64,000 bases of DNA from Candidatus Woykebacteria bacterium RBG_13_40_15 (GTDB taxonomy: Bacteria; Patescibacteriota; Microgenomatia; Woykebacterales; RBG-16-39-9b): positions 30,309-94,308 of the forward strand of contig MHCP01000028.1 of the NCBI GenBank assembly GCA_001816655.1. The letters run 5' to 3'. The notes under the pieces are model-generated. The model worked only from the letters and a program-made list of their open reading frames with translations, made no database searches and was not told the origin of the DNA. The translations under genes were made by a program, and so were the position numbers. This document shows positions 1 through 64,000 of this stretch, one piece after another; positions within the stretch are counted from its first letter, which is position 1; every line of letters begins with the position of its first letter.

Positions 1-194
1 TAAATCGAGTCCCCAATTTTCCTAGTTAAATATTTCTTAACATCTCTACTTCCAACACCAAGAGCGTGAGCGATTTTAACTAGCCTCTGCCCACTACTTA
101 TTTCGCAATGCGCAATAACATCTGCTTCCGAAACAGGCTGTCCAATTTTTACCGCAGGCTTACAGAAACCTGGGTAATTTCTAGGTAAGAGCAT
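1..194 (-). CDS. partial CDS (runs off window start), helix-turn-helix-like C-terminal region
   Basis: Reverse complement from ATG at 192-194 translates MLLPRNYPGFCKPAVKIGQPVSEADVIAHCEISSGQRLVKIAHALGVGSRDVKKYL... with no stop before position 1. The HTH call is a guess from the sequence pattern. Confidence 0.3.
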   Translation of the reverse strand, partial: MLLPRNYPGFCKPAVKIGQPVSEADVIAHCEISSGQRLVKIAHALGVGSRDVKKYLTRKIGDSI

Positions 195-232
195 TTTATT
201 TTTTGATTCTATTCTTCTAATTACTGGACAGA

Positions 233-1279
233 TCAAAAAGCCTCCTCGTTTTTTGTTTTTTCTAACATTTGGTGCCAAAGAGAAACAGATACCCTGGAAC
301 TTTCTTGACCAAATGAAAGCGCAAGGGGCTTTTCTCTGGAATCAAGCAAAATACCAAGCGAGCCCCCATTTACGGAAAAATTATGCTTTTCCTTTTCGAT
401 CAGAAAACTTAAATTAATTGTCTGCTCGCGCGATGCGGGGACAAGAGCAATCTCGTCTTTGGAAAGTTCAATTTCCTGTAATTGCGAGTACCCCCAATCT
501 AGTTTCAAAGGTAGTGGTCCACCCAAAGAAATAAACGCCCCTACTCTATCTAGCCACGGCCCGGGAGTTACAACCTGCAACTGTTTGTAAGTCGCTAAAA
601 GAGTACCAAAGGAGGGTAAAAAGAAATCTCGGTCAAAAAAAACTTCAGCTACTTCATGTTCTCTTAAAACGTCTAAAACAATTAAGGCTAGCCTAGACAT
701 ACTAGGCGTACCAGAAACTAATCCCCCAGTAGCGATAATTGTAAGTTTCTTCTTTGATTTTTCGGGCAAAATTTTGCCAAGGGCATTTCGCAAAAAGGCC
801 TCTTCTACCTCTAAGTCTTTTGGGCTGTTGGGAAGAATATGTGGTCGATATTTTCTGTTTCCCAACAGATTTTCTAAACTAATCTCATCGACTGGGTAAG
901 TAAGGTATTTACCAACATCCCTTGGCTCAGCCTCGGTTTGAAGTACAATACTTCCAGCATCAAAAAGTACTATATTAGTCTCAGCGCTCTTAAAGAAATC
1001 TACTAGAAATTTGCTTACACCTTCTTCCCTAACAAATTCAGCCTTTAATTTCTTCGCTAATCCTTCCGCTTCAGGCAAGCTGCTCACAAAGATTTTTGGT
1101 AGCTCCTTCTCACTGAAATTAGCCAATAACGTTTCTGTACTAAGGAGAAGGTCTTCCCTTGCGGTAGGTAAACGGAAGGATTTTTCAATATTCAGGAAAT
1201 TTTCGCTATCTATAGCTGTCTGAAAAGCTTTTGTCCAAGTACTTCCAATATCAATTGTAAGAAATCTTTGATCGGGCAT
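233..1279 (-). CDS. actin-like (ASKHA) ATPase family protein, PilM/MutL-like
   Basis: 348-aa ORF. N-terminal LTIDIGSTWTKAF resembles the phosphate-1 motif of actin-like ATPases (PilM/FtsA/MutL families). Length is close to PilM. Confidence 0.45.
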   Translation of the reverse strand: MPDQRFLTIDIGSTWTKAFQTAIDSENFLNIEKSFRLPTAREDLLLSTETLLANFSEKELPKIFVSSLPEAEGLAKKLKAEFVREEGVSKFLVDFFKSAETNIVLFDAGSIVLQTEAEPRDVGKYLTYPVDEISLENLLGNRKYRPHILPNSPKDLEVEEAFLRNALGKILPEKSKKKLTIIATGGLVSGTPSMSRLALIVLDVLREHEVAEVFFDRDFFLPSFGTLLATYKQLQVVTPGPWLDRVGAFISLGGPLPLKLDWGYSQLQEIELSKDEIALVPASREQTINLSFLIEKEKHNFSVNGGSLGILLDSREKPLALSFGQESSRVSVSLWHQMLEKTKNEEAF

Positions 1280-1301
1280 CTTTGTTTCAAGTTATCGAAC
1301 A

Positions 1302-1526
1302 TTAAATTCTAGGTACAAATGGCAATAAAGCTAGATTTCTTGCTCTCTTAATACTAGTTGCCAACTTCTTTTGGTGAGCTGCACACACGCCACTTCTTGC
1401 ACGACTTAGAATTTTACCACGCTCAGTCGTGAATTTTTTTATTGCCTCAACATCTTTATAATCTGGTTCCTTTTTTTCTTTGCAAAAACTGCAAACTTTT
1501 TTTACGTAATATTTTGTTTGTACCAT
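1302..1526 (-). CDS. rpsR: 30S ribosomal protein S18
   Basis: 74 aa with CSFC and the [17 protein letters not shown]...[17 protein letters not shown]18 signature. Third gene of the classic rpsF-ssb-rpsR arrangement. Confidence 0.9.
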
Positions 1527-1549
1527 TATTCTATCTTTCCTTTTTTAGT

Positions 1550-1699
1550 CCACTTTAGTGGTCGCCCGCCTGCCGCGCCCGACTTCGCTTCGCGAACTCG
1601 AAGCGGGCGAGCCAAAGACTGGCACTGTCGGGCAGGCAGAACTCGAGAGTACCTAAATTACTTTCGCGAAAGCGAACGAATTTAGTTACGGAGAGTTCT
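1550..1699 (+). repeat. structured intergenic repeat element, copy A (carries a 71-nt GC-rich hairpin insertion at 1566-1636)
   Basis: CCACTTTAGTGGTCGC...CAGAACTCGAGAGTACCTAAATTA-CTTTCGCGAAAG-CGAACGAATTTAGTTACGGAGAGTTCT. Outside the insertion it is identical to copy D (58688-58764, reverse complement) and homologous to copies B, C and E. Confidence 0.7.
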
Positions 1700-1708
1700 A
1701 CTTTTGAC

Positions 1709-2269
1709 TTAAAACGGTATGTCATCGATATCTATTTCGTCACTCGCCTCTTCGCTCTTACCTTTTTCTTTTTCAGGCTTGTCTTCTTTTTCTTTCGTCT
1801 CCTTCTTAGTTTTCTTCTCCTCTTTTGTTTCTGCCTCCTCCGCCTCTTCTTTTACTTCTTCGGTCTCTTCTGATTTCTTTTTTTCAACTTCGGGAACTTC
1901 AGCAGCTTCACCAGCCTCCTCTGCCGTCCTTCTCGAATCAAGCAAAACCATGTCCTCTGCAACGATCTCCGTAGAATAACGTTTTTCGCCCTCGGGAGTT
2001 TCCCAGCTTCTTGTTTGAAGACGGCCCTCTATATAAACCTTCCGCCCTTTGGTAAGAAGTTGGGAGCACAGCTCCGCCAACTTATTCCAAGCAACTACTC
2101 TGTGAAACTCTGCCTCTTCTCTCTTCTCGGAACTGTCTGAAGGAGTCCAACTACGATTGGTTGCAACACGAAATGAGCAGACTGCGGTCCCTGATGGTAT
2201 ATATCGCAGTTCCGGATCCCGAGCGATATTACCGATTAACATAACCTTATTTAAACTACGATTAGCCAT
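1709..2269 (-). CDS. ssb: single-stranded DNA-binding protein
   Basis: OB-fold N-terminus ([15 protein letters not shown]...), acidic tail ending DDIPF. Sits between rpsF and rpsR. Confidence 0.9.
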
Positions 2270-2338
2270 AAGTCCTCCTTAATAATTCTTTCGTTACTGC
2301 AAATTAGAAATTTATCCCTCTTTCTCCCTTAAAGTCTT

Positions 2339-2656
2339 TCAATCCCCTTTCCTCACAACCAAATAACGAAGTAGCTCCTCCATTAATTTTAGTTTTGAGT
2401 TTAAAAAGTTTGGAATTTGACTTTCCGCGTTAAAGTTAACTAGCGTGTAAAACCCTTTTTCTTGATTTTTTATTTTGTAGGCTAGATCACGAGCGCCCCA
2501 AGGTTCCGCACTTACAATTTTCCCTTTTTTGCCTTCAATCAATTTCTTTATTTCGTCTAATGTGGTTTCACGGTTTGATTCGCTCAAATCAACCCTCAAA
2601 ACAACCATTAATTCGTATTCGCTTGTCATAACTCGCCCCAGTATAGCACACAGCAT
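2339..2656 (-). CDS. rpsF: 30S ribosomal protein S6
   Basis: YELMVVLRVDL...LIEGKKGKIVSAEPWGARDLAYKI is a typical S6 sequence. Operon context with ssb and rpsR. Confidence 0.9.
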   Translation of the reverse strand: MLCAILGRVMTSEYELMVVLRVDLSESNRETTLDEIKKLIEGKKGKIVSAEPWGARDLAYKIKNQEKGFYTLVNFNAESQIPNFLNSKLKLMEELLRYLVVRKGD

Positions 2657-2705
2657 TAAATCTAATCAAGGTTGCTGTGTGCTGCGTCACTTCGTTCCTA
2701 AGCAC

Positions 2706-2801
2706 ACTACGTAACAGAAATTCAAGAATTTTTAGATCGCTGCGCGCTCTGCGACCATTTTATGGACTTGGTACTCCCGCATACTGCAACCACTAAAGTG
2801 G
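2706..2801 (+). repeat. divergent copy E of the structured intergenic repeat (opposite orientation to A)
   Basis: ctacgtaacagaaattc...ttggtactcccgcatactgcaaccactaaagtgg aligns to copy D (ctccgtaactaaattc...ttaggtactctcgagttctgcgaccactaaagtgg). Its central hairpin region is expanded. Confidence 0.45.
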
Positions 2802-2867
2802 GCTAAACACAGGATCCAAGATCGCTTCAAGTAATTCCTCAACCACGTATAACTTCTATCTTAAAGC

Positions 2868-2900
2868 GAAAGAGGCCTCGGAAATTCCAAGGCCTCTTGA
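2868..2900 (-). terminator. GC-rich hairpin downstream of the island-1 ORF
   Basis: aagaggcctcggaaattccaaggcctctt is a perfect 9-bp stem just past the stop of the 2936..3295 (-) ORF. The U-tract is weak. Confidence 0.35.
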
Positions 2901-2935
2901 TTCATCGCTACTCCTCCCCACACACCCCATCTGCT

Positions 2936-3295
2936 CTAAGAAGGAGCGTGCCTAGCTCTATGGAAACCGCAGTTAAGGCAGGTGATACCGAGATCGTCTC
3001 CCCCCTTAACCAGGGATTCCTTTTTATTGCACTTGGGACATCTCACACTGATCAGCACTACTGGGCCTTGATGCCCTTTCGGCGGCATTTCGGAAAGGAC
3101 TTGTACCACTGTTGCCTTCTGGTTGAGCCTTCTCTCCAACCTCGCCGGATCTTTTTCACCCCCGTTCACAATTATCAGAATATCACCGCATATCCGGATT
3201 CTAGCCCTTCCTGGGAGTTTGATGAGTCTCGCCGCCGCTCTCGCTTCAGGCGTCAGCAGCAACAAACCACTTAACATCCTTGTATGGGATTCCAT
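2936..3295 (-). CDS. hypothetical zinc-ribbon protein (GC-rich island 1)
   Basis: 119-aa ORF with paired CxxC (CPKCNKK...CLNCG). High-GC codon usage unlike neighbouring genes. The opposite-strand ORF 2897..3274 is low-complexity and rejected. Confidence 0.45.
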   Translation of the reverse strand: MESHTRMLSGLLLLTPEARAAARLIKLPGRARIRICGDILIIVNGGEKDPARLERRLNQKATVVQVLSEMPPKGHQGPVVLISVRCPKCNKKESLVKGGDDLGITCLNCGFHRARHAPS

Positions 3296-3757
3296 GGCGC
3301 TCTCCTCATCCTGTAAACTTGGGCAACAAAAAACTCACCCGTAAGGGCGAGTCTTGTGTCGCTTATACCACCTTACTTTCCCGATCTGTTACCAAATCGG
3401 GACTATCTAGAACCTCTCGCCTCAAGACCGCTCAAGATTTATCCTGAGCTCACCGAAGGACAAGGTCCATCACGCTGTAACGGGCGCTCCCGGGAAAATC
3501 TATTTACCCACCGAAGCTTTGGCGAAGGCGGGCTTTCAATTCCCCTGCTCCGCAGTGAATGGTTGGGCTAGTCACCTGCCGGGCTTCCACCTTACCCCAG
3601 CTCTCTGTCAGGTTTTCAACACCAACCCCTTCTGCATCATGCGCATTTATCTATTTAATTCGTTTGTTAGTATAAGGAATTTATAACGGCGTGTCAAATG
3701 GGTGGGCAAGCGGCCTCTGCACATCGGTCGAGAGGCCGCTCAGTCTTGTCCAGTTCG

Positions 3758-4231
3758 TTACGCCACTTTGTCCCGCCAAAACCACAAGCCGTTGAACGTA
3801 TCGAGATACGCCTCGAAGATCTCGACGAGCATCCCTAGAGCCTCCTCAGACAGAAGATAGGCCTCGAGAGTCTCTGCCGCTAATAGCTGGAAGGAAACAA
3901 GACCATCGGAACCGCTGATCCTTGAAATAGTCAGCAGATCCTCCGACTGCAACCTCCTTAGATTTGCGAGCAGAAAACAGGCGATTGACACCGCCCTTGT
4001 CCTCTCATCACACCTCCCATCAACTGCACTGAGAACGAGCTTTTCGGCGATTTCCTCCGAAAGTCCGTTTGGCGCAATACGCTCAACTAACTCCTGTAGC
4101 TCTGGCAGCTGAAGCGACACCGCCTGAACGATTACGGGGAAGATTCTCTCCACTATCCATCCTTTCCGCCACCGCCTCTTCCCCACCGCAGCGCGTCGTA
4201 CAATGTTAACAAAAAATCGAACATTTTTCAA
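3758..4231 (-). CDS. hypothetical protein (GC-rich island 1)
   Basis: 157-aa ORF in a ~60% GC block. No recognisable domain. Confidence 0.4.
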   Translation of the reverse strand: MKNVRFFVNIVRRAAVGKRRWRKGWIVERIFPVIVQAVSLQLPELQELVERIAPNGLSEEIAEKLVLSAVDGRCDERTRAVSIACFLLANLRRLQSEDLLTISRISGSDGLVSFQLLAAETLEAYLLSEEALGMLVEIFEAYLDTFNGLWFWRDKVA

Positions 4232-4491
4232 CCCATAGCTTTGGCCCTAGTACATTGATGTTATACGAGAGAAACGATAGAATATCGATATGCTGAAGGT
4301 TGGAATTGTTGGGGCGTAACCGGAAAAAGTGAGGCTACCAGAATACCCTTTAAGTTCAAATTAAGAATCCCAAAAACCTAGAAAAGAAACCAGAATTATT
4401 GAAAGAGACTCTCTCGGAAGAGTTGTTACTAGTCGGCATCTTTAAAATACTCTTATCTCTCTAAATTTATGAGTAGGCCTACTCTTTTTGT

Positions 4492-5034
4492 TTAACCTAG
4501 TTTTTCTTCTATCTTAGCCAACCTATCCTCTATTCGTCTTAGGACCTCCATTGTCTCAACGTGTGGAGGCGGTCCGTGGTGAGGCGGAGGTGGAGGCGGC
4601 CCGTGATGTCCAGGAGGTGGGGGCGGCGGTCCTGGTTCGTACAGTGGGTTTACTGGTACATCTGCCATTTTTGTCACCTCCTCTCGAAGAGCTTCAACTT
4701 TATTTAATAAATCTTCTTCGGTTTCGTTTTCTGTATCGGCGGTTATTTCTCTACCATCAGGAAACCCATAAATTAGTAACTCCTTGTTTTCGTTATTCTT
4801 AACTCTTAGCGGCAACCTAGTTAGCCAAGGGTACCTGTATCTTATTCGCTCTACTAGTTTATTAATGGCTGCAAGAATTAACTCATCACGGGAGAAATAC
4901 AACACGCCACCGACTTGATAAGAGTTTATTTTTCCATCCTCAGCAAGTCGATAAATTCCCTGCCTATAAAAGTACTTCTTGCCAAGGACTTCTTCTAACT
5001 CTTGGGCTGTACATAAATTAGCTACCTTTTCCAT
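4492..5034 (-). CDS. hypothetical protein with proline-rich repeat (PPPPPPGHHGPPPPPPHHGPPPH)
   Basis: 180-aa ORF. Globular N-terminal part, low-complexity Pro/His tract, C-terminal coiled-coil-like tail. Confidence 0.55.
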   Translation of the reverse strand: MEKVANLCTAQELEEVLGKKYFYRQGIYRLAEDGKINSYQVGGVLYFSRDELILAAINKLVERIRYRYPWLTRLPLRVKNNENKELLIYGFPDGREITADTENETEEDLLNKVEALREEVTKMADVPVNPLYEPGPPPPPPGHHGPPPPPPHHGPPPHVETMEVLRRIEDRLAKIEEKLG

Positions 5035-5254
5035 AGATATTGTTACAAGTCTTACTAGAATTGTAACATAATTAGGGTAAATGTCAAGTTTTGGATTTTA
5101 CACCAAAAATGCTAAAATAGCAGCGTTGCACACTGAGTCCCGTTCCATTAAGTTCTAAATGTGAATGGGCTTTAGTAGCAACGCGTGTAGGTATCTATCA
5201 TCGCCAATACTGTAGGAATGGCAGCTTATGGGCTATAAAGAGCTGCGGGGGCCG

Positions 5255-5485
5255 TCAAGCACTCGTATTTAACTCCAAGCTCTCTTCAATTACTTCCAAC
5301 CGCCCATCATGCTTATCAATCCGCTTCCTCTCTAAGTCCAATGCATCCATGTATGCTTTAATTTCTTTCTCTAAATTTAAGAGCGAAACTGTATGGCTGT
5401 CTAGTTTTTCATTTACTGGCTCAAGTTTTTCTTTGAGCGCCTTATTTATTATTTTGTCGATAGCTTCTAAATCTTTTTCTTCCAT
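5255..5485 (-). CDS. small coiled-coil protein (start placed at internal Met)
   Basis: The long ORF 5255..5659 overlaps the ychF start. The conserved-looking part begins MEEKDLEAIDKIINKALKEKLEP... with ATG at 5483-5485. Confidence 0.3.
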   Translation of the reverse strand: MEEKDLEAIDKIINKALKEKLEPVNEKLDSHTVSLLNLEKEIKAYMDALDLERKRIDKHDGRLEVIEESLELNTSA

Positions 5486-5546
5486 AGACTTACAATCTAA
5501 CAAACAAGTATAATACAAGTCAATCTGCCTTTTTGAAAGGTAAAAA

Positions 5547-6428
5547 ATGTTAAGAGTCGGGATCGTTGGATTGCCAAACTCTGGAAAATCTACACTTTTT
5601 AATGCCCTGCTACAGCGACAGATTGCAGAAGTCGCCGAATACCCTTTTACAACTATCAAACCAAATGTCGGTGTTGTTCAGGTACCAGACCATCGACTAA
5701 GCGAAATTTCAAAAGCAACCGGAATCCAAAAGACTGTACCAGCAGCGATTGAATTTATTGATATTGCCGGTCTTGTCAAAGGAGCGCATGAAGGAGAGGG
5801 TTTGGGAAACCAATTTTTAGGACACATCCGAGACGTTGATGTCGTTTTACACCTAGTGCGAGCCTTTCACAATCCGAATGTTCAACATCACACAGATTTT
5901 CCCGACCCCATTAAAGACAGCGAAATTGTAACCCAAGAGCTAAAACTGGCAGAGATCGAAAAGCCAACGATTTATGCGATCAATGCAGACGAAACCGACC
6001 TTTCCGACACTTCTGTCCCAATTGAGGATGCCATTAAAATTTCAGCTAAACTGGAAGCTGAGCTGTCTCAGCTTTCTCCCGAAGATCAAAAAGCCTATCT
6101 TAAAGAGCTTGGAATCGAAAAAACAGGATTGGAAAAAGTCATTTTAGCTTGCTATGAACCTCTGAACCTTATTACCTTTTTCACCATCGTTGGAAGAAAA
6201 CAAGTCCAAGCCTGGCCGGTCAAAAAAGGAACCACCGCCTTAGAGGCAGCTGGAATCGTTCACACTGATATGCAGAAAGGTTTTATAAAAGCTGAAGGAA
6301 TTGAATGGAACAAATTAGTTGAAGCAAAGAGTTGGAAGGCAGCAGCCGAAAAAGGTTGGATCAGACTTGAAAGCCGTGATTACGAAATAAAAGATGGCGA
6401 TGTGGTAGAGTTCAAATTCAATATTTAA
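5547..6428 (+). CDS. ychF: ribosome-binding ATPase YchF/Ola1 (short form)
   Basis: N-terminal P-loop [18 protein letters not shown]-terminal TGS-like end ...[16 protein letters not shown]. Confidence 0.8.
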
Positions 6429-7174
6429 TTAAAGGGGTCTACCCTTCCTAGGGGTTCGCTCGCTGGAAATGTAGTCACCATTATTTGACTTAATAGATCG
6501 TCAATATCTTTTTTCTCAGCCTCAGTTAGACCTACAAATGTACCAGCGCTTGCAACCGCAGGTAAAGAATACAAAGGAAATTCGATACCAACCGTTGCAG
6601 TTATCGCTGACTCACTTTGATTTTTACTAATATTCAAATCTGTCACAGAAGCTACTCTATCCATTTTATTTAAATTTATTAAGAGTCCCAGCAGCGACTG
6701 ATAAGAACCTGAAAAGGAAATTCGCATTTTCGGGGCTGAACTTTGCCCAGTCGTACTTGCACTCTGGGGGGTAGTTTGGCTAACTCCTGACACAGAACTG
6801 TTACCTACCTGTGACGGAGTTTGAATTTGCAGAGCTGAGACTTTCATACCAGAAGCTGCTGCAACAGCTTCAACAAGCGATGTAATCCTCAAATTATCTG
6901 ATTCCGTCGGAAGCAACTTATCCAAAGCTTCGTTATCCTCACTAATTTCCGCTGAATCTAAATTTTTAAGGGTCTGTAAGTTTCTATCTAAGACCTCTAG
7001 GCGGGCCTCATCCTCTTTAATTTTTTCTCTTGCAGAAGACCAGGAATGAAATCTTGGTACCATCACGAAATAAATTAATGAGGCAGAAATTAATAAAGCA
7101 ACGAGTATCCCGGCAATTGTAAAAATCACCGTGTAATTAGAAGTTTTTGCCGCTTTCGATTTATTATCTTTCAT
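6425..7174 (-). CDS. pilO: type IV pilus assembly protein PilO-like
   Basis: N-terminal TM, coiled coil, C-terminal periplasmic domain ending DPF. Lies directly downstream of a PilN-like gene. Confidence 0.55.
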
Positions 7175-7178
7175 TTTT

Positions 7179-7736
7179 CTATTTTAACCCCAAAGTTAGG
7201 TTAAAAATGTAGCTGTCTATGCTCTTGGTAAGGGAGCCTATGTTTACGCTCGAAAAAGTTTTATCTCCCTTCAGTGCTCCATAGAATTGATAAAGTATTT
7301 TCGGATCCGTCGATTTCACCTGCACTGTCAATTTGGAATTTTTGAAATCAAGGCTAGTCAATGTAATACCATTGGGTATAGTTTTCCCAAACTCAATAAG
7401 TTTGTCATAAAAATCTTGGTTTTTGCTTTGAGCGGCTTTTATCTGACCAATCTTCCCCTTCAAACTACCTACCTGCTGCGCTACCGATGCGTAAGTCTGC
7501 CAACTGCTCCTTTCAGAACTTAAATTTTCGGAAACCTCTCTCGCTTTGCTTTCCTCAACTAAACTGCCGTAGTAAATTGTTACAGAAATTATCGCTACTA
7601 TAATTACAACGGCAATTGAGACCAAAAGCGATATACTTTTAAACTTCCCTAAATCTAGAGAAGTTTTCGGCTCGGGGATTAAATTTAATTCTTTTTGTTT
7701 TTTTTCAAAAATAGGCATAGCAGACTTACTCACCAA
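7179..7736 (-). CDS. pilN: type IV pilus assembly protein PilN-like
   Basis: 185 aa with a single N-terminal TM followed by a coiled-coil/periplasmic domain. Gene order is PilN-PilO. Confidence 0.55.
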   Translation of the reverse strand: MVSKSAMPIFEKKQKELNLIPEPKTSLDLGKFKSISLLVSIAVVIIVAIISVTIYYGSLVEESKAREVSENLSSERSSWQTYASVAQQVGSLKGKIGQIKAAQSKNQDFYDKLIEFGKTIPNGITLTSLDFKNSKLTVQVKSTDPKILYQFYGALKGDKTFSSVNIGSLTKSIDSYIFNLTLGLK

Positions 7737-7817
7737 GGCTTTAGCGAAGGCGAGCTAACTTTTTACTAACACAATCGTAACAATAATAAGCCTCGTTTGC
7801 AAGTCAAAAAGCTGACC

Positions 7818-8456
7818 CTACGGCACAATTCTTGGTTTACCGCTAGGATTATCAGCAGGAGCTTCTTGCGGACCATCTCCATTTGAATCATCATCCCCGC
7901 TATCGTCTTGATCTTGATCGTCTGGTATCCCGTCGTTATCATGGTCGAAAGGAAACTCGTCAGAATCATCTGGAATACCGTCGTTGTCGCTATCTGGGTC
8001 TCCAGCATCGGAATTACCATCGTTATCATGGTCGTACGGAAGATCATCAAGACCATCTTCAATACCATCGCTGTCATCGTCAGAGTCCTGCCCATCATTT
8101 ACCCCATTGTTGTTATGATCAAAAGCCATAGAGTCAGAAGAATTTAAAATGCCGTCATTATCATGATCTGTGTCCCGTGAATCGGGGGTCCCATCATTGT
8201 CATGATCAGTTGGAAAGGAATCTGCACTGTTTGCTATCCCATCACCATCCTTGTCATCTTTGGTAACAAGCGCATTAGTTTTTTGGTTATTTGCTTTTAG
8301 ATTTTCTTTTTCAGAAGTTGAGGACCCAAAGTTCATTATTATTGCTGTTAGTATTATGAACAATAAGAGTGTTACCCCTAAAATTATTAAAAGCGTTTTC
8401 TTATCCTTTTTGTTTATTAGTTTTTTCAAAAACTCTGTATTCACTTTTCCTTCCAA
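7818..8456 (-). CDS. membrane-anchored protein with thrombospondin type-3 Ca-binding repeats
   Basis: N-terminal TM followed by at least six DxDxDGxxDxxD repeats (DHDNDGIPDD, DHDNDGTPDS...). The overlapping ORF 7766..8098 is rejected. Confidence 0.6.
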   Translation of the reverse strand: MEGKVNTEFLKKLINKKDKKTLLIILGVTLLLFIILTAIIMNFGSSTSEKENLKANNQKTNALVTKDDKDGDGIANSADSFPTDHDNDGTPDSRDTDHDNDGILNSSDSMAFDHNNNGVNDGQDSDDDSDGIEDGLDDLPYDHDNDGNSDAGDPDSDNDGIPDDSDEFPFDHDNDGIPDDQDQDDSGDDDSNGDGPQEAPADNPSGKPRIVP

Positions 8457-10021
8457 TCAAGAATTGAGTAATTCCCAATCGTCGGAAACAAAGGAGGCGG
8501 CACTACACTTAAATTTTGATCGTAGGTCAAGTTACGGGTTTGGTAACCAGTCCCATCAGTGTAGGCAAACCCGTACCGCTTGTTGGTACCAATCGAACCG
8601 TAAACCGTAACTATGTTTCGCCTGTAATAGGTAGAACTACAGTCTTCGTTGTAATAATTACGGCCGACTCTTCCTTTTTGGGCAAGCAAGGCGGCATGAA
8701 TTTTTAGTTCCTTACTATCATCGTTGTAACCTGGCTGAGTCGGAAGAGTACCTTCACTGTTCAAACCAACCGAAATATCCTTCTGGGCAATCAGACCTAG
8801 CTTGTCGCTGCCGTCAAGATTGGTGTACTCAAGATCACTGTTTATAAAGATTGAACGGTCGGTCGACTCCGGCAAAGTCGCTGCTGCTATTGTAAGCTGA
8901 GCATCGTCAATTTGGCCGTCAATCCATAAATTATCCTCAACAAAGATAAGACCATTATTTGGAAAAAGGACATCGTTACCAATCTTGGTTTGGCTGTTAA
9001 TTGTATTCTTATCTTGCCATTTATACTGATTACCAGTCCAGCAAGATCCGGTTGTACTGTTCACCCTGTAAATGTCGAAACTATGGATCGGAGCTGTCTG
9101 TAAAACGATGTGATAACCACTGGCTCCCGAGGGACCGTAGTAAAGCCCATCTGGTGGTTGGGCTTTTTCTTTAATATCGGCTAAATCCGCTGTTACTTGA
9201 TTGAAATCTACAGGCGGAACTGGAAAACTAGTCCCTCCAAGAAAGACTTGAGAAGGATCCGGACGGTGAGTATGGACCCCCGGCTCATTTGGTCCGCTAT
9301 GATCGGGATCATTATAATTAGCCATAGCACTAGTAACTAAACCGTGGGCTACACCATCAAAACGAACCCCGCCATTGTTATGAACTGGGCCAAAAACTTC
9401 AGTACCCTCTCCAAAGCGGAGATGATTGGTTGTATCATTGGCCACAACAGCATATTGGGCAAACGATGGTACGCCAAGTGTAGCTATAATCGTCCTATTT
9501 TCATTACCGTCTGCAACGTCTCCTCTAGATTCTACTACCACCTTACCACCACCACTTGCCCCACCTCCTCCACAAGGCCCAAAATAATCACCATGGGCCA
9601 AATGAGCCGCCACGGCAGAAGGGGCAACTGTTAGGGTCTCATCGACTGGTGGTGGAACGTGGCAAATAATAACCTTACCCCCCTGGGTAATTTCTGGTGG
9701 TGCAACCCAAAGGGTGTAGGTACCAATCACCTTTCCGGTATTATCCGTATAGTTGTGTACAAAGGGGCCATATGGAGGGGAACCTACGCAAGGGTTGCCA
9801 TCACAATAATCGTCAGGGGAGTGCACAAGATGCCAAAGGTAGTAGTTTATTCCTGCCTCAGCAACATCTAAGGCAGACAGCCTTCTGACTCCCGCGTTTG
9901 AATTTTTTAATCCCAATATGACCAAACTAACGACAACAAAGAGAACTCCAGCAACAATGCTTATTAGTATTATCGACCAAATTAAAGCTAATCCCCGCTC
10001 TTTTATAAAACAAGTTCTCAT
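8441..10021 (-). CDS. large membrane-anchored pilus-associated protein (hypothetical)
   Basis: 526-aa ORF with an N-terminal TM. Gly/Asn/Thr-rich extracellular region. Sits inside the pilin gene cluster. Confidence 0.5.
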   Translation of the reverse strand: MRTCFIKERGLALIWSIILISIVAGVLFVVVSLVILGLKNSNAGVRRLSALDVAEAGINYYLWHLVHSPDDYCDGNPCVGSPPYGPFVHNYTDNTGKVIGTYTLWVAPPEITQGGKVIICHVPPPVDETLTVAPSAVAAHLAHGDYFGPCGGGGASGGGKVVVESRGDVADGNENRTIIATLGVPSFAQYAVVANDTTNHLRFGEGTEVFGPVHNNGGVRFDGVAHGLVTSAMANYNDPDHSGPNEPGVHTHRPDPSQVFLGGTSFPVPPVDFNQVTADLADIKEKAQPPDGLYYGPSGASGYHIVLQTAPIHSFDIYRVNSTTGSCWTGNQYKWQDKNTINSQTKIGNDVLFPNNGLIFVEDNLWIDGQIDDAQLTIAAATLPESTDRSIFINSDLEYTNLDGSDKLGLIAQKDISVGLNSEGTLPTQPGYNDDSKELKIHAALLAQKGRVGRNYYNEDCSSTYYRRNIVTVYGSIGTNKRYGFAYTDGTGYQTRNLTYDQNLSVVPPPLFPTIGNYSILDWKEK

Positions 10022-10620
10022 AAATTAGTTTTATTCCATCTAAGCTGCGCACTAGTTTCCACTTTAAATGGGCTTGGATTATCCAGCTGTTTAAAAATAA
10101 ATTTCATCTTTATCAGCGTAACCTCCAAGGGATTTATAGGTGCGGAGAGCGTCTCTCCATCTTGATTATAATACGAAAAGATTCTTTCTGCCCCATTAAT
10201 CACATCAAAGGCTAAAATTTTTGTTGTTTCGGAAGCTGGGTTGTAGGTATATGGCGCTTCAGAACCGGTTGGCGGTATCTCGCCTCTCATCAAACTTGTT
10301 CCGTCTAGGTAAAATCTCACCTGGAATGGAGCAGGATCTGTTGCGACTACATATTCTCTAATTGTTAGGCCCTGGTTTCCTGCTGACACAATTTCAGTTG
10401 CTTGTCTTACCTCTTTTGTAATTCTTTCACAAACTGCTTGAGCTTGATTATTCGCCTTGTAGGATTCCCAACTGCCTTGGCTTCTTTTAAAAACCTGAAC
10501 AATTATAGTTATAACGACGATTAGAATAATTGAAGATATTCCAATCGCGATAAGAAGTTCAAGTAAACTAAAGCCGCGGTTTCCAGTTTTTAATTTTTCC
10601 CACCAATCCGTGATTTTCAT
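10018..10620 (-). CDS. prepilin-type N-terminal cleavage/methylation domain minor pilin
   Basis: N-terminus ...NRGFSLLELLIAIGISSIILIV matches the class-III signal with G^FxLxE. Confidence 0.7.
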   Translation of the reverse strand: MKITDWWEKLKTGNRGFSLLELLIAIGISSIILIVVITIIVQVFKRSQGSWESYKANNQAQAVCERITKEVRQATEIVSAGNQGLTIREYVVATDPAPFQVRFYLDGTSLMRGEIPPTGSEAPYTYNPASETTKILAFDVINGAERIFSYYNQDGETLSAPINPLEVTLIKMKFIFKQLDNPSPFKVETSAQLRWNKTNL

Positions 10621-10626
10621 ATTTCT

Positions 10627-12075
10627 TTATGGCCCTGTTATCGTAAATCCAGCTGTTTGGGTGGTAGATTTACCGTCGGGCTTGGTTACTACCAAATCCC
10701 ATGTTCCGGTAGCTACTCCGGTTAAATCAAAATTACAAGAAAGTTTCGTATCCGAATCGCTACTAACTACATCGGTGGCAATAATATCGCTCTGGCCGCT
10801 TTTTACAAGTTTCAGGATGGACCCAACTGGTAAATTGGCCCCAAGCACTTCTACTGAGACAACAAGGTTGTTTAGGCCAGAGTTGGGTGCAACTTGGGAA
10901 ATCTGTGGCCAGGAAGAGTCAGTAGTCACTTTCAAAGTAGCAGCAGTACTACTCCCAGCTGGCACACTCACATTTTGGTATGGGTTGGTGCTGATAATAT
11001 AATAGCCATCTGGCACTGAAAAACTATAGTTGTCCCATTCCAAATCGGCAATTGAAATTACCCCGCCAGAACCGCTACTGAAAGTATCAGAATACTTGGG
11101 AATGTACGGATTTATTTCATCTGGATCCTTGTAAATTGCCTTTTCCTCAGAACCGGCAACTGCCACTTCTAAGTCTGGGACTGGTGCCCCGGATTCATTT
11201 ACGACTGTGATCTGTAGGTTGGCGAGTAAATCAATTTTCAGCGTTTTATCGGCCACCTGCTGAGCCAAAATATTAAAGTCACCATTTGTTGGATTATAAC
11301 CAGGTATGTTATCCGGGTAGGTTTGATCGCTGGAGTATTCAGGCAGACTAACCTCAAGGTGGTAGCTATTATTGGTGTCTTCTGGAAGTAGGGGGATTTG
11401 CAAATCGCCGTTTACATCAGTAATAGTCACGATTTCCCAAGTTGGGCCTAAGTTGACATTAGTAAGAGTCACATTAGCGTTGGGTACCGGATCTCCGTTG
11501 GAATCTATCACCTGTAAAAAGAGGATTCCAGTATCATCGCTCGTCTCAGCAGCATTAGCAGAAATGTTGGTCGAAATTGACGTCAAGACCTTGGCGTTAC
11601 TATTGCCTCTTACCTGGGTAATTGCTGAACAACCGGCGGTAAAAGAAACCGGTTGTCTTACTTCTATTGTGACTTTCTTGTAGTCAAACGCATAAAAATC
11701 CTGAGGCTTACCCGGAATAGTTCCAGAAGCATTACCATCAAAAGGGTCATCTACAAAGTTAATGTAAGTAAGCACCAGGTAGCTATATCCACCCGAATTT
11801 ACCTGCGCCACGTCGAGAAGACCACCATGGGGCAAAACTGTTCCGCACTGAGTAGAAAGTTCATCGTAAGGCATGTTTTTGAGAACTTCCATCTTTTCAT
11901 TGGCAAGGTTTTGGGCGCGCACTATATCTTGGGAAACTAGGGTTACTTTTAAAATCGAAACAATTGTTGAAAGGATTGCGGCGCCAGCAATAGCAATAAC
12001 AGCAGTAGCGATCAAGGTCTCGATTAACGTGAAGCCTTTTTGCGGATTTTTAGAAATAGGCAGACATTCCCCCAC
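10627..12075 (-). CDS. large prepilin-type pseudopilin / minor pilin
   Basis: N-terminus ...QKGFTLIETLIATAVIAIA is a type IV pilin signal. 482 aa. Confidence 0.7.
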   Translation of the reverse strand: MGECLPISKNPQKGFTLIETLIATAVIAIAGAAILSTIVSILKVTLVSQDIVRAQNLANEKMEVLKNMPYDELSTQCGTVLPHGGLLDVAQVNSGGYSYLVLTYINFVDDPFDGNASGTIPGKPQDFYAFDYKKVTIEVRQPVSFTAGCSAITQVRGNSNAKVLTSISTNISANAAETSDDTGILFLQVIDSNGDPVPNANVTLTNVNLGPTWEIVTITDVNGDLQIPLLPEDTNNSYHLEVSLPEYSSDQTYPDNIPGYNPTNGDFNILAQQVADKTLKIDLLANLQITVVNESGAPVPDLEVAVAGSEEKAIYKDPDEINPYIPKYSDTFSSGSGGVISIADLEWDNYSFSVPDGYYIISTNPYQNVSVPAGSSTAATLKVTTDSSWPQISQVAPNSGLNNLVVSVEVLGANLPVGSILKLVKSGQSDIIATDVVSSDSDTKLSCNFDLTGVATGTWDLVVTKPDGKSTTQTAGFTITGP

Positions 12076-12124
12076 ACATTAATTCTACAAAAAATCCTTT
12101 CACTTTTCCATCCCGAACCTTAAT

Positions 12125-12577
12125 TTACAATATTACTCTACACTTCAATTTATCAATAGATTGAAGTGGTCGACCACCTAAAAGCTTTGCACGGGCCTTC
12201 ATATTTGTTTTCGCACCAAGGAAAGCTTCCAACCAACTCATCTCTCTTTTCTCCTCTTTAAACCTATCGGCAAACCTTCTAATAAACTCCTTAAATTTCG
12301 GGTTCCCTAACTTATACCCTACATCCCTAATTGTCGCTGTACTAACCTTAAGAGCATCGGAAATACTTTTGTAATCCACCCCTACTTCGAGCATAACCGC
12401 AATTGCCAACCTTTTCGCAAGCATTGTTTTTTCCGCACTCGACAAAAATACATTCAAAAACTCTTCGGTAACCGCTTCGTCGTCCAAATTAATAATTACT
12501 CCCCAAAAGGTCTCTAAAATATCTTTATAAACTTTTTCTTTCAGCGGGACTTTAGATACTCTCGTCATATACTTCAA
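12125..12577 (-). CDS. YerC/TrpR-like HTH DNA-binding protein
   Basis: AKRLAIAVMLEVGVDYKSISDALKVSTATIRDV is a TrpR/YerC-type HTH. The gene is bracketed by two identical 27-bp palindromic repeats (12142-12168 and 12571-12597). Confidence 0.5.
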   Translation of the reverse strand: MKYMTRVSKVPLKEKVYKDILETFWGVIINLDDEAVTEEFLNVFLSSAEKTMLAKRLAIAVMLEVGVDYKSISDALKVSTATIRDVGYKLGNPKFKEFIRRFADRFKEEKREMSWLEAFLGAKTNMKARAKLLGGRPLQSIDKLKCRVIL

Positions 12578-12640
12578 TTTATCAATAGATTGAAGTGTAA
12601 GTCAAGAGAAAAATTTGTCGACAGAACTAAAATACAGGGC

Positions 12641-12670
12641 TTGATAACGAAAATAATTTATCCTATAATG
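12641..12670 (+). promoter_or_regulatory. sigma70-like promoter of island-2 ORF
   Basis: TTGATA at 12641-12646, TATAAT at 12665-12670, then SD aaaggagg and ATG at 12694. Confidence 0.45.
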
Positions 12671-12693
12671 CTTACTGAGAAAGGAGGCTGAAT

Positions 12694-12981
12694 ATGCCAT
12701 CAGACCCAAGGGTCTTAGGAAGGATTATCGACGAACTTGTGCCCCGGATTCCCCAACGTTCGGTCCACGTCTACGAGGAGTCTCGGATATTCGCCAGGCT
12801 CGAGCTGACGGAGGAAGACCTCTCCGACCTTCTATACGAAGTCCAGAACGAGGGTACATGTCCAGAACTCGATCTACCCAACATGTTCAAGGAATTCATC
12901 GCCGAACAACACCCCGAGACCGCCGCGTACGGAATCTTGCGGTTCGTCAAGAGGCGACAGGAGATGCTTGCGGCAGCCTAG
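12694..12981 (+). CDS. hypothetical protein (GC-rich island 2)
   Basis: 95-aa ORF with high-GC codons, its own consensus promoter and SD, followed by a hairpin (agagggtac...gtgccctct). Confidence 0.5.
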   Translation: MPSDPRVLGRIIDELVPRIPQRSVHVYEESRIFARLELTEEDLSDLLYEVQNEGTCPELDLPNMFKEFIAEQHPETAAYGILRFVKRRQEMLAAA

Positions 12982-13045
12982 ACACGGAGAGAATCAACAA
13001 AGAGGGTACTTGGAAACGAGTGCCCTCTTATCGTAATTAACTTTG

Positions 13046-14512
13046 TCAGCTAACTACCTTTTTAAGCTTTTGGCCTTCGGGGGTATCGACTACCTCGTAA
13101 CCTTTCCCTTTGATTTCGTTTCTTAATTTATCTGATTCTGAAAAATCGCCTTTTTTCCACGCTTCTTCGCGCTGTTCAATAAGCTTTTTTACTTCTTCTG
13201 GTACTTCAGCAGCCTCTTCAGCGACTTTTTCGAGATCGAGCCCAAGAACTTCGTCAAACTTATATAATGTAGCAGCCTTTTCGCCTACAGGCATATTGCT
13301 TCTTACCAAATCCCAAACCAAAGTTAGTGCAGCTGGTGTATCTAAATCATTATTGACAGCATCAACGAATTTCTTTTCGAAATCACTGTTTACACTAGTT
13401 ACTTCTCCGTTTGTAACATAACCAGTTAGTTCCCGATATAAATTATTCAATGCAGTTTCAGCAGCTTTGAGGGAATCCCAGGTAAAATTCAATCTTGAGC
13501 GGTAGTGTGTTGTTAATGTTAAGTATCGAAAAGCTAATGGATTGAAGCTTTTTTTAACCAAGTCGCTTACCGTGTAAACATTTCCCTCTCTCCTCGCCAT
13601 TTTCTTTCCGTCAACCAACAAGAAGCCGGCGTGCAACCAGTAGTTAACTACTTTTTCTCCTGTGGCAGCTTCACTTTGGGCAATTTCATCCTCGTGGTGA
13701 GGAAAAATATTGTCTTCCCCACCGGTGTGAATATCAATCCTTCGACTTTGCTCATGATTAAACTCCCCGTCTTTAAACGCATCAGTCAAATATTTTAATG
13801 ACATTGCGGAGCATTCTATATGCCAGCCGGGGAAGCCTTCGCCCCAAGGACTATCCCATTTCAAACTACGATCGTTTTGGGCTTTTTTCCAAAGAGCAAA
13901 ATCAATAGAATCTTTTTTATCGGTCTCGGTTGCCACCCTAACTGCTCCCAGCAATTTATCCATTTTATCTAGAGTGTTGCCGGATAATTTTCCATAGTCA
14001 GCAAACCTCTTGACGTCGAAGTATATGGTCCCCCTAGTTTCATAGGCAAAACCTTTTTCCAGTAGTTGTTTAGTTAATTCAATCATTTCGCTGATGTGTT
14101 CAGTGGCCTTAGGAAAAACATTGGCTGGAATTATGTTGAGGACTTTTTCATCGTCGAGAAACTTTTTTGTGTATTCAGAAGCTACTTCTTGCGGGGTCTT
14201 TCCCTGTTTTAGCGCCTCATCAATTATTGGATCAATAGCGGCCTCTTCACCTGCCCCACGAGGTCCTGACGTAGCGGGGTCAGTCCGCATATGCCCAACA
14301 TCGGTAATGTTTTTAACGTGATAAACTTTGTAACCGTTGTAAGTTAATACTCTTTTGAGAATATCGGCCGAAAGATATGTCCGCAGGTTTCCAATGTGAA
14401 TATCTCGATAAACCGTCGGCCCACAAGAATAAATTCCAACTTTATCCGAATTAATTGGAACAAACTTTTCCTTCTTTTTTCCAAGTGTATTGGTTAAAAA
14501 AATATCGGCCAC
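13046..14512 (-). CDS. cysS: cysteine--tRNA ligase
   Basis: CGPTVY...HIGN (HIGH motif region) near the N-terminus, KMSKS-like KMARREGN, class-I aaRS length. Confidence 0.9.
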   Translation of the reverse strand: MADIFLTNTLGKKKEKFVPINSDKVGIYSCGPTVYRDIHIGNLRTYLSADILKRVLTYNGYKVYHVKNITDVGHMRTDPATSGPRGAGEEAAIDPIIDEALKQGKTPQEVASEYTKKFLDDEKVLNIIPANVFPKATEHISEMIELTKQLLEKGFAYETRGTIYFDVKRFADYGKLSGNTLDKMDKLLGAVRVATETDKKDSIDFALWKKAQNDRSLKWDSPWGEGFPGWHIECSAMSLKYLTDAFKDGEFNHEQSRRIDIHTGGEDNIFPHHEDEIAQSEAATGEKVVNYWLHAGFLLVDGKKMARREGNVYTVSDLVKKSFNPLAFRYLTLTTHYRSRLNFTWDSLKAAETALNNLYRELTGYVTNGEVTSVNSDFEKKFVDAVNNDLDTPAALTLVWDLVRSNMPVGEKAATLYKFDEVLGLDLEKVAEEAAEVPEEVKKLIEQREEAWKKGDFSESDKLRNEIKGKGYEVVDTPEGQKLKKVVS

Positions 14513-14635
14513 AAGGTTATTATAACGTGAATTGGTCGATTAGTTAATCTTTATGTTATAATCTTTTCGTCCAAAACCGACGGACAATCAGCTAAGAGAT
14601 CAAACCAGCGAAGCTGGTGGGAAGGACAGAGAAAA

Positions 14636-15271
14636 ATGGCACCCAAAAAGGAAGAGCGAAGCAAAACGATCATACGAAGAATAATCGCTGTCGCCTGTGT
14701 TCTTTTTCTAGTCGCTAGCGGCTTCTTGGGGTTGGCGGTCAGAAATATTCTCACGCCAGCAGGAGCCGCCGCCGAAGAGACCGTCACCAAAGACGATGTT
14801 TGGCTGTCTCAAGGAGCCTCTGTACTACCGGAGTGGGGCGTCGTCTGTGGCATCAGAACACAACCGGTCTCGATGGACGATTTCCACGCAAAGACTTCCG
14901 AAACACCAATCGTGTTCTTAACCGACTTGAAGGATACTACCTGCTGCGGAAGCGATTGGGGAAGTACGCTAAAGATCGTCTATCTCGACATAAACCAGGA
15001 CCCTCCCATCCAAGCAGAGGTGGTCGTCGCCAAAGCAAAGGGCTATCAATACATAGGAAGACGCACTCTCGACAGGGGCACCAGCGGCAAAGACACCGGC
15101 ACTATCACGGTAGAGCTAGCCGCCGACTACAGCTCAGGTGGAAAGAGGGTCGAAGTGATCTTAGGCTTGGTCTTTGGAGGTATATTTGCCCTTGCCGGGA
15201 TAAGAGCTCTGGCCGTCTTGATTATCTACTTGAGGGCTACAGGACCGAAATCGGAAATCGACGTCGGCTGA
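14636..15271 (+). CDS. hypothetical membrane protein (GC-rich island 3)
   Basis: 211-aa ORF with N-terminal and C-terminal TM segments and high-GC codons. The overlapping Arg/His-rich frame 14800..15435 is rejected. Confidence 0.45.
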   Translation: MAPKKEERSKTIIRRIIAVACVLFLVASGFLGLAVRNILTPAGAAAEETVTKDDVWLSQGASVLPEWGVVCGIRTQPVSMDDFHAKTSETPIVFLTDLKDTTCCGSDWGSTLKIVYLDINQDPPIQAEVVVAKAKGYQYIGRRTLDRGTSGKDTGTITVELAADYSSGGKRVEVILGLVFGGIFALAGIRALAVLIIYLRATGPKSEIDVG

Positions 15272-15462
15272 GGGAAGAGATCATTCGGACTCGTGCGGGG
15301 CGTGCGGAACCAGCAACACTGCGCGCCCTGCTTCCCAATCCCCAATTTTCACATTTCATTAAATCAAAACGCTACAAATGTACACACAAATGTAATGTAC
15401 ACACCAGGAGTGTACAATGTTTTAACCGACCTTAGATGATTAGTCGGCGTTAATAAAAAAAC

Positions 15463-15637
15463 CGCTATTACGGCAGCTGGCGTCTTAAAACTTGCAAAAA
15501 TACAAAGAGGAGACGGAAACTGAACGATTAGAGAATTTCCGAGGATGTCCCGAAGTATTTTTGCAAAGTTTTACAGCCAGCGAAGTTTAGCGGAAGTTTT
15601 GGTACCACCTTTCCAAAAAGGTGGTAAAAGTAGTTTA
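15463..15637 (+). ncRNA. candidate structured sRNA / repeat, copy 1 of a 2-copy family
   Basis: ~88% identical to 41758-41926. Long stem gctggcgtcttaaaacttgcaaaaata / tatttttgcaaagttttacagccagc. 3' hairpin ccacctttccaaaaaggtgg followed by an A/T-rich tail. Confidence 0.45.
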
Positions 15638-16081
15638 GGAAAGCTTTTCTTTGACAACACCACTTACCAGGCCCATATCTGCTTTTCCTTTGAGTTTCGG
15701 AGAAAGAACCCCCATTACCTTCCCCATATCCTGCATAGAAGAGGCACTGGTTTCAGCTACTGCACTATCAACCAATTTTCGTATTTCCTCTTCACCCATT
15801 TGTTCCGGAAGATATCCTTGCAATATTTCCAGTTCCTTGCTTTCTTTATCAGCGAGTTCTTGCCTACCCCCGGCTTTATAACTCTCGATCGACTCTTTTC
15901 TCTGCTTTATTTCTTTTTGGATAACTCCTAAAATTTCCTCATCGCTAGGGTTGTAACTAGCACTTTCCTTAGCAATTGCAAAGTTTTTAATTGCGCCTAG
16001 TAACAAACGTAGGGTTGAAACCTTCAACTCATCTTTTGCTTTCTGCGCCTCTATTAAATTTTTTTGAATCTTCTCTAGCAT
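15635..16081 (-). CDS. yqeY: GatB/YqeY domain protein
   Basis: 148 aa. Pattern ...LRLLLGAIKN...EILQGYLP is typical of the YqeY family. Confidence 0.75.
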   Translation of the reverse strand: MLEKIQKNLIEAQKAKDELKVSTLRLLLGAIKNFAIAKESASYNPSDEEILGVIQKEIKQRKESIESYKAGGRQELADKESKELEILQGYLPEQMGEEEIRKLVDSAVAETSASSMQDMGKVMGVLSPKLKGKADMGLVSGVVKEKLS

Positions 16082-16129
16082 AAGCCCCCTTTTTATTTTA
16101 ATTTTGAATTTTAACTTTTGCCTTTTTAC

Positions 16130-16726
16130 TTAATACTCCATTCTCCCCTCAATCGCCCGACTAAGAGTCACTTCATCAGCATATTCTAGATCTGCCCCAA
16201 CTGGCAAACCACGAGCGATACGGGTGATTTTTATACCTAGGGGGGAAATTAGTTTTTGCAAATACATTGCCGTACTTTCACCCTCAACACTTGGATTGGT
16301 TGCCAAAATTATTTCTTTTATGGCGCCTTTTTTTAGTCTATTAAGTAGCTCTTTTATCCGAAGATGCTCTGGCCCAATCCCCTGCAGGGGCGCAATACAG
16401 CCGCCAAGAATATGGTAAAGCCCTCTGTAAGCGCGTGATTTTTCAAGGGCTGAAACATCCAATGGTTCCTCTACTATCATTATAGCGGACTTATCACGGC
16501 CTTCAGCACTACAGATTTCGCAAGGATTCACTTCCGTGATATTAAAACAAGTTTCACAAATTGTGGTTTTTTCTTTTAGATCAACTACTGCGCTAGCTAG
16601 TTGCGCGGCATACTCTTTTGGAGCATTCAATAAATGGTAGGTTAGTCGCTCTGCTGTCTTTGGACCAATACCGGGAAGTTTTTCAAATTCGACTATCACT
16701 GCCTCAACTGATTTTGGAATCCGCAT
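16130..16726 (-). CDS. recR: recombination protein RecR
   Basis: HhH GIGPKTAERL, C4 zinc finger CETCFNITEVNPCEIC, Toprim region. Confidence 0.9.
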   Translation of the reverse strand: MRIPKSVEAVIVEFEKLPGIGPKTAERLTYHLLNAPKEYAAQLASAVVDLKEKTTICETCFNITEVNPCEICSAEGRDKSAIMIVEEPLDVSALEKSRAYRGLYHILGGCIAPLQGIGPEHLRIKELLNRLKKGAIKEIILATNPSVEGESTAMYLQKLISPLGIKITRIARGLPVGADLEYADEVTLSRAIEGRMEY

Positions 16727-16745
16727 ATATTAACAATTTGTTGAA

Positions 16746-17027
16746 CTAACCTTTGAGAAGATCCTGCAATCCTTCCATTCCGCCCATCATCCCCTGCATT
16801 TTTTTCGCGGCGACTTTTTGGGCTTCATCGAGAGCTTTATTAACTGCATCTTTCAGATCATTTGGATTGACATCCTGCGGAAAGTCAATTTCTTTTATTT
16901 TTTGTGCCGCATTTATGCGGACTTTCACACCATGCACCTCGACATCGATAATTTCCGACTCGAGTTCCTTCTTCATCGCATCTGCTTTTCTTTTTAGATC
17001 GTACATCTGCTTCAACTTATCAAACAT
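16746..17027 (-). CDS. ybaB: nucleoid-associated protein YbaB/EbfC
   Basis: 93 aa, MQGMMGGM and coiled-coil. Positioned between dnaX and recR. Confidence 0.85.
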   Translation of the reverse strand: MFDKLKQMYDLKRKADAMKKELESEIIDVEVHGVKVRINAAQKIKEIDFPQDVNPNDLKDAVNKALDEAQKVAAKKMQGMMGGMEGLQDLLKG

Positions 17028-17052
17028 AGTACCTCCGATTTATTTAATAATT

Positions 17053-18636
17053 TTATTCTAGCTTGCTAAAAATTTCAACCGGATCTGCTTCCGTAGCTAG
17101 TTTCTCTTTTTCTTCTTTCTTAGGTTCGGGTGGTCTCTCTCCCACTACACATTTTACCCGAAGTTTCGCTCCTATTACTTCTTCCAAAACGTCTTCAAAC
17201 ATTTCCTTGTACTTTTTTTCCTCGGCTTTTTCTTTATGGAACCTGTAACCAAACTCCAAAATCAATAAATCTTCGTCGACGTTTTTTACTTTTGCGCTAC
17301 TTAAAAATATCCCAAGTGATGAGCTTTTCTCTTTTGCGGCTTTTAGCATTTTAGACCAATTATCATGGAGTTTTTTTAAGATCTTTCCTTCCGAGGGATT
17401 TGGTTTGCTCGGATTTTCTTTTTCAATCTCTTTAGCCACGGCTTCACGGGCTGGTTCTTTTTCAGTTTCCGCTTTGACAACGGCTGGCTCCTCCTCTTTT
17501 GGTTCTTCAGTAACATTAGCAATATCTTTATCTTCTTCAACAATCGCTTCCCCCATTTTATCTAAAGAGCCTTCAACTATTGCTATTTCGAGGGGCAATT
17601 GGGGAATTGTAGAGTCTCGGAGTTGCTCAATTGATTTATTAAACAGATCTGTTAGTTTTAACAATCTTTCCTTGGGCAGTTTTTTGTTCAGCTCGACCAA
17701 AGCTTCAAGTTCTTCTTTGGCAATAGGTTCTAACACAACCCCAGCCCCTGCTTTCACAAGTATTATTTTTCGCAGTATCTCTAGAACTGATTCAGTTAAA
17801 ATACGCACATTTCCACCTTCTTTGAGATAACTATCAAGCCAAATTAAAGACTCTTTTGCCATGCCTTTTTCCAATAGATCAAGCAAACTTATTGACGAGG
17901 CGGTCTCTTTCTTCCCAAGAATCGACAGCGTTTTTTCTAAATCTGCTTTTGTGTCAACAGAGACAACCTTTTCTAGTAGAACCTCGGCATCCCTGAAAGC
18001 TCCTGCTGCCATTTTTGCAATTTCTTCTAAGGAATCGGCGGAAATTCCCCAAGCTTCTTTTTTCACTATGGATGTTAGCTTTTCTTTTATTTGAGAAACA
18101 TCAGGCATTTTGAAATCAAATTTGGTAACCCTTGAGGCTATAGTTGCCGGTATTTTGTGGGGCTCAGTTGTCGCTAAAATAAAAATCGCGTGGGCGGGTG
18201 GTTCCTCCAATGTTTTCAAAAGGGCGTTAAAGGCCTCTCCAGTCAACATGTGAGCTTCGTCGATAATGTAAACCTTGAATTTTCCACCGGCTGGGGCAAG
18301 CTTTATTTTCTCCCGCAACTCTCTAATTTCATCAATACCCCTGTTTGAAGCAGCGTCAATTTCAATTAAATCAAGGTTGGAACCATCAGTGACAGAAACG
18401 CAAACCTCGCATTTGTTACAGGGCTCGCCAAAAACGTTTCCGGTATATGTAGAACAGTTCACCGCCTTCGCAACAATTCGGGCAACTGATGTTTTTCCAG
18501 TTCCGCGAGAACCAGAAAAAAGATAAGCATGGGAAATTTTTCCGCTTTTTAGTTGGGCTAGTAGTTGATCCCTGATTTGTTCTTGGCCTACAACTTCACT
18601 TAAAGCTTGAGGTCGGTATTTACGGTACAAAACCAT
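17053..18636 (-). CDS. dnaX: DNA polymerase III subunit gamma/tau
   Basis: YRPQALSEVVGQE..., AAA+ P-loop GSRGTGKTS, Zn module CNKCEVC. Confidence 0.9.
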   Translation of the reverse strand: MVLYRKYRPQALSEVVGQEQIRDQLLAQLKSGKISHAYLFSGSRGTGKTSVARIVAKAVNCSTYTGNVFGEPCNKCEVCVSVTDGSNLDLIEIDAASNRGIDEIRELREKIKLAPAGGKFKVYIIDEAHMLTGEAFNALLKTLEEPPAHAIFILATTEPHKIPATIASRVTKFDFKMPDVSQIKEKLTSIVKKEAWGISADSLEEIAKMAAGAFRDAEVLLEKVVSVDTKADLEKTLSILGKKETASSISLLDLLEKGMAKESLIWLDSYLKEGGNVRILTESVLEILRKIILVKAGAGVVLEPIAKEELEALVELNKKLPKERLLKLTDLFNKSIEQLRDSTIPQLPLEIAIVEGSLDKMGEAIVEEDKDIANVTEEPKEEEPAVVKAETEKEPAREAVAKEIEKENPSKPNPSEGKILKKLHDNWSKMLKAAKEKSSSLGIFLSSAKVKNVDEDLLILEFGYRFHKEKAEEKKYKEMFEDVLEEVIGAKLRVKCVVGERPPEPKKEEKEKLATEADPVEIFSKLE

Positions 18637-18689
18637 CGCGATGATATTTTACACTAGCCTAGACCTGAAAACAATTGATATAATAAACC

Positions 18690-19049
18690 TTGATGACACC
18701 AGAGGAAGCCTTCGAACAAAAACTTAACGACGTTCCGATGACAGCAGAAGGAAAGGTTATTGAAGTCCTCCCCGATGACATCGGCGAAACCCCACATCAG
18801 CGATTTGTCATAAAACTTGATGCTGGAAACACAATTCTTATCGCCCATAACTTGGAGAGAGCTTATAGAGTACCGGTGAAGCTTGGCGATGAAGTAGAGG
18901 TTCATGGAACTTACAAGTGGAACAAATATGGTGGGCTAATCCACAAAACCCATCACGATGAGCGTGGTGAACACGAGGATGGTTGGATAAATTTAGTCGG
19001 AGTCCATCATCCAGACTTTACCAAACCAGTTGACGCAAAACTAGCTTAG
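18690..19049 (+). CDS. DUF3465-like protein
   Basis: HQRFVIKLDAGNTILIAHNLERAYRVP...HGTYKWNKYGGLIHKTHHDERGEHEDGW matches my recollection of the DUF3465 family. Confidence 0.55.
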   Translation: MMTPEEAFEQKLNDVPMTAEGKVIEVLPDDIGETPHQRFVIKLDAGNTILIAHNLERAYRVPVKLGDEVEVHGTYKWNKYGGLIHKTHHDERGEHEDGWINLVGVHHPDFTKPVDAKLA

Positions 19050-21224
19050 TTTTTTATTTTTCAACCTCTCAATTGCCTGCGAAAGCAACTGAACATATAA
19101 TTCAAACCCAATTAAGGCTATGTTGCCACTCTGGGCTGTTCCGAGCAAGTTACCGGCGCCGCGAATTTCGAGGTCGTGTTTTGCTATTTTAAAACCAGAC
19201 CCTAGCTCCGTACTTTCTGAAATCGCTGCTAATCTTTCCAAACTTTCACCCTCTGGTACATAATTTTTAGGATAAAAGAGATGGGCATAGGCGGCTCTGT
19301 CGGAACGCCCAACCCTACCACGCAGCTGATAAAGTTCTGACAGACCAAACGCTTGAGCATTTTCAATTATGATGGTGTTAACATTCGGCATGTCCAGCCC
19401 CGAACCAATAATCGTCGTACAAATTAGTACATCATATTTTTTCTCATAAAAGAGATCCATAACTTTTTCCAAACTTGTTACCTGCACCTTGTTACTTGTT
19501 ACTTTCCTCTCCATTTGTCCATGAGCAAAAGTAACTCTTGCAGAAGGAACAAGTTTTTGGATTTCTGCCGCTTTTGAGGCTATTTTTTGAACACTGTTAA
19601 AAACATAATAAACTTGCCCGCCTGCCATTGCCTGGCGGCGAAGCTCCTGGCGGGCAGGCCCGCCCCGGAAAATTTCTTTTTCGATTGCTAATTTAACTTT
19701 TTCTTCGTCAAATTCGCCGACCGAAGTTTCAATCGGCTTTCTACCGGCTGGTGCCTCACTCAAAACCGACATATCTCGCAAAGTAGTTAGCGCCAAATTT
19801 AAAGTTCGCGGTATTGGGGTTGCACTTATGGACAAAACATCCACTACGGGTTTTATGGTTTTTAATTTCTCTTTGTGCTTCACGCCAAAACGGTGCTCCT
19901 CATCAATTATCAAAAGCCCTAGATTTTTAAATTCCACGTCGTCACTGAGAAGTCTGTGAGTCCCTATAACAACATCAATTGATCCATCTTTCAGCCCACT
20001 GACAACGTCGACTTGTTTTTCTTTTTCTTCAAAGCGTGAAAGTTTTTCAATTCTTACTGGAAAGCCTTGTAATCTTTCTCGAAATAAATGGAGGTGCTGC
20101 TCTGCTAAAACTGTGGTTGGAACTAAAATTGCCGCTTGGCGACCAGCTTGAGCTACTTTAAATGTCGCTCTAATTGCCACCTCAGTCTTACCAAAACCAA
20201 CATCTCCAACTAAAACTCTATCCATTGGGTGATTGCTTTCCAAATCTGCTTTAATTTCCATCGCTGCTTTCAGCTGATCAGCCGTTTCTTCATATTCAAA
20301 GGCCTCTTCAAGTTGTTTTTGCCAAGGAGTATCAGTACCAACACCGACCCGTGTTGAAAGTTGCCTTTTTGCGTAAAGTTCAAGCAGTTCTTTTGCGTAT
20401 TCCGTAACACTTTCAGTGACTTTTTGCCTTGTCTTCTCCCAAGCGCCAGTCCCCAAGTATGAGAGTGGGACTTTTCTGCCACCAACTCCAATATATTTTG
20501 TAATCCGCTCGATTTGATCTACCGGCACGAAAAGTTTGTCACCCTTCGCGTATTCGACAATTAAATGCTGATTAGTCAGATTTGACTTTCTGCCAGTCTT
20601 TTCATCTGTTTGAGCCAAACCGTCATAAATTTCCTCATCTTGCAACGAAGCGAGACGACCCAATTTTTGAGGCTTCAATGGCACAAGCGACGAGGCGTCA
20701 CAGGTAAATCCAACCTTCCTTGATTCGCGCGGATTTGAAGCAGAAGAAAATTGTTGATCGTCGAGCTTCAAATTAGAAATCCCGATAAACCTCCCAACCC
20801 CATAATCTATATGAACGACCAAATCTCCAGGTTCTATTTCTGATAAAAATAGGCGAACCGAATTCCCTGATTGCAGAGGAAATTTCTTTTGTTTTGTCCA
20901 TTTCGGAGCGATTTTTGGCGTAATACCACAAGCGATTATATACACTTCTTTTAACCTTTTTATTATTCCTTGAGTAAAAATATTGAACATGTAAATATTT
21001 TCAACCTGCTCACCAATTAAGTCGATTCTCACCGGAATTTTGTATCTTTCCAACCAAATATCAATTAAGCCGCCGCGTTTAGAAAACTCCCCGGCTTTTG
21101 CAATCGTACCGGGAGAAATATTTTCGTATCCTAAATTCGTTAATTTAGCTGCAAGAACAGTAGGCGAAACTTTGTCACACAAAGCAATATTTAAACCTGT
21201 TTCATTATATTGATCCATAATCAT
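19041..21224 (-). CDS. mfd: transcription-repair coupling factor Mfd (N-terminally truncated form)
   Basis: SF2 helicase motifs (DEEHRFGV), C-terminal TRCF signature EIRGAGNLLGTAQSG...GFELY. At 727 aa it lacks the UvrB-homology N-terminal modules. Confidence 0.8.
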   Translation of the reverse strand: MIMDQYNETGLNIALCDKVSPTVLAAKLTNLGYENISPGTIAKAGEFSKRGGLIDIWLERYKIPVRIDLIGEQVENIYMFNIFTQGIIKRLKEVYIIACGITPKIAPKWTKQKKFPLQSGNSVRLFLSEIEPGDLVVHIDYGVGRFIGISNLKLDDQQFSSASNPRESRKVGFTCDASSLVPLKPQKLGRLASLQDEEIYDGLAQTDEKTGRKSNLTNQHLIVEYAKGDKLFVPVDQIERITKYIGVGGRKVPLSYLGTGAWEKTRQKVTESVTEYAKELLELYAKRQLSTRVGVGTDTPWQKQLEEAFEYEETADQLKAAMEIKADLESNHPMDRVLVGDVGFGKTEVAIRATFKVAQAGRQAAILVPTTVLAEQHLHLFRERLQGFPVRIEKLSRFEEKEKQVDVVSGLKDGSIDVVIGTHRLLSDDVEFKNLGLLIIDEEHRFGVKHKEKLKTIKPVVDVLSISATPIPRTLNLALTTLRDMSVLSEAPAGRKPIETSVGEFDEEKVKLAIEKEIFRGGPARQELRRQAMAGGQVYYVFNSVQKIASKAAEIQKLVPSARVTFAHGQMERKVTSNKVQVTSLEKVMDLFYEKKYDVLICTTIIGSGLDMPNVNTIIIENAQAFGLSELYQLRGRVGRSDRAAYAHLFYPKNYVPEGESLERLAAISESTELGSGFKIAKHDLEIRGAGNLLGTAQSGNIALIGFELYVQLLSQAIERLKNKKLS

Positions 21225-21296
21225 CCCAACGCAAACAAACCCATTTCTAGAATATGGGGTATGTTTTTATTTAGTTTAGTTGCTGCCTACATTCCA

Positions 21297-21812
21297 CTAT
21301 TTCAGCCAATTAATAACCACTTCGGCCGCTCGCTGAATTGTTTTTTGGATGTCTGATTTTTCTTTTGAGAATCGTTGCAGGACCCAGTCTTCAGTCTCCA
21401 TCGAAACATTGGGTCGGCCAATTCCAACCCGCACCCGACTGAATTCATCGGAGCCCAATGATTCGATAATTGATTCAACGCCCTTGTGGCCGGCGGAACT
21501 TCTGCCAAACTGATGTTTTATTTCGCCAAATTCGAGATCGACATCGTCATGAACTACCAGGAGCTCCTCTGGCTTTATTTTATAGAAATTCGCAATTCGA
21601 TTAACCGCTTTTCCAGAAACATTCATAAAGGTCTGAGGCTTAACTAAAAGTCTCTCATTATCAAGAGTATAAATAATAGAGTCGAATTTCTTATTGAATT
21701 GGGGACTAGCCGCATACGTTGATAAAAGTTCGTCAATCACCATAAACCCAACATTGTGCCGGGTAAATGCATATTTTTCTCCAGGATTTCCGAGCCCCAC
21801 TACTATTTTCAT
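21297..21812 (-). CDS. pth: peptidyl-tRNA hydrolase
   Basis: MKIVVGLGNPGEKYAFTRHNVGF. Confidence 0.9.
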   Translation of the reverse strand: MKIVVGLGNPGEKYAFTRHNVGFMVIDELLSTYAASPQFNKKFDSIIYTLDNERLLVKPQTFMNVSGKAVNRIANFYKIKPEELLVVHDDVDLEFGEIKHQFGRSSAGHKGVESIIESLGSDEFSRVRVGIGRPNVSMETEDWVLQRFSKEKSDIQKTIQRAAEVVINWLK

Positions 21813-21860
21813 CGCCTTAAGATTAACAGGTAAAATGCAGCCATTGCAAGCGCGGGAAAC

Positions 21861-22322
21861 TTAAGAAGTTGTTTTAGAAAAAATTGTGTCTTCCAATCTT
21901 TCCATTTCCGCTGCATCATGGGGGTTTTCGTGGTCAAATCCAAGAAGATGCAAGACTCCATGAATGACTAAAATCCGTGCCATATCATCCACCATTATGT
22001 CTTCCTTTGCAGCGCGATCAAGTAGCTGCGGATAGGAAATTAAAATATCGCCCAAATTTAAATAGGAAGACGGTGGTGTAACAAAAGTTTTTGGTTTTCC
22101 GGTGTCCAGAGAATAAGCGAAAGAAAGAACATCAGTTGGCTTATCCAAATTAAGATATTTCTTATTCAACTCACGCATTTTTCGATCCCCAATAACAGAA
22201 ATTACCAGAGAAACCTTTCCCTTCACGTTCTCAGCAGAAAGGGTCGCCTCTGCGGCGACCACCAAAACACTTTTTTTGATTGGGTAATGAGGTTCAACAT
22301 AGGCAACAACTTTATAGTTCAT
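21861..22322 (-). CDS. ybeY: rRNA maturation endoribonuclease YbeY
   Basis: HGVLHLLGFDH zinc-binding motif. Confidence 0.85.
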   Translation of the reverse strand: MNYKVVAYVEPHYPIKKSVLVVAAEATLSAENVKGKVSLVISVIGDRKMRELNKKYLNLDKPTDVLSFAYSLDTGKPKTFVTPPSSYLNLGDILISYPQLLDRAAKEDIMVDDMARILVIHGVLHLLGFDHENPHDAAEMERLEDTIFSKTTS

Positions 22323-22323
22323 C

Positions 22324-22512
22324 TTATTCTTCTTCCTGATACTTCAATTTGCGCTCAAGAGCCTCCTTTGCTCTCTTGCGATGAATAGATGGTTTCTCAT
22401 AAAACTCCCTTTTGCGAAGTTCTTTAAGAACACCTTCTTGCTGCACTTTTCTGTTGAATTTTCTGATCAGAGAATCAACACTTTCGCCTTCATTTGCTCT
22501 AACTATTGCCAT
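22324..22512 (-). CDS. rpsU: 30S ribosomal protein S21
   Basis: 62 aa, basic, ...[32 protein letters not shown]. Confidence 0.85.
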
Positions 22513-22611
22513 GTAATATTAAAGTAAAAAGACACCCCCTAACTTAAGTTAAAAGTTAAAATTTAAAAGTCCAAAGCCAAAAATTAGCTCTTTCTACGCT
22601 TACTCCCAACC

Positions 22612-22929
22612 TTAATCGCCTAACAAGTGGAGGTGTAAATGCGGAACCTCTTGATACACTCCTCCATTTACAACTACCCTATAAGAGCTTTCTAATTTTT
22701 TGTCTTTAACTAATTGTTGTATCACTTTTATTATTTTTGTCAACAACTTTGTATGATTCTCCTTCAAATCAAGAAAGCTTTCAATATGTTCCTTTGGTGT
22801 AATTAAAAGATGTACCTTTGCCTTTGGTCGTATATCCGGGAAAACAACCAAATCGGCGTCCTGGTAAACGAAATTTGCTGGTATTTCTCCTTTTACTATC
22901 TTACAAAATGTACAATCCATAATGCCCAA
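22612..22929 (-). CDS. HIT family hydrolase
   Basis: C-terminal histidine triad HLHLHLL. N-terminal CTFCKI. Confidence 0.8.
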   Translation of the reverse strand: MGIMDCTFCKIVKGEIPANFVYQDADLVVFPDIRPKAKVHLLITPKEHIESFLDLKENHTKLLTKIIKVIQQLVKDKKLESSYRVVVNGGVYQEVPHLHLHLLGD

Positions 22930-22934
22930 GGAAA

Positions 22935-23849
22935 TTATTTTTTAGACCTTAATTTTAGATCATCTAAAACCTGGTACGGTATTTTCAAATAAAATCCAAC
23001 AAATCCAAGCTCTTTTCCTGTACTGCTAAAACCATGATAATCACTTCCGCCGCTGACAGCAAGGCCCTTTTCCTTTGCTATTTTTTCATAGTGAGCAACG
23101 CAGAGCTTTGTATCTTCCTCGCTGTCACGATGAGAATAGACCTCAATTCCATCAAGGCCATTCCCTAGAAGTTCAGCTAGATAATGATCGTCAAATGTTA
23201 ATTTTCCACTTTCTGAATCTTTACTAACTAAATCCCAACTGGGGTGTGCAAGTATTGCTAGCCCTCCATGTTTGTGAATCAGATCAATTGAATCCTTTGG
23301 GTCTAGAGCTTCCCTTCTGTGATGAGCCGGCATACCCGTTATTAAATATTTTCTGATGAAATCGCTAGCTGTTGGAATACCACCAAAATCCTCCAAAAGT
23401 TTCTTTTTATTCTCGAGATCATTTATAACCATCCATGCAATGTGGGGTTTTCCTATTACCCCACGCGTCAGACTCTTCAAATCGCCGAGATTTATTAAAT
23501 ATCCTAGTTCATTTAAGGAGGCTACCACTTTTTCCGCTTGTTGTTCTCTTTGGGTTTGTAATTCTTTCAAAAAGGATTGAAAAGTTTTATTTTTCCAATC
23601 TATAAAATAACCAAGGATATGAAATTCTCTTTTCTCGCTGGGGTAACAAGTAATTTCGGTTGCTGGAACTACTTCAATACCAATTTTTTTTCCGGCGGAA
23701 GTAGCTTCTGAAAGTCCCGAAACGCTATCATGATCAGCAATTCCGACAGCGCTAAGACCTATCTTTTTTGCTTTTTCAACTACGGCTGCGGGAGAAAGTC
23801 CTCCATCTGAATAATATGTATGGGCGTGTAGATCAATGTACTTTTTCAT
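22935..23849 (-). CDS. PHP domain phosphoesterase
   Basis: IDLHAHTYYSDG...GIADHD metal-binding motifs of the PHP family. Confidence 0.8.
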   Translation of the reverse strand: MKKYIDLHAHTYYSDGGLSPAAVVEKAKKIGLSAVGIADHDSVSGLSEATSAGKKIGIEVVPATEITCYPSEKREFHILGYFIDWKNKTFQSFLKELQTQREQQAEKVVASLNELGYLINLGDLKSLTRGVIGKPHIAWMVINDLENKKKLLEDFGGIPTASDFIRKYLITGMPAHHRREALDPKDSIDLIHKHGGLAILAHPSWDLVSKDSESGKLTFDDHYLAELLGNGLDGIEVYSHRDSEEDTKLCVAHYEKIAKEKGLAVSGGSDYHGFSSTGKELGFVGFYLKIPYQVLDDLKLRSKK

Positions 23850-24061
23850 AGTAAGCTTGTCAAATCCATTTATGGTGAGCTTGTCGAACCATCAGGCGAT
23901 TTTAATCCTTTCGATACTTAAAATCAATTACTTAATGAGCGGATGGGACTTTTAGTCGCTAATAATTTCGAAAGATAAAGTTGTTACAGAAAGATCCAAT
24001 TGACTTTCCACAATTTCTAAAACAAAATAAAAAGGCTAGATAAAAAACACTAGAGGGCACC

Positions 24062-24092
24062 TTGACAGCTAAAATAATAGCCAGTCTATGAA
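24062..24092 (+). promoter_or_regulatory. putative promoter of ParB-like gene
   Basis: TTGACA at 24062-24067, TATGAA at 24087-24092 (19-nt spacer), SD gaaggagg, ATG at 24108. Confidence 0.3.
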
Positions 24093-24107
24093 GAAGGAGG
24101 GCCGATC

Positions 24108-25409
24108 ATGGCAAAGAAAAAAGCGGCTGGTCAGCCCCCTAACGAGGCTGACTTTACCTTTCCTGAACAAGATACGAAGCTAGACTTCCGTGTAATCAAT
24201 ACCGTTTCGCAACCACGCAAGGAATTCCCCGATATACGAGAGCTAGCTGATAGCATCGCAAGACACGGCTTGCTCTACCCCCTAGTCATCCTAAAACTCG
24301 ATGAGGAGCAATGCAGAAAGTACTTGGGGAACCTAAACGCAATCTGGGAGAGTGAGCACTGTATCGAAGAGCTAACCGTGGTACGCGAGGGGAAAAAGCG
24401 CATTTTCTATCTCCTCCTTGCCGGAGAGCGCCGGCTACGTGCTTATCGCCACTTGTGGAAGAAAGGCTGCAGCGATTGCCTGGAAGTCTACGGCAAGGAG
24501 AAACGCGGCACGTGCTTCAGACGGCACATTTCGGTAGAGGGAATGATACCCACCAGAATCTGCGAAAACATGCCGATTCACGAGGCACTAATCCTACAGA
24601 TGATCGAGAACACGAGCCGTGTCCAGCTATCCCTCAATGATGAAGCACGCGGCCTGGCCTATCTCTACAGAACCTTTCGGATGGCCGATCCCGCTCTTAC
24701 CGTGAAGGACTTCGCTCGTCACTTTGGACGAGGAGAAACCACTGTTAGAAGTGCTCTTCGCTTCTGCAAGTTACCACCCGAGATCCAAGGTGCTGTCGAC
24801 AACGGTAATGATTACGGCAAGCTTGAGTTTGGAATAGCCGTCCAACTTGCCAGACTTCAGGAACACGGTTGCGACGAGGAAGAGCTCCTACACCGTATGA
24901 AAACAGCGCAGCTCGACAGAACCACGGTCCCCGATTTCCGTCAGTCCGTGACGAGCTACCTGCAATTCCTGAGAGGGCAGGGGTGTCTTTTCGATAGCGA
25001 TGTAAGTAGGCGACTTGCAGCACTTGGACAGCACAAACAAATAGTCGAGCGACACATTCTTGGAGCGCTTTACACCCAGCTCCAATACATGTTGACAGTG
25101 ATCCGTCTGTTTGAGAACGGTGATCTTGGAATGGAAGACTCTCCGTTCTCTGTGAGAAGCCCAGTCAAAGTATACCTTCGAGTAGTTCAAACTCTCGCGC
25201 AAGCCCTTCCTCACATGCGCCAGTTCCTGCCGGAGAAAGACCTAGCGATGATTGGGGCAACTTTGGCAGAAGGATTAGAGGTCACACGCATTCTCGAAGC
25301 AGCCTTAGCGGAAGCGAAAGAGACCGGAACGGAAGCACCAGGACCGGAAGAAAAGGAGGTAGGGATCCCGGTTGGTGCTCCTGGGGGCAACTTGCATCAG
25401 CAGGATTAG
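24108..25409 (+). CDS. ParB/Srx-like nuclease-domain protein with Cys-rich insertion (GC-rich island 4)
   Basis: LLAGERRLRAYR is the ParB GERRxRA motif. A downstream Cys-rich segment (GCSDC...GTCFRRH...RIC) sits before the MIENTSR helix. 433 aa with high-GC codons. Confidence 0.6.
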   Translation: MAKKKAAGQPPNEADFTFPEQDTKLDFRVINTVSQPRKEFPDIRELADSIARHGLLYPLVILKLDEEQCRKYLGNLNAIWESEHCIEELTVVREGKKRIFYLLLAGERRLRAYRHLWKKGCSDCLEVYGKEKRGTCFRRHISVEGMIPTRICENMPIHEALILQMIENTSRVQLSLNDEARGLAYLYRTFRMADPALTVKDFARHFGRGETTVRSALRFCKLPPEIQGAVDNGNDYGKLEFGIAVQLARLQEHGCDEEELLHRMKTAQLDRTTVPDFRQSVTSYLQFLRGQGCLFDSDVSRRLAALGQHKQIVERHILGALYTQLQYMLTVIRLFENGDLGMEDSPFSVRSPVKVYLRVVQTLAQALPHMRQFLPEKDLAMIGATLAEGLEVTRILEAALAEAKETGTEAPGPEEKEVGIPVGAPGGNLHQQD

Positions 25410-25495
25410 TCCCCTATTGTACGCGGAGGGTAGCAAGCATGGATGCTTCTACCCTCTCTCCGTTTTAAAAAAGAAAACCTGATATAATCCCTTTT

Positions 25496-25846
25496 GTGAT
25501 AGACGAAGAATTCCAAAAACTAGTTTCAAACGCACTAGAATCATTACCCACTTTTTTTAAAGAAAAACTTGATAATGTAGATGTAGTGGTGGGAGATTGG
25601 CCAAGCCCCGATTTATCAAAAGGGAGGCTTTTGCTTGGGCTTTATCAAGGAGTTCCAAAAACTCGGCGTGGGACAGGGTACTCTTTTGTTTTACCCGATA
25701 AAATAACGATTTTTAAAGGTCCCATTGAGATTTTTTCGAAAGGAAACAGCGAATCAATTAAGGAAATTGTGGCCGATACAGTCCAACACGAAATCGCCCA
25801 CCATTTTGGAATAAGTGATAGTAGATTAAAAGAATTAAAAACCTAG
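25496..25846 (+). CDS. zincin-like metallopeptidase (DUF1025-type)
   Basis: HEIAHH (HExxH) near the C-terminus. AT-rich native-like composition. Confidence 0.55.
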   Translation: MIDEEFQKLVSNALESLPTFFKEKLDNVDVVVGDWPSPDLSKGRLLLGLYQGVPKTRRGTGYSFVLPDKITIFKGPIEIFSKGNSESIKEIVADTVQHEIAHHFGISDSRLKELKT

Positions 25847-25916
25847 GGTCGACCTCTCTCCTTTGCGCGAGATCTCCCCTAACTTGTAGCAACTCGTTTC
25901 CTCCCCTCCTTTCTCA

Positions 25917-26171
25917 TCAGACCAATCCTTCCGCCTCAGCATACTCCTGCAGCACTCGACACGCTTCTCGAGTCAGCCCCCGCACCTCTAGAGAGCCGGA
26001 TGCGAGTTCTAGATCTCCAACCGTGATTATACCCGCTGCATTCGCCGCTTGGAGCGTCTTTTCAGCTATTTCCGAAGCTAGCCTGCTACCGTCGTTACTC
26101 TGTCTAACCACGATCTTTTCCGTAACCAATAGAAGGTCAGCAGCTCTAATTGTTCTTCCGCCTCCTGGCAT
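25917..26171 (-). CDS. hypothetical protein (GC-rich island 5)
   Basis: 84-aa ORF with high-GC codons. No recognisable domain. Confidence 0.4.
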   Translation of the reverse strand: MPGGGRTIRAADLLLVTEKIVVRQSNDGSRLASEIAEKTLQAANAAGIITVGDLELASGSLEVRGLTREACRVLQEYAEAEGLV

Positions 26172-26184
26172 AGGATCCCTCCTT

Positions 26185-26400
26185 TCACATGATCTCTATC
26201 TCGTCTCCCTTTTCAATCACTCTTTGGGAGAAAGCAGCTACGAGATTGCCGTTGACCTTAACAAACAAGCCGCAAGGGGTCTGCTCCACCTTCCGAAGAT
26301 ACTGGCAGACCCTTTCCACTGTCAAGCCAACGAACTCTCGCTCCACCTCTTCCCCATTACACAGAGTGACCTTTATGGTGTCCATACCCAAGGAAACCAT
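26185..26400 (-). CDS. ThiS/MoaD-like beta-grasp protein lacking C-terminal GG (GC-rich island 5)
   Basis: 71 aa. IKVTLCNGEEVE...VKVNGNLV...GDEIEIM follows the ThiS pattern (VNGexv...gDeveI) but ends EIM rather than GG. Confidence 0.45.
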   Translation of the reverse strand: MVSLGMDTIKVTLCNGEEVEREFVGLTVERVCQYLRKVEQTPCGLFVKVNGNLVAAFSQRVIEKGDEIEIM

Positions 26401-26677
26401 TTGAATTCTCCCCTCTTACTGCTGCAGTTTGCTATCTTCCGCTTGAAATATAAGACAGAGTTGGTGGAAATTATATCCCGCAGGAAACAATACGCAACAG
26501 GTAATGTTGCGGATTATACTGATTGGAATGGAAAAATGCAATAATACATTAGAATTTGCTTTTGAAGAAAATCGAAAAAGAAAAAGAGGAATCCTGCCGG
26601 ACTGCGACAAAACGCATAATCTCCGGCAGGGCATCTCCTCTCCAATCTTGCCTAGCGAAGTCCTGGGGACCGGTTTC

Positions 26678-27025
26678 CTACGCCGGTTCAGGGGTGCTGA
26701 TTGTGCTTGAAGTCCCCTTCCGTACAACCACACGCCTCACAAACCCCCTTCCCACCTCGATCACTAACCGAACCTCCCTTCTTCCCACCTTATCAAAGGA
26801 CTTGGCGACAGCCTTCACTGGTCCGGATAGGTAAGTCGATTCAACAACATCAGTACCATCCGGACACGTGGACCTGATGGTAGTAACAGGTCCGGTTCTT
26901 AGAAGACGGGTTTGCAACCCTGGTGGGCCTTCGATAACGATCTCACCACTAAGAACTCTTGACCCGCCCAAATACACCCTCACCTCTTCTAGCGGGTCGA
27001 CATCGCCTGATCCTAACACTGCCAT
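26678..27025 (-). CDS. hypothetical protein (GC-rich island 5)
   Basis: 115-aa ORF with high-GC codons. Alternative frames overlap. Confidence 0.35.
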   Translation of the reverse strand: MAVLGSGDVDPLEEVRVYLGGSRVLSGEIVIEGPPGLQTRLLRTGPVTTIRSTCPDGTDVVESTYLSGPVKAVAKSFDKVGRREVRLVIEVGRGFVRRVVVRKGTSSTISTPEPA

Positions 27026-27161
27026 CTTGAACCCCCTTGAGTTTCAACTAAGCTAAACGACTGCTTGGGAGATCGCGTGTAAAGTTCCCTTCTTTCCTGC
27101 TGACGAATTATATACATTGCAAAGAAAAAAGTAAATGCTATAAGACAGCTACCTGGAAAAA

Positions 27162-27485
27162 TTACAGAAGTTTAAAGTGGATTATTTTCACAGGAGTTTG
27201 GCTAGAGACTTGCTTACCATAATATTTAGAATAGGTTTCAAACATTTCTTTTTCTGAAGGAAATTTTTCATGCCCTTCGAAATCTTCTGGAGTTAAATCT
27301 TTAAATGGTTTTTCGAAAACGTCCGTCAGCTTCGCCTTTGCAAAAGTCTCCCCAGTTTGTTTATTGATAAATTCGATTTCATCGCCAGTTTTTAGGTTCT
27401 TTTCATCAAAAAGCCGCCAGGTGTTAGTTTTCTCACCTGCCAAAATCGGCCCAACAAATTTTTCATCAAATTTCAATGTTTTCAT
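27162..27485 (-). CDS. ASCH domain protein
   Basis: ILAGEKTNTWRL matches the ASCH signature (GxKTxExR-like). Confidence 0.65.
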   Translation of the reverse strand: MKTLKFDEKFVGPILAGEKTNTWRLFDEKNLKTGDEIEFINKQTGETFAKAKLTDVFEKPFKDLTPEDFEGHEKFPSEKEMFETYSKYYGKQVSSQTPVKIIHFKLL

Positions 27486-27494
27486 TGTTATTGG

Positions 27495-27523
27495 ATTTTA
27501 TGATTTGGGGGTTTGATTGTCAA
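27495..27523 (-). promoter_or_regulatory. leaderless-type promoter of ASCH gene
   Basis: Minus strand reads TTGACA-17nt-TAAAAT. The -10 lies 9 nt upstream of the ATG. Confidence 0.4.
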
Positions 27524-27641
27524 AAAGTGTTGGCGGCGGGCCTTTTGCGTCACGTACCACAATTTGGCCCGCCTAAGTAGTGCTACGCTGAAAATCGTAG
27601 TACCCTCGATAAAACGCGCGAAGGTCCTGTTCCACCTCCGG

Positions 27642-27860
27642 TCAGCATTGATCAACTATCTCCCTACCGACCCTCCTCTCGACTTCCGCTCGGGCACGAC
27701 GAAGAAGTTGAGACACTGGAGTAGCGGCGCTGAGAAAACAAGCCTGGAAGTAGCTGTAATCCTCCACCATCAACCTCCAGCCAGATTCCTCCTTAAGGAA
27801 AACCTCGTTTGGAGCAACGAGGTGGAAGACTGTTTGGCCTAACTTAAAGATATTTCTCAC
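27642..27860 (-). CDS. hypothetical protein (GC-rich island 6)
   Basis: 72-aa ORF in a short high-GC block. The opposite-strand ORF 27513..27842 is an alternative. Confidence 0.3.
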   Translation of the reverse strand: MRNIFKLGQTVFHLVAPNEVFLKEESGWRLMVEDYSYFQACFLSAATPVSQLLRRARAEVERRVGREIVDQC

Positions 27861-28001
27861 GCCTCGCTCCTCCTTTCTTGAAGGAAATCATATCACTTAT
27901 AAAAATCAAAATCAACCGACTATGGGACAAATGGGTTAGGAAGTTTGTTGCTAGCACCTCGAAGCCCTGAGTCAAACCGAAGGACAAAGTGGTGTCAAAA
28001 A

Positions 28002-28865
28002 CTAAACACTAAAAATCGACAGAAGCACAATTCCCGCCAAAGTCAACACTATCCCTACGACTTGTTGTTTTGTAATTTTATCTTTAAAAAACAAAAAAGC
28101 CAAGATTATAAAAAGGGTTGGATTTGCCCCTGCAATCGGCGCAACGATGGTGACTAATCCTTTACTTATTCCAAAGAAGTAGCTAAATTCGGCAACACGA
28201 ACAAGAGCCGTTGAAGCTACTAGTGGCACAAAAGCCCGGTTTTTAGTAGGAAGTTCCAGAGTAAATCCCCTCATTTTTATATATAAAAACACTAAAGGAA
28301 AGAGCATTAAGGTAATATAATTGGGCCAAAACCAACCAACCTTACTAACTGGAATCTTTAACAACGCCATCCAAACGCCCCATGTCACCATTGTTACTAG
28401 TGCCAGGAAGGTTGCCCTATTTAAGAAGATGCCCTTGCTTCTAAGTTCGCTTAAATTAAGGCTCGAGAGAGTTACTCCGCCAAAAATGATAAGTATTGCG
28501 ACCAGCTGTTTAACCGATACCGGCTCGTGAAGAAACAAAACAGAAACTAAAACTACCACAGCCGGAAACGATGAAGCAATTGTTCCAACCACCGCTCTAT
28601 TCCCTATTTTTAGTGCTTCGTAGTAAATAATAGTCCCAAGAAGTAAACCTGCTATCCCAATACCAATAATAAAAATTAAGAGGCCAAAAGTTAGATTACC
28701 AAGATTGCCTGGTGCAAAAGGTGCAAAAAAGGTTAATACTATAGAACTTAAAGCGAAACCCCAAAAAACTAGAGAGTATGTTTTAAGTCTCCTGGCAACT
28801 ATAGCCTCGAGAAAGACTCCATTGCCCCAGGTGAAATAGGAAATTAGGCCAAAAATAATAGGCAT
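28002..28865 (-). CDS. EamA/DMT-family transporter
   Basis: 287 aa, ~10 predicted TM helices. Resembles the duplicated EamA domain architecture. Confidence 0.75.
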   Translation of the reverse strand: MPIIFGLISYFTWGNGVFLEAIVARRLKTYSLVFWGFALSSIVLTFFAPFAPGNLGNLTFGLLIFIIGIGIAGLLLGTIIYYEALKIGNRAVVGTIASSFPAVVVLVSVLFLHEPVSVKQLVAILIIFGGVTLSSLNLSELRSKGIFLNRATFLALVTMVTWGVWMALLKIPVSKVGWFWPNYITLMLFPLVFLYIKMRGFTLELPTKNRAFVPLVASTALVRVAEFSYFFGISKGLVTIVAPIAGANPTLFIILAFLFFKDKITKQQVVGIVLTLAGIVLLSIFSV

Positions 28866-28872
28866 CGGTTAG

Positions 28873-28904
28873 ATTGTACGGTTAGGGAGTCTTGTTGTCA
28901 AAAA
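28873..28904 (-). promoter_or_regulatory. promoter (leaderless configuration), copy 1 of duplicated 33-bp promoter
   Basis: Minus strand reads TTGACAacaagactccctaaccgTACAAT. The -10 ends 7 nt before the ATG of the EamA gene. Confidence 0.5.
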
Positions 28905-28907
28905 AAC

Positions 28908-29150
28908 TTAGGGGTACTTTCCCAAAATCTCGTTTAACTTACCCAAAAGAGGAGTTCGCCAATCGTCAAGAAGTTGGGTTCGAATCAAAGAAACCAGTTC
29001 CCGATCCGCTGGCGACAAATTTTTACTTTCGAGCTCTTTCACCTTTGCCAAAATCGCGTAATCCTCTTCTTTCGGCATCAGATAAGGTTTCTCGTCCTCT
29101 TCTGTTATCCCATATTTAATTCTCAACTTCTCTTTTTCTGCTTTTTCCAT
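28908..29150 (-). CDS. hypothetical small protein
   Basis: 80-aa ORF, charged and helical. Lies between the two copies of the 33-bp promoter repeat. Confidence 0.45.
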   Translation of the reverse strand: MEKAEKEKLRIKYGITEEDEKPYLMPKEEDYAILAKVKELESKNLSPADRELVSLIRTQLLDDWRTPLLGKLNEILGKYP

Positions 29151-29156
29151 AGTCTA

Positions 29157-29189
29157 AATTGTACGGTTAGGGAGTCTTGTTGTCAAAAA
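29157..29189 (-). promoter_or_regulatory. promoter (leaderless configuration), copy 2 of duplicated 33-bp promoter
   Basis: Identical 31/33 to 28873-28904. The -10 ends 7 nt before the ATG at 29150. Confidence 0.5.
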
Positions 29190-29197
29190 GGGAGGCT

Positions 29198-29710
29198 TTA
29201 TTTCTTTATTTTCTTTTTAAGATTCTCAAGAACTGAGATATACTTTTTAATTTGGTCGTTATCCCACTCGAATTGACTCAAGGCAACTTGTTTTGCGATT
29301 CTACCCTCTTTGTAACCATTTAAAGTATTCCAAGCCATGTTATCGGTTGTATAAGTAAAAAAATTCAACATTGAATCCATATCAGTAATCTCCCCTGAAT
29401 TTAAGAACTTGTACAGAAGCCCTCTTTGAAAAGCTTCCGATATAAAAAGTCTCTGAAGTTTATTAAATTTAAAAATAGTAAAAATGTTCTTATCGTCGGC
29501 GGCAATTTGCCTCAACATTTTATCAAAATCTTCTTTGTACGCTTTCAAAAATTCAATGTTGAACTCGAATTCTTTTTTCAGACTAACTAGTAAATCATTT
29601 TCGTTCATATTTTTTCTCCAGCGCTCTGTTAAGTAAAAAAGGGTTAGGGAAAAAATAAAAGCTAGTATTGCTCCGACAAAAGTAGACGTAGCCTGTGTCC
29701 AAAAATTCAT
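29198..29710 (-). CDS. hypothetical membrane-anchored protein
   Basis: 170 aa with an N-terminal TM (FVGAILAFIFSLTLFYL). Confidence 0.45.
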   Translation of the reverse strand: MNFWTQATSTFVGAILAFIFSLTLFYLTERWRKNMNENDLLVSLKKEFEFNIEFLKAYKEDFDKMLRQIAADDKNIFTIFKFNKLQRLFISEAFQRGLLYKFLNSGEITDMDSMLNFFTYTTDNMAWNTLNGYKEGRIAKQVALSQFEWDNDQIKKYISVLENLKKKIKK

Positions 29711-29746
29711 GAGAAAAGTATAGCACTTGGGGAGGAGGCGGGCAAA

Positions 29747-30208
29747 TTAGAGATTTAATTCCCTTCTCGATTGATCAGGAAAGTTTACTTCGTCAAAAAG
29801 GACGATTTGGCTTGGGACAACCTTGTAGAAATGGTGGTCTGTTACCCCCTCGACTATATCTTTTGGGGATAAGATAAATTTTGTTACAGTGGGAAACCTT
29901 TTGGCAAAAATCGCAAAGGCTTTGACTAGTTCAACACCTTTTACTTCGTGGCATTCTCCTTCAAACTGTAGCCCTCGTGTCTTATCGCCCAAAGTTTTGT
30001 GTGGTTTGACAATAGCACCGGCGACGTGAGGGTTTTTGGCAATTTCCAGGGAGTGGCGACGGTTAAAACGGGAAATAAAGTAGAGGTTGAAAGCACTATC
30101 GTAGGCAAACCAAACACTCGCTATCCAAGGTTTATTACCTTTGGCAGTAGCTATCTGCATTAAATTCGTTTCTTTCAAGTAATCTTTTATTAGTTTCTTC
30201 AAATCCAT
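29747..30208 (-). CDS. pyridoxamine 5'-phosphate oxidase-like FMN-binding protein
   Basis: PNPOx-like fold pattern (NLMQIATAKGNKPWIASVWF...). Start placed at MDLKKL (ATG 30206-30208). The longer ORF reads through into GC-rich island 7. Confidence 0.65.
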   Translation of the reverse strand: MDLKKLIKDYLKETNLMQIATAKGNKPWIASVWFAYDSAFNLYFISRFNRRHSLEIAKNPHVAGAIVKPHKTLGDKTRGLQFEGECHEVKGVELVKAFAIFAKRFPTVTKFILSPKDIVEGVTDHHFYKVVPSQIVLFDEVNFPDQSRRELNL

Positions 30209-30336
30209 GGAAGTGATTTTATCACTGATAGAGGTGTTGGGCAAATTAAAGTATGGTGGGGGGGGGAGAAGCGCTTCTCCATTCACTCCTACACCCCCAC
30301 CAGCGAGACGAAGGGCCTCTCATCCTTCGTCCGCCT

Positions 30337-30609
30337 TCAAACCGGATTTTCTCTTCTCTGCTCCTCCCTCTCCAACCACCGCTGCGTGGCTGCTAACAGA
30401 AGGGAGAGAACGCCGTAGATCAGGAGTATCCCTATTCCACTCCAGGCAGGCCATTTCCCGAAAATAGGGGCGGCGAGATAGACGAGGATTGAGACTCCTA
30501 CCCAGACAACTGTCCTCCAGCGTCCACGGAGCAGAAACGAAAGGGTCCCCGCTACACTAAGCAAGATTCGGTCCCAAATCGAAACACCCGCTCCTTCTTG
30601 CCAAATCAT
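30337..30609 (-). CDS. hypothetical small membrane protein (GC-rich island 7)
   Basis: 90 aa with two or three TM segments, high-GC codons, and SD taggaggtgaga upstream. Confidence 0.4.
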   Translation of the reverse strand: MIWQEGAGVSIWDRILLSVAGTLSFLLRGRWRTVVWVGVSILVYLAAPIFGKWPAWSGIGILLIYGVLSLLLAATQRWLEREEQRRENPV

Positions 30610-30711
30610 CTCTCACCTCCTAGTAAGATCTGAAAATAATAATACTGCAATATGAAAGCTAAAAACAAGTCTGCTTGATTGGTAAATTTGCGTAGAATGG
30701 AAATAGTCCAA

Positions 30712-31284
30712 TTAGAGGTATTTTAATCCGCTGCTTTCCAAAATCTCCCACTTACCGTCATTTTTCGCAGTCTTTACCCAACCATAATGATCAATATGAA
30801 TTACGCCCCCTTGAAATCCAAGGCCAGCGCGGATTACTCCCATGTGGGTTAGAACTAATTTTGTCTTCTCTTTTCTCTGCCAGATTTTTTCGAACGCCCC
30901 CTTTACTCTTTTTACAAAATCATCCTCTTTCTCTGCCCCCTCAATATCTTGGAAAGATTCTATTTTCTTAACAAGCTCGGGGTATTTTTCTCTTGCCGCT
31001 TCTTTTGTCATACCGGAAAGTGCCCCGTAGCGATTCTTCTCACGCAAATCATTTTCAAAATCTAGCGAGACTCCCAGTTTTTGGGCAATTATTGTCGCTG
31101 GATTTTTGGCGCGAAGATAGGGGCTCGCGATTACTATTTCAATTCCTTTTTCTTTAAAAGTTTCGGCAAAGCTTGCCGCATCCTTCAAACTTTTTTCAGT
31201 CGGCTCATGGTCAGCAGACCCACCATACAGATTTTCAACATCATCAAGAGCTTCCCCATGCCGAACCAGGTAAAGGATTTTCAT
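30712..31284 (-). CDS. histidine phosphatase family protein (phosphoglycerate mutase-like)
   Basis: N-terminal LVRHGE catalytic motif. Confidence 0.8.
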   Translation of the reverse strand: MKILYLVRHGEALDDVENLYGGSADHEPTEKSLKDAASFAETFKEKGIEIVIASPYLRAKNPATIIAQKLGVSLDFENDLREKNRYGALSGMTKEAAREKYPELVKKIESFQDIEGAEKEDDFVKRVKGAFEKIWQRKEKTKLVLTHMGVIRAGLGFQGGVIHIDHYGWVKTAKNDGKWEILESSGLKYL

Positions 31285-31556
31285 CTCAAAACCTTTATTA
31301 TCTCTTCTCGGCTAAAGCCAAAACTTTCAATCTCCTTTACAAGATCTTCCCGAAACGATTTGTAGTAATCGCCATGCCAATACTGAATCATTATGAAAGG
31401 CGGTTGAGGCTTCTTAGGTCTTCTTGTGGGATAAATTGCTTTCGCGTGACTTCCTTTTCCTTTACTTTTGTCAATTATAAACCCGAGCTTTTTTAAAGCT
31501 TTGAGAAGTTCTCTTGTACCAAAGGTGGGAGTTTCCATTTCAACAAGTGACCGCAC
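31281..31556 (-). CDS. hicA: HicA-family toxin with C-terminal extension
   Basis: KKLGFIIDKSKGKGSHAKAIYP is the HicA/YcfA motif (GSH). Overlaps the upstream HicB-like gene. Confidence 0.55.
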   Translation of the reverse strand: MRSLVEMETPTFGTRELLKALKKLGFIIDKSKGKGSHAKAIYPTRRPKKPQPPFIMIQYWHGDYYKSFREDLVKEIESFGFSREEIIKVLR

Positions 31557-31854
31557 ATCTTCGATAGGCTTCTACGTTTGTGGTAGCAGAAAGTACTTTT
31601 GCGGCCTCGATTGATTCAAGTTTTCTAGCCTCGGGAATATAAAGGAGGGTTTCATCAATTTCCTTCCGGGGCACGTCGAAATAAGTAAGTATAGCGTCGG
31701 TAATATTATCCGCAAGCTGAACAACACTAGCGGCCTGTGTATGACACCCTGGAAGTTCTGGAAAAGTAGCGTAAAAACCACCTTCCGGCACTCGTTGGAT
31801 TTTAACCAGGACTCTTTTAGGTAGTTTGTACTTCTCGACAATATTTTTTGACAT
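31540..31854 (-). CDS. hicB: HicB-family antitoxin (UPF0150)
   Basis: FYATFPELPGCHTQAASVVQLADNITDAI matches the HicB/UPF0150 core. Confidence 0.6.
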   Translation of the reverse strand: MSKNIVEKYKLPKRVLVKIQRVPEGGFYATFPELPGCHTQAASVVQLADNITDAILTYFDVPRKEIDETLLYIPEARKLESIEAAKVLSATTNVEAYRRCAVTC

Positions 31855-31906
31855 AAAAACCTAGTATACCACCAGTATATAAGTTTTTTGAATAGGCAAG
31901 CAAGAG

Positions 31907-32431
31907 TTATTTAATAATTTTGTAATACAGCTGGATTTCGTTTTTGGAGAGGTTTTTTACCTCGAGTAATTCCAGCTTTGTTTCAAAATCGCCCTCGGCA
32001 AAAAGGCGGATTCCTTTTCCGAAAATAACCGGTTCTATATCCAAATAAATTTCATTGACCAGCCCCTCTTTCAGAAAACTGGCATTCAACCCACCTCCAC
32101 CGCACACCATAATAGTTTCAAACCCTTGATTGCGAAGAATACCCAAGGCCTCGCGGGGTGATTTGGCGGTAAAAATAAACTCTGGATTGTGAACTTGCAA
32201 TGATGCGTCGTCTGTTACCACCACAGTTTTTATCTGGTTGAACTGAGATCTGTTAAATTCATCGTTCTTGAGCATAATTTCATAAGTCCGCCTGCCAATA
32301 ATCATATTTCCCGCTTTCTTAATCATGCCACTATAACTTTCCCATTCCGTTTCAGTAACCCAGGTGGTGTCGTCATCTTCTTTGGCAATAAACCCATTTA
32401 CCGTCGGCGCCATGTAGAGAATTACTTTCAT
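31907..32431 (-). CDS. dihydrofolate reductase-like (RibD C-terminal domain) protein
   Basis: MKVILYMAPTVNGFIA...GRRTYE...MVCGGGGLNASFL. Confidence 0.7.
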   Translation of the reverse strand: MKVILYMAPTVNGFIAKEDDDTTWVTETEWESYSGMIKKAGNMIIGRRTYEIMLKNDEFNRSQFNQIKTVVVTDDASLQVHNPEFIFTAKSPREALGILRNQGFETIMVCGGGGLNASFLKEGLVNEIYLDIEPVIFGKGIRLFAEGDFETKLELLEVKNLSKNEIQLYYKIIK

Positions 32432-32877
32432 TTCTTCCTCCCAGCCTTCAATCTGTAAACGTGGGTGTCTCTTTTTTCAAACCCAAGTGATTCATATAGA
32501 CTGTGGGCAGCTAACCTATCGGGGGTGCTAGTTAGATCAATTGTCTCCACCGCTAGCTCCTCTACAAGAGCAATCGCTACTTTTGACAACTCCCTTCCAA
32601 TTCCCTGCCTTCGAAAAGGCTCATCTACAACCACATCCTCAATAAACATCTTTTTTCTTGATGGAAAATGAAAAAAACCGCTCGTCAGCATCCCAACTAG
32701 CGCTTTGTCCCTGAAAGCAAGGAAAAGTCTCACATGAGGTTGCTCTGAAAGCTTTTTTAGCTCTTCTTTATTTATAGGCGTCAAATCCGGATCAAGTTGG
32801 CAACGAAGGTTATTTATTTTTTCTAGCAAGGAATCGGTTATAAGTTCTGGTGATAAAACTTTAATTTCCATCGGCAT
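32428..32877 (-). CDS. GNAT family N-acetyltransferase
   Basis: Acetyl-CoA binding motif RRQGIGRELSK. Confidence 0.75.
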   Translation of the reverse strand: MPMEIKVLSPELITDSLLEKINNLRCQLDPDLTPINKEELKKLSEQPHVRLFLAFRDKALVGMLTSGFFHFPSRKKMFIEDVVVDEPFRRQGIGRELSKVAIALVEELAVETIDLTSTPDRLAAHSLYESLGFEKRDTHVYRLKAGRKK

Positions 32878-32884
32878 TCGTTCT

Positions 32885-34111
32885 TTAAAGAGCAGAGATT
32901 TTTACTAACCTAGTTTCTTTTTCGTTTCTTTTCTTTACTTCAATCGATTCTTTTTCGATAGTTTTTTCAGAAACTACCCAACGCTGCGGTATGCCAATCA
33001 GATCTGCATCTGCAAGCTTCACACCAGGACTTTCTTCCCGGTCGTCAAACAATACCTCAACACCTTTTTTGATTAATTTTTCGTAAACTTCGTTAGCTTT
33101 TTTAACAGCATCACTATTTGTTCCAATAGAAACCAGATGAATTTTGTACGGAGCAACTTCCTCTGGCCAAACTAGTCCAGCTTCGTCATTGCAAACTTCC
33201 GCAACAGTCCCCATTACTCTACCAATCCCAATTCCATAACAACCCATTATTATTGGTTTTTCCTTACCGTCTTTGTCAACAAAAGCAGCCCCCAAAGCTT
33301 GCGAATATTTTGTTCCAAGAGAAAACACCTGCCCCGCCTCAATAGCGCGTGTTTTTTCAAGTTTCTTTCCGCAATCCGAGCAAGTTTCTTTTACTCCTTT
33401 TTCCGCCATATACTGTTCATTGATCGCGTAACCGCAAGGACAGAAATAAACGGTATCTTCTCCAACAGGGGCTGGGACTTGAAATTCATAGGTTACGTCT
33501 CCCCCAATAGCCCCACCTGGGGCCAAGGTAATTAAAACTTTCAGACCAAGTCTTGCAAAGATTTTTTCGTAGGCTTCAATTACTTTTTTAAAATATTTAT
33601 CAAAATCTTCTTTTGTTGCGTGAAATGAGTAGAGATCTTTCATAAAAAATTCACGAGTCCGAAGTAAACCGCCGGTCGCTCTCTGTTCATTACGAAACTT
33701 ATCCTGTATTTGGTAAGCAGCCGTAGGTAAATCTTTGTAGCTTTTTATAAATCTGCGGGCAAGATCTGTAATTACTTCCTCATGAGTTGGCCCCAGAGCA
33801 TATTCTTTTTCGTGGCGGTCTTTTACTTTAAATAACGGCGGGTCCATACTTTCCCACCGACCAGACTCAACCCATAAATTTTTTGGGGAAAGAACCGGCA
33901 TTGAAAATTCAGCCGCGCCCAAGGCATTCATTTCCTCGCGAATAATATTTTCAATTTTTGAGTGAACCAGCCAACCAAGAGGTAAAAAATTGTAGATTCC
34001 AGCCGAGAGCTGATCGATAAATCCAGCTTTCGCTAAAAGCCTATGGGAGGTACTTTCCGCATCTTTCGGTGATTCCCTCAAAGTTTTTCCAAAAAGTTTC
34101 GAATAACGCAT
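32885..34111 (-). CDS. proS: proline--tRNA ligase (short form without editing domain)
   Basis: Class-II aaRS motifs and a ProRS-like anticodon-binding C-terminal region. 408 aa. Confidence 0.8.
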   Translation of the reverse strand: MRYSKLFGKTLRESPKDAESTSHRLLAKAGFIDQLSAGIYNFLPLGWLVHSKIENIIREEMNALGAAEFSMPVLSPKNLWVESGRWESMDPPLFKVKDRHEKEYALGPTHEEVITDLARRFIKSYKDLPTAAYQIQDKFRNEQRATGGLLRTREFFMKDLYSFHATKEDFDKYFKKVIEAYEKIFARLGLKVLITLAPGGAIGGDVTYEFQVPAPVGEDTVYFCPCGYAINEQYMAEKGVKETCSDCGKKLEKTRAIEAGQVFSLGTKYSQALGAAFVDKDGKEKPIIMGCYGIGIGRVMGTVAEVCNDEAGLVWPEEVAPYKIHLVSIGTNSDAVKKANEVYEKLIKKGVEVLFDDREESPGVKLADADLIGIPQRWVVSEKTIEKESIEVKKRNEKETRLVKISAL

Positions 34112-34160
34112 ACTTTCAATATTTATATAACAAAGGAGCTAGCTTAGCAAGCAAGTCCTA

Positions 34161-35306
34161 TTAGCCAAAGATTAACATTCGAATGTCATTGAACGTCAAT
34201 AAAATAAATAGTAAGATCAAAAACATAAAACCTACTGTGTTGACCCACCTTTCAATACTTTCATTTACTTTAACCCTGAAAACCCCTTCAATAAGAGCAA
34301 AGATCAGTCTACCCCCATCTGCCGCTGGAATTGGCAAGAGATTTATTACTCCAAGCATCAAACTAATAAGCCCAACAACCATAACTATCGTCCAAGTGGC
34401 TGAAGCTCCGGCTTGGCCAATAAATTTACCAAGAAATGCAACGATTCCAACAGGACCGTGGGCCGCATTGGAAACAGGGGCAGCAGAATGCTCCTCTATT
34501 GATTGGTTAACCAAACTAGTTATACCAACATACTGCTCGTAAATCATATTCCCTGCATGAAGGGGGCCAACAAATACTTTATCTGCAATGGAAGAGTATC
34601 TTATGACATAAAAACTACCCAAGCCTACACCCAAAGGGCCTTGATCACTTGGTGGGTTTACTCTTGGAACAAGTGTCACGGCCTTGGTTCGACTCGAGTT
34701 AAAATCTCGGACAAGCAGGATCATCTCTTTACCTTTATTTTGATCAACAATATTTTGAAGGTCGCTCACCGAAGAAGGAGTTTTACCATTAACACTTAAT
34801 ACTTCATCTGGAGGCGCGATTCCAGCTTTTTCAGCCGGAGAATTCTCATCAACTGCAACAATTAATATTGATTCTGATTGCGAGCCAAAAGGAAACTTCA
34901 AGTTCAGCGGCGCACCACTTGTAGGAATAGATGTAGGCGCTTCGAACTGAAAGTGATTAAAGGCCAAGGTGAGTGTAAAAAGAGTGAAGGCAACCAAGAC
35001 ATTCATAAATACCCCCGCCACTAAAACAGCACTTCGTGTCCAAGGCCCTTTAGAAGAGAGACTACGCTCGCTACTCTCTCCGCCATCTTCCCCAAGAAGT
35101 CTAACAAAACCACCAGCGGGAACTGCATTTATCGAATAGATAGTCTCCCCAATTTTCTTTCCCCAAAGCCGCGGAGGAAAACCAAAACCAAATTCCTCCA
35201 CTTTTACGCCAAATAATTTTGCAGCAAAAAAGTGGCCTGATTCGTGGGCAAAAATTATTAAGCCCAGGAGAATTATGGCAATTACGATCCCAAAAAATAA
35301 AGTCAT
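34161..35306 (-). CDS. rseP: RIP metalloprotease RseP (site-2 protease)
   Basis: HESGHF (HExxH) in the first TM helix, a PDZ domain, and a C-terminal LDGG-like motif. Confidence 0.85.
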   Translation of the reverse strand: MTLFFGIVIAIILLGLIIFAHESGHFFAAKLFGVKVEEFGFGFPPRLWGKKIGETIYSINAVPAGGFVRLLGEDGGESSERSLSSKGPWTRSAVLVAGVFMNVLVAFTLFTLTLAFNHFQFEAPTSIPTSGAPLNLKFPFGSQSESILIVAVDENSPAEKAGIAPPDEVLSVNGKTPSSVSDLQNIVDQNKGKEMILLVRDFNSSRTKAVTLVPRVNPPSDQGPLGVGLGSFYVIRYSSIADKVFVGPLHAGNMIYEQYVGITSLVNQSIEEHSAAPVSNAAHGPVGIVAFLGKFIGQAGASATWTIVMVVGLISLMLGVINLLPIPAADGGRLIFALIEGVFRVKVNESIERWVNTVGFMFLILLFILLTFNDIRMLIFG

Positions 35307-35309
35307 AAG

Positions 35310-35870
35310 TTAAACTTGGAGGATTTCTTTTTCTTTCCCTTTTGCTATATTCTCTATCTCGCCGGAGAAACCTTCTGTAATTTTTTGAATTTCTTCGTCC
35401 TTGCGAAATCTATCGTCCTCAGAGATTTTCTTACTCTTTTCTAGCTTATCAATTTCTTCTATTGCTTCTCTTCGAATTTGTCGAACTGCTACCCTTGCGC
35501 TTTCAGTCCGCTCGTTTACTAGCTTTATCATTTCTTTTCTTCTTTCTTCGTTCAAGGGGGGAATTGCGACTCTGATTAAATTTCCCTCTGCAACAGGATT
35601 TAAACCAATATTTGCATCTCTTATTGCCTTTTCAATTAAAGAAAGGTTGTTTTGATCCCAAATTTGGACAACCAAAAGACGAGGCTCGGGAGCATTGATA
35701 GAAGCTAAATCGCGGAGATTCATTTTCGTTCCATAAGCTTCAACTTTAATCTCTTCCAAAAGGGATGGGTTTGCTCTGCCAGTCCTCACACCTACAAGCT
35801 CTCCGTGCAGATGTTCCAAGGCTTTCTGCATGCGTTCTTTTGTTTCTTTTAACAAATGATCCAAATCCAT
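35310..35870 (-). CDS. frr: ribosome recycling factor
   Basis: 186 aa, typical RRF sequence (LRTGRANPSLLEEIKVEAYG...). Confidence 0.9.
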   Translation of the reverse strand: MDLDHLLKETKERMQKALEHLHGELVGVRTGRANPSLLEEIKVEAYGTKMNLRDLASINAPEPRLLVVQIWDQNNLSLIEKAIRDANIGLNPVAEGNLIRVAIPPLNEERRKEMIKLVNERTESARVAVRQIRREAIEEIDKLEKSKKISEDDRFRKDEEIQKITEGFSGEIENIAKGKEKEILQV

Positions 35871-35875
35871 ACGAA

Positions 35876-36340
35876 TTATTTTAATTGATCTGAGAGCGAA
35901 AAGCGAGATATTCTCTTGACCTGAATATTTTCTCCGGTTTTTGCGATTACTTCAGCGACCAAATCAGTGATCTTTTTTTCGCTATCGCGTATGTACTCTT
36001 GATCGAGAAGTTCTTCAACGCTCTGTGGATCCATTGCTGCAACTTGCATTGCGAGTTCGCGTGCTAAGGTTTTAAATTCGTCGGTTCTGGCGACAAAATC
36101 TGTCTCACAAGCCAAATGAACCATCGCCCCTACTCTTGCATCGGAATGAATGTAGGATTCGATAATACCTTGGGCTGTTTCACGCTCTGCTCGCTTTTCG
36201 ACTTTTTCGAGACCTTTTTGTTTCAAAATTTCTTTAGCTTCTTTGACGTTGCCGTCAGTTTCCATCAAAGCCCGTCTTATTTCCATTACTGGCGCTCCTG
36301 TTTCTTCCCTCAAGTTTTTTACTTCTGCTGCTGTTACCAT
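35876..36340 (-). CDS. tsf: elongation factor Ts (short form)
   Basis: N-terminal UBA-like VKNLREETGAPVMEIRRAL. Adjacent to rpsB. Confidence 0.85.
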   Translation of the reverse strand: MVTAAEVKNLREETGAPVMEIRRALMETDGNVKEAKEILKQKGLEKVEKRAERETAQGIIESYIHSDARVGAMVHLACETDFVARTDEFKTLARELAMQVAAMDPQSVEELLDQEYIRDSEKKITDLVAEVIAKTGENIQVKRISRFSLSDQLK

Positions 36341-36372
36341 AAACCTCCTATTGTTAGTAAAAATTTCCTAGC

Positions 36373-36450
36373 CCACGTTAGTGGTCGCAGCTTTCGAAAG
36401 TACCCAAATTACTTTTGCGATTAGCAAACGAATTTGGTTACGGAGAATGC
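36373..36450 (+). repeat. structured intergenic repeat element, copy B (between rpsB and tsf)
   Basis: CCACGTTAGTGGTCGCAG-CTTTC-GAAAGTACCCAAATTA-hairpin-CGAATTTGGTTACGGAGAATGC. Stems covary relative to copies A and C. Confidence 0.65.
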
Positions 36451-37202
36451 TATACTTTTGCTTCCTCGGCTACTTTCTTTACTTCTGCAACCTTTTCTTT
36501 CTTTTCGTGAAGGCTTCTGCCCTCTTTATAAAAGAGGGCGATTGTTTTAACAAGCAAAGAAACCGACTTTACAGAATCATCATTAGCGGCAACGGGATAA
36601 TTTACCTTTGTCGGATCCCCATTTGTATCGACCAAAGCAACGATTGGAATACCCATTTTATTTGCCTCACGAACCGCATTATCTTCTCTCTTGGCATCAA
36701 TAATAAAAAGGCAATCTGGAAGACGGTCCAAGCTCCTTATACCACCTAAAACTCGTATTAATTTGTCAATTTCCCGCTGCATAAGAAGCTGCTCTTTTTT
36801 TGTGTAGCGTCCCTCTGCAGTTTTTAACTCTTCCTCTAGATTTCCTAGTTTTTCGATTGTTTTTTTAACAGAATCAAAATTGGTTAAAAGCCCACCAAAC
36901 CAACGCTCCGTAAGAAACATTGCACCAGCTTCTTTTGCAGCCCCTTCTACAATCTCAGAAAGCTGCCTTTTGGTCGAAAGAAATAAAACAACGCCGCCAC
37001 GACTTGCTACTTCTTTTATAAATTCTGCCGCCCTCTCTAGTTGCTTTTCAGTTTTTTCTAAATCAATAATGTGGATACCAGATTGCTGGCCAAAAATATA
37101 TGGACTCATTTTTGGATTCCATCTTTTCGATTGATGGCCGAAATGAGCACCAGAATCAAGTAATTCTTCCATTGAAGGTAACTTTGCCATAATGACTCGC
37201 AC
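36450..37202 (-). CDS. rpsB: 30S ribosomal protein S2
   Basis: LLDSGAHFGHQSKRWNPKM... Confidence 0.9.
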   Translation of the reverse strand: MRVIMAKLPSMEELLDSGAHFGHQSKRWNPKMSPYIFGQQSGIHIIDLEKTEKQLERAAEFIKEVASRGGVVLFLSTKRQLSEIVEGAAKEAGAMFLTERWFGGLLTNFDSVKKTIEKLGNLEEELKTAEGRYTKKEQLLMQREIDKLIRVLGGIRSLDRLPDCLFIIDAKREDNAVREANKMGIPIVALVDTNGDPTKVNYPVAANDDSVKSVSLLVKTIALFYKEGRSLHEKKEKVAEVKKVAEEAKV

Positions 37203-37224
37203 AATGATAGCAAAATTGTATACA

Positions 37225-37262
37225 AAAGCGCAAGGGTCACTTCATACAAGACGAAGTGACCC
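37225..37262 (-). terminator. hairpin terminator
   Basis: gggtcacttc-atacaagac-gaagtgaccc is a 10-bp perfect stem with a T-rich run on the minus strand. Downstream of the 37267..37623 gene. Confidence 0.45.
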
Positions 37263-37266
37263 GGCC

Positions 37267-37623
37267 TTACGTTGTGTTCTCCTCCTCCTTCAGCTTATCA
37301 CACACCTCCTTCCAATCTATAACGTCCCCGAATCTGGCAACGATCTGAGCAGCAGGAACTAGTAGGGAAACTGAGTGATCGTCGTCTGAAACCCTAAACT
37401 TCCAGAAAGTGCCTTTAGGGTTTATAGTCCGCCCCACGTCTATTATGGTAAAGCCTTGGTCCTTAAACGCCAGTAGAACACTTAGCTTAATTGTTTTACG
37501 CTTATTGGGCAGCTTTATTGGTGGTGGGGCACTCTTTTGTTTCCCTCTCCGGACAGGACCTGACTTGGTAGTTTTTTTTCTTACCACTAACCTCTCCCCT
37601 TGCTCTATTGTTAACGAAAACAA
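37267..37623 (-). CDS. hypothetical protein
   Basis: 118-aa ORF of intermediate GC with a basic N-terminus. No recognisable domain. Confidence 0.4.
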   Translation of the reverse strand: MFSLTIEQGERLVVRKKTTKSGPVRRGKQKSAPPPIKLPNKRKTIKLSVLLAFKDQGFTIIDVGRTINPKGTFWKFRVSDDDHSVSLLVPAAQIVARFGDVIDWKEVCDKLKEEENTT

Positions 37624-37746
37624 GTCGTTTTATGTCTCATTTTTGATATTGACACACCGATGTTATTTTTGAGAAGTAGGTAAATTTGATTGAGGAGTAA
37701 GTAAAAACTAAAAACACTTATTATTGCGGATATAAGTTAATTAAAC

Positions 37747-39219
37747 TTATAGCTCGCGCGGGCCATCATAATACTTCCAAAGAAGTGGATGGGCTTTTTC
37801 CGCGAGTTTAAACGCTTTTAGAATTGGCCGTTGGATACGATAGTGAGCACCGGCTCGCGTCCGAAGCCTAAATAAGTGATATGCTTCACGAAGATTAAAC
37901 TCTACCAACATTGGACGTATATGAGCACGAGTTAAAAGGTAATGCGCTGAGAAAGGAAATTTTTTCTCTATTTTATGATATGCAGCATCAACTTTTTTAA
38001 TAACCTCTCTAAAACGTTCTTCCCATCCCATTTCTCCAAATAAATCAGGAATTACGTAACCATAGTCTACAGACGGTGATTTCGTTAGGTAACTTTGTAT
38101 CCTATGTCTCTTGTATTCCCGGACAGTTCCGTAGTCAAAATCAAATTCAAAAAGATAGTAGGTTGCAAATTCTAGATCGCGAATAGTGGGATCATGATAT
38201 TTTTTTCCGGAAAGCGCTTTCTTGATTATTCTTTCTTTTTGCGTCTTTGATAACCTCCTTACTTTATTCTTTATTGATTCGTAACTTGCTTTTGAGTCAG
38301 CGTAAAGAAACGCTGATACAAATCTATCTTCTGCATCTTTGTCATAAGATAATAATTTAACAGCGGTTTCACTGCCCTTGATGACTAATTTTGGAGTGCT
38401 GAAACTTTTTGCTAGTTTTTCCCGAGTTTTGTCAACCTCGGACAAATAAGGGTTGTGGTCGGCGAATCTTACCAAGGTTGGAGTAATTTGGATAGCTTGT
38501 TTTTTTAGTATTTTACCTACTTCGATTGCCTCTTCGTAAGGAGAAGAAAGCAACTTTCTAAGCATATGTTCCATCGTTCGGGCATTTGCAGTCACACCAA
38601 CATTCGATAATCTCCCTGTGGTATGTAAAAATCTTGCATTGTCAGTAACTATTTTTTTAAGTCTTGCTAAATATCCTTTGTCAGTTTCGTTAGGTTTCAT
38701 TTTGCGTTCTGGAAATTTTTTAAGCGATTCTTCGCTTTTTATATATTCGAGTCCAGCTCCGACAAATTTTTCATAAGATTCAAAAAGCATATTTTGCGTC
38801 TCGCGATACAATTTGAGTAACTTTTTGTCTTTTTTGATATCTTTAGGGGTGTAGAAGTATCCAGGAGCGATTACTTGATATCGGGCTGACTGTTCCGTAA
38901 AAGAAGCTAGGCGATTATCGGTAACTTCATCAACTACAAGTGATGAAATACCCTCGCAAGCCAGATGATGAATCGCATGTTCAGCGACTGAGGAATGTCC
39001 ATAACCTTCTACAGAGGCTACCCACCTCTCATGAAAGTTGGCCGCTCCTTCTTCAGTCACTTCTTTTGCCATTTCATCAAAAGGGTTTGGAGACCTAGAG
39101 GTTCTTGCAAAAACGACTGCAATTTCCTCTTCTGTCAGTAATTCGTTTTTTGTCAGCCCTAAATCTTTTTTAATCTGGCCTGTCACGCCCATTGGGTAAA
39201 TTCTTCTTTTGTATTTCAT
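37747..39219 (-). CDS. thyX: flavin-dependent thymidylate synthase ThyX (tandem-domain long form)
   Basis: ThyX-like serine motif region ...FTEQSARY, second RHR-containing segment (YKRHRIQS), and C-terminal ...FRLRTRAGAHYRIQ. At 490 aa it is about twice a single ThyX. Confidence 0.65.
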   Translation of the reverse strand: MKYKRRIYPMGVTGQIKKDLGLTKNELLTEEEIAVVFARTSRSPNPFDEMAKEVTEEGAANFHERWVASVEGYGHSSVAEHAIHHLACEGISSLVVDEVTDNRLASFTEQSARYQVIAPGYFYTPKDIKKDKKLLKLYRETQNMLFESYEKFVGAGLEYIKSEESLKKFPERKMKPNETDKGYLARLKKIVTDNARFLHTTGRLSNVGVTANARTMEHMLRKLLSSPYEEAIEVGKILKKQAIQITPTLVRFADHNPYLSEVDKTREKLAKSFSTPKLVIKGSETAVKLLSYDKDAEDRFVSAFLYADSKASYESIKNKVRRLSKTQKERIIKKALSGKKYHDPTIRDLEFATYYLFEFDFDYGTVREYKRHRIQSYLTKSPSVDYGYVIPDLFGEMGWEERFREVIKKVDAAYHKIEKKFPFSAHYLLTRAHIRPMLVEFNLREAYHLFRLRTRAGAHYRIQRPILKAFKLAEKAHPLLWKYYDGPREL

Positions 39220-39279
39220 ATGCCTCCATTCACATTGGGTCAGAAAATTTTTAAAAACGAGCTTGAGCAGTTAGAAGAA

Positions 39280-39822
39280 TCAGACTTGTTTTTCTTCCTT
39301 CTCCGTTGTCACCCGACCGCCTTGCCACTGACCGCGGTACATCGAACCTTTACCAGCTACTTCCCAAAATATAATGTGTAGTATTCTAGCTCCAAGTTCC
39401 ACAGTAAAATCCGCATTTCCCATATTTTTTAGGCCCACATTCAAGGGGCCTTTGTAACCTGGGGCAATTTGAGTGGTCAGAAGCCATACACCCGAACGCA
39501 GAAGTGTTGATCTTGGATGCATTGTAGCAACTAAGTAATCCGGAAGGTTAACATTTTCCACTGTCTGAACCAAATAAAATTCACCAGGTTTAACTGTAAA
39601 AGAAGTTTTCTTTTTCGGATCATATTTTGCAACGGAAGTGTGACTGACTGTTTTTCTTTTTTCTTCGCCGAGAAAAGTCTCTCCCTCTATTTTGAAAATT
39701 TCACCAAGCCGAAGATCCAAACCGGCACCCTCAGGATTTTCTAAATCCCGCTGCCCCAAATCCTCGACAAGATGGGTTTTTTTAATTAACTTTTTAATTT
39801 TGTCTACACCTAATGCTCCCAT
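39280..39822 (-). CDS. dCTP deaminase/dUTPase-superfamily protein (paralog 3)
   Basis: HPRSTLLRSGVW...APGYKGPLNVGL matches the RSxxxRxG...DPGxxG pattern of the Dcd/Dut fold. Confidence 0.6.
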   Translation of the reverse strand: MGALGVDKIKKLIKKTHLVEDLGQRDLENPEGAGLDLRLGEIFKIEGETFLGEEKRKTVSHTSVAKYDPKKKTSFTVKPGEFYLVQTVENVNLPDYLVATMHPRSTLLRSGVWLLTTQIAPGYKGPLNVGLKNMGNADFTVELGARILHIIFWEVAGKGSMYRGQWQGGRVTTEKEEKQV

Positions 39823-39838
39823 ATTTTTAATTCGTAGC

Positions 39839-39915
39839 CCACTTAAGTGGTCGCAGTATCCAAGAGTACCTAAATAATCAAGGATTATCGAAGATTATTT
39901 TGTTACGTAGGATAC
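39839..39915 (+). repeat. structured intergenic repeat element, copy C
   Basis: CCACTTAAGTGGTCGCAG-TATCC-AAGAGTACCTAAATAA-hairpin-TTTGTTACGTAGGATAC. The outer stem TATCC/GGATA covaries with AACTC/GAGTT in copy A. Confidence 0.6.
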
Positions 39916-39938
39916 TATCAACCAACACCTAAAGCCAT

Positions 39939-40424
39939 TTATGTAGATCCTTCCAGTTTACTTGGTTCTGGTTTTGTATGATCATACCTTGATCTGTAAC
40001 CTTCAACAGGACTGTCCACTTCTTCGAACAAAAGCTGGCAAATTGCCAATCCCGAACGCAAAAGAACCGGCTTTTTCGAGAGATTTTTCATAGTTAAAAT
40101 CGGCTTTCCTGAGTAGTTTGGTGGAAGCAGGTCGGCGTCAAAGGTAACTAAAATTCCAAGCCTGGCAAAACTCGAACGAGGAATAATCCTTGCCACCAAG
40201 TTGGAGGGCAGGGTGATTGTCTCGATTGGATTAGCGAGTAAAAATTCATCAAGTGAAAGGTGATAGTCTTGCAAATTTATTTCTTTTCCGCTGTCGGGAT
40301 TGAGCGCTTGGTTGCCAAGACGAAGATCCACACTGACAGCCCCAACTTGAGATTCGTCGTACGGATCGATTTTTATTTCCCCTTCCTTTACATATTTTTT
40401 AATAGTTTCTCCAGAAAGTACCAT
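39939..40424 (-). CDS. dCTP deaminase/dUTPase-superfamily protein (paralog 2)
   Basis: IIPRSSFARLGILV...NYSGKPILTM is Dcd-like. Confidence 0.6.
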   Translation of the reverse strand: MVLSGETIKKYVKEGEIKIDPYDESQVGAVSVDLRLGNQALNPDSGKEINLQDYHLSLDEFLLANPIETITLPSNLVARIIPRSSFARLGILVTFDADLLPPNYSGKPILTMKNLSKKPVLLRSGLAICQLLFEEVDSPVEGYRSRYDHTKPEPSKLEGST

Positions 40425-40429
40425 TAAAA

Positions 40430-41023
40430 TTACTCCTTTTTTCGACTTTTACTTGTAAACTCCTGAAAAAGTCTCGATGAATCTGGCGCTTTTTGTCCGG
40501 CGTACTTAGAACTTTTTCTTTGCGTATAGGAAATATCGACTGGGGAAGAAAGCGTTTCAAAAGTAAAAGAGCAAATTTTCATACCCGGATACAAAGCAAC
40601 TGGCATTACTCCAATATTTCCAAGCTCCATTACCGGTTTCCCGATCCAGCCAGGATCAAATCTAGCAGCTGTAGAATGAACTATAATTCCAAGACGGCCC
40701 AAGGAGCTTCTTCCTTCTAGGCGTGCTAGGACATCGTTTGCAAGTTCCAATTCCTCAACGGTTGTGGCCAAAACAAATTCTCCTGGCCTCATAATAAACT
40801 GTTCATTATCTGGGATTTTGATTTCTTTCATTACTTCGCTCGAAAGGTTGGGGTCTTTCGGATCAATATAGGGATATCTTGAATGGTCAAAAAGTCTAAA
40901 AGTGTTGCCTAGATAAAAATCTATTGTGCAGGGCCCAAGTTGTTTTGCTAAATCTGGTTTTGGTTTAATTTTTATTTTTCCGCTTTTTAAGTATTTGCGT
41001 ATGTCTTGGTCTGACAAAATCAT
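40430..41023 (-). CDS. dcd: dCTP deaminase
   Basis: LEGRSSLGRLGIIVHSTAARFDPGWIGKPVMELGN is the canonical Dcd core. Confidence 0.75.
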   Translation of the reverse strand: MILSDQDIRKYLKSGKIKIKPKPDLAKQLGPCTIDFYLGNTFRLFDHSRYPYIDPKDPNLSSEVMKEIKIPDNEQFIMRPGEFVLATTVEELELANDVLARLEGRSSLGRLGIIVHSTAARFDPGWIGKPVMELGNIGVMPVALYPGMKICSFTFETLSSPVDISYTQRKSSKYAGQKAPDSSRLFQEFTSKSRKKE

Positions 41024-41029
41024 AAAAGC

Positions 41030-41700
41030 CCTCTTTGTGGATTTAGAATAGCACTAGTGTGGAAACTTGACAATCCCTGAAAAAGAAGATTTTTAAGTGG
41101 CTCTTGGGGTACAAAAAACTCTCCCAAACCATCCTTCGAAAATAAGAAGGATGACTTAAGAGAGGACCCGAGACGTCGCATTGTCAACATGAACGCCTCG
41201 GGCTTGATCCCTCTCCGTTGGGTCTGCATCATTGGTCTAGGGGCCGCTATAAAAAAGCTGCGTGCCGACGTATCAACGCGCAATCGTCCTTAGAAAGGAC
41301 ATTTGCCCCCGACTCAAGTTCCCAATCAGCCACCACTACCGACTATACCTCCATGCGTCAGCAGCGGCTAAGGATATAGACTGGGAACACTAGCAGGGCG
41401 GGTCTCTTCCGATCTTCTTCTCCAAGATCGCCTCCTTCTTACGTTGCAGAAAAGGACACCCTCCGGTAAACATCAGTCGCTGTCGGTCCTACCAGGGATC
41501 TTAACTTTCCGGATTATCGTTTCTTCCCTTGACTCTCGGACGAGCCTTTCTCCAAGCGCGGGGCGCCCATTAGGAGTGGAAGTGCCCTCTCCGGACTACT
41601 TACGGACCGTTCAGCTCCCTCAAAACTATCTCATCAAACTCCGCTTTGTGACACAGTCTTGAGGGATACGAAGGGTATAAAATAATCTTAAACCATTATA
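41030..41700. other. GC-rich (~57%) non-coding block, possible structured RNA
   Basis: No convincing ORF; the 87-aa frame 41020..41283 is low-complexity. Composition contrasts sharply with the flanking AT-rich genes. The ~170-nt repeat copy 2 follows immediately. Confidence 0.25.
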
Positions 41701-41757
41701 TAACACTAATGCAAGTTTTTGGTTGTAAGGTACCCTTTTTACGGAAATTATTATACA

Positions 41758-41926
41758 CGCTATTATGTAGCTGGCGTCTTAAAACTTGCAAAAATGTGAG
41801 AGAAACGGAAACTGACCGAAGAGAATTTCCGAGGCTCCCGAAACATTTTTGTTTAGTTTTACAGCCAGCGAAGTTTAGCGGAAGTTTTGGTACCACCTTT
41901 CCAAAAAGGTGGTAATAAAGATTTTA
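41758..41926 (+). ncRNA. candidate structured sRNA / repeat, copy 2
   Basis: Paralog of 15463-15637 with compensatory changes in the long stem (aaaaatgt/acattttt vs aaaaata/tattttt). Identical 3' hairpin ggtaccacctttccaaaaaggtggtaa. Confidence 0.45.
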
Positions 41927-42052
41927 AACACTCGGCAATCTATAGATTTTCACACGCTGGATAGTCCAGGTGTATGCTTCCTCAATTTCAAAATACTTCG
42001 ATATTTATTGAATCAAAAACAACCCCTCGCTTGTTGCAAATTTTAGAAATTT

Positions 42053-42370
42053 ATGCTAAAAAAGGAGCGACTGGCCAGGGCTGAAAAGGAGGCAGCCATG
42101 GTTACTATGTGCAAGGTGCCGACTGGCACCGAAGACACACTTCTTGCGGGACTGGGAGAGCTGGGAAAGGAGGTCGAGATAGCGGTCGCTACAGGAAGGC
42201 TAAACACAGAGAAGGGTATCACTGACGCCCTACGGGATGGCACAGTGCCAATAGCCGTAAGGCACCGAGTAGACGGCGTTCTTCCTCCGGAAAAGGCAGA
42301 GGCAATCAGAGCCTGGAGGAAGGAAGTCGAAGCAAGACTTCTTGGAGGAATTGGGATTGAGCGACCATAA
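42053..42370 (+). CDS. hypothetical protein (GC-rich island 8)
   Basis: 105-aa ORF with high-GC codons. The antisense ORF 42043..42375 is an alternative. Confidence 0.35.
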   Translation: MLKKERLARAEKEAAMVTMCKVPTGTEDTLLAGLGELGKEVEIAVATGRLNTEKGITDALRDGTVPIAVRHRVDGVLPPEKAEAIRAWRKEVEARLLGGIGIERP

Positions 42371-42450
42371 CACACCTGGCCAGTTCAAGTAGCGGCCTTG
42401 CTTCGCATGGAATGCGCAAACGGAGCAGGGCCGCTCAACTATTTACAAGA

Positions 42451-44421
42451 TTAATTCGTTGTTGGAATAGTCCAACTGGCCCATTTACATTTTGGATAAC
42501 TCGAACAGCCGTAGAAAATTCTTCCTTTTCTCGTCTTTCGAACTACTATATCAGAACCGCATTTTGGACATTTCATCCCAAGTTTTTGCACCTCTTCTTC
42601 TTTTTTCTTCTGCTCCTCTGTCTCAAACGGTTCTGTGTATTTGTGTTCAGGATATTTTTCACAGGCTAAAAATTTACCAAAACGGCCGTAGCGAATAACC
42701 ATATTGTGGCCTTCCGGGCATTTTTTATCTACTCTTTCAACCGCAATCTTCACTCTTTCCGCTCCTTCCGAAACGTCATTTAAGTGCGACGCAAAGGGTT
42801 CATAAAATTCACGTATTACAGGAACCCATGGAATTTTCCCATCTGCGATTTGGTCAAGTTCATCCTCCATCTTGGCTGTAAATTCGACATTGATAATTTT
42901 TGGGAAATTTTTAACGAGAAAATCGCTCACAGCAATCCCAAGTGGAGTTGGCACAAGTTTGCGCTCTAAAAGCTCAATATAAAGTCTCTCTATAATTGTT
43001 GAAATAATCGGTGCGTAAGTACTTGGCCTCCCAATACCATCCTCTTCCAAGGCTTTTATTAAAGACGCTTCTGTGTAACGGGGCGGGGCTTCTGTAAAAT
43101 GTTGGTTTGGAGTAAGCTTCAAAAGATTTAGCTTTTCCCCTACCCCTAGAAGTGGAACCGGTACTTCTTCTTCTTTTTCGCCATAAACTTTTTGCCAGCC
43201 TGGAAATTTAACCTCTGAGCCAGAAGCTCTAAACAAATATTTTTTGGCGGAGATATCGAGTGAAACTTGATTGTAAGCGGCATCGGCCATCTGACAGGCC
43301 ACAAATCTTTTCCAAATCAAGTCATAAAGTTTTTGATGGTCCTTCCCTAAGTTCTTAATTATTGATTCTTCACTACCCATGCCAACGTTAGTCGGTCGAA
43401 CGGCCTCATGTGCTTCTTGCGCCACCTTACTTTTTGTTTTGTAGATTCTAGCTTGTGCAGGCAAAAATTTATCGCCGAAGTTTTTATTTATAAACTCCCT
43501 TGCGTTGTTAATTGCGCTAGCCGAAATATTGAAAGAATCTGTTCGGTGATATGTTATTAATCCTTCCTCGTAGAGATCTTGGGCTAGTTTCATGGTTTTC
43601 TTAGAGCTAAAGCCCAGATTATAAGAAGCACTCTGAGTCATTGTTGAGGTAGTAAAAGGCGGATAAGGACTCTTTTTAACTTCCTTTTGTTCCGCTTTTG
43701 AAACAATCCATTGGGTATCTTTGTTATCCAAATCAGAGACAATTTCATCTCCCCTCTTCCCATTTTTTATTTCCGCTTTCTCACCATCAATTTTAATTAA
43801 ACTTGCTTCAAATTCTTCTTTTTTTTGACTTCGGAGTATTGCTTCAATGCTCCAGTATTCATCAGGTTTAAATGCTTCTATTTCCCGTTCGCGCTCAACA
43901 ATCAAACGCAGTGCGATAGACTGCACTCTACCAGCGGATAGGCCTTTTTTCACTTTAAACCAAAGAAGTGGCGATAGTTTGTAGCCAACTAACCTGTCTA
44001 GAATACGGCGTGCCACTTGGGCGTCTACGAGTTTTAAATCTATGCCCCTCGGGCTCTTCAGTGCCTCGAGAATGGCCTCTTTAGTTATTTCATGGAAAAC
44101 AATACGCTTTGCTTTATTTTTCCCGTCTACTGCCATTTCATGAATGTGCCAAGCTATTGCCTCCCCTTCTCTATCTGGATCTGTTGCTAAAATAACCTCT
44201 TTTGCCTTTTTTGCCAGGTCTTTTAGGCGTTCAACTGTTTTTCTTTTGTCGCGCGGAATTACATAAGAAGGCTCAAAGTTTTTATCGATATCCACTCCAA
44301 TTTTCGACTTAGGCAAATCTCTAACATGGCCCATCGAAGCTTCAATCTTAAAGTCCTCTCCCAAAAAACGGGAGAGAGTTTTGGCTTTTGTTGGACTCTC
44401 AACAATAATTAATTTTTCCAT
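42451..44421 (-). CDS. topA: DNA topoisomerase I
   Basis: Toprim N-terminus (LIIVESPTKAKT), catalytic-Tyr region, C-terminal C4 zinc ribbons (CPKCGSD...CSSYPKC). Confidence 0.9.
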   Translation of the reverse strand: MEKLIIVESPTKAKTLSRFLGEDFKIEASMGHVRDLPKSKIGVDIDKNFEPSYVIPRDKRKTVERLKDLAKKAKEVILATDPDREGEAIAWHIHEMAVDGKNKAKRIVFHEITKEAILEALKSPRGIDLKLVDAQVARRILDRLVGYKLSPLLWFKVKKGLSAGRVQSIALRLIVEREREIEAFKPDEYWSIEAILRSQKKEEFEASLIKIDGEKAEIKNGKRGDEIVSDLDNKDTQWIVSKAEQKEVKKSPYPPFTTSTMTQSASYNLGFSSKKTMKLAQDLYEEGLITYHRTDSFNISASAINNAREFINKNFGDKFLPAQARIYKTKSKVAQEAHEAVRPTNVGMGSEESIIKNLGKDHQKLYDLIWKRFVACQMADAAYNQVSLDISAKKYLFRASGSEVKFPGWQKVYGEKEEEVPVPLLGVGEKLNLLKLTPNQHFTEAPPRYTEASLIKALEEDGIGRPSTYAPIISTIIERLYIELLERKLVPTPLGIAVSDFLVKNFPKIINVEFTAKMEDELDQIADGKIPWVPVIREFYEPFASHLNDVSEGAERVKIAVERVDKKCPEGHNMVIRYGRFGKFLACEKYPEHKYTEPFETEEQKKKEEEVQKLGMKCPKCGSDIVVRKTRKGRIFYGCSSYPKCKWASWTIPTTN

Positions 44422-44541
44422 AAAAACAGCTTATTGTAGTTAATCAGAAAACAAATGAGAAAGTCAAATGGGAAATGGCAAGGGCAGGACACCATCCAAG
44501 CTACTCCGTAGATGGTGTCCTTAAACCCTCTCCATTTGCTC

Positions 44542-44883
44542 CTACTGCTTCGAGGCCTCCTTCTCCCGGGTCACTTCCTCATCGAGGTATCGGGCAATCT
44601 CCTGAAGAGCCGCCTCTCTTTCCGTACCACGGAGACGTGCAACGGAGAATTTCAGTTGGCCACTCGAGGAAGCGAGTCGTTCGAGTTTACCCAAACAGGG
44701 TTTTAGCTGCAGAATACCCTCCGCGAGGATGCCAAGCGCTGCACCACTTCTCTTCTCGGCCGGAATAGTTCTGGGAAACTGTATCTCCAGAACCCAGGAA
44801 AGCTTCAGTACTCGAAGTACAATCCCCCGCTTACTAGTCAAGAGCTCGTGGTTGCCTATTCTCCTAATGGAATATGGCCGCAT
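44542..44883 (-). CDS. hypothetical protein (GC-rich island 9)
   Basis: Start placed at MRPYSIRRIG, preceded by a perfect SD GGAGGGAGTTCC-ATG. A GC-rich hairpin (ggacaccatc...gatggtgtcc) lies downstream. Confidence 0.45.
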   Translation of the reverse strand: MRPYSIRRIGNHELLTSKRGIVLRVLKLSWVLEIQFPRTIPAEKRSGAALGILAEGILQLKPCLGKLERLASSSGQLKFSVARLRGTEREAALQEIARYLDEEVTREKEASKQ

Positions 44884-44979
44884 GGAACTCCCTCCTATTT
44901 CTTGGGCAACTGCCGAATAGATCAATTATCTTCCTTAAAGCAGACATTATTTTAACATAGTAGAAAAAGCAAAATGTTA

Positions 44980-46236
44980 TTAGCTAAGGTCAGGAGGACT
45001 TTCAGGAGGGTTTTGAGGAGGATTTAAAGTATTCGAAATTGCTTCTTTCAACTTCCCTTTCCTTTTCTCCCATATAACTAAAATAGCGATTAACGCTAGG
45101 ATTGCTACAACTACAAAGGCTGGTAAAGCTACTCTCAATATCCCTTGTAAACTTACTTCGCCAGCAAAAGCTGTAACCTGATACTCCTGCCGGCTCTTCG
45201 AAGCTTTTACGTCGATTTCTGCACCAAAAGTCTCTTCTCCAGATGTTAAATTTACCCCATGCTTACCTAAAGAGATGTCTTCAAATTTTACTATTCCTTC
45301 TTTGTCCGTAGTCGCTTCCTCCAAACCAGGATAAATCTTCACTTTTATTCCGGAGAGAGGTTTACCGGCTGGATCGGAGACTTTTATTTGGATAGAATAA
45401 CCCTTTGTTTTGAATGATAAAATTTTGCTAGTCGCGGCGTTGCCAGCCTCATCTGCACTTATAACTTTATAATAGTAAGTGGTCCCTGGAACAAGAAAAT
45501 TGCCGGAAAGATTGATAACTTGGCTAGTTCTTAATCCTCCGTTTGAGGCAGAAAGGCCAAGATTCTGGGAAATACCATAATTAACAGTTGAATTTGCTGG
45601 TTCATTGGTCTTCCAAGAAATTGTCGCCGAATTTAAACCAGGCTTGCTAACTTTTATATTTGAAATTACCGGGGCAGTCTTATCAACTGGTTTGGGGGTA
45701 GATGTAGATGTTACCGGGGCAGTCTTATCAACTGGTTTGGGGGTAGATGTAGTAGATGTAAAGCTGTAAGTTCCACCGCTTGATCCTGTCATTATGTTTA
45801 TTCCGTCATTAACTATTGCTGAGCCTCCTGAAAAAGAGACCGTGGCCAAGCCCGAGGAAACCTTGGCTCTGAAAGTCAGTGTTGCCAGTAGCTTGTCTCC
45901 AACTACCGGGCTTAAGGTTCCTCGACTGATTGTTATTGAACCTCCCCCACCACTACTTGGTGCTTCTATCTCGAATGCACTACCTGCTGAACTAATGCCA
46001 AGAAAATCCAATGAAGCTGTGGGATAAGTAAGGTTTGCTGTTACAGCGTTCGCGGGAGTTCCTCCCGTGTTAACTCGCACAGAAACAGAAAATGTTGCTC
46101 CTTGGACGACTGTAGCTGAGCCTGGTGACAAATAGAGACTGCCTCCAGCAAAAACTTTTGAAAGAGGGGCCAATGGGAAAATTAAAATTATAGAAACTAA
46201 ACCTGCTATTAACAACTTGGGCAGCTGTTTTATCAT
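44980..46236 (-). CDS. cohesin-like domain surface protein with fibronectin-III-like region and C-terminal TM anchor (anchoring scaffoldin-like)
   Basis: After the N-terminal signal/TM, the segment LYLSPGSATVVQGATFSVSVRV...LTYPTASLDF...GDKLLATLTFRAKVSSG...VSFSGGSAIVNDG fits the cohesin beta-sandwich pattern. C-terminal TM AFVVVAILALIAILVIW. Confidence 0.55.
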   Translation of the reverse strand: MIKQLPKLLIAGLVSIILIFPLAPLSKVFAGGSLYLSPGSATVVQGATFSVSVRVNTGGTPANAVTANLTYPTASLDFLGISSAGSAFEIEAPSSGGGGSITISRGTLSPVVGDKLLATLTFRAKVSSGLATVSFSGGSAIVNDGINIMTGSSGGTYSFTSTTSTPKPVDKTAPVTSTSTPKPVDKTAPVISNIKVSKPGLNSATISWKTNEPANSTVNYGISQNLGLSASNGGLRTSQVINLSGNFLVPGTTYYYKVISADEAGNAATSKILSFKTKGYSIQIKVSDPAGKPLSGIKVKIYPGLEEATTDKEGIVKFEDISLGKHGVNLTSGEETFGAEIDVKASKSRQEYQVTAFAGEVSLQGILRVALPAFVVVAILALIAILVIWEKRKGKLKEAISNTLNPPQNPPESPPDLS

Positions 46237-46237
46237 T

Positions 46238-48055
46238 TTATGTTCCCCACCTTGAAAGTAGTATACTTAAATCAAATATATCAACTATCCCACTACTATT
46301 CAAATCTGCCGCCACATTGCTGCTTCCCCACCTAGTCAGAAGGATGCTTAAATCAAAGATGTCTACTTTCCCATCACCGTTTATATCCGCTGTCTTTCTG
46401 GTTGTCGCTGAAGCGGTGCTTGAAGAGGTAGAAGCACTTCCGACTTTATCAATTGCTTTGACGTAGTAACTATAAGAAGTTGCTGGCGTTAACCCAGTGT
46501 CGTTATAACTAGTGGTGTTAACTAAACCCGTGTTAATCTTAATGCCGCCGCGGTAAATATCATAACCGGCCACTCCGATCGCATCTGTACTAGCCGTCCA
46601 GGTAAGATTGATTTGAGTACCGCTGACAGCAGTAGCCGTCAATCCAGTTGGTGCTGATGGCAGTGTATTATCAGTAGTAACGTTTATTGTAGCCGCATTA
46701 GTATTACCAGCGTTATCATAGGTGGTTGCCAAAATAGCGTGATTCCCATCGGCCATTGTGGTCGTATCCCAGCTGTATAAGTAGGGGGAGGATATGTCGG
46801 TAACTTTTAAGCTTCCGTCGATACGAAACTCAACCTTTGAAATTCCATTGGCATCTGAGGTTGTAACCGCTATATTAACGGTCCCACGTAGAAAAGCGGC
46901 GGCTGCTGGCGAGGTAATAGAAGCGGTCGGAGAAGTATTGTCAACCGTCACCGCCACAGCGGAAGAGTTACCCACATTACCAGCATTATCATAGGCTTTG
47001 GCTGATAAGCTGTGCGAACCATCGGTCACCGCTGTTGTATCCCAGGAATAAGCAAAGGGGGAAGACGTGTCAGTAGATTTCAACCCCCCATCAACATAAA
47101 ATTCGACTTTTGTTACACCGACAGTGTCGGAAGCAGTCGCTGTTGCATTCACCGTTCCCCGAACAAGTGCTCCACCAACAGGTGCGGAGATGTAAACTGT
47201 GGGAGCATTATTATCAACGATAACATTAATCGTTGCTGTAGTTGTATTATTCGAGTCATACGCTTTTGCTGATATGGTGTGACCGCCATCAGTTAATGTC
47301 GTGGCATCTAAAGAATATGCGTAGGGCGTCGTTGTGTCGATACTTTTGGAACTGCCATCCACCAAGAATTCTACTTGGGTTACGCCTAAATCATCTGAAG
47401 CAGTCGCCGTAACATTAACTGTTCCTTTAACAGTTGAGCCGGCCGCTGGATTGGTAATCGTTACCGTTGGCGGCGGATTGACAACAGTGAAAGTACCGCT
47501 AGTTGTATTACCTAAAATGTCGATGTTGTCCGTACTTCGCACGATTGCAGATCCGGCTGCAAAACTTACCGCTGTTGCACCAGGCACATATTTTGCTTTA
47601 AAAGTAACTGTCGCCACGAGTTGATCACCAGTAACCGGTGTCGCACCACCGGCTAACGCTCTGGCGATCCGGATTGAGCCAGCCCCACCGCTACCTTCCG
47701 CGACGGTTGTAAACGAGGTACCGGCGGGCGGATTATCAAGACTGACAAAATCTAGCTTTGTAGCATCATACGTTAAGTTAGCTTGGACGGCATTAACCGG
47801 TTCAGTATTACTGTTTTCTCTGACCTGGACAGTGAAGTTTGTTCCTTGGTTAATGCTCTGAGTTGCTGGTGAAATGGATAAAGTTATCCCAGCCAGGGCC
47901 CTACTTCGAAATTCCCGGGCGTTTAGCACCGCAATTACCGTCAGCGGGATAGAAATCAAAATAATTAGGGTAGCTAAAATCACCGGTAAATCTTTTGGGT
48001 TATAAGGTGGGTTGATAATTCGGCGGTATTTTCTAAGCAACTCGGCAGTTTTCAT
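46238..48055 (-). CDS. cohesin-like + 4x Ig-like repeat + FN3-like + C-terminal type-I dockerin protein (adaptor scaffoldin-like)
   Basis: N-terminal cohesin-like segment (ISPATQSINQGTNFTVQV...GDQLVATVTFKAKYVPG). Four ~90-aa repeats follow (TVKGTVNVTATASDDLGV...YAYSLD). The protein ends DINGDGKVDIFDLSILLTRWGSS...DLNSSGIVDIFDLSILLSRWGT, a duplicated Ca-loop dockerin. Confidence 0.6.
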   Translation of the reverse strand: MKTAELLRKYRRIINPPYNPKDLPVILATLIILISIPLTVIAVLNAREFRSRALAGITLSISPATQSINQGTNFTVQVRENSNTEPVNAVQANLTYDATKLDFVSLDNPPAGTSFTTVAEGSGGAGSIRIARALAGGATPVTGDQLVATVTFKAKYVPGATAVSFAAGSAIVRSTDNIDILGNTTSGTFTVVNPPPTVTITNPAAGSTVKGTVNVTATASDDLGVTQVEFLVDGSSKSIDTTTPYAYSLDATTLTDGGHTISAKAYDSNNTTTATINVIVDNNAPTVYISAPVGGALVRGTVNATATASDTVGVTKVEFYVDGGLKSTDTSSPFAYSWDTTAVTDGSHSLSAKAYDNAGNVGNSSAVAVTVDNTSPTASITSPAAAAFLRGTVNIAVTTSDANGISKVEFRIDGSLKVTDISSPYLYSWDTTTMADGNHAILATTYDNAGNTNAATINVTTDNTLPSAPTGLTATAVSGTQINLTWTASTDAIGVAGYDIYRGGIKINTGLVNTTSYNDTGLTPATSYSYYVKAIDKVGSASTSSSTASATTRKTADINGDGKVDIFDLSILLTRWGSSNVAADLNSSGIVDIFDLSILLSRWGT

Positions 48056-48096
48056 TTCTTTATTTAAGTATTGCCCCTTGTCGTTTACTTGTCAAC

Positions 48097-50661
48097 CTAA
48101 CTCCCCCAATAAGAAAGGAGAATCGAGAGATCGAAGATATCTACTGTACCATTTTTATTTAAATCGGCGGTCGTATCGCTGCTTCCCCAACGAGTCAAAA
48201 GGATAGAAAGATCAAAGATATCGACTTTTCCGTCACTATTCAAATCCCCAGTCTTTGTTAAGCTGGTTACTTGATAAACCGCACTTGTCGAAGCGCTGTA
48301 ACTGGCAGCCGAAGAATTGGTCGCGGTAGTGGAGATTGTGTAGTTACCGGCGGAAGCTGAGGTTGATGATGTCACTTTGATTGTTGAACTCCCATTCGCG
48401 CCGGAAGTTAAGGTTAAAGATGCTGGTGTGAATGTGGCTGACCAACCAGTTGGGACAATACTAGAGAGCGAAAAGGTTGAGCTGCCACAGACTGAATTGT
48501 CACTATTAGTCACCGATACTGTATAGCTTAAGGTGGTTCCGGCTGTTCCTCCCTGGCTGGCGGGAGCTAAACTCACAGTTGGATTGGCTCTGGTGCAGGT
48601 TGCATTATTAACTGTCACTGACACGGTACTTGCGCCACCCAGGTTATTTGGAACACCAAAAGCTTCACCGGATTTATCATAAGCTGTGGCGGTAAGGGTA
48701 TATCCACCATCCGCTACTTTCGTCGTATCCCAAGGTACACTAAATGGCTCTGTCGTATCGGTAGCAATTACTTGCCCCATTCCCCCGTAGGGAATGTAAG
48801 CGAATTCCACTTCTTTAATACCAGAGGCATCGGCGGCGTTGGCAGCAATTGTAACCGTGCCCGAAACTGTTGCTCCGGAACTTGGCGCAGTAATCGAAAC
48901 AGTTGGAACGGTAAAGTCGGTCTTGCCTAGAACAACATTTAAAGTTAAAGCCGAGGCGGTTGCCGATGTCACCGCTATTCGGGTACCGGTATCCGGATCG
49001 GTGAAAGACGAGCCAGGCGTCACAACGATTGTACTAATACTAATAGGCGGGGTTGGATCAAGAAGCGCGGTCTTGTTAATTGGGGAAAGAGGGATGTGAA
49101 GAAGAGCGCCTTGGTAAACACTGTCTGACGGGCTTTTTGCCGAATCAAAACCAATTGGTTGGCGGTATTCAACATAGAGATAATCGGCCGTAGACTGGCC
49201 CCGCTGAATCTTCAAGGCTTTCAGGCTAGCTGTAGCTCTCTCAATCGGTTCTAAAACATAAGCCCCACTAGTCGTAACTGTCTGAATATTGGTCGGGTCA
49301 AACCAACCCACATTTTCTTTATGGGCAGCGTTGAAGTGAAAAGGTGGGCTAGTAGACCCCATAATATCGTAGGGATCACCATATTCGTAAACAGTACAGC
49401 CAGAGGGGGCAATAGTGACGCTGCCGCAATCAAGTAGTGAGGCGTGGCCACTACCAAAGCCATGGCCTAGTTCATGACCGACTAGCCCAAGATCAAACCC
49501 ATAATTCGACACAATGGAAGCCCAGGATAAACTGACATTACCGTCAGCGGTAACTATTGTAGTTTTCCCTATGCTGGCCGCTCCTGCCCAACCGCAGCTC
49601 GGACCATAAGGGGCAATAATAACAAGACGGCTGTAGTTTGGAAAATAAACAGCACTGTCAGCTAAATTTATAGCTTCCTGCAAAACAGTACCACCGGCAC
49701 TGCAGGTTTGGTCTATCGGTAGTGTATACCAACCATAAACATCACCGGTTATGCTGATTTTGTTGTAGGAAAGTTCAGCGTAGAAATTATTAATCTGCGT
49801 ATCAACAAAATTATCCACCTGGGCGCTGGTAAAAGAGGGCTGAGCGGTGTTTTGAAAATTTACCAGTAAAGTGACTGTTCTCTGTTGCCCCAGAACCGGT
49901 GGATTGCCCGGTTGCGACACCACATCAATCCCGCCTTTAAGGTCGCCGGCTTGGGAAAGCGGGCGGCTGCCATCAAAAACAAGATCATTATCAATCTGCA
50001 TTCCTTTGACTTTAACCCTGGTTCGGGATTCTAAAAAGGCCCGAAGACCACCGGCCGGATGGATACTTATCTTTTTTCCGCTGTCAGTTTTCAGGGTATA
50101 ACTGGTTGTGCTTGTTCCTTCCTTGAAAAAGTCGGCGTGCACTACCTCAAGCTGTCCCTCAATGGTTGCTGATCTTTCCAGACAGTTTTGCGCTAATGGG
50201 GCAAAGTTGCTTCTCTCCTGATCAGAAAGAAGCGAGTTTAAAGCCTGGTCGGGATTTTGGCGCATGGTTTCCACTAAGTCGCTCTTTCGTTCTTGAAGGA
50301 GACTCTGAAGTTCTTTGGCGGCTTTCACGCTGCCATCTTTTTTAAACTCTTGCTGCTTTTGGGTAAGATCCACCGTAACACTGGCAAGCTTTGAAGCAGC
50401 AACTTTAGCTCTGTTTTTATCCGGTCTTTCGCTAAAACTTTCCAAAGGTTCCGCCGAACAGTAAACCTTCTGAACTATCTGCTGACCACTTGGATTAGCT
50501 ACTGCTTTCGAAGTCGGCTCCCTAGTCTGCAGAATAGAAATTACGGTCAAGGGGATGGTGATAAGAAGAAACACGGTTAAAAAAAGGCTTATCAAATCCC
50601 TTGGATCATAAGGGGGATTAATGCTTTTGCGATACTTTTGAAAAAGATCGGCAGCCCTCAC
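48097..50661 (-). CDS. secreted metzincin-like zinc protease with C-terminal dockerin
   Basis: HELGHGFGSGH fits HExxHxxGxxH. Ig-like domains. Ends DLNSDGKVDIFDLSILLTRWGSS...DLNKNGTVDIFDLSILLSYWGS. Confidence 0.6.
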   Translation of the reverse strand: MRAADLFQKYRKSINPPYDPRDLISLFLTVFLLITIPLTVISILQTREPTSKAVANPSGQQIVQKVYCSAEPLESFSERPDKNRAKVAASKLASVTVDLTQKQQEFKKDGSVKAAKELQSLLQERKSDLVETMRQNPDQALNSLLSDQERSNFAPLAQNCLERSATIEGQLEVVHADFFKEGTSTTSYTLKTDSGKKISIHPAGGLRAFLESRTRVKVKGMQIDNDLVFDGSRPLSQAGDLKGGIDVVSQPGNPPVLGQQRTVTLLVNFQNTAQPSFTSAQVDNFVDTQINNFYAELSYNKISITGDVYGWYTLPIDQTCSAGGTVLQEAINLADSAVYFPNYSRLVIIAPYGPSCGWAGAASIGKTTIVTADGNVSLSWASIVSNYGFDLGLVGHELGHGFGSGHASLLDCGSVTIAPSGCTVYEYGDPYDIMGSTSPPFHFNAAHKENVGWFDPTNIQTVTTSGAYVLEPIERATASLKALKIQRGQSTADYLYVEYRQPIGFDSAKSPSDSVYQGALLHIPLSPINKTALLDPTPPISISTIVVTPGSSFTDPDTGTRIAVTSATASALTLNVVLGKTDFTVPTVSITAPSSGATVSGTVTIAANAADASGIKEVEFAYIPYGGMGQVIATDTTEPFSVPWDTTKVADGGYTLTATAYDKSGEAFGVPNNLGGASTVSVTVNNATCTRANPTVSLAPASQGGTAGTTLSYTVSVTNSDNSVCGSSTFSLSSIVPTGWSATFTPASLTLTSGANGSSTIKVTSSTSASAGNYTISTTATNSSAASYSASTSAVYQVTSLTKTGDLNSDGKVDIFDLSILLTRWGSSDTTADLNKNGTVDIFDLSILLSYWGS

Positions 50662-50725
50662 AATTAAATTGTAGGATTCAATTTCTGACCTGTCAACTTG
50701 GACGGGGAATAGGAACCAGAGCCCT

Positions 50726-53700
50726 TTAAATTCCCCAGTGGGAAAGGAGAATCGAGAGATCGAAGATATCTACTGTACCATTTTTATTCAAATCAGCGGC
50801 TGTATCGCTGCTTCCCCAACGAGTCAAAATGATAGAAAGATCAAAGATATCTACCTTGCCATCGCCATTTATATCGCCGATCTTGCCTGCGTTTGAGACA
50901 TTCACAGTAATGGTTGCTGATGTACCAATATTATTGGCGGCATCATAGGCTTTGGCGGAAAGTGTATGGGAGCCGTTGGAATAAGCTGTAGTATTCCAAG
51001 AAAAACTGTATGGGCTTGTTGTATCTGTAGTATTCAATGTCCCATCAACCAAAAAATCCACTTCGGTTACCCCAGTGTTATCCGAAGCAGTAGCCGCAAC
51101 TGCTACTGTTCCCGAAACCGCTGCTCCCACCGCAGGCGAAGTGATAGCCACTGTCGGCGGAGTTATATCACTAGTCTCGTAAGTAATAACTAACTCACCT
51201 ATATTTGCCCACGAGGAATCCCTCTCAAAGGAAATCAAGGGACCAGCAGTTGCTGAACCATTATTACTAATAACAAAAGCCATTGACTTCCCACTCTCCC
51301 AGTTTTCTTGATCAACTAACTCCTGCACAATCGAAGTAATCTTCGAGGTAAACTCATAGCTACCAAAACTAGTGATATTCCAATCTGCGTAAGCAACGGT
51401 GGTCGGTAAATTCGCTGGGTTATTGCTTGTGGAAAAAGTAGCCACATCCGGATCAGCCACGCCCTTCAGCTTCAAGTTCAAAGCCGGAACCGCATTATTT
51501 GGTGAAAAAATAAGGGCCGCATTAGTAATTTTTGCCCCACGGGGAATATGAAGATCTGTAAACCGAAAACCAGTGGTAAGATTTTTTGAACACGAAGGAT
51601 TGTAACCGATCCAAAGATTATCCCCCGTAAGCTCCAGGAAACAACTATCAACTGCATCGTCAGAGCCAAGTGTGATTTTTTTGAATACATTGGTAACAGG
51701 AGGGATTGTCGGATCCGGCGTAATGCCAGGATCAGTGTTGAACGGGTTCTTATAAATAAGAACGCGGCTCCGATTACCATCGACAATATATAAATTGTCG
51801 AATTTATCAAAAGTAGCCCCAAGCGGCAATATAGTAAAATCTCTAAGATAGCCGGTTGGAAGGATTTCAGGACCGGTTGGATCATCATAGTAGCCAATAA
51901 AACCTCCATGCTTATACGCATTGTAACCAACTGCCATTCGGTTAGTAGAGTCAAAGGCCGGCTCCCAAGTAGCAGCAATTTGGGAACTTTTTTCGGGAAA
52001 ACTTTTGGCTGCAAAGGGCCCAAAGCACACTTTCGTATTATTCTCTGTGCAAGCATCAATCACGCTTTGGGTAAAAATAAGCAGGCGGAAGTTGCCGCTT
52101 GCCTCAAGAGAATGATCAGAAACGTAAAGATTCCCTTTTCGATCAAAAGAAAGAGCGCCGGGAGCATTAAGAAAATTTAACGGGGGTGCTTGACCCTCGC
52201 TAAAAGTTTGACCGCGATTTGGCAATACGCTAGTTGCGTCCTCTTGACCAAGAATAACATCAACAACCGGATTTGATCCCAGCGGATCTCTGACTCTAAA
52301 TACCCGGTTGTTGCCCGGTTCCGAAATCCAAAGGTATTCCCCATGAGCAGTTGGAGCAATTCCGGGAGAGTCTCTCGTTTCTGGTATCTGGCCACCGCCT
52401 AAAACATTAAAGGGGTAACCAATAATTTTAATCAGCTTATCCCCGATTTTAACCGGCGCCTGAAAAACCCTGACATTGTAGTCGGTTCTAACCCAAATCC
52501 TGCTATCAGCGTCGGATTTAATTTGAGTATAGTAGCCGCGAATAACATTTCCTTCCAAAGTTTCGAGATCTCTCTGGCCAATAACTCCATCAGCGGGCTG
52601 CCCGCTCACCAAAGAAGTAGGATTATTCCAAAAAAGGATTCTCGCTGCCCCATCACTAACAAAAAGCTGGTTGGCAGCGACAGCAATACCGCTGCCAGAT
52701 ATCATTCTTCTGCCACTAATACCATTAGGCTCCCCGGGAGCAATGGGACTGAATAAATCACGGTTTGGATTAAGTGATGACGCTGGGTTAACTAGCGGAT
52801 TATTAAAAAGATAAACCGATGCCCCAGTACCGTCGGATCTTGCAACAAGCACATTACCCTGAGCATCAATTCCAATTTCTCCTAAGCTAGCTCCACCATC
52901 TGGATTTAGGGTTTTTTTAAGTGTAGCTCCATCCCAGCCAAAAAGAACAACTTTGCCATGCTGCGAATCATTAATCCACAAGCCTGCTCCGCTTGGATCA
53001 ACTTCACCCATATAAGGCACCCGCAGCCCTGTTCCGAAAGTACCAGAAGCTGTCATACCATTGGTGAAATCAGGATTGGGTGTGAAAACTAAAACCCGGT
53101 CATTGCCTCCATCAGCAACGTAGAGCTTGCCATCCGGACCAAAGCGCAGAGAGTTGGGATTTGCCATTTGATTTAAACCGCTTCCTTTGTGATCCCAGCC
53201 AGTACCAGAAGTAAAGTTATCTTGCCCCAGAACTAAATTAGCGGTTTTTGCAAACAAGCCGGTGGCTTTATCCTTTGGAAATCGCAAAACTCTATTGTTA
53301 CCCTCATCAGCCACCCACAAATCTCCTTTCGCATCAATCGCAACCCCCACACCATGGTAAGACCCAGCAGCTAAATCGTAAAAACAAAGAGTAGAAGCTG
53401 TCGGTTGATTTTCCGGGCTTCCAAAAGAAGCTGAATTCTGGTTGCAGAGATTGCCAGTAAAATCAGTCTGCCCAATCACCTGACTGGCGGAAGCATTGGT
53501 AACCCAGGGGTTGTCGTAAACCAAAACGCGGTGATTTTCCAAATCCGGAACAACTAATCTGCCACCGTCAAGATCCATACCAATAAAGCTTAAGATTTCG
53601 TCCGGGCTATTTACCCCATCATCCATGCCGCAGAGAGTTTGGGCGGAAGCCGGAGCCCTGGTTGGATAATTTTGAAAAGACAAATCCCGGTTGCAGGCGC

Positions 53701-54148
53701 CCCAATCGCTGAGGGAGGGCTGCCCAATAACAATATCGGCACTACAGGCAGAGGATCCCGAGTAACACTTAGCTAAATCAATACCAAGGATACGGCTACG
53801 TTGGGCATCAAAGATATAGGCTCTACCCGGATTGGTAGAGCGATCAACCAATACCCCGCCAACTTTCCGCACATTGTAAGGTAGAATTTCGCCCCTAGAA
53901 AGCTCCCCAAAATCCCTTTGGCCTAAAATTACATCTGCCCAAAGATCCCCAGATACACCTCGAACCGATTGACTCGCTGCTTTTGGCTGATAACTTCTTA
54001 TATTAAAAACTGCAAAAACTGTCAAAGGAATTGCTACAAGGATAAATATCGTAGCTAAAATTGGAAGTAGGTCCTTACGGCTGTAGGGCGGATTTATACT
54101 TTTCCGATATTCGACAGCAGATTTTTGGAACAGATTACAGGCTCTCAT
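50726..54148 (-). CDS. 1140-aa NHL/beta-propeller repeat protein with C-terminal dockerin
   Basis: Many repeats of the NHL/YVTN type (...GNNRVLV...DGKLYVAD...). C-terminal Ig-like region, then DINGDGKVDIFDLSIILTRWGSS...DLNKNGTVDIFDLSILLSHWGI. Confidence 0.6.
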   Translation of the reverse strand: MRACNLFQKSAVEYRKSINPPYSRKDLLPILATIFILVAIPLTVFAVFNIRSYQPKAASQSVRGVSGDLWADVILGQRDFGELSRGEILPYNVRKVGGVLVDRSTNPGRAYIFDAQRSRILGIDLAKCYSGSSACSADIVIGQPSLSDWGACNRDLSFQNYPTRAPASAQTLCGMDDGVNSPDEILSFIGMDLDGGRLVVPDLENHRVLVYDNPWVTNASASQVIGQTDFTGNLCNQNSASFGSPENQPTASTLCFYDLAAGSYHGVGVAIDAKGDLWVADEGNNRVLRFPKDKATGLFAKTANLVLGQDNFTSGTGWDHKGSGLNQMANPNSLRFGPDGKLYVADGGNDRVLVFTPNPDFTNGMTASGTFGTGLRVPYMGEVDPSGAGLWINDSQHGKVVLFGWDGATLKKTLNPDGGASLGEIGIDAQGNVLVARSDGTGASVYLFNNPLVNPASSLNPNRDLFSPIAPGEPNGISGRRMISGSGIAVAANQLFVSDGAARILFWNNPTSLVSGQPADGVIGQRDLETLEGNVIRGYYTQIKSDADSRIWVRTDYNVRVFQAPVKIGDKLIKIIGYPFNVLGGGQIPETRDSPGIAPTAHGEYLWISEPGNNRVFRVRDPLGSNPVVDVILGQEDATSVLPNRGQTFSEGQAPPLNFLNAPGALSFDRKGNLYVSDHSLEASGNFRLLIFTQSVIDACTENNTKVCFGPFAAKSFPEKSSQIAATWEPAFDSTNRMAVGYNAYKHGGFIGYYDDPTGPEILPTGYLRDFTILPLGATFDKFDNLYIVDGNRSRVLIYKNPFNTDPGITPDPTIPPVTNVFKKITLGSDDAVDSCFLELTGDNLWIGYNPSCSKNLTTGFRFTDLHIPRGAKITNAALIFSPNNAVPALNLKLKGVADPDVATFSTSNNPANLPTTVAYADWNITSFGSYEFTSKITSIVQELVDQENWESGKSMAFVISNNGSATAGPLISFERDSSWANIGELVITYETSDITPPTVAITSPAVGAAVSGTVAVAATASDNTGVTEVDFLVDGTLNTTDTTSPYSFSWNTTAYSNGSHTLSAKAYDAANNIGTSATITVNVSNAGKIGDINGDGKVDIFDLSIILTRWGSSDTAADLNKNGTVDIFDLSILLSHWGI

Positions 54149-54190
54149 GAAGTTAACTTAATTTTCGCTTATTGGACTTTCACTGTCAAT

Positions 54191-55279
54191 TTAATTTGGA
54201 AGGGAGTATGAGCCGGAGCCTAGATTTTTAACTTTCCCTTTTATCTCCATTAAGGAAAGGATTGAGCCTATTTTTGAGGCTGGAAGTTTTGAGGCTCTTG
54301 CTATTTCATCAATATGAGTAGGCCCGTTTCTTAGTAAATCTAAAATTGTTTGCTCTTCCTCTGTATCCCCCTTTATTTCTCTTAAATCTAGCATCTTAGA
54401 TCTTAGATCTATATTTAATTCTTCAAGAATATCCCCAACGTTCATCACTAATTTCGCGCCTTGTTTTATCAATTGTGCTGGCCCTTTTGCGAGGCCTGAA
54501 TAAATCGGTCCCGGAACGGCAAAAACTTCCCTTCCTTGTTCTCCTGCAAGACCCGCTGTAATCAAAGAACCGGAGTCTTCGCCTGCTTCAGTTACAAGAA
54601 CGCCCAGCGAAAGACCAGAAATTATCCTATTTCTCGAAGGGAAATTACCCGGAGTCGCTAGCATCTCAAGTGGATATTCGCTGATAACTGCCCCATCATT
54701 ATTAATAATATTTTCAGCTAAAGAAACGTTTTCAGGCGGATAAATATTGCAGACACCACTTCCAAGTACCGCAATTGTTTTTCCTTTATTTTCCAAAGTA
54801 GCTTTGTGGGCTAAAGAATCTACCCCACGTGCAAGACCGGAAATGATCGTAAAACCAGCCGCAACAAGATCACCAACCAAAATCTCGGTGACTTGTCGAC
54901 CATAACTTGTTATTTTTCGAGATCCAACCACCGCAATGCATCTATTTTCCACACCCAAATCAAGATTTCCTTTTATATATAGCACTGGTGGTGGATCAGA
55001 AATTTCCTTTAAAATAGATGGATAACTTTTATCATCAATTGTAATTACTTTTACATTTTTAGCAGCTATTTTTTTATAGTAGCTGTCGACATCAAAGCTT
55101 TTTCTAAACGCGATAAATTGCCTAAAAATAGCGGGAGTTAATACCTTTTCTAAAACTTCTTCTTTTTCTCTCCAAATATTTTCTGCTGTTTTGAAATGTT
55201 TAATAAGGAGTTTAAAATGAACCGGCCCAATTCCCGGAGTAGCTGCAAGAGCAACATAATAAGGCAGATCAGATTTCAT
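54191..55279 (-). CDS. dprA: DNA processing protein DprA/Smf
   Basis: Rossmann-like core ...IAVVGSRK...GLARGVDSLAHKA...GSGVCNIYPPEN with a C-terminal winged helix. Confidence 0.85.
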   Translation of the reverse strand: MKSDLPYYVALAATPGIGPVHFKLLIKHFKTAENIWREKEEVLEKVLTPAIFRQFIAFRKSFDVDSYYKKIAAKNVKVITIDDKSYPSILKEISDPPPVLYIKGNLDLGVENRCIAVVGSRKITSYGRQVTEILVGDLVAAGFTIISGLARGVDSLAHKATLENKGKTIAVLGSGVCNIYPPENVSLAENIINNDGAVISEYPLEMLATPGNFPSRNRIISGLSLGVLVTEAGEDSGSLITAGLAGEQGREVFAVPGPIYSGLAKGPAQLIKQGAKLVMNVGDILEELNIDLRSKMLDLREIKGDTEEEQTILDLLRNGPTHIDEIARASKLPASKIGSILSLMEIKGKVKNLGSGSYSLPN

Positions 55280-55439
55280 TTGAGAACCATTATATCAAAA
55301 AGAAAAACGACCCGTTTCCGAGTCGCTTCTCTTCCTAAGAAAACCTCTAATGAGATTTGCTTGGGAAGAACCCCGGTGTCGTGACAAGTCACTTCTTGAC
55401 TCGTACGTCCTGGGGCACTCCTTGCTATTCGGTTCTCGA

Positions 55440-56042
55440 TCAGCAGCCCGGGCTCCCTGGGTTCCAGTGGATGACAACCGTCCCGTCTTCCAACTTCTGG
55501 AAGGTGTAAAGCGGGGCAAGATCGTCTTCCACCAGTGCCACCAGATCCGCAGGCAAATCGTACCGTCCGAGCTTCACACTGGTGGGTCCGCAGGAAGTCA
55601 CACCCAGCGAACTGATGGCGACGTGGGTGAGTACCTCAGCAGTTGTCACGTTGCCCTTCGCCAATTCCTGTTGAGCTTGGGCGATCAAGGAGTCGAAATA
55701 GCCCCGAGCAGTGAAGTCTCTGCCTCCTCCCTCCACACCACTCTTCTCGCTGTACCAGGATGAATGAGTATACAGGTCGGCCTCGACGATATACATGCGT
55801 CCCTGTAAGTCACCGACACTCCCGCTCAGGGTGTAAGGGTACCCGACCTCAGTCCCTCCGACTCTGGCTTGCAGATCTTCGATTTGCTTCTGCTGCTCGT
55901 CGATACGGTCCTGCTGAGCAACGGCCGTTGCTTGTATGTCACCGATCTGACTCCGCAGGGCCTCCTCGTTGTCTGAGCCTCCTCCACAGGCCACTAGGAA
56001 TATGGCGGTCAGAACTGTGGCTATAACCAGAAAACGCCTCAC
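55440..56042 (-). CDS. hypothetical lipoprotein (GC-rich island 10a)
   Basis: Lipobox MRRFLVIATVLTAIFLVAC. 200 aa with high-GC codons. Confidence 0.5.
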   Translation of the reverse strand: MRRFLVIATVLTAIFLVACGGGSDNEEALRSQIGDIQATAVAQQDRIDEQQKQIEDLQARVGGTEVGYPYTLSGSVGDLQGRMYIVEADLYTHSSWYSEKSGVEGGGRDFTARGYFDSLIAQAQQELAKGNVTTAEVLTHVAISSLGVTSCGPTSVKLGRYDLPADLVALVEDDLAPLYTFQKLEDGTVVIHWNPGSPGC

Positions 56043-56197
56043 GGCGTCACTCCTTTCCCCGCCATTTGGCGGACCAACTAGAACAACTAACTTCCATCAT
56101 GACTGCCAACTTAGCCGTCAAGTTACAAATTGGTAACCAAGTTGGCAGCCACAATGTAAGGCGAAAACAACCGAATAAGTTTTCAAGGAACAGAAGT

Positions 56198-56226
56198 ATT
56201 ATACCAAACTATAGGTCAAAAGTCAA
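56198..56226 (-). promoter_or_regulatory. consensus sigma70 promoter for lipoprotein 55440..56042
   Basis: Minus strand reads TTGACT-tttgacctatagtttgg-TATAAT. Nearly identical to the promoter at 57034-57063. Confidence 0.5.
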
Positions 56227-56289
56227 TCTACGGACTACTCATAATTTATTGCGGGGAAAGTTTTTGGGAAAATTTGTTTGGTCCGAAAA

Positions 56290-56325
56290 AGAAAAACGAG
56301 CCTTTCGACTCGTTTTTCCTCCTAA
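56290..56325 (-). terminator. bidirectional hairpin terminator
   Basis: aaaaacgag-cctttcga-ctcgttttt is a 9-bp stem flanked by A/T runs. Downstream of lipoprotein 56451..56906. Confidence 0.5.
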
Positions 56326-56450
56326 ATAAACCATGGCTCGCTATAAGCTCACTATGATTTACTTGGGTATGCGAGGAACGGACAAGCCAAAGCTTGTTGC
56401 TCCCGTTCCTCGCTCATTTTCCCTTTCCGTTCTAGCCGAGGCCAGGCCCT

Positions 56451-56906
56451 CTATTTCGGGCAAAGATCGGGGCTTACTTTACGAAAGGATGCCCGTTCTA
56501 GGTCTGTGAGTACTTTGCCATTTCTCAGCACAATGACAAAACAGGCCGCCTGACTAACCATCAGGTCGCCCGAGTCACCGGGCCCCCAAAAGGTTGTCCC
56601 ATATGCCACATCCTCAATCTCGTCGTAGACGGGGGTATACTCAACAGCGTACTCTGGCAGCCAGAAAACGTTACCTGTACGCTCGTTTCTGACCTCAGTA
56701 GAGTAGATCGGTCGAGTGCCACTGTATGCACCGGATGGGGTGGAACCCAGGACTGTGACACGGTCACCGTTCTTGAACTCCGACACGAGTACCCCTTTGT
56801 AGGGGTTTTCCACGGTCCCGTACGTAGATGGAGCGCCGCCTTTACAAGAAACGGCAGCACCCACGAGAATCGTGAGAACAACGATCAAGAACGTAGCTCG
56901 TCTCAT
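56451..56906 (-). CDS. hypothetical lipoprotein (GC-rich island 10b)
   Basis: Lipobox-like MRRATFLIVVLTILVGAAVSC. 151 aa with high-GC codons. Confidence 0.5.
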   Translation of the reverse strand: MRRATFLIVVLTILVGAAVSCKGGAPSTYGTVENPYKGVLVSEFKNGDRVTVLGSTPSGAYSGTRPIYSTEVRNERTGNVFWLPEYAVEYTPVYDEIEDVAYGTTFWGPGDSGDLMVSQAACFVIVLRNGKVLTDLERASFRKVSPDLCPK

Positions 56907-57033
56907 CTCAACACCTCAAATGCCGTCAGAACGCGCTCTTCACGCTCCACTATTTTGGTGGTCTGACTCGCATCAAATAACCCTCAAAAGAGGACTATTT
57001 GACATTAGTCAAATCTTCTGATTTAACAGGAAG

Positions 57034-57063
57034 ATTATACTAAACTATGGGATAAAAGTCAAG
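57034..57063 (-). promoter_or_regulatory. consensus sigma70 promoter for lipoprotein 56451..56906
   Basis: Minus strand reads TTGACT-tttatcccatagtttag-TATAAT, a paralog of the 56198-56226 promoter. Confidence 0.5.
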
Positions 57064-57120
57064 ATTGGTTGATTATCAAGAAAGATTCCTAAAATCCAAT
57101 TGTTGTAGTAAAATAAACTA

Positions 57121-57885
57121 GTGAAAAGGCTGGCTGTCACATTTATTATTTTCATAATCCTTTTTATCGCTACTCCTGCGAACGCTTCTGAACTTAAAGC
57201 CGAACCAAGAAACTTTCAGTTGCAAGCTATCCCAGGCGATAACTTAGTTGAAAATGTCCTTATCACGAATTTATCAGCTTCAAATAAGACCCTAAAACTT
57301 TCTTGGTCAGTACCAAAAAATAATGGTATTGGCTTTGTTTCATTTGAAAAATCAGATCTGGTTCTCACACCAAATGCGACTAATCCAATCGAAATTGAGT
57401 TCAAAATTCCAAAAGATCTGCAGCCAGCTGATTATTACGGTTCCCTAGTAGCAAAAACTGGCTCTATCGAAGAAAAGAGCGATTTTACTATTAGGATCCT
57501 CGGAACAACAAAAGAGGAAATAGCGGTGGAAAAATTCCATGATAGTGGAAGTAAACTTAATTTTGAAGTTTCCAACAACGGCAATCGGACAATTACCTTA
57601 CAAACAAAAGCTAAAATAGAAGAGCTTTTTGGTTTATTTGGAAAGAACTTGGAAAGCAAAACTGAACTTAAAGCTGGCGAGAAAAAAGAAATTTCGATAG
57701 CTCACAGCAATTTACCACCTGGTTTTTACGGGGCTGATGTTGTACTTTTGTACGGTACCGCTGGGAGGGAACACTTGTTCCCTTATTTTTGGGTAAATCC
57801 TGATTTTGCATTGATAGGTACTTTGCTTTTAGTAATTGTGGTCTTGCTTTATTTCAAATTTAGGAAATCTACTAAACATGATTAA
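57121..57885 (+). CDS. secreted protein with C-terminal TM anchor (hypothetical surface protein)
   Basis: Signal peptide MKRLAVTFIIFIILFIATPANA, two beta-rich segments, C-terminal TM IGTLLLVIVVLLYF followed by a basic tail. Confidence 0.5.
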   Translation: MKRLAVTFIIFIILFIATPANASELKAEPRNFQLQAIPGDNLVENVLITNLSASNKTLKLSWSVPKNNGIGFVSFEKSDLVLTPNATNPIEIEFKIPKDLQPADYYGSLVAKTGSIEEKSDFTIRILGTTKEEIAVEKFHDSGSKLNFEVSNNGNRTITLQTKAKIEELFGLFGKNLESKTELKAGEKKEISIAHSNLPPGFYGADVVLLYGTAGREHLFPYFWVNPDFALIGTLLLVIVVLLYFKFRKSTKHD

Positions 57886-58657
57886 AAAACTAACTTGCAG
57901 CTTACTAATAGTTTCACTTAGCTTTGTTTTCTGTTTAGTACAGGCTCGTGCTGCAGATGTAACTGTAACTGGAACCGTCCCCCCAACTACTGTTACCCTT
58001 AGCGGTCGCGCGCCAGCAAGTTCAACAATTACGATCAGGGAGGACGGTAGCGTCGTTGCGACAACGGTGACTTCTGTTGCCGGGACATTTATTAGGACTA
58101 TTACTAGCACTTCAGGATTACATAATTATTCACTCACACTAGTTGACACTGCCGGAAGAAGTACACCAGCAACAAACTTTAATAATATAACCCTACCAGC
58201 CCATGGAGACACACCAATTAGCAACATTCTCATGCCACCTACAATTGCCCTTTCTAAGAACACTATTTACAAAGGGGACTCAACCTTGATTTACGGACAA
58301 GCATCTTCTGGATCAACTGTTCACGTTATTTTAAATGGGTCTCAAAAATTTAGTGGTGTTGTAAGCGGAAGCAGCTGGCAATTTACTCTGAGTTCTGGCT
58401 ACAATTTTGGTAATAATAGTATTTACGCTTATTTGACTAGAGCCGGCTACGCAAATTCCGTAAATAGCTACACTCTCAATTTAAAGGTAAATAATTGCAG
58501 AAGAAGTGATCTAAATTGTGATGGTTTCGTAAATTTAACTGATTTTTCGATCTTGCTCTACCATTGGGGTACCAACCACGCAATTGGTGATATAAATGGT
58601 GATGGAACGGTTGGTTTGATCGATTTTAGTATTATGATGTTTGACTGGACAGGGTAA
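57878..58657 (+). CDS. small secreted dockerin-containing protein
   Basis: Start placed at MIKKLTCSLLIVSLSFVFCLVQARA (signal peptide). Ends SDLNCDGFVNLTDFSILLYHWG...DINGDGTVGLIDFSIMMFDW, a duplicated dockerin segment. Confidence 0.5.
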   Translation: MIKKLTCSLLIVSLSFVFCLVQARAADVTVTGTVPPTTVTLSGRAPASSTITIREDGSVVATTVTSVAGTFIRTITSTSGLHNYSLTLVDTAGRSTPATNFNNITLPAHGDTPISNILMPPTIALSKNTIYKGDSTLIYGQASSGSTVHVILNGSQKFSGVVSGSSWQFTLSSGYNFGNNSIYAYLTRAGYANSVNSYTLNLKVNNCRRSDLNCDGFVNLTDFSILLYHWGTNHAIGDINGDGTVGLIDFSIMMFDWTG

Positions 58658-58687
58658 TTCGATCTAAGATTTAAGATGTAAGATATA

Positions 58688-58764
58688 GAACTCTCCGTAA
58701 CTAAATTCGTTCGCTTTCGCGAAAGTAATTTAGGTACTCTCGAGTTCTGCGACCACTAAAGTGG
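58688..58764 (-). repeat. structured intergenic repeat element, copy D (canonical, uninterrupted)
   Basis: The reverse complement is identical to copy A with the 71-nt insertion removed. It lies just upstream of the ATG at 58775. Confidence 0.7.
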
Positions 58765-58774
58765 CCTAAAGATT

Positions 58775-60343
58775 ATGAAAACTGCCAAACTGATTTTAAT
58801 TTTCATTTTTACACTTCAATTTCTGCTGATCCCATTTGTTGCAAAACCGGTCCACGCTGCGACGGCAAGCCTTTTTCTATCTCCTTCATACGGAAGTCAC
58901 TATGTCGGTGAAAAATTTTATGTGATGATTTACGTCTCTGGCGACGCATCAACCAACGCCTATGAAGTCCACATCGGGACTTCAAACATGACCGTTACTG
59001 GTATTTCGACCGGCGGTTCTATTTGCAACCTATATCCAAGCCCACCAAGTTACACAAATTCTTCTGCTTTCTTCCAATGCGGTCTTCCAACCCCTGGATA
59101 CTTAGGATCCTCTGGTTATATTGGAGCAGTTGTTGTGAAAGGAAACTCCCCTGGCACAGGCACTGTTTCTATTCAAGGGGGGTCTAAAATTTTAGCAAAC
59201 GATGGGGCTGGCACAAATATCATTTCGGGCTTAGGCTCTGCCTCCTTTCAGATATTACCGCCACCAACCGCAGCCCCAACTGTAACTTCAAGTACCCACC
59301 CCAATCAAGATAAATGGTATAAAAAATCCGACGTCTCTCTTTCCTGGACAGGCGCGGGAAATAATTTCGTCTACACACTAGATAATTCTCCTGAAACCTC
59401 TCCTGGAACAGGTTCTCCAACACTTGAAAAAAGTAAGACCTATACGGGACTAAAAGACGGAATTTGGTATTTTCATGTGAGAGTCCAAGGGAGCAGCGGC
59501 TGGAGCGAAACAACGCATTTCAGAATCCAAATTGACACAACTCCTCCCCTTCCCTTTAAGCCAGAGGCCGACCCAAAAGAAAATGCCACTAGCCCACCAA
59601 TCATCGCCTTCGCGGCAAAAGATGAAACCTCCGGCGTAGATCATTACGAGATCCGGGTTGATAATAGTGCTTGGGTTGTTGTTTCTGCTCCCTATAAAAT
59701 GGCCAGAATTTCTTCCGGCGAGCACCTAATTGAAATAAAAGCAGTTGATAAAGCGGGAAATGAAAGAATTGGAAGCGTTAAAGTTACGGTAAAGGAAATT
59801 CCCTCACCTGTAATTACCAAACCCACAAATGGAAGTTTTGTTCCGTACACAGATGAGCTTCTAATCCAAGGCCACTCATCTCCAGGGGATAGCGTAGAGA
59901 TATTTTTAGACGGGAAGAAAATTGCAAAAGTGGTAGCTGATAAAAACGGGAACTTTGAATTTACATACAAAGGCTTATTAAAACGCGGTAAACACACAAT
60001 TTACGCGGTTGCCGTCACACCGGCCAATATTGAGTCAAGAAGATCAAAAGAAGTGGTTTTCGCCCTTGATCCTCAAGCGTTTGTTGTAATTGGTTTTGTC
60101 ATACCCGGAGTCGCAATTTTTACCTCTCTGCTAACAGCGATTTTCATATTTGTGTTAATTATTCTCCTTTTGTTCTTTAAATCAAGGAGATTCAAAAAGC
60201 GCCTTCTTATTATTTTGGGACAGCTCGAGAAGGAAGTAGAAAAAGATTTGGAAACCTTCAAAGTCGACCAAAAGGCGGAGAAAAAGGTCGAGGAAGATTT
60301 CGAAAAAGTGGAAGAAGAAATTGCCGGGAAAGAGAAGAAATAG
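58775..60343 (+). CDS. cohesin-like domain surface protein with C-terminal TM anchor and cytoplasmic coiled-coil tail
   Basis: N-terminal signal, then SLFLSPSYGSHYVGEKFYVMIYVSGD...VHIGTSNMTVTGIS...GAVVVKGNSPGTGTVSIQGGSKILANDG (cohesin-like). Ig-like domains. TM AFVVIGFVIPGVAIFTSLLTAIFIFVLIILLLFF, then a KR/E-rich tail. Confidence 0.55.
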   Translation: MKTAKLILIFIFTLQFLLIPFVAKPVHAATASLFLSPSYGSHYVGEKFYVMIYVSGDASTNAYEVHIGTSNMTVTGISTGGSICNLYPSPPSYTNSSAFFQCGLPTPGYLGSSGYIGAVVVKGNSPGTGTVSIQGGSKILANDGAGTNIISGLGSASFQILPPPTAAPTVTSSTHPNQDKWYKKSDVSLSWTGAGNNFVYTLDNSPETSPGTGSPTLEKSKTYTGLKDGIWYFHVRVQGSSGWSETTHFRIQIDTTPPLPFKPEADPKENATSPPIIAFAAKDETSGVDHYEIRVDNSAWVVVSAPYKMARISSGEHLIEIKAVDKAGNERIGSVKVTVKEIPSPVITKPTNGSFVPYTDELLIQGHSSPGDSVEIFLDGKKIAKVVADKNGNFEFTYKGLLKRGKHTIYAVAVTPANIESRRSKEVVFALDPQAFVVIGFVIPGVAIFTSLLTAIFIFVLIILLLFFKSRRFKKRLLIILGQLEKEVEKDLETFKVDQKAEKKVEEDFEKVEEEIAGKEKK

Positions 60344-62224
60344 TTATTCCCTGTGTGCAAACCACCAATCAAAGATTTGTTTGACAACCGGAGCTGATAT
60401 TTCACTGCCGTGCCCTGCATTTTCAACCTGAACAGTTGCTACTATTTTTGCATTTGGATAAGGAGCGTAACCTGTGTACCAAGCGTGTGGTTTTTCTTGT
60501 CCTGATTCCGCACTACCTGTTTTACCTGCAGTTGGAATTTTAAAGCTAGTAAAAAGCCAACCAACGTTTCCATCACCGATTGTGTTTTGGTAAAGACCTT
60601 CCCTAATTGCATCGATAGTTTCCTTTTTCAAAAAATTTTCTTTAATAGCGTTTGGAACGCTACCCTTCAAAATAGTGGGGGTAAGCAACTTTCCACCATT
60701 CGCAAAACAGGCAGTTATCATCGAAAGCTGCAATGGCGTAACAAGTAAGTCTCCCTGGCCGATACTCAAGTTTAAAGTCTCGCCTGGATACCAAGGCTCC
60801 TTTTTCGTCTTCAATTTCCACTCTTCTGTAGGCACAAGACCTGCTTCTTCTCCAGGCAATTCTATCCCAGTAACCCTACCCAAACCAAAGTTTTTAGCCC
60901 AATCTTGAATTGGTTTTTCTCCAGTAATCTGCCCAAGTTTATAGAAAAATGTATCCGTACTGCGAGCGAGGGCTCTAACAATATTAATATCTCCTTCCGT
61001 CCTTCTACTTTCTGCCCAAAGCCAGTTTTGGAAAACATGAGAACCAAGGCTAATGTAACCTGGGTCGTTTATCTTTGTATCTTTTTTAATAGCTCCAGTT
61101 TCTAGACCGGCTGTTCCTGAAACCATCTTAAAGGTAGATCCGGGTGGGTAAGAAGCGCTAATAACTCTATTTAGCAATGGCTTTGCGGAACTATTTGTAA
61201 GAGTCGAATAATCTGCTTCGGTCAAGCCTTTGGCGAACAGATTATCGTCAAATGATGGAATTGAAACCAAAGCCAACACTTCTCCAGTAGAAGAGTCTAA
61301 AACGACAGCCGATCCTCCTTTAGCACCAACGTTTTTCATCTGGGCTAGAAGTGCCTCGCAAACAATTTTTTGTAGATCTATGTCTATACTTAAAGTAATA
61401 TTTTGGCCACTTTTAGCCTCAGTTTTGTAAATCCCCCCTTTTTTCTCACCCTGAGCAGTAACACTAATTAATTCGTAACCATTAATCCCTCGCAGTCTAT
61501 CCTCCATACTTTGTTCAATCCCAAACTTTCCTACCTGATCACCTAAGTTATAGGGAATTGTAATTTTTCTCTCGATGTCTTTTTGATCGGCTTCAGCTGT
61601 GTAACCGAGGAGATGGGCAGTAATTTCCTTGTATGGGTAAGAGCGGATTGGATTTATTTCCAATTGAATGCCTGGAAGACTACCCCCTTCTGCTTCTATA
61701 ACCAAAGCTTTCTCTGCCGGCAAACTCCCCATCAAAGTAACCGGTTTATCATTCGCTTCATTAAACTTTTGGGCCATGTCGCCACTATCACCCAAAATAG
61801 ATAAAAGCTTTGATAAAGCTTGCTCCCTCTTACTTTTTGATAAACCGGAGGGGTCGAAAATCAGTCTGTAACCGGGGGTATTTTGCGCTAAAACACGGCC
61901 GTTTCGGTCAAAAATAGCCCCTCTCGGGGCGTGATTTACAACAAGTTGTATCCTATTACCCTCTGCCCTTCCCAAAAACAAACCGCCACGAATTATTTGA
62001 AGATCGATAGCTCTCGCAAAAAGAACTAGACAGGCGGCGAAAAAGATAAAATAAATTGGAACGAGTCGCCAAGCGGATACTTCAAACTTGCTTTTCTCCT
62101 TCTCTTCGGTCGGGCCTCCCCAACTTTCAGCAAACTTGAGATCTTTTGAACTAACTGAAGCCCTTCTTTTTCTGCTTTTTTCTAATTCTTCCCAAAAAAC
62201 AAGACCGAATTTTTTTGCTTTCAT
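60344..62224 (-). CDS. mrdA: penicillin-binding protein 2 (elongasome transpeptidase)
   Basis: N-terminal TM, SxxK active site (GSTFKMVS), SxN and KTG motifs. Sits downstream of mreBCD. Confidence 0.85.
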   Translation of the reverse strand: MKAKKFGLVFWEELEKSRKRRASVSSKDLKFAESWGGPTEEKEKSKFEVSAWRLVPIYFIFFAACLVLFARAIDLQIIRGGLFLGRAEGNRIQLVVNHAPRGAIFDRNGRVLAQNTPGYRLIFDPSGLSKSKREQALSKLLSILGDSGDMAQKFNEANDKPVTLMGSLPAEKALVIEAEGGSLPGIQLEINPIRSYPYKEITAHLLGYTAEADQKDIERKITIPYNLGDQVGKFGIEQSMEDRLRGINGYELISVTAQGEKKGGIYKTEAKSGQNITLSIDIDLQKIVCEALLAQMKNVGAKGGSAVVLDSSTGEVLALVSIPSFDDNLFAKGLTEADYSTLTNSSAKPLLNRVISASYPPGSTFKMVSGTAGLETGAIKKDTKINDPGYISLGSHVFQNWLWAESRRTEGDINIVRALARSTDTFFYKLGQITGEKPIQDWAKNFGLGRVTGIELPGEEAGLVPTEEWKLKTKKEPWYPGETLNLSIGQGDLLVTPLQLSMITACFANGGKLLTPTILKGSVPNAIKENFLKKETIDAIREGLYQNTIGDGNVGWLFTSFKIPTAGKTGSAESGQEKPHAWYTGYAPYPNAKIVATVQVENAGHGSEISAPVVKQIFDWWFAHRE

Positions 62225-62565
62225 AGATTAATTAGTCTTAATGAGGCGACCAGAAAAGCTTCCCAGGAAATTGCGGAAAAAACCAAAAGACTGTAGGCTA
62301 TAAAATTTTTTGATGGCAAAACCGATCTAAGAGCAGCAAAAAGACCAATCGTGAAAGTTGTACTCATTAAAACTAAAAACACCGGAAGATCTGAGATAAT
62401 AGCTAAAACCAAACTAAAGAGGGTAGCAAAAAAAATTAGATGTTTAGTTTTGTTGATATTGAACCAAAATAAAACAACAAAACTACCGATTGGCAAAGCC
62501 AAAATTGAAACTTGAATGAAACTAGCAACAACAATCAAAATGGTAAATAAGATTAGCTCCTTCAT
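62221..62565 (-). CDS. mreD: rod shape-determining protein MreD
   Basis: 114-aa polytopic membrane protein between mreC and the PBP2 gene. Confidence 0.55.
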   Translation of the reverse strand: MKELILFTILIVVASFIQVSILALPIGSFVVLFWFNINKTKHLIFFATLFSLVLAIISDLPVFLVLMSTTFTIGLFAALRSVLPSKNFIAYSLLVFSAISWEAFLVASLRLINL

Positions 62566-63362
62566 ATTTTTTGCATAATAAAAACAGTTTCCAAATCCTC
62601 AAATGGAACGAGGGGTGAGACTTCAGCATTTTGGAAAATAGCTGACGGGTTTTTGTCTATACTTTTTATTTTCCCAAGCACCAGACCTTTGGGGTATTCG
62701 GCTTCCCCAGAGGAAAAAATGATCTCCCCAACCTGCAAAGTTTCATTTTGGACAACATTTTTTAAAGACATTCTATTGCCAAACTCGCCCTCAAGGATTC
62801 CTCGTGCCCCATTGCTTGTGATAGCTGGTATTTTACTCTCAGGGTCGGTTAACAAAATAACTAGCGACGAAGAATTGTGCGTTGCACTTACTTTACCGAT
62901 TAGGATATTTTTCAGAATTACGAAATTTCCCTCCTCAATGCCATAATTTCTTCCTTTACTTATTAAAATCCTGCTTACGGAAAAAAGTGGGTCTTGACCG
63001 ATTACTGAAGCAACAATTAGTTTGTTTCCAGATATCTTATCTCCAAGCTGCTCCCGCAAAAGCTTATTTTCTACCTCAAGTTTCTTCAAAGAAGCGTTTT
63101 CCGCCAAAAGAAGGCTATTTTCGTATTCCAGGTCGGTTTCCTTTTGTTTCAAGGAGCCAATTTCACTAATTACAGACAAGAAACCCTTTATATCATTGTG
63201 GCTTTTATACAAACTAATTTGAATCGGCGTAGTGATTTTTTGTGTTACATCCGAAACAAATCCCATTATTCCTAAGACATCAAAAATGAAAAAAAGGGCT
63301 ACTAAAGAAAGTAAAATAAGTAATGTTTTTTGTTTTAACAAGGCTCGAAAGTAATTATCCAT
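62562..63362 (-). CDS. mreC: rod shape-determining protein MreC
   Basis: N-terminal TM, coiled coil, beta-rich C-terminal domain. Operon position after mreB. Confidence 0.7.
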   Translation of the reverse strand: MDNYFRALLKQKTLLILLSLVALFFIFDVLGIMGFVSDVTQKITTPIQISLYKSHNDIKGFLSVISEIGSLKQKETDLEYENSLLLAENASLKKLEVENKLLREQLGDKISGNKLIVASVIGQDPLFSVSRILISKGRNYGIEEGNFVILKNILIGKVSATHNSSSLVILLTDPESKIPAITSNGARGILEGEFGNRMSLKNVVQNETLQVGEIIFSSGEAEYPKGLVLGKIKSIDKNPSAIFQNAEVSPLVPFEDLETVFIMQKI

Positions 63363-63372
63363 TAATCTACAA

Positions 63373-64000
63373 TTACCTCACACTACCAGCAAATATAGCC
63401 TTTTTGAGTAATTTTTTGTCGTTTAAAATTCTAACTGTTCCTCTAACAACAGTGGTCAAGGGTTCCTCAGCTAGAATCACCGGCATTTTGGTTTCTTTGG
63501 CTAATAGTTGTGATAATCCTTTTAACAAGGCTCCCCCTCCGGTTAGGTAAATACCTTTTTCGGAAATATCACTTACAAGTTCCGGTGGTGATTCTTCGAC
63601 AACGTCTTTTATAGCTTCGATTATCGACCGCAAGGTATTGGAAAGAGCCTCTCTAATTTCCGCCGTACTAATAGTTACTTTTGAAGGAAGACCGCTAGCT
63701 AAATCCCTACCCCGTACAGTAATTTTTGATTCTTTACCGACTGGATAAGCTGAACCGGCTGAAATTTTAATTTCTTCAGCAGTACGCGGCCCCAAGAGAA
63801 GATTGTAGCGCATTCGCAAATAGTTAATAATGTCTTCGTCCATTTCGTCTCCTGCTACACGAAGTGATTTACTTACAACTACACCCCCCAAGGAAATCAG
63901 GGCCATCTCAGTAGTTCCCCCACCAATATCCACCACCATATTTCCACTTGGCTCATCGATGGGCAGTTCCGCCCCAAGAGCTGCTGCCATTGGCTCATCT
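63373..64000 (-). CDS. mreB: rod shape-determining protein MreB (C-terminal part; gene continues beyond window end)
   Basis: ...VVDIGGGTTEMALISLGGVV...LTGGGALLKGL...EEPLTTVVRGT are actin-like MreB motifs. The true N-terminus is missing from the window. Confidence 0.85.
   Translation of the reverse strand, partial: DEPMAAALGAELPIDEPSGNMVVDIGGGTTEMALISLGGVVVSKSLRVAGDEMDEDIINYLRMRYNLLLGPRTAEEIKISAGSAYPVGKESKITVRGRDLASGLPSKVTISTAEIREALSNTLRSIIEAIKDVVEESPPELVSDISEKGIYLTGGGALLKGLSQLLAKETKMPVILAEEPLTTVVRGTVRILNDKKLLKKAIFAGSVR

Follow-up and report, generated by a model that had tools for sequence, protein, structure and literature searches.

As a class of molecular switch, ParB-type CTP switches have been recognised only recently. 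To our knowledge, characterised orphans among them are few (Noc, KorB, VirB and BisD), and we know of almost no exploration of chromosome biology in the CPR. Orphan ParBs are homologues encoded outside a parAB operon, and Boxes I to III of the ParB fold are its base-contacting and phosphate/Mg-contacting motifs, the NTP bound being not reliably predictable from sequence or AF3 (Kaljevic et al. 2025, PMC12704722). The orphans surveyed in that work are often linked to mobile elements, and Box III is often missing from them (PMC12704722). Sliding clamps that regulate genes have functional precedents in KorB, VirB and BisD (PMC10770331, PMC12409273). A search of the literature returned nothing relevant on the ParAB content of CPR or on zinc-containing ParB domains; in the main text of PMC12704722 the word ‘zinc’ appears nowhere but in the title of a work it cites and the words ‘Patescibacteria’ and ‘insertion’ do not occur, and none of the CPR lineage names looked for was found in its supplements.

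The window analysed here, a stretch of 64,000 nucleotides, contains a complete gene for a 433-aa orphan ParB-like protein at 24108..25409 (stop codon included; ATG start according to the ORF list) on the + strand, on which all features given below also lie. The protein is a 100% match to the NCBI entry ‘hypothetical protein A2172_02260’, and this match, together with the ~311 cluster representatives that are homologous to it (E<=1e-30), indicates that the gene is real. A Shine-Dalgarno sequence, GGAGG (24096..24100), can be read directly 7 nt before the ATG. The upstream gene, encoding a PHP-domain protein, is divergent and separated by a 258-nt spacer, a layout that implies a promoter of its own for the ParB-like gene, as had been predicted. 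The sole upstream consensus match on the strand of the gene is the sigma-70-like TTGACT-17-CAAAAT (9/12; 24000..24028), and a TTGACA at 24062-24067 (+) is without a well-spaced -10 element. However, the promoter consensus scan of the upstream region gave 3 matches versus 1.8+/-1.3 in shuffled sequence, i.e., no excess, and because consensus matches are no commoner than in shuffles the TTGACT-17-CAAAAT element is put forward as a candidate promoter only. The ParB-like gene is a solitary gene in housekeeping surroundings. Its product consists of a ParB_N domain, followed by a ParB-type helix-turn-helix (HTH) and then by a helical C-terminal region; the AF2 model of the whole protein has a pLDDT of 83.8 overall and >90 for residues 20-290, and the N-terminal tail, whose length and sequence vary across the family, is modelled at <50.

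The ParB N-terminal (NTP/CTPase-fold) domain spans residues ~20-175 (24165..24632) and encloses two inserts, as seen by Pfam, AF2 and Foldseek. Pfam ParB_N (PF02195) scores 28.8 bits, above the gathering threshold of 26.3, in an alignment restricted to residues 32-67 because of the inserts, and it matches 47/76 family members (Pfam and NCBIfam counts refer to 76 members, conservation counts to 146, and comparisons to a set of 64 canonical ParBs). The domain is modelled with pLDDT 85-98 and retrieves the ParB-CDP/CTPgS structures 7bnk, 7bnr and 6sdk at E~1e-8; more generally, the best PDB matches of the AF2 model by Foldseek are CTP/CDP-bound ParB, Noc, Spo0J and KorB. All three nucleotide-binding boxes are strongly conserved in the family. 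Box I, or C-motif, QPRKEF (24210..24227), has Q35 in 144/146 and R37 in 145/146 members, and the equivalents of both residues are invariant in the 64 canonical ParBs. Box II, or P-motif, is the arginine patch GERRLRA (LLAGERRLRAYR, G106-A112, 24423..24443) on which the original prediction had rightly based the assignment to ParB; among the 146 members G106 is kept in 145, E107 in 133, R108 in 137, R109 in 146, R111 in 132 and A112 in 123, and no second GERRxxA exists anywhere in the 64-kb window. Box III, the MIENTSR helix, is likewise present as the variant QMIENTSR (24597..24620), with E167 in 132/146 and N168 in 146/146 members, and with a family-specific Q164 in 142/146. Where canonical ParBs have the Q-R of ENxQR, the family has lost one residue and carries H or Y, a change that might alter or abolish hydrolysis.

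The two inserts distinguish the domain from that of canonical ParBs. Insert 1 (~30 aa, residues ~64-95, 24297..24392) lies between Boxes I and II, where QxR and GERR are a median of 71 aa apart in the family, versus 41 in canonical ParBs; the AF2 model shows a helix at residues 66-80, and Y72, N77 and W80 are conserved in the family. Insert 2 (~23 aa) follows Box II and precedes MIENTSR, and is the Cys-rich segment noticed originally (GCSDCLEVYGKEKRGTCFRRH); its residues C121, C124, C136 and H140 form a putative zinc knuckle, C121-x2-C124-x11-C136-x3-H140 (24468..24527), with two short helices modelled at pLDDT 95-98. The median distance from GERRxRA to EN is 50 aa in the family versus 27 in canonical ParBs. 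The ligand tetrad occurs in an all-or-none manner, 104 members having CCCH and 7 CHCH (111/146 together), and ~30/146 being without insert 2 and hence without all four ligands. Four conserved and co-occurring ligands are what a structural zinc site requires, and we infer from this pattern that the CCCH insert binds zinc.

The protein also carries a ParB-type HTH domain at residues 178-254 (24639..24869), contrary to the original description of a C-terminal region with no obvious HTH. Pfam HTH_ParB matches these residues at E=2e-4 with 21.8 bits, just under its cut-off of 22.6, and is found in 55/76 family members, the lowest E among them being 2e-10; Foldseek superimposes this part of the model on 6s6h and 6y93, the DNA-binding domains of ParB and Noc (TMt 0.72), and PDB sequence alignments of the protein bring up Spo0J (1vz0), Noc and Myxococcus ParB. 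The recognition surface is changed. When DNA contacts are mapped after Jalal et al. 2020 (PMC7383237; Caulobacter numbering), the equivalents of three residues contacting parS or the Noc-binding site (NBS) have been replaced in the family (Q162 by L/I/V, R173 by P/E/A and R204 by L/V/I), the position-173 equivalent being E210 in the window protein, where canonical ParB has an invariable R. In contrast, the equivalents of G170, K171, S172 and G201, which make backbone or phosphate contacts, are kept, and new conserved arginines (R204, R214 and R249) appear in the HTH region of the family. Since 3/6 of the DNA-contacting residues conserved in ParB and Noc have been lost, binding could be weak or non-specific.

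These changes, the altered Box III and a Cys cluster that could be redox-active raise the alternative that a ParB fold has come to serve, away from DNA, as an ATP-using kinase or reductase (as in SerK or Srx) or as a Cys/His redox or metal sensor with a degenerate HTH, and ParB folds binding ATP or GTP are indeed known (PMC12704722). We regard this as rather improbable, given that the HTH fold and the phosphate- or backbone-contacting residues are retained, that the HTH region has gained conserved arginines, and that Foldseek detects no significant resemblance to sulfiredoxin (E=0.47).

Searches for a DNA site were carried out in the window and in the family loci. No parS (TGTTNCACGTGNAACA) with <=2 mismatches was found in the window or in 20 family loci, a search that covered ~330 kb of family loci, i.e., a fraction of each genome. 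Similarly, the 20 loci have no perfect 14-16-bp palindrome in common, near-palindromic 16-mers recurring in the window and inverted repeats near the ParB-like gene gave no signal, and no inverted-repeat half-site is common to the regions upstream of 16 family genes.

Beyond the HTH, the long alpha-helical C-terminal region that had been predicted is all helical in the AF2 models, in which residues 255-410 (24870..25337) form a family-specific region of ~155 aa with five helices. No Pfam family matches it, ParB_C (PF23552) is found in 0/76 members at E<=0.01, and Foldseek returns no PDB fold match (best E 0.56). Modelled alone, the region reaches a pLDDT of 67.8, i.e., low confidence, and dimerisation through it is an assumption because it is modelled with only moderate confidence. 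It contains a loop motif conserved in the family, G-x-L-G-x2-D-S-P-F-S-x2-S-P-x-R (residues 338-354, 25119..25169), in which G338 is kept in 123, G341 in 111, S345 in 108, P346 in 106, S348 in 114 and S351 in 115 of the 146 members. The protein ends in a non-conserved acidic/Pro-Gly tail (residues 411-433, 25338..25406), which is modelled at pLDDT <50 and missing from the homologues in the alignment.

An exhaustive HMM search recovered a full-length family of ~410 aa with ~311 cluster representatives (50% identity) at E<=1e-30, and every informative source name in it belongs to a CPR lineage; the family, as yet unnamed, is so far known only from metagenome genomes of CPR/Patescibacteria, the members checked being all annotated as “hypothetical” or nameless. 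The impression of a tiny family given by a word-indexed search, which found 5-6 relatives, is thereby set aside. When the 146-sequence alignment was used in a word-indexed search, the result was swamped by canonical ParBs and only 4 proteins were returned. The NCBIfam models noc and parB_part match 64/76 and 63/76 members, respectively. As had been noted, the gene has no parA beside it: the ParA Walker A motif (KGGxGK[ST]) is missing from the 64-kb window and from the 10 kb on either side of the family gene in 19 further loci (284 kb). All-against-all BLAST of ORFs within +/-8 kb revealed no conserved neighbour in 17 loci, the sole shared neighbourhood being a local synteny of three loci that are related to each other and of which two carry the label Levyibacteriota. 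No related protein was recovered from IMG/VR contigs or from phage records, and plasmid collections yielded only canonical ParB/Noc at ~26% identity.

The distribution bears on whether the protein is instead a working chromosomal ParB of CPR, with its own parS-like site and a ParA encoded elsewhere, or a ParA-less SMC loader. Such a role would fit the shared architecture of N-terminal domain plus HTH, the conserved NTP boxes, the chromosomal housekeeping surroundings in every locus examined and the single-copy occurrence across CPR lineages, as well as a vestigial N-terminal peptide, G-[IL]-x2-L-A-x-L-L-G, which is present in a subset of members and resembles the canonical LGRGLxALLG. However, the ParA-binding motif [LFI]G[KR]G[LFI], present in 39/64 canonical ParBs, is absent from the window protein and from 145/146 members (the one match being incidental and internal), ParB_C is lacking, the TIGR00180 score of 45.5 bits does not reach the cut-off of 58.45, and the ~330 kb of family loci contain no parS-like site. 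Moreover, homology searches show that canonical ParBs occur in CPR too (Doudnabacteria, Paceibacterota and ‘Patescibacteria group’), and the family may thus be a paralogue rather than a replacement of canonical ParB. A chromosomal ParB role consequently appears unlikely, if the most serious of the competing functions. An ordinary ParB with an HTH, the finding that the original prediction had named as telling against it, is borne out in part: HMM and structure comparisons do place the protein with ParB, Noc and KorB, HTH included, but it falls below TIGR00180, has neither the ParA peptide nor ParB_C, and has changed parS contacts.

The original prediction held that the gene was GC-rich and compositionally foreign, and that it encoded a stand-alone ParB/Srx nuclease-domain protein of DndB- or DUF262-like type, horizontally acquired and acting in anti-phage defence or DNA modification. 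The gene does have a GC of 0.524 and a GC3 of 0.555, the latter at z ~+2.3 relative to the other ORFs of the window (0.376+/-0.078), it has no adjacent parA, and ParB-fold proteins are known in defence systems (PMC12704722). The compositional claim holds only in part: the gene is one of ~10 scattered GC-rich patches in the window, and across loci the GC3 of family genes follows that of the host genome (r=0.91), an argument that the gene has long resided there. In 14/16 genomes the family genes also have a raised GC at the first and second codon positions, an amino-acid composition effect. Non-coding RNA was rejected as a source of the GC-rich patches, Rfam and tRNA scans of the window being empty. 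As to function, the protein has HTH_ParB and no DndB or DUF262 match in Pfam, PADLOC gave only a 31-residue mad1 match at E=0.028, and Foldseek similarity to BrxU/GmrSD is negligible (E=0.31, probability 0.12). Neither a defence gene nor a methyltransferase, desulfurase or ATPase partner is found near the gene, and no neighbour is conserved across the 17 family loci, which together with the absence of relatives from phage records and IMG/VR, and the presence of only canonical ParB/Noc on plasmids, leaves no sign of an anti-phage nuclease. The defence-nuclease view is thus largely refuted, and we consider it very improbable.

Even less probable, to the point of being negligible, is a TasParB-like partner of RNA-guided TIGR-Tas systems, which are known from phages and parasitic bacteria. 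CPR bacteria do have TIGR-Tas systems, and HHpred links tasParB genes to ParB-like CTPases (PMC12045711), but at this locus there is neither a tasA operon nor a flanking TIGR array: the surroundings of the gene are free of tandem or TIGR-like arrays, the ten small repeats detected by TRF being elsewhere in the window, and no tasA-like or other conserved neighbour is present.

We therefore favour, with reasonable though far from complete confidence, an orphan DNA-binding protein of the ParB/Noc/KorB class, whose N-terminal domain would be an NTP switch, most likely using CTP, and which would recognise a DNA site other than parS. The protein would dimerise through its C-terminal helices and be loaded by its HTH at a site distinct from both parS and the Noc-binding site; on binding NTP the two N-terminal domains would then close to form a clamp, which would be reopened by hydrolysis with the participation of the E167/N168 motif. 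The zinc knuckle and the adjacent helix insert would represent a structural addition to the surface of the N-terminal domain, and might serve for gating or for interactions peculiar to the lineage. As the ParA-activating peptide is absent, no ParA-driven segregation is expected, and by analogy with Noc, KorB, VirB and BisD a role in chromosome organisation (e.g., the loading or positioning of other factors) or in long-range gene regulation appears more likely. A bolder and decidedly tentative extension would be that a lineage-wide, zinc-bearing NTP clamp of ParB type with its own centromere-like or regulatory site has replaced ParABS in part of the ultra-small CPR/Patescibacteria, taking over chromosome organisation (e.g., SMC loading or origin positioning), the knuckle and helical tail being new surfaces for gating or for partners.

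CPR genomes are small, so that any conserved DNA-organising factor in them is notable. The family can be viewed as a natural experiment in which the nucleotide pocket has been kept, the DNA-reading residues rewired and the ParA interface lost, and in which a putative zinc module has been placed directly after the phosphate-binding helix. For annotation, its members are best described as orphan ParB-family HTH proteins, and not as partition proteins, nucleases or defence genes.

Among known systems, canonical ParB/Spo0J shares with the window protein the N-terminal NTP-binding fold, the QxR, GERRxRA and E-N motifs and an HTH directly after them, with ~26-29% identity over residues ~30-255 (structures 7bnk, 6sdk, 1vz0 and 6t1f). 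In contrast, canonical ParBs have neither of the two N-domain inserts (~30 aa, and ~23 aa with CCCH), they possess an LG[KR]GL ParA-binding peptide, ParB_C and an adjacent parA, three features that the window protein lacks, and their C-terminal domain measures ~70 aa as opposed to the 155-aa helical region found here. Taken together with the TIGR00180 score and the changed DNA contacts, these differences led us to reject an assignment to canonical ParB; the ParA-binding peptide, ParB_C and several residues contacting parS/NBS have evidently been lost, as judged from the sequences.

Noc (TIGR04285) is likewise an orphan ParB-family protein that is not in an operon with parA, and it gives both the best NCBIfam E-value (1.2e-15) and the best global superposition (7nfu, TMt 0.65). 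Orthology was nevertheless rejected, as the window protein scores 57.5 bits against a TIGR04285 cut-off of 315 and does not keep the specificity residues Q173, K179, K184 and R201 of Noc, which correspond to E210, A216, K221 and G242; only the position-184 equivalent is a lysine in the window protein, and the family consensus there is E/D. In addition, Noc is a Firmicutes protein without a zinc insert, as opposed to this CPR family. Noc also has an N-terminal amphipathic membrane-targeting helix; in the N-terminal tail of the family, which is variable and modelled at low pLDDT, no conserved helix of this kind stands out so far. Sulfiredoxin and SerK are single-domain ParB folds without an HTH, in contrast with the window protein, which has one.

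KorB, VirB and BisD resemble the window protein as ParA-independent orphans that combine a ParB CTPase with an HTH, and the KorB structure 8qa8 is matched by Foldseek at E=3.6e-6; however, they reside on plasmids and ICEs whereas the window family is found among chromosomal housekeeping genes, the Pfam KorB domain matches 1/76 family members, and a KorA-like partner is absent. Finally, the orphans described in PMC12704722 are similar in having a CTPase fold, in being encoded outside parAB, in lacking the ParA-binding motif and in leaving room for domains not covered by Pfam, and the window family differs from them by its housekeeping context and by having kept the E-N of Box III.

The ORF at 24108..25409 (+), read from the ORF list, opens with an ATG that has GGAGG 7 nt ahead of it, and encodes an orphan ParB-like protein of 433 aa in which all the originally quoted motifs (LLAGERRLRAYR, GCSDCLEVYGKEKRGTCFRRH and MIENTSR) are found, and which is 100% identical to the NCBI 'hypothetical protein A2172_02260' of Candidatus Woykebacteria bacterium RBG_13_40_15. 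This identity places the window in a metagenome-derived genome of the CPR/Patescibacteria. Sequence comparisons and the predicted structure identify it as a protein of the two-domain ParB/Noc/KorB type, not a lone ParB-N 'nuclease' domain. In Pfam, ParB_N scores over its gathering threshold (28.8 vs 26.3 bits) and HTH_ParB, at residues 178-254, is slightly sub-threshold (21.8 vs 22.6 bits); 'ParB-like partition protein' families are matched in PHROGs, and a PDB sequence search retrieves Thermus Spo0J, Noc and Myxococcus ParB with alignments spanning the recognition helix. The AlphaFold2 model (pLDDT 83.8 overall, >90 for residues ~20-290) matches, over N-domain and HTH domain alike, PDB structures of CDP/CTPgS-bound ParB (7bnk, 7bnr, 6sdk), Noc (7nfu, 7ol9), Spo0J (1vz0), Caulobacter ParB (6t1f) and KorB (8qa8), the PadC matches being far weaker and any similarity to the GmrSD enzyme BrxU or to sulfiredoxin insignificant; with an HTH present, a sulfiredoxin identity is also rejected. 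Since both kinds of match cover a ParB-type HTH domain, the original prediction erred in seeing no obvious HTH.

Word-indexed searches recovered merely 5-6 relatives. When 1.84 billion cluster representatives were scanned exhaustively by HMM, 311 of them fell into the family at E<=1e-30, nearly all aligned over their full length of ~400 aa, and every protein name available for them is 'hypothetical protein'. Where a source name is informative, it is that of a CPR lineage (Woykebacteria, Curtissbacteria, Levyibacteriota, Parcubacteria, Brennerbacteria, Paceibacterota and Saccharibacteria), the rest being generic MAG labels (three 'uncultured Gammaproteobacteria', several just 'bacterium'). The three are TPA MAGs (loci L008, L009 and L022; CAZKMF01, CAYXJO01 and CAZFRF01) whose full-length members have 34-51% identity and lie in low-GC flanks (~0.34-0.42); their 'Gammaproteobacteria' titles look doubtful, since the informative names elsewhere all belong to the CPR. 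Of 76 members, 55 match HTH_ParB in Pfam, 47 match ParB_N and none ParB_C, and the TIGR00180 and Noc models match 63 and 64, respectively, at E<=1e-3.

Residues of 146 family members were compared with those of 64 canonical ParBs. The nucleotide-contact motifs of the N-domain, described by Kaljevic et al. 2025 (PMC12704722) as the base-contacting and phosphate/Mg-contacting motifs of the ParB fold, are largely kept: Box I through Q35 (144/146) and R37 (145/146), and Box II through G106, E107, R108, R109, R111 and A112, with R109 invariant, the arginine patch originally noted. Box III is kept in part (E167 in 132 and N168 in all 146), the canonical Q-R having given way to H or Y, and Q164 is family-specific and almost invariant. 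Two inserts widen the spacing of the boxes: a ~30-aa helix separates Box I from Box II (71 aa vs 41 in canonical ParBs), and ~23 aa separate Box II from Box III (50 vs 27). The second is the Cys-rich segment originally noted; it is modelled at pLDDT 95-98 and carries a conserved tetrad, C121-x2-C124...C136-x3-H140, whose four ligands occur all-or-none (CCCH in 104 members, CHCH in 7, insert absent in ~30), a co-occurrence pattern that in sequence terms is typical of metal coordination.

The ParA-binding peptide [LFI]G[KR]G[LFI] occurs, incidentally, in 1/146 family members vs 39/64 canonical ParBs. A minority (~13%, including P0182, P0185, P0187, P0217, P0219, P0222 and P0235) carries an N-terminal G-[IL]-x2-L-A-x-L-L-G peptide, absent from the window protein, which is similar to the latter half of the ParA-interaction motif LGRGLxALLG of canonical ParB and may be a remnant of canonical ParB ancestry. 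ParB and Noc share six conserved DNA contacts (Jalal et al. 2020, PMC7383237). In Caulobacter numbering, the family retains the equivalents of G170, K171, S172 and G201 and partly that of N178, while Q162 is replaced by L/I/V and R204 by L/V/I; at specificity position 173, where parS binders invariably have R and Noc has Q, the family has P, E or A and our protein has E210. New conserved arginines of the HTH region are R204, R214 and R249 (433-aa protein numbering). The C-terminal region is entirely helical over ~155 aa, as predicted, with a conserved loop G-x-L-G-x2-D-S-P-F-S-x2-S-P-x-R, and has no match in Pfam and no fold match in PDB.

The gene lies in ordinary chromosomal surroundings. 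The opposite strand upstream encodes Mfd, Pth, YbeY, S21, a HIT protein and a PHP-domain protein; the downstream side holds a Zincin_1 gene, a trio of small GC-rich ORFs, and ASCH, EamA and PNPOx domain genes. The small ORFs, 25917-26171 (-, 84 aa, just downstream of Zincin_1), 26185-26400 (-, 71 aa) and 26678-27025 (-, 115 aa), have no credible match in Pfam, NCBIfam, PADLOC or PHROG, the second giving weak, sub-threshold TGS/ThiS-like beta-grasp matches (E ~0.1). Divergent orientation and a 258-nt spacer imply a promoter dedicated to the gene, as had been proposed, but a consensus scan for one did no better than chance. As originally stated, the gene is not beside parA: the whole 64 kb encodes neither a ParA Walker A motif (KGGxGK[ST]) nor another protein with GERRxxA, and no ParA or second ParB lies within 10 kb of family genes (284 kb of loci). 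Homologue surroundings differ and are equally ordinary (e.g., smpB/infC; cutA with a tRNA-binding domain gene; ribonucleotide reductase with cobalamin adenosyltransferase), and when ORFs lying within 8 kb were compared all against all across 17 loci, no neighbour proved conserved, apart from local synteny shared by three related loci (two labelled Levyibacteriota). The family was not found in 50,697 phage records or in IMG/VR contigs, and a plasmid collection yielded canonical ParB/Noc alone (~26% identity). The stand-alone defence-type ParB-N nuclease originally proposed thus fails its defining tests: no partner is conserved in the 17 loci, PADLOC gives just a negligible 31-residue mad1 match (E=0.028), and the ParB-type HTH is present.

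A foreign composition had also been proposed. The gene (GC 0.524, GC3 0.555) does stand out in GC3 (z ~ +2.3) against the other window ORFs (0.376+/-0.078), but it is not a unique GC-rich island, because there are ~10 such patches. Across the family, GC3 tracks that of the host (0.20-0.66, r=0.91), which favours a long stay in CPR genomes over recent import from beyond the group; transfer within the CPR into the RBG_13_40_15 genome could still have taken place. In 14/16 genomes the family gene has raised GC at the first two codon positions, an amino-acid composition effect. Window composition is bimodal, most ORFs having GC ~0.40 and GC3 ~0.33 and the scattered patches GC 0.51-0.57 (2801-4250, 14601-15400, 25801-27100, 27501-27850, 30201-30650, 41101-41650, 42001-42450, 44451-44900 and 55301-57000). 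Their long ORFs (e.g., 2897-3274 +, 3758-4231 -, 14636-15271 +, 42043-42375 -, 44542-44925 -, 55440-56042 - and 56451-56906 -) have no credible Pfam match, and the patches show no Rfam or tRNA match and no blastn similarity among themselves.

Several repeats were also observed. A direct repeat of ~160 nt (41758-41915 and 15463-15627, 88% identity) adjoins a GC-rich patch at each copy. An element of ~40-85 nt recurs at >=5 window places, with an inverted pair 100% identical over 65 nt (58686-58750 and 1636-1700) and related copies at 36369-36454, 39835-39875 and 2770-2807; it may be REP- or terminator-like, or else a small mobile element. A 45-nt unit is perfectly duplicated in tandem at 45666-45752 (1.9 copies, 100% match) within the 418-aa ORF 44980-46236. 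The consecutive large ORFs 46238-48055, 48097-50661 and 50726-54148 (all -; 605, 854 and 1140 aa) have in common a segment of ~150 nt, with 73-87% nucleotide identity, at the low-coordinate (C-terminal) end of each, which suggests that they are tandem paralogues sharing a C-terminal module.

On the observed architecture, conserved NTP motifs, Cys/His tetrad, missing ParA peptide and ParB_C, altered DNA-reading residues and stand-alone chromosomal context, a mechanism can be sketched from the well-studied ones of ParB, Noc and KorB. The protein would dimerise via its C-terminal helices and load through its HTH onto a specific DNA site; NTP binding would engage the N-domains into a clamp able to slide, and hydrolysis would reopen it. 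With R173, Q162 and R204 replaced, the predicted site should differ from both parS and the Noc-binding site; a site was sought in the window and the family loci and not found. The nucleotide used by a ParB fold is not predictable from sequence (Kaljevic et al. 2025, PMC12704722), CTP being the default expectation. The putative zinc knuckle would most simply be a structural brace for the added surface beside the phosphate-binding helix. Its cellular role may lie in chromosome organisation or in regulation.

Among known systems, a canonical ParB is rejected on the NCBIfam TIGR00180/parB_part score, well short of the curated cut-off (45.5 vs 58.45), and on the absent ParA peptide and ParB_C; Noc is rejected on a score far short of its cut-off (57.5 vs 315) and on a residue 173 equivalent other than Q. 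The TasParB arrangement, which belongs to TIGR-Tas systems (PMC12045711), is excluded because no tandem or TIGR-type array lies close to the gene. No description of a zinc-binding insert in a ParB N-domain, or of a CPR-specific ParB family, was found in the literature searched. The protein falls into the 'orphan ParB' category defined by Kaljevic et al. 2025 (PMC12704722) and is of relevance to researchers on CTP switches and the cell biology of the CPR.

What the first reader, a model, noticed from the sequence alone, without database searches (positions are those of the whole stretch)
44980..60343. Cohesin-dockerin ('cellulosome-like') cell-surface assembly: two anchored cohesin scaffoldins, a cohesin+dockerin adaptor, and dockerin-tagged protease and beta-propeller subunits
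**Dockerin-bearing proteins**
- Four proteins end in a duplicated ~22-residue Ca-loop segment of the type D-[IL]-N-x-DG-x-V-D-I-F-D-L-S-I-L-L-x-x-W-G, which is the type-I dockerin signature.
- 46238-48055 ends ...DINGDGKVDIFDLSILLTRWGSS...DLNSSGIVDIFDLSILLSRWGT.
- 48097-50661 is a metzincin-like protease (HELGHGFGSGH).
- 50726-54148 is a 1140-aa NHL/beta-propeller protein.
- 57878-58657 is a small dockerin protein.

**Cohesin-bearing proteins**
- Three proteins carry an N-terminal ~130-aa segment matching the cohesin beta-sandwich pattern (...G..F.V.V.V......V.A....L.YD...L.F.......F......GG.G.I.I......PV.GD.L.A.LTF.AK...G...VSF...).
- 44980-46236 and 58775-60343 also have C-terminal TM anchors, making them anchoring scaffoldins.
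- 46238-48055 has both cohesin and dockerin, making it an adaptor.

**Interpretation**
- Together they form a self-consistent set for a modular, surface-tethered multi-protein complex.
- The complex would display a protease and a large propeller, possibly for adhesion or ligand binding.
- For a small-genome, probably epibiotic bacterium this is a large investment (about 12 kb) and a plausible host-attachment or nutrient-harvesting machine.
- The locus is interrupted by dprA and two GC-rich lipoprotein cassettes.
Basis: partly seen in the sequence, partly recalled or inferred. Interest (0 to 1): 0.8.

Follow-up and report, generated by a model that had tools for sequence, protein, structure and literature searches.

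The report
Non-cellulosomal cohesin-dockerin surface tethers
A small-genome (Patescibacteria/CPR-type) bacterium encodes three membrane-linked "socket" modules (cohesins) and four "plug" modules (dockerins) on a protease, a beta-propeller protein and Ig-like proteins. This is a genuine plug-and-socket kit for hanging proteins on the cell surface, built like a cellulosome but carrying no cellulose-degrading enzymes.

Summary
All seven ORFs exist. Four proteins end in a duplicated Ca-loop dockerin that scores above Pfam's Dockerin_1 threshold. Two of these dockerins also match the solved C. perfringens NagH dockerin directly.

The three N-terminal modules get no direct Pfam Cohesin hit, but they are cohesins:
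- AlphaFold models have pLDDT 95.7 and 92.9.
- 74/123 and 50/88 of their homologues hit Pfam Cohesin.

It is not a cellulosome. Each scaffoldin has a single cohesin, there is no CBM or glycoside hydrolase, and the anchors are transmembrane helices.

The locus most likely holds two specificity groups. Cohesins A and B would pair with the near-identical dockerins of B, C (M11/M6-like protease) and D (NHL propeller). Cohesin F would pair with the divergent dockerin of E. In 46 of 52 informative metagenomic loci, an E-type dockerin gene sits directly upstream of F-type cohesin genes. The G-E-F triad and the A/B genes recur together in a relative.

Binding itself is untested. Cohesin and dockerin proteins were already reported in Microgenomates and Saccharibacteria. 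I rate this a new member of a known kind, with moderate interest.

The parts
44980..46236 (-). Gene A (418 aa): signal peptide, cohesin, duplicated TSTPKPVDKTAPV linker, FN3-like and prealbumin/MG4-like domains, C-terminal TM helix and short tail. It is an anchoring single-cohesin scaffoldin.
   Evidence: ORF; domains; TM helix at residues 370-388; linker repeat.
45757..46146 (-). Cohesin module of A (residues ~31-160).
   Evidence: AF2 pLDDT 95.7. The top 37 Foldseek PDB hits are all cohesins, E 1e-9, TM 0.7-0.82. 74/123 family members hit Pfam Cohesin.
46238..48055 (-). Gene B (605 aa): N-terminal leader/TM, cohesin, 3x Big_7, FN3, dockerin. It is an adaptor carrying both cohesin and dockerin.
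47471..47893 (-). Cohesin module of B (residues ~55-195).
   Evidence: 45% identical to the A module, E 2e-34. Scores E 7e-61 against the family HMM built without window sequences.
46241..46396 (-). Dockerin of B (two Ca-loop/helix segments).
   Evidence: Pfam Dockerin_1 30.8 bits vs 22.9; loop table.
48097..50661 (-). Gene C (854 aa): leader/TM, M11/M6-like zinc metalloprotease (HELGHGFGSGH at 49444-49476), Big_7, NPCBM_assoc, dockerin.
   Evidence: Peptidase_M11 26.8 vs 21 and Dockerin_1 30.0. TIGR03296 M6 domain E 7e-13, below its cutoff. Motif coordinates.
48100..48255 (-). Dockerin of C.
   Evidence: phmmer hit to the solved C. perfringens NagH dockerin 2jnk/2ozn, E 7.5e-6.
50726..54148 (-). 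Gene D (1140 aa): leader/TM, NHL-repeat beta-propeller region, unassigned region, Big_7, dockerin.
   Evidence: NHL 67.9 vs 20, Big_7 and Dockerin_1 31.0. NHL matches to PDB chains.
50729..50884 (-). Dockerin of D.
   Evidence: Hit to 2jnk/2ozn E 1e-5 and to 5lxv_B E 8e-4.
47900..48055 (-). Conserved N-terminal leader of B (YRRIINPPYNPKDL + TM 'IPLTV' + RSRALA). The same leader occurs in C (50506-50661) and D (53975-54148).
   Evidence: Alignment; HMM hits only B, C and D in the window; TM scan. Also found in three ORFs of relative L001 and one of L042.
57121..57885 (+). Gene G (254 aa): signal peptide, two Ig-like domains, C-terminal TM helix. It is the conserved first gene of the G-E-F unit.
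   Evidence: Orthologues lie upstream of the E/F orthologues in L041 and L042 (35-38% identity).
57878..58657 (+). Gene E (259 aa from the ATG): signal peptide, Big_6 Ig-like domain, divergent dockerin (58508-58654).
   Evidence: Dockerin_1 25.5 vs 22.9 and Big_6 33.1. Loop table. Orthologues are 59-64% identical and sit directly upstream of F orthologues.
58775..60343 (+). Gene F (522 aa): signal peptide, cohesin (58859-59269), OmpL47-type/Ig-like stalk domains, C-terminal TM helix (60116-60172), charged tail. It is the second anchoring single-cohesin scaffoldin.

Best explanation
This is a non-cellulosomal cohesin-dockerin system that holds secreted proteins on the cell surface of a Microgenomates-like Patescibacterium through Ca2+-dependent plug-and-socket contacts.

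Shown here:
- There are three true cohesin modules and four true dockerins.
- A and F are anchored by C-terminal transmembrane helices and carry their cohesin at the far, N-terminal end.
- B carries both module types.
- The dockerin-bearing cargo is a zinc metalloprotease (C), an NHL propeller protein (D) and Ig-like proteins (B, E).

Inferred:
- The locus contains two non-cross-reacting pairs.
  - Group 1 is the minus-strand run D-C-B-A. The almost identical, internally symmetric dockerins of B, C and D plug into the related cohesins of A and B. This gives A-C, A-D, A-B-C or A-B-D chains, and possibly B-B chains.
  - Group 2 is the plus-strand unit G-E-F. The divergent dockerin of E plugs into the divergent cohesin of F.
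- The two near-identical halves of each dockerin suggest the dual binding mode known from type-I dockerins.

Speculation:
- What the displayed protease and propeller act on. Host envelope, nutrient proteins and adhesion are all possible.
For: Dockerins:
- Pfam Dockerin_1 scores are above the gathering score in B, C, D and E.
- There are eight Ca loops with D/N/(D,N,S)/D at positions 1/3/5/12.
- The C and D dockerins match the solved NagH dockerin 2jnk/2ozn at E 7.5e-6 and 1e-5.

Cohesins:
- Model of the A module: pLDDT 95.7; the top 37 PDB hits are all cohesins.
- 74/123 A-family and 50/88 F-family proteins hit Pfam Cohesin.
- A and B score E 1e-23 and 1e-14 against an F-family HMM built without them.

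Functional coupling:
- In 46 of 52 metagenomic loci with enough upstream sequence, a protein ending in an E-type dockerin is encoded directly upstream of F-type cohesin genes. The gene order dockerin-cohesin-cohesin occurs in 43 loci.
- Dockerin ORFs from these loci hit Pfam Dockerin_1 independently.
- G-E-F is conserved in L039, L041 and L042. L042 also carries an A orthologue, a 226-aa cohesin+dockerin protein and a B-like C-terminus with a B/C/D-type dockerin.
- Saccharibacteria loci L034 and L037 show the order cohesin, cohesin-like protein, dockerin protein.

Selection on the dockerins:
- The dockerin DNA of B is only 70% identical to that of C and D. There are 20-22 synonymous but only 10-11 non-synonymous codon differences, so the shared peptide is maintained by selection.

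Specificity classes:
- Positions 10/11/17/18 read IF/LT or IF/LS in all six B/C/D segments, but LT/LY and LI/MF in E.

Topology:
- TM scan.

Literature:
- A dockerin protein is essential in the saccharibacterium Southlakia (PMC10633639).
- Cohesin and dockerin proteins are expressed in a Microgenomates MAG (10.1101/2021.08.21.457207).
Against: - No binding was modelled or measured.
- The window's own cohesin modules do not hit Pfam Cohesin, even at E<=1.
- The F model was built with an alignment of the A family, which is 20-26% identical to F. That may bias the model toward the A-family fold.
- B, C and D have an N-terminal TM leader. If it is not cleaved, they are already membrane proteins and 'capture of secreted cargo' is the wrong picture.
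- In the closest complete genome (L001), the D, C and B-like orthologues lack dockerins and there is no cohesin. The modules are therefore dispensable add-ons in at least one relative.
- The pairing assignment rests on gene neighbourhood and sequence classes only.
- The dockerins are compact: the two segments start 27 residues apart and the domain is about 49 aa. I know of no solved example with this spacing (own knowledge).
Confidence: 0.75

Rival explanations
1. It is a true cellulosome: a polysaccharide-degrading multi-enzyme complex, as cohesin/dockerin proteins of a Microgenomates MAG were interpreted in the literature.
For: Cohesin and dockerin are the defining cellulosome modules. Bell et al. 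read expressed cohesin/dockerin proteins of Shapirobacterales as a cellulosome. The NPCBM_assoc and FN3/Big domains seen in C and B also occur in glycosidases.
Against: - No dockerin-bearing protein in the window has a glycoside hydrolase, polysaccharide lyase, esterase or CBM hit. The cargo is a metalloprotease, an NHL propeller and Ig-like proteins.
- Each scaffoldin has one cohesin.
- No further dockerins occur in the 64 kb.
- The nearest solved relatives are the non-cellulosomal C. perfringens NagH/NagJ modules.
Confidence: 0.03
2. The modules are real but do not pair with each other. The dockerin-like EF-hand repeats would act as Ca2+-dependent stabilisers or bind another ligand such as glycan or host surface. 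The cohesin-fold modules would be adhesin or stalk domains with a different partner.
For: - Many non-cellulosomal dockerins and cohesins have no demonstrated partner (own knowledge, Peer et al. 2009).
- Wang et al. proposed glycan targeting for the Southlakia dockerin protein.
- D and C orthologues in L001 exist without dockerins.
- No direct Pfam Cohesin hit.
Against: - Dockerin and cohesin genes are adjacent in 46/52 loci across very divergent sequences (30-60% identity), and again in Saccharibacteria. That is hard to explain without a functional link.
- Fusion proteins carrying both modules recur: 6 of 123 family members, and L042.
- Three unrelated cargo proteins keep the same dockerin peptide under purifying selection.
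Confidence: 0.12
3. The modules pair, but not to capture free cargo. The N-terminal leaders of B, C and D stay in the membrane as anchors. The tip dockerins of these N-anchored proteins then clasp the tip cohesin of C-anchored A. This would happen either on the same cell, forming a cross-braced surface lattice, or between cells, producing self-aggregation.
For: - B, C and D each have one 19-20-residue hydrophobic helix after a conserved, 22-29-residue charged N-region. The AxA-like site lies about 10 residues beyond the helix, which is atypical for a cleaved signal peptide.
- Most A-family homologues are small N-terminally TM-anchored cohesins.
- The cohesin of A sits at the end distal to its anchor.
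Against: - A conserved small-residue motif (ALA, AVA, KAA, and RAA in relatives) follows the helix in all copies, which is compatible with processing.
- E has a classical short signal peptide and no anchor, so at least the E-F pair fits cargo capture.
- No cleavage predictor or experiment was available.
Confidence: 0.1

Closest known systems
Clostridium perfringens NagH dockerin / NagJ (GH84C) cohesin pair (PDB 2OZN, 2JNK, 2O4E, 2W1N) and the GH33 cohesin (2VO8): a non-cellulosomal cohesin-dockerin system
   Same: - These are the nearest solved relatives at both ends. The C and D dockerins hit 2jnk/2ozn by sequence.
- As here, there is one cohesin or one dockerin per protein, and the modules join non-cellulolytic secreted proteins.
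   Different: - The partners there are secreted glycosidases/toxins of a Firmicute and are not membrane-anchored scaffoldins.
- Here the cohesin proteins are TM-anchored and the cargo is a protease, an NHL propeller and Ig-like proteins.
- Sequence identity of the cohesins is only 10-16%.
- The identity of the 2OZN complex partners is from my own knowledge.
Type-I cohesin-dockerin of clostridial cellulosomes (C. cellulolyticum CipC 1G1K/2VN5, C. acetobutylicum CohA2 6KGC-F, C. thermocellum 1OHZ)
   Same: - Same folds. The A-module model matches these at TM 0.74-0.82.
- The dockerin is a duplicated 22-residue Ca-loop/helix segment at the C-terminus of the cargo.
- The near-identical halves resemble the dual-binding-mode dockerins of 2VN5.
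- The anchor/adaptor/cargo logic is shared.
   Different: - No multi-cohesin scaffoldin, CBM or glycoside hydrolases.
- No SLH or sortase anchoring; TM helices are used instead.
- The dockerin is compact (27-residue segment spacing, about 49 aa).
- There is no direct Pfam Cohesin hit.
Non-cellulosomal cohesin/dockerin modules of archaea and diverse bacteria (Archaeoglobus fulgidus cohesin 2XDH; survey by Peer et al. 2009, FEMS Microbiol Lett, cited from memory)
   Same: - 2xdh is among the top hits for both models.
- Single modules occur on proteins unrelated to plant cell-wall digestion, including proteins that carry both modules.
   Different: - Those cases are mostly isolated modules without a defined partner or conserved operon.
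- Here the partners are encoded side by side, and the arrangement recurs across many metagenomic loci.
Cohesin/dockerin proteins already noted in Patescibacteria: Shapirobacterales (Microgenomates) metaproteome (10.1101/2021.08.21.457207) and the essential dockerin protein SEML1_0315 of Southlakia epibionticum (PMC10633639)
   Same: - Same superphylum and same module types.
- They show that such proteins are expressed and can be essential in co-culture.
   Different: - Neither paper describes the locus architecture, the TM-anchored cohesin partners, the protease/NHL cargo or the conserved dockerin-cohesin gene order.
- One interprets the modules as a cellulosome, the other as glycan-targeting.

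Membership tests
Dockerin type I (Pfam PF00404) | Profile match above the curated gathering score | tested here: met
   B 30.8, C 30.0, D 31.0 and E 25.5 bits against a cutoff of 22.9. phmmer hits to solved dockerins 2jnk/2ozn and 5lxv_B.
Dockerin type I (Pfam PF00404) | Two tandem ~22-residue segments, each an EF-hand-like Ca2+ loop (ligands at positions 1, 3, 5, 9, 12) followed by a helix | tested here: met
   Eight segments carry D/N/(D,N,S)/(D,N,G)/D at positions 1/3/5/9/12. The segments start 27 residues apart, which is shorter than in classical dockerins.
Dockerin type I (Pfam PF00404) | Ca2+-dependent folding and binding to a cohesin | not testable with these tools
   Needs ITC/SPR with and without EDTA, or complex modelling.
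Cohesin (Pfam PF00963) | Profile match of the module itself | tested here: not met
   No Cohesin hit for A, B or F at E<=1. A three-sequence profile reaches the CipC cohesin only at E 0.0025.
Cohesin (Pfam PF00963) | Homology to bona fide cohesins through intermediate sequences | tested here: met
   74 of 123 A-family members and 50 of 88 F-family members hit PF00963 at E<=0.01, best 1e-11. One homologue is named 'cohesin domain-containing protein' by NCBI.
Cohesin (Pfam PF00963) | Nine-stranded flattened beta-sandwich (jelly-roll) cohesin fold | tested here: met
Cohesin (Pfam PF00963) | Binds a dockerin | not testable with these tools
   Indirect support only: conserved adjacency of dockerin and cohesin genes in 46/52 loci and recurrent cohesin+dockerin fusions.
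Cellulosome | Primary scaffoldin with multiple cohesins and a cellulose-binding CBM | tested here: not met
   A, B and F have one cohesin each and no CBM hit.
Cellulosome | Dockerin-bearing glycoside hydrolases or other plant cell-wall enzymes | tested here: not met
   The dockerin proteins carry Peptidase_M11/M6-like, NHL, Big_6, Big_7 and FN3 domains only. The rest of the genome was not available.
Cellulosome | Cell-surface attachment through SLH domains or sortase (LPXTG) | tested here: not met
   There are no SLH hits. The anchors are C-terminal TM helices with charged tails. Only a marginal LPXTG-model hit appears, in a G orthologue, and it has no LPXTG motif.

The most novel reading that the evidence does not exclude
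Cohesin-dockerin pairing may be a general, phylum-wide way in which Patescibacteria hang secreted effectors (proteases, propellers, Ig-like adhesins) on a wall-less-side membrane anchor. It would come in several orthogonal specificity classes encoded as conserved dockerin-cohesin(-cohesin) operons. The F-type cohesin alone has about 2,500 cluster representatives. On this reading the system forms part of the apparatus needed for the epibiotic lifestyle, given that the Southlakia dockerin protein is essential. Adaptors such as B could polymerise head-to-tail into extended surface fibres. The shared 'YRKSINPPY' leader of B, C and D would then be a dedicated sorting signal for this cargo class.
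Probability: 0.3. Interest if true: 0.75.

Novelty: new member of a known kind. Interest (0 to 1): 0.5.

Why it matters
Patescibacteria make up a large share of bacterial diversity and live attached to other cells, yet how they organise their surface is largely unknown.

- This locus gives a concrete, testable model. Membrane-anchored single cohesins would display a protease, a propeller protein and Ig-like proteins through two probably orthogonal dockerin classes.
- The same gene order recurs in dozens of metagenomic loci and in Saccharibacteria, where a dockerin protein is already known to be essential.
- It cautions against reading cohesin/dockerin hits in CPR genomes as evidence for cellulose degradation.
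- The compact ~49-aa dockerins and small cohesins, if orthogonal, could serve as new parts for designer protein assemblies.

Tried and rejected
Searches that found nothing or could not run:
- Direct Pfam and NCBIfam scans gave no cohesin hit for A, B or F. The large alignment profile searched against PDB sequences was no better than the three-sequence profile, because it included N-terminal TM columns.
- A word-indexed homology search with the F module found nothing. The exhaustive search was needed instead.
- An exact-sequence look-up of protein A found no contig on record, so the source genome itself was not recovered.
- The afdb50 fold library was unavailable.

Synteny:
- A dprA-anchored search in 33 genomes found no dockerin or cohesin next to dprA anywhere. 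The dprA linkage is therefore not conserved, and the closest genome has D/C/B-like genes without the modules.

- Cohesin-dockerin complex modelling.
- A database-wide survey of the B/C/D leader.

GC-rich islands:
- Rfam found nothing in the whole window or in the islands.
- The islands show no similarity to each other or to any fetched locus.

Readings considered and rejected:
- Recent duplication as the cause of dockerin identity: synonymous divergence is high.
- Cellulosome: no carbohydrate-active cargo.


Full report
**Naming.**
- A = 44980-46236(-)
- B = 46238-48055(-)
- C = 48097-50661(-)
- D = 50726-54148(-)
- dprA = 54191-55279(-)
- G = 57121-57885(+)
- E = 57878-58657(+)
- F = 58775-60343(+)

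All are clean ORFs. D, C, B and A follow each other on the minus strand with gaps of 1-64 nt. G, E and F follow each other on the plus strand, and G and E overlap by 8 nt.

**Dockerins.** Pfam Dockerin_1 is matched above its gathering score (22.9 bits) by B (30.8), C (30.0), D (31.0) and E (25.5), always at the extreme C-terminus. A six-frame motif scan and an iterated HMM find exactly these four dockerins (eight Ca-loop segments) and none elsewhere in the 64 kb.

Every segment has D, N, (D/N/S) and D at loop positions 1, 3, 5 and 12. These are the ligand positions of the dockerin EF-hand-like loop (established knowledge, Carvalho et al. 2003).

The C and D dockerins also match solved dockerins directly by phmmer. 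They hit C. perfringens NagH (2jnk/2ozn) at E 7.5e-6 and 1e-5, and R. flavefaciens 5lxv_B. The domains are compact: the two segments start 27 residues apart.

**Cohesins.** The three N-terminal modules do not hit Pfam Cohesin, even at E<=1, so the claim needed other tests.

- *A and B.* The two modules are 45% identical (E 2e-34); A and F are 31% identical (E 1e-4). A three-sequence profile already ranks the CipC cohesin first in the PDB, at a borderline E of 0.0025.
- *A-family homologues.* A profile search returned 132 homologues, 120 of them listed. They are mostly 145-220-aa proteins with an N-terminal TM helix and one module, and several are labelled Saccharibacteria. One is named 'cohesin domain-containing protein' by NCBI. 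Of 123 aligned members, 74 hit Pfam Cohesin at E<=0.01, best 1e-11.
- *A-module model.* AlphaFold2 gives pLDDT 95.7. The first 37 Foldseek PDB matches are all cohesins (E down to 1e-9, TM 0.7-0.82). They include type I, II and III cohesins and the non-cellulosomal A. fulgidus cohesin.
- *F-family homologues.* The word-indexed search failed. The exhaustive search found 2,513 cluster representatives at E<=1e-3 (704 at E<=1e-10). Most are 500-600-aa proteins with the module at the N-terminus, like F. Of 88 aligned members, 50 hit Pfam Cohesin.
- *Cross-family check.* A and B score E 1e-23 and 1e-14 against an F-family HMM that contains neither.

All three modules are cohesins by fold and by transitive homology. 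The 'generic Ig/CBM' refutation fails.

**Architecture and topology.**
- **A:** signal peptide, cohesin, duplicated Thr/Pro linker, two Ig/FN3-like domains, TM helix (370-388), short basic tail.
- **F:** signal peptide, cohesin, Ig-like stalk domains, TM helix (448-466), 56-residue charged tail.
- **E:** classical signal peptide, Big_6 domain, dockerin.
- **B:** cohesin, 3x Big_7, FN3, dockerin.
- **C:** Peptidase_M11-type zinc protease (26.8 vs 21; HELGHGFGSGH; also M6-domain TIGR03296 at E 7e-13, below its cutoff), Big_7, NPCBM_assoc, dockerin.
- **D:** NHL repeats (67.9 vs 20), Big_7, dockerin.

It consists of a charged segment with YRK(S/I)INPPYxxKDL, one hydrophobic helix containing IPLTV, and then R-E-x-x-S-(K/R)-A-x-A. 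Whether this leader is cleaved decides whether B, C and D are released and captured, or stay N-anchored.

**Is it one complex or two?** The six B/C/D segments are nearly identical (VDIFDLSILL). They read I-F at positions 10-11 and L-T or L-S at positions 17-18, which are the contact positions of type-I dockerins (established knowledge). E reads L-T/L-Y and L-I/M-F at the same positions.

The B/C/D identity is not a recent copy. The dockerin DNA of B is 70% identical to that of C and D, with 20-22 synonymous against 10-11 non-synonymous codon differences.

Comparative genomics links E to F.
- Eighty metagenomic loci encoding F-type proteins were fetched. The dominant gene order is dockerin protein, cohesin protein, cohesin protein: 43 loci, plus 8 with three cohesins and 5 with one.
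- Of 52 loci with at least 1.5 kb upstream of the first cohesin gene, 46 have an ORF ending in a dockerin immediately upstream. The dockerin always sits at the ORF's C-terminus and is of the E type (VNLxDFSI...DFSIMxYxWTG).
- Five such ORFs were checked with Pfam; all five matched Dockerin_1, three of them above threshold.
- The closest relatives keep the whole G-E-F unit: L041 and L042 (G 35-38%, E 62-64%, F 58-59%), and L039.
- L042 also carries, on the other strand, an A orthologue (39% over 399 aa), a 226-aa cohesin+dockerin protein, and a B-like C-terminus (56%) whose dockerin is of the B/C/D type.
- Two Saccharibacteria loci show the order A-type cohesin, cohesin-like protein, dockerin protein.

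I therefore read the locus as two pairs: A/B cohesins with B/C/D dockerins, and F cohesin with E dockerin. This is inference from neighbourhood and sequence class, not a binding result.

**Organism and conservation.** The best dprA matches are a 915-kb MAG chromosome (64%; labelled Gammaproteobacteria, almost certainly mislabelled), then Gottesmanbacteria and Woesebacteria MAGs (54%), then other Patescibacteria. The window is therefore from a Microgenomates-like CPR bacterium.

None of the 33 dprA loci has a dockerin or cohesin. In the closest one, orthologues of D (45% over 828 aa), C (27%) and a B-like protein carry the same leader but no dockerin, and there is no cohesin. The cargo genes are therefore older than their dockerin tags, and the system is a lineage-variable add-on.

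**Comparison with known systems.** Mechanistically this is the cohesin-dockerin principle. It is not a cellulosome: single cohesins, no CBM, no carbohydrate-active cargo, and TM anchors rather than SLH or sortase anchors.

The nearest solved relatives are the non-cellulosomal C. perfringens NagH-NagJ modules and the A. fulgidus cohesin. Non-cellulosomal cohesins and dockerins are known across bacteria and archaea (Peer et al. 2009, from memory).

Within Patescibacteria, expressed cohesin and dockerin proteins were reported for a Shapirobacterales MAG and read as a cellulosome (10.1101/2021.08.21.457207). A dockerin protein is essential in Southlakia (PMC10633639). Full-text searches found no description of the anchored-cohesin partners or of the conserved gene order. 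The library covers open-access papers only.

**Verdict.**
- two probable specificity groups rather than one complex;
- leaders on B, C and D;
- cellulosome-like in architecture only.

I rate it a new member of a known kind, with interest 0.5. The most novel reading still open is that this is a phylum-wide surface-display system tied to the epibiotic lifestyle.

Noticed in passing
window 47900-48055, 50506-50661, 53975-54148 (minus strand); also L001 3837-6329, 6325-8316, 8316-9470 and L042 8380-9768: B, C and D share a conserved N-terminal leader. It has a charged n-region with YRK(S/I)INPPYxxKDL, a TM helix containing IPLTV, and then RExxS(K/R)AxA about 10 residues later. The same leader heads the dockerin-less orthologues and a subtilisin-like protein in the closest genome. 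It matches no Pfam or NCBIfam model. It may be a dedicated sorting signal or a signal anchor.
   Followed up: partly
window 41100-41650, 42050-42450, 44500-44900, 55300-56100, 56300-56950: Five GC-rich islands (GC 0.51-0.60 against 0.35-0.42 around them).
- Two contain lipoprotein-like ORFs: 55440-56042(-) with LVAC and 56451-56906(-) with AVSC. Each is preceded by a near-consensus TTGACT-17-TATAAT promoter.
- The other three have only odd-composition ORFs.
- There are no Rfam hits, no similarity among the islands, and no similarity to any fetched locus.
- 44480-44930(-) folds with z = -3.0 and ends in a strong hairpin.
   Followed up: partly
window 1-64000: Rfam at gathering thresholds finds no RNA family at all in 64 kb, not even a tRNA.
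   Followed up: no
L041-L120 (metagenome loci): A conserved operon (dockerin protein, ~300-aa cohesin protein, ~580-aa TM-anchored cohesin protein) recurs in most F-type loci. The F-type cohesin family has about 2,500 cluster representatives. The dockerins fall into a short-linker and a long-linker subclass. The taxonomic range of the family was not determined.
   Followed up: partly
L034 9980-13054 and L037 9734-11963 (Saccharibacteria contigs): A small TM-anchored cohesin gene is followed by a cohesin-like 287-296-aa protein and a ~220-aa (called gene; 233-250-aa stop-to-stop ORF) dockerin protein. The cluster also holds DUF5907 and Phage_phiTE_241_C-like proteins. This may be the context of the essential dockerin protein reported in Southlakia.
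   Followed up: partly
L001 (OZ246414.1, 915-kb chromosome): The closest relative of the window (dprA 64%, D orthologue 45%) is deposited as 'uncultured Gammaproteobacteria'. Its gene content and next-best neighbours (Gottesmanbacteria, Woesebacteria) indicate a Patescibacterium. Several other 'Gammaproteobacteria' and 'Chloroflexia' labels in the same hit list look equally doubtful.
   Followed up: no
window 45640-45730 (gene A, residues ~161-190): An exact tandem duplication of the 13-residue linker unit TSTPKPVDKTAPV lies between the cohesin and the FN3-like domain of A.
   Followed up: no
window 39939-40424 and 40430-41023 (minus strand): Two adjacent dCTP-deaminase-like paralogues (both N-termini read M(V/I)LS..(E/D)I.KY.K.G.IKI.P). 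The relative L001 has three such ORFs downstream of topA.
   Followed up: no
L042 4353-5159 (G orthologue) and window 57121-57885: The G orthologue touches the Pfam LPXTG-anchor model exactly at threshold (20.1 vs 20), but neither protein has an LPXTG motif. The conserved feature is FW(V/I)xP(D/E) before the TM helix and a basic tail.
   Followed up: partly

Follow-up and report, generated by a model that had tools for sequence, protein, structure and literature searches.

Three consecutive genes in the window (the whole 64,000-nucleotide stretch of DNA analysed here) begin with a conserved N-terminus of about 53 residues, the NPPY leader. We assign a probability of roughly 0.55 to the reading that this leader represents a novel family of Sec-type signal peptides, extended and cleavable, with a cytoplasmic recognition box. 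The leader is maintained at the level of protein sequence, heads many unrelated proteins and is found on dockerin-bearing subunits far more than on cohesin anchors.

CPR bacteria (Patescibacteria) are mostly uncultured, ultra-small and probably host-attached, and the building of their surfaces is largely uncharted. An HMM of the leader, about 53 residues long, is a simple means of retrieving by sequence a defined set of exoproteins in these organisms (proteases, propellers, carbohydrate binders and cohesin-dockerin adaptors). It also distinguishes captured subunits from their membrane anchors and could become a new signal model in Pfam/NCBIfam. If a specific factor reads the box, the leader would add a case beyond Firmicutes and Proteobacteria to the examples of sorting encoded in a signal peptide, and would offer a testable route to the mechanism of cohesin-dockerin assembly in a cell without an outer membrane.

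The leader in three adjacent genes

The three ORFs lie on the minus strand, with the shared N-termini reported in a preliminary description of this DNA (Table 1). Among the ORFs of the 64-kb window, INPPY combined with a TM helix was found in these three only, and only these were matched by the leader HMM (E 1e-29 to 1e-31; next-best E 0.11). The consensus in the three genes is DLFxxYRKSINPPYxxKD, a 22-residue TM helix (IPLTV) and QxREPxS[KR]A. The preliminary description let the motif end at a basic residue after the helix; conservation does reach that residue, but the block runs on to Q-x-R-E-P-x-[SG]-[KR]-A. In gene 1, the leader consists of the helix MKTAELLRKYRRI, the INPPY box, KD, the TM helix LPVILATLIILISIPLTVIAVL and the c-region NAREFRSRA, followed by L-A↓G (the arrow marks the predicted cleavage site), and the cohesin domain starts only a few residues past this site. 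The gene 3 leader has an insertion of 4 extra residues ahead of YRKSINPPY. The mature domains had been described as Ig repeats, a metzincin and a beta-propeller, unrelated to each other. This holds only in part: gene 1 encodes more than Ig repeats (cohesin, three Big_7, fn3 and dockerin modules), and Big_7 and dockerin modules are common to all three cargos.

Table 1. Features of the window discussed in the text (↓, predicted cleavage).
Feature	Position	Strand	Description
Gene 1, 605 aa	46238..48055	(-)	Adaptor scaffoldin: leader - cohesin - Big_7 x3 - fn3 - dockerin (Pfam)
Gene 2, 854 aa, GTG start	48097..50661	(-)	Leader - M6/M11-like zinc metalloprotease - Big_7 - NEW3 - dockerin
Gene 3, 1140 aa	50726..54148	(-)	Leader - NHL-repeat beta-propeller region - Big_7 - dockerin (Pfam)
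Gene 1 NPPY leader, residues 1-53	47897..48055	(-)	
Gene 2 NPPY leader, residues 1-53	50503..50661	(-)	End ...QTREPTSKA↓V
Gene 3 NPPY leader, residues 1-57	53978..54148	(-)	End ...RSYQPKA↓A
Gene 1 cohesin domain	47483..47866	(-)	Pfam PF00963, E 3.5e-11, 43.9 bits
Gene 1 C-terminal dockerin	46241..46390	(-)	Pfam Dockerin_1
Gene 2 C-terminal dockerin	48100..48249	(-)	Pfam Dockerin_1
Gene 3 C-terminal dockerin	50729..50878	(-)	Pfam Dockerin_1
Promoter-like site	48067..48095	(-)	TTGACA-17-AATACT, ending 11 nt ahead of gene 1 ATG
Promoter-like site	50668..50696	(-)	TTGACA-17-TACAAT, 11/12 matches, ending 6 nt ahead of gene 2 GTG
Promoter-like site	54161..54189	(-)	TTGACA-17-GAAAAT, ending 12 nt ahead of gene 3 ATG
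Anchoring scaffoldin	44980..46236	(-)	Short ordinary signal peptide (..SKVFA↓GG), cohesin-like, fn3/Ig-like domains, C-terminal TM anchor
Small Ig + divergent-dockerin protein	57836..58657	(+)	Ordinary signal peptide (..VQARA↓AD), no NPPY leader
Surface protein	58775..60343	(+)	Ordinary signal peptide (..PVHA↓AT), N-terminal putative cohesin, Ig domains, C-terminal TM anchor

Anatomy, selection and spread

In 162 non-redundant leaders, numbered from the I of INPPY as 0, the n-region is conserved at R(-3) (90%), I(0) (88%), N (90%), P (96%), P (98%) and Y (99%), and the rest at D(+8) (81%), T(+15) (74%), L(+19) (83%), P(+23) (87%), T(+25) (79%) and A(+39) (73%). Leader positions match up gap-free, indicating that the spacing between INPPY and A(+39) is essentially fixed. 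The conserved part ends at an AxA-type site 39-41 residues past INPPY, and information content is at background level immediately beyond +40. The hydrophobic stretch spans +9 to +30, with a net charge of +3.1 on its N-side and +1.25 on its C-side. This is the tripartite n-h-c layout, positive n-region and N-in charge bias of a Sec-type signal peptide, with n- and h-regions (about 22 residues each) far longer than typical. The c-region carries basic residues (R+33 in 54%, K/R+38 in 53%), which is atypical for Sec substrates. AlphaFold2, run on a 48-leader alignment, predicted a helix at 3-14, a loop at 15-19 (NPPY), a helix at 20-46 and coil at 47-56 (pLDDT 82). Conservation in the TM helix has an alpha-helical periodicity (peak 100-110 degrees).

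The leader would thus be built of a short amphipathic cytoplasmic helix (MRAxDLFKxYRKS, orientation N-in), a near-invariant juxtamembrane box (I-N-P-P-Y-x-x-[KR]-D) four residues off the membrane, a TM helix of 22 residues that is conserved along one face (I, T, L, P, T/V) and, on the extracytoplasmic side, an extended c-region (Q-x-R-[ED]-P-x-[SG]-[KR]-A), whose SPase-I-type (-3,-1) site would abut the first mature domain. In two related loci (L003, 12113-15274; L010, 3090-5615), homologous cargo has the helix and c-region and no NPPY box, indicating that these two parts can stand alone.

Over 45 leader codons, identity among the three genes was 66-68% at codon positions 1+2 and 27-33%, a random level, at position 3; identical leader residues were encoded by different codons in 14/22 to 23/26 cases. 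Synonymous sites are therefore saturated, which demonstrates selection on the protein sequence instead of recent duplication. One alternative is that the similarity has no special function and remains from a recent event, duplication or gene conversion, that made the 5' ends of the three paralogues alike. In its favour, the genes are adjacent and have Big_7 and dockerin modules in common, and the dockerins of genes 2 and 3 (third-codon-position identity 76%) have recently been homogenised. Against the saturated leader codons and the spread of the leader over 190 protein clusters, 67 cargo families and several named genomes, this explanation is extremely improbable. An RNA- or DNA-level element was rejected because synonymous positions vary freely and Rfam had no match in the region.

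An exhaustive profile search with the leader, of the kind that the preliminary description had proposed, covered 1.84 billion representative proteins and gave 190 cluster representatives with E<=1e-3, of which 89 reached E<=1e-10; a word-indexed protein search gave 2 matches. Among the 150 matches listed, all were at or near residue 1, with two starting at residues 33-38. Named genomes carrying the leader belong to Candidatus Woykebacteria and other Patescibacteria, and metagenomes, scanned with a 9-sequence alignment, also harbour it; the cluster look-up returned no protein names other than 'hypothetical protein'. The cargo comprises about 67 Pfam families, extracytoplasmic domain types throughout. 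Dockerin_1 was present in 46/71 proteins and Big_7 in 33/71, and the remaining cargo included M11/M12-like or S8 proteases, NHL, CBM96, CAP and cohesin. About a third of the full-length leader proteins had no recognisable dockerin, so the cohesin-dockerin link is strong but not obligate. The earlier suggestion that the motif goes beyond a generic Sec signal is borne out by this modular, selected N-terminal tag on many unrelated cargos, and both ways in which it might have failed, confinement to three recent N-terminal duplicates and absence from other genomes, disagree with the data.

Dockerin subunits and cohesin anchors

In related loci, the leader was present on 33 of the 37 dockerin proteins and absent from 4, while the cohesin-only anchors had ordinary signal peptides in 13 cases and the leader in 3 (Fisher p 1e-6 to 6e-8 for the split). 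Two of these three leader-bearing anchors were incomplete at contig ends, and one ended in an atypical dockerin-like repeat. Within the window, the leader is absent from the anchoring scaffoldin, the surface protein at 58775 and the small dockerin protein, in agreement with the preliminary description; all three begin with short signal peptides of the ordinary kind. The cohesin-like domain of the anchoring scaffoldin is 41% identical to the gene 1 cohesin. Related loci repeat the operon order of one or more leader-dockerin genes, a leader-cohesin-dockerin gene and a cohesin anchor, and the gene 1 architecture recurs in four of them (L002, L005, L011, L038). Dockerins on subunits and cohesins on a scaffold, as predicted from the encoded modules, are the arrangement of a cohesin-dockerin system.

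Cellulosome-type systems of Clostridia and Ruminococcus likewise co-encode dockerin enzymes, a cohesin+dockerin adaptor and a cell-anchored cohesin scaffoldin. However, the cargo here consists mainly of proteases, NHL propellers, Ig and CBM modules, not cellulases; the anchor is a C-terminal TM helix; and the dockerin subunits carry a dedicated leader, of which the literature found describes none for classical cellulosomes. We propose that the leader directs the export of those subunits of the cohesin-dockerin surface complexes that bear a dockerin, be they enzymes, binders or cohesin-dockerin adaptors, in Woykebacteria-like CPR, together with other exoproteins, and that the membrane-anchored cohesin scaffoldins would be exported by ordinary signal peptides. 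The leader would be removed after translocation, and the cohesin anchor would then capture the C-terminal dockerin.

Fate of the leader and relation to other signals

Cleavage and its position are predictions from sequence. In a simple rule-based scan of 176 leaders, a site conforming to the (-3,-1) rule was found at +40 in 55% and at +42 in 32% (background about 11%); 45% of the leaders had no rule-conforming site exactly at +40, and another candidate site lay at +29 (40%). Pro was depleted at +38 to +41 (2-3%) and enriched at +35 (19%) and +37. BLASTP aligned the h-region of the adaptor leader and ..SRALA↓GITLSISP with the ordinary signal peptide of the anchor (..SKVFA↓GGSLYLSP), indicating that the paralogous cohesin domains begin equally far from the site. 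As the predicted site at the end of the leader is of the ordinary signal-peptidase-I type (-3,-1), general SPase I may be enough for cleavage.

Long h-regions reportedly disfavour SPase I cleavage, as described by von Heijne and colleagues, and a 22-residue n-region with a 22-residue hydrophobic helix resembles a signal-anchor more than a typical signal peptide. The leader might accordingly stay uncleaved and hold type II membrane proteins permanently by its conserved helix, with NPPY as a cytoplasmic tail motif binding a cytoplasmic or membrane partner and the dockerin cross-linking to neighbouring cohesins. The long charged n-region, the single continuous helix in the AlphaFold2 model, the conserved helix face, which suggests a lasting helix-helix contact, and the basic c-region residues are consistent with this. 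We nevertheless consider it rather unlikely, as conservation ends abruptly at an AxA-type position with Pro depleted around it, which aligns with the signal-peptidase site of the paralogous anchor, and as these genes always occur together with distinct cohesin scaffoldins that are anchored at their C-termini, which would make membrane anchoring of the subunits redundant. The near-invariance of INPPY (96-99%), P(+23) and T(+25) exceeds the needs of Sec and SPase I, and could instead mean that the leader is the substrate tag of a dedicated protease or sorting enzyme whose gene lies elsewhere in the genome. Such an enzyme would cut at the cytoplasmic box, where cleavage is reported for YSIRK/GXXS, or within the membrane at IP↓LT; the freed conserved N-terminal peptide might act as a signal. 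A putative RseP-type site-2 protease encoded in the window would be one candidate, but its gene lies in its usual housekeeping neighbourhood, no protease was co-located at any locus, and some homologous cargo (L003, L010) lacks the box, so that such a tag is improbable.

The preliminary description expected a dedicated peptidase or translocon partner. In the loci examined this gained no support: no dedicated peptidase, sortase or translocon gene adjoined the leader, and the recurrent neighbours were housekeeping genes only. Motif scans for SPase I and sortases in the window and L001-L010 gave one sortase-like ORF, in L004 only, and all-against-all neighbour clustering recovered PBP2, MreBCD, a glycosyltransferase-like protein, L10/L12, GuaA, DprA and AlaRS only. 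No partner enzyme was found in the Pfam-annotated contigs of leader loci, nor did the loci examined contain a candidate for a factor that reads the NPPY box, and PADLOC gave no result. The RseP-type ORF (34164-35309) was recognised by eye from its HExxH motif.

With a cleavable extended signal peptide as the preferred reading, the cytoplasmic box and helix face may be read by a hypothetical factor conferring a pre-translocation or retention function. This function might be site-specific secretion, or a late release that lets the last-emerging dockerin engage before the protein exits the membrane. We put forward only tentatively a dedicated CPR protein-sorting route, in which such a factor would direct or time the handover of dockerin subunits to cohesin anchors, and in which a site-2 protease could free the conserved cytoplasmic leader fragment after cleavage, so that the fragment would itself serve as feedback.

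The closest functional analogues appear to be the extended signal peptides of the YSIRK/GXXS and ESPR types. The ESPR (PF13018) is a conserved N-terminal extension that precedes an otherwise ordinary n-h-c signal peptide in secreted proteins of very large size, and it may modulate their targeting and the kinetics of translocation. In contrast to the NPPY leader, it belongs to outer-membrane secretion systems of Proteobacteria (autotransporters and two-partner secretion) and shows no sequence match; the NPPY leader also has a conserved, unusually long h-region and a conserved c-region. YSIRK/GXXS peptides (Staphylococcus, Streptococcus; PF04650, TIGR01168) share with the NPPY leader, as predicted here, the form of a long Sec signal peptide whose conserved motif is unnecessary for translocation itself, and are borne by a subset of surface proteins with a C-terminal anchoring module (LPXTG there, dockerin here), while the remaining exported proteins of the same cell have ordinary signal peptides. 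The YSIRK motif confers a pre-translocation, spatial function, septal secretion (PMC5962339, PMC12004944). However, its sequence is unrelated to the NPPY leader and spans the n/h boundary, whereas I-N-P-P-Y-x-x-[KR]-D lies in the n-region, four residues ahead of the 22-residue helix; anchoring is sortase-mediated there and predicted to be by non-covalent cohesin-dockerin binding here, in a CPR host. KxYKxGKxW peptides (serine-rich glycoproteins, TIGR03715, accessory Sec) also combine a conserved N-terminal motif and a long signal peptide with a defined cargo class, but there was no NCBIfam match, the cargo here is diverse and without serine-rich repeats, and no accessory SecA2/SecY2 genes were found in the leader loci examined.

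Searches with isolated leaders returned TM noise only in Pfam (E<=10) and NCBIfam (E<=1), and a PDB profile search gave generic TM helices only (E>0.1). We found no mention of INPPY as a protein motif in the literature, and the titles and abstracts retrieved gave no sign that dockerin proteins of CPR have a special leader. The R-[KR] pair in YR[KR]xI, the letters Y, R, K, S and I, reminiscent of YSIRK, and the type IV pilus genes of the window superficially suggest a known special class (Tat, class III prepilin, lipoprotein, YSIRK, ESPR or KxYKxGKxW), but membership is very improbable, as the leader matches no Pfam or NCBIfam model and its profile has none of the Tat, prepilin or lipobox hallmarks. 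For Tat, R(-3) is followed by K in 48%, Q in 14%, E in 12% and R in only 11% of leaders, the basic pair lies 10 residues ahead of a strongly hydrophobic 22-residue helix, and TAT_signal did not match. No conserved Cys, and thus no lipobox L-[AS]-[GA]-C, is present in the profile; no GxxS follows the motif; and neither a PF13018 match nor an autotransporter/TPS family among the top cargo families listed was found. The proposed likeness to sorting tags stands, as a functional one, for the YSIRK type, but not for exosortase substrates, as the tag is N-terminal and not C-terminal, nor for prepilins (G↓F-T-L-I-E). The prepilin motif G↓F[ST]L[IL]E is absent from the leader, where [KR]-D precedes the helix and no G or E is conserved. 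The pseudopilins of the window itself (10021-12078) do carry GFSLLE/GFTLIE.

N-termini of genes 1-3 and anatomy of the NPPY leader

Genes 1-3 are consecutive ORFs on the minus strand, and their translations agree exactly with the three N-termini quoted in the preliminary description. The aligned N-termini have in common M1, L6, K9, Y-R, I-N-P-P-Y, D-L, T, L, I-P-L-T-V, R and A53. A six-frame scan of the 64-kb window found INPPY followed by a hydrophobic helix in these genes only, and the HMM of the NPPY leader (this N-terminal tag of about 53 residues) also matched them only (E 1e-29 to 1e-31; next match E 0.11). Pfam assigned Big_7 x3, fn3 and Dockerin_1 to gene 1, an M6/M11-like metalloprotease, Big_7, NEW3 and Dockerin_1 to gene 2, and NHL repeats, Big_7 and Dockerin_1 to gene 3; a separate scan of residues 56-195 of gene 1 revealed a cohesin (PF00963, E 3.5e-11, match at approximately residues 64-191). 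The three mature proteins therefore begin with unrelated domains, as had been described, but a Big_7-dockerin tail is common to all three, and gene 1, previously read as Ig repeats, is a cohesin and dockerin adaptor.

Over 45 codons (Y(-4) to A(+40)), the three leaders agreed pairwise at 66-68% of codon positions 1+2 but at no more than 27-33% of third positions, and identical residues were encoded by different codons in 14/22 to 23/26 cases across the pairs. Conservation acts on the amino-acid sequence of the leader, and recent N-terminal duplication, which the preliminary description had named as a possible source of the likeness, is refuted by the divergent third positions. Third-position identity was 76% between the dockerins of genes 2 and 3 (48100-48249 vs. 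50729-50878), far from the value in the leaders, which points to a probable recent homogenisation or gene conversion confined to the 3' dockerin ends of these two genes.

Residue frequencies were obtained from 162 non-redundant leaders, numbering the I of INPPY as 0 (see table). Positions align without gaps, so that the distance between INPPY and A(+39) is practically constant, while the initiator Met usually lies 13 residues before INPPY (variants 8 and 17). Positions +9 to +30 form the hydrophobic stretch, and information past +40 is at background (<0.6 bit). Conservation within the helix is periodic as in an alpha-helix (spectral peak 100-110 degrees), indicating one conserved helix face. 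An AlphaFold2 model from a 48-leader alignment (mean pLDDT 82) predicted helices at 3-14 and 20-46 and coil at 47-56, with the NPPY segment (15-19) non-helical. Two degenerate leaders, in homologous dockerin or cohesin proteins (L003 12113-15274 and L010 3090-5615, loci of other genomes or metagenomes), have the IPLT[VL] helix and S-x-A c-region without the YRKSINPPY box, indicating that the box can be lost while helix and c-region stay.

Leader genes, promoter-like sites and conserved leader positions (percentages over 162 leaders)
Feature	Position	Strand	Description
Gene 1	46238-48055	-	605 aa
Gene 2	48097-50661	-	854 aa, GTG start
Gene 3	50726-54148	-	1140 aa
Promoter-like site	48067-48095	-	TTGACA-17 nt-TAnAAT-like
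Promoter-like site	50668-50696	-	TTGACA-17 nt-TAnAAT-like
Promoter-like site	54161-54189	-	TTGACA-17 nt-TAnAAT-like
Leader residue	-4		Y 72%
Leader residue	-3		R 90%
Leader residue	0		I 88%
Leader residue	+1		N 90%
Leader residue	+2		P 96%
Leader residue	+3		P 98%
Leader residue	+4		Y 99%
Leader residue	+7		K/R 78%
Leader residue	+8		D 81%
Leader residue	+12		I 62%
Leader residue	+15		T 74%
Leader residue	+19		L 83%
Leader residue	+23		P 87%
Leader residue	+25		T 79%
Leader residue	+26		V 65%
Leader residue	+31		Q 45%
Leader residue	+33		R 54%
Leader residue	+37		small or Pro (S/G/P/A/T) 72%
Leader residue	+38		K/R 53%
Leader residue	+39		A 73%
Leader residue	+40		A 40%

Distribution, cargo and genomic setting

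The HMM search proposed in the preliminary description placed the leader well beyond the window. An exhaustive hmmsearch of 1.84 billion cluster representatives, with a profile built from five leaders, returned 190 proteins at E<=1e-3, of which 89 reached E<=1e-10; among the 150 matches listed, the match lay at or near residue 1, with two beginning at residues 33-38. The few cluster members looked up had no name or were called 'hypothetical protein'. A word-indexed protein search gave two short metagenomic proteins. Confinement to one genome, the other weakness foreseen earlier, did not apply, as a degenerate-pattern scan that took a single genome for each species gave nine loci: four in two Candidatus Woykebacteria MAGs (two each), two in one 'Patescibacteria group' MAG and three in three MAGs automatically labelled Gammaproteobacteria. 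A metagenome scan added 23 further loci. All fetched loci together (a few duplicates counted) held 70 leader ORFs, mostly in tandem runs and always with the leader N-terminal.

The cargo, whose listing had also been suggested, spans 67 Pfam families in 71 full-length leader proteins, all of them extracytoplasmic domain types. Dockerin_1 was present in 46/71 and Big_7 in 33/71, and other families include M11/M12-like and S8 proteases, NHL, CBM96, cohesin, CAP, beta-helix and glycoside-hydrolase-like domains. In de-duplicated loci, 33 dockerin ORFs with intact N-termini carried the leader and four lacked it (one frameshifted fragment, two with ordinary signal peptides, and L003 12113-15274, which kept the IPLTV helix and lost NPPY). 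Thirteen cohesin-only anchors all had short classical signal peptides (e.g. ..VYA/AAS, ..ALA/AAT, ..VNA/GGS; Fisher p 1e-6 to 6e-8 for the partition). Of three apparent cohesin-only ORFs with a leader, two were truncated where their contigs end, and the third had an atypical dockerin-like repeat at its C-terminus. The gene order [leader...dockerin]n, leader-cohesin-dockerin adaptor, cohesin anchor was seen in the window, L002, L005, L011 and L038, and was partly kept in L003 and L006. The operon logic differs in the metagenomic contig L040 (1225-14373), where genes for leader-bearing S8 subtilases (1344-1575 aa) and small cupredoxins (Copper-bind, about 132 aa) follow one another alternately; four copies of the latter gene are present, the fourth preceding an 824-aa Big_7/fn3 ORF.

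By their synteny and 50-70% identity, the flanking MreB, MreC and PBP2 genes assign the window to a Woykebacteria-like CPR genome. The cohesin-dockerin clusters have a conserved place downstream of mreB-mreC-mreD-PBP2, adjoining dprA and/or topA (window 54191-64000 and 42451-44421, L003, L005 and L038). This placement is probably lineage synteny, with a connection to the elongasome as a less likely reading. Recurrent neighbours were PBP2 (the commonest, 7 loci), MreB/C/D, a glycosyltransferase-like protein, L10/L12, GuaA, DprA and AlaRS.

Signal class and probable processing of the leader

The leader had no match in Pfam-A at E<=10 or in NCBIfam at E<=1, so that none of the YSIRK, ESPR, KxYKxGKxW, TAT and N_methyl models in those libraries was matched, and PDB chains gave generic TM noise only. 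The profile of the 162 leaders lacks the hallmarks of Tat, prepilin and lipoprotein signals, and membership in the known signal classes is refuted. No mention of the INPPY motif was found in the papers searched, nor any title or abstract on a special leader of CPR dockerin proteins. YSIRK/GXXS is a long signal peptide of certain surface proteins that bear an anchoring signal at the C-terminus as well; its motif gives a spatial or pre-translocation role and doubles as a cleavage site (PMC5962339, PMC12004944). It is the nearest functional analogue of the NPPY leader, followed by ESPR, although the leader belongs to neither family. The likeness to sorting tags proposed earlier held as a functional analogy with YSIRK/GXXS and failed for prepilins.

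The NPPY leader is probably a new specialised signal peptide. Its most likely explanation (probability about 0.55) is a lineage-specific, extended, cleavable Sec-type signal peptide, in which the cytoplasmic INPPY box and the conserved helix face would be read by some putative factor; it would serve the dockerin-bearing subunits that are captured in cohesin-dockerin surface complexes, as well as other exoproteins. Such a leader is of solid interest for secretion and CPR biologists.

The main rival, a permanent signal-anchor, is favoured by the 22-residue hydrophobic helix, the n-region of about 22 residues and the basic c-region, all of which count against cleavage. However, under a simple (-3,-1) rule (A/G/S at -1, small or aliphatic at -3, Pro barred at -2 and +1), 55% of 176 leaders had a conforming site at +40 and 32% at +42, against a background of about 11% deeper in the mature protein; on the other side, an alternative site at +29 conformed in 40%, which counts against cleavage. 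Pro was almost absent from +38 to +41 but reached 19% at +35 and 14% at +37, as a c-region predicts. BLASTP also paired the adaptor (K21-D-L-P...IPLTV...SRALA/GITLSISP) with the ordinary signal peptide of the anchor scaffoldin encoded at 44980-46236 (K3-Q-L-P...IFPLAPL-SKVFA/GGSLYLSP), so that the paralogous cohesin domains start equivalently after their respective sites. Set against the ordinary signal peptide, the leader resembles an unchanged h/c core to which a 20-residue N-terminal extension and a 9-residue post-helix insertion have been added. We infer cleavage at a signal peptidase-type site, and consider the permanent signal-anchor less likely. Action of a dedicated protease on the box or helix is somewhat less likely again: in the neighbour clustering, no rhomboid, prepilin-peptidase, sortase or accessory Sec gene recurred beside the clusters, and motif scans of the window and L001-L010 detected a single sortase-like ORF (in L004) and no SPase I. 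By eye, the ORF translations of the window include an RseP-type site-2 protease (34164-35309) among its usual neighbours (frr-tsf-rpsB-proS) and type IV pilus pseudopilins with normal GF[ST]L[IL]E signals.

Upstream motifs and other features of the window

A promoter-like site precedes each of genes 1-3, and on the minus strand of the region no promoter match is better than these three. They end only 6-12 nt 5' of the start codon, so that the transcripts would have little or no 5' untranslated sequence. Across all loci, the window and L001-L037, an exact TTGACA occurred within 70 nt upstream of 42/60 leader genes vs. 26/177 other ORFs (Fisher p 4e-15). Outside the window, many leader genes have a conserved CTGCC(C/T)AA directly 5' of ATG, which is not Shine-Dalgarno-like (L003 ~10000, L018 ~5920, L020 ~2900, L025 ~9690, L026 ~6570, L036 ~6090), and another subset has a common ATAATTAAAC(C/T)AAAGTG-ATG.

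The 560-bp gap between topA and the cohesin anchor gene (44422-44979) contains only overlapping, spurious-looking ORFs on both strands; neither an Rfam family (best match E 0.075) nor a tRNA turned up there, and ARAGORN reported no tRNA genes for the entire 64 kb. Between dprA and the surface-protein genes of the plus strand (55440-56906, a region of many overlapping alternative ORFs), two small ORFs have lipoprotein-type signals (..LVAC/GGG, ..AVSC/KGG), with no homologues in L001-L010 (BLASTP, 1e-10). The sole Rfam signal of the whole window was a T-box-leader-like match (RF00230, 3340-3650, minus strand) of full model length, with 64.7 bits (E 9e-12) under a gathering score of 93; it lies upstream of the rpsF-ssb region, where ORFs are few.
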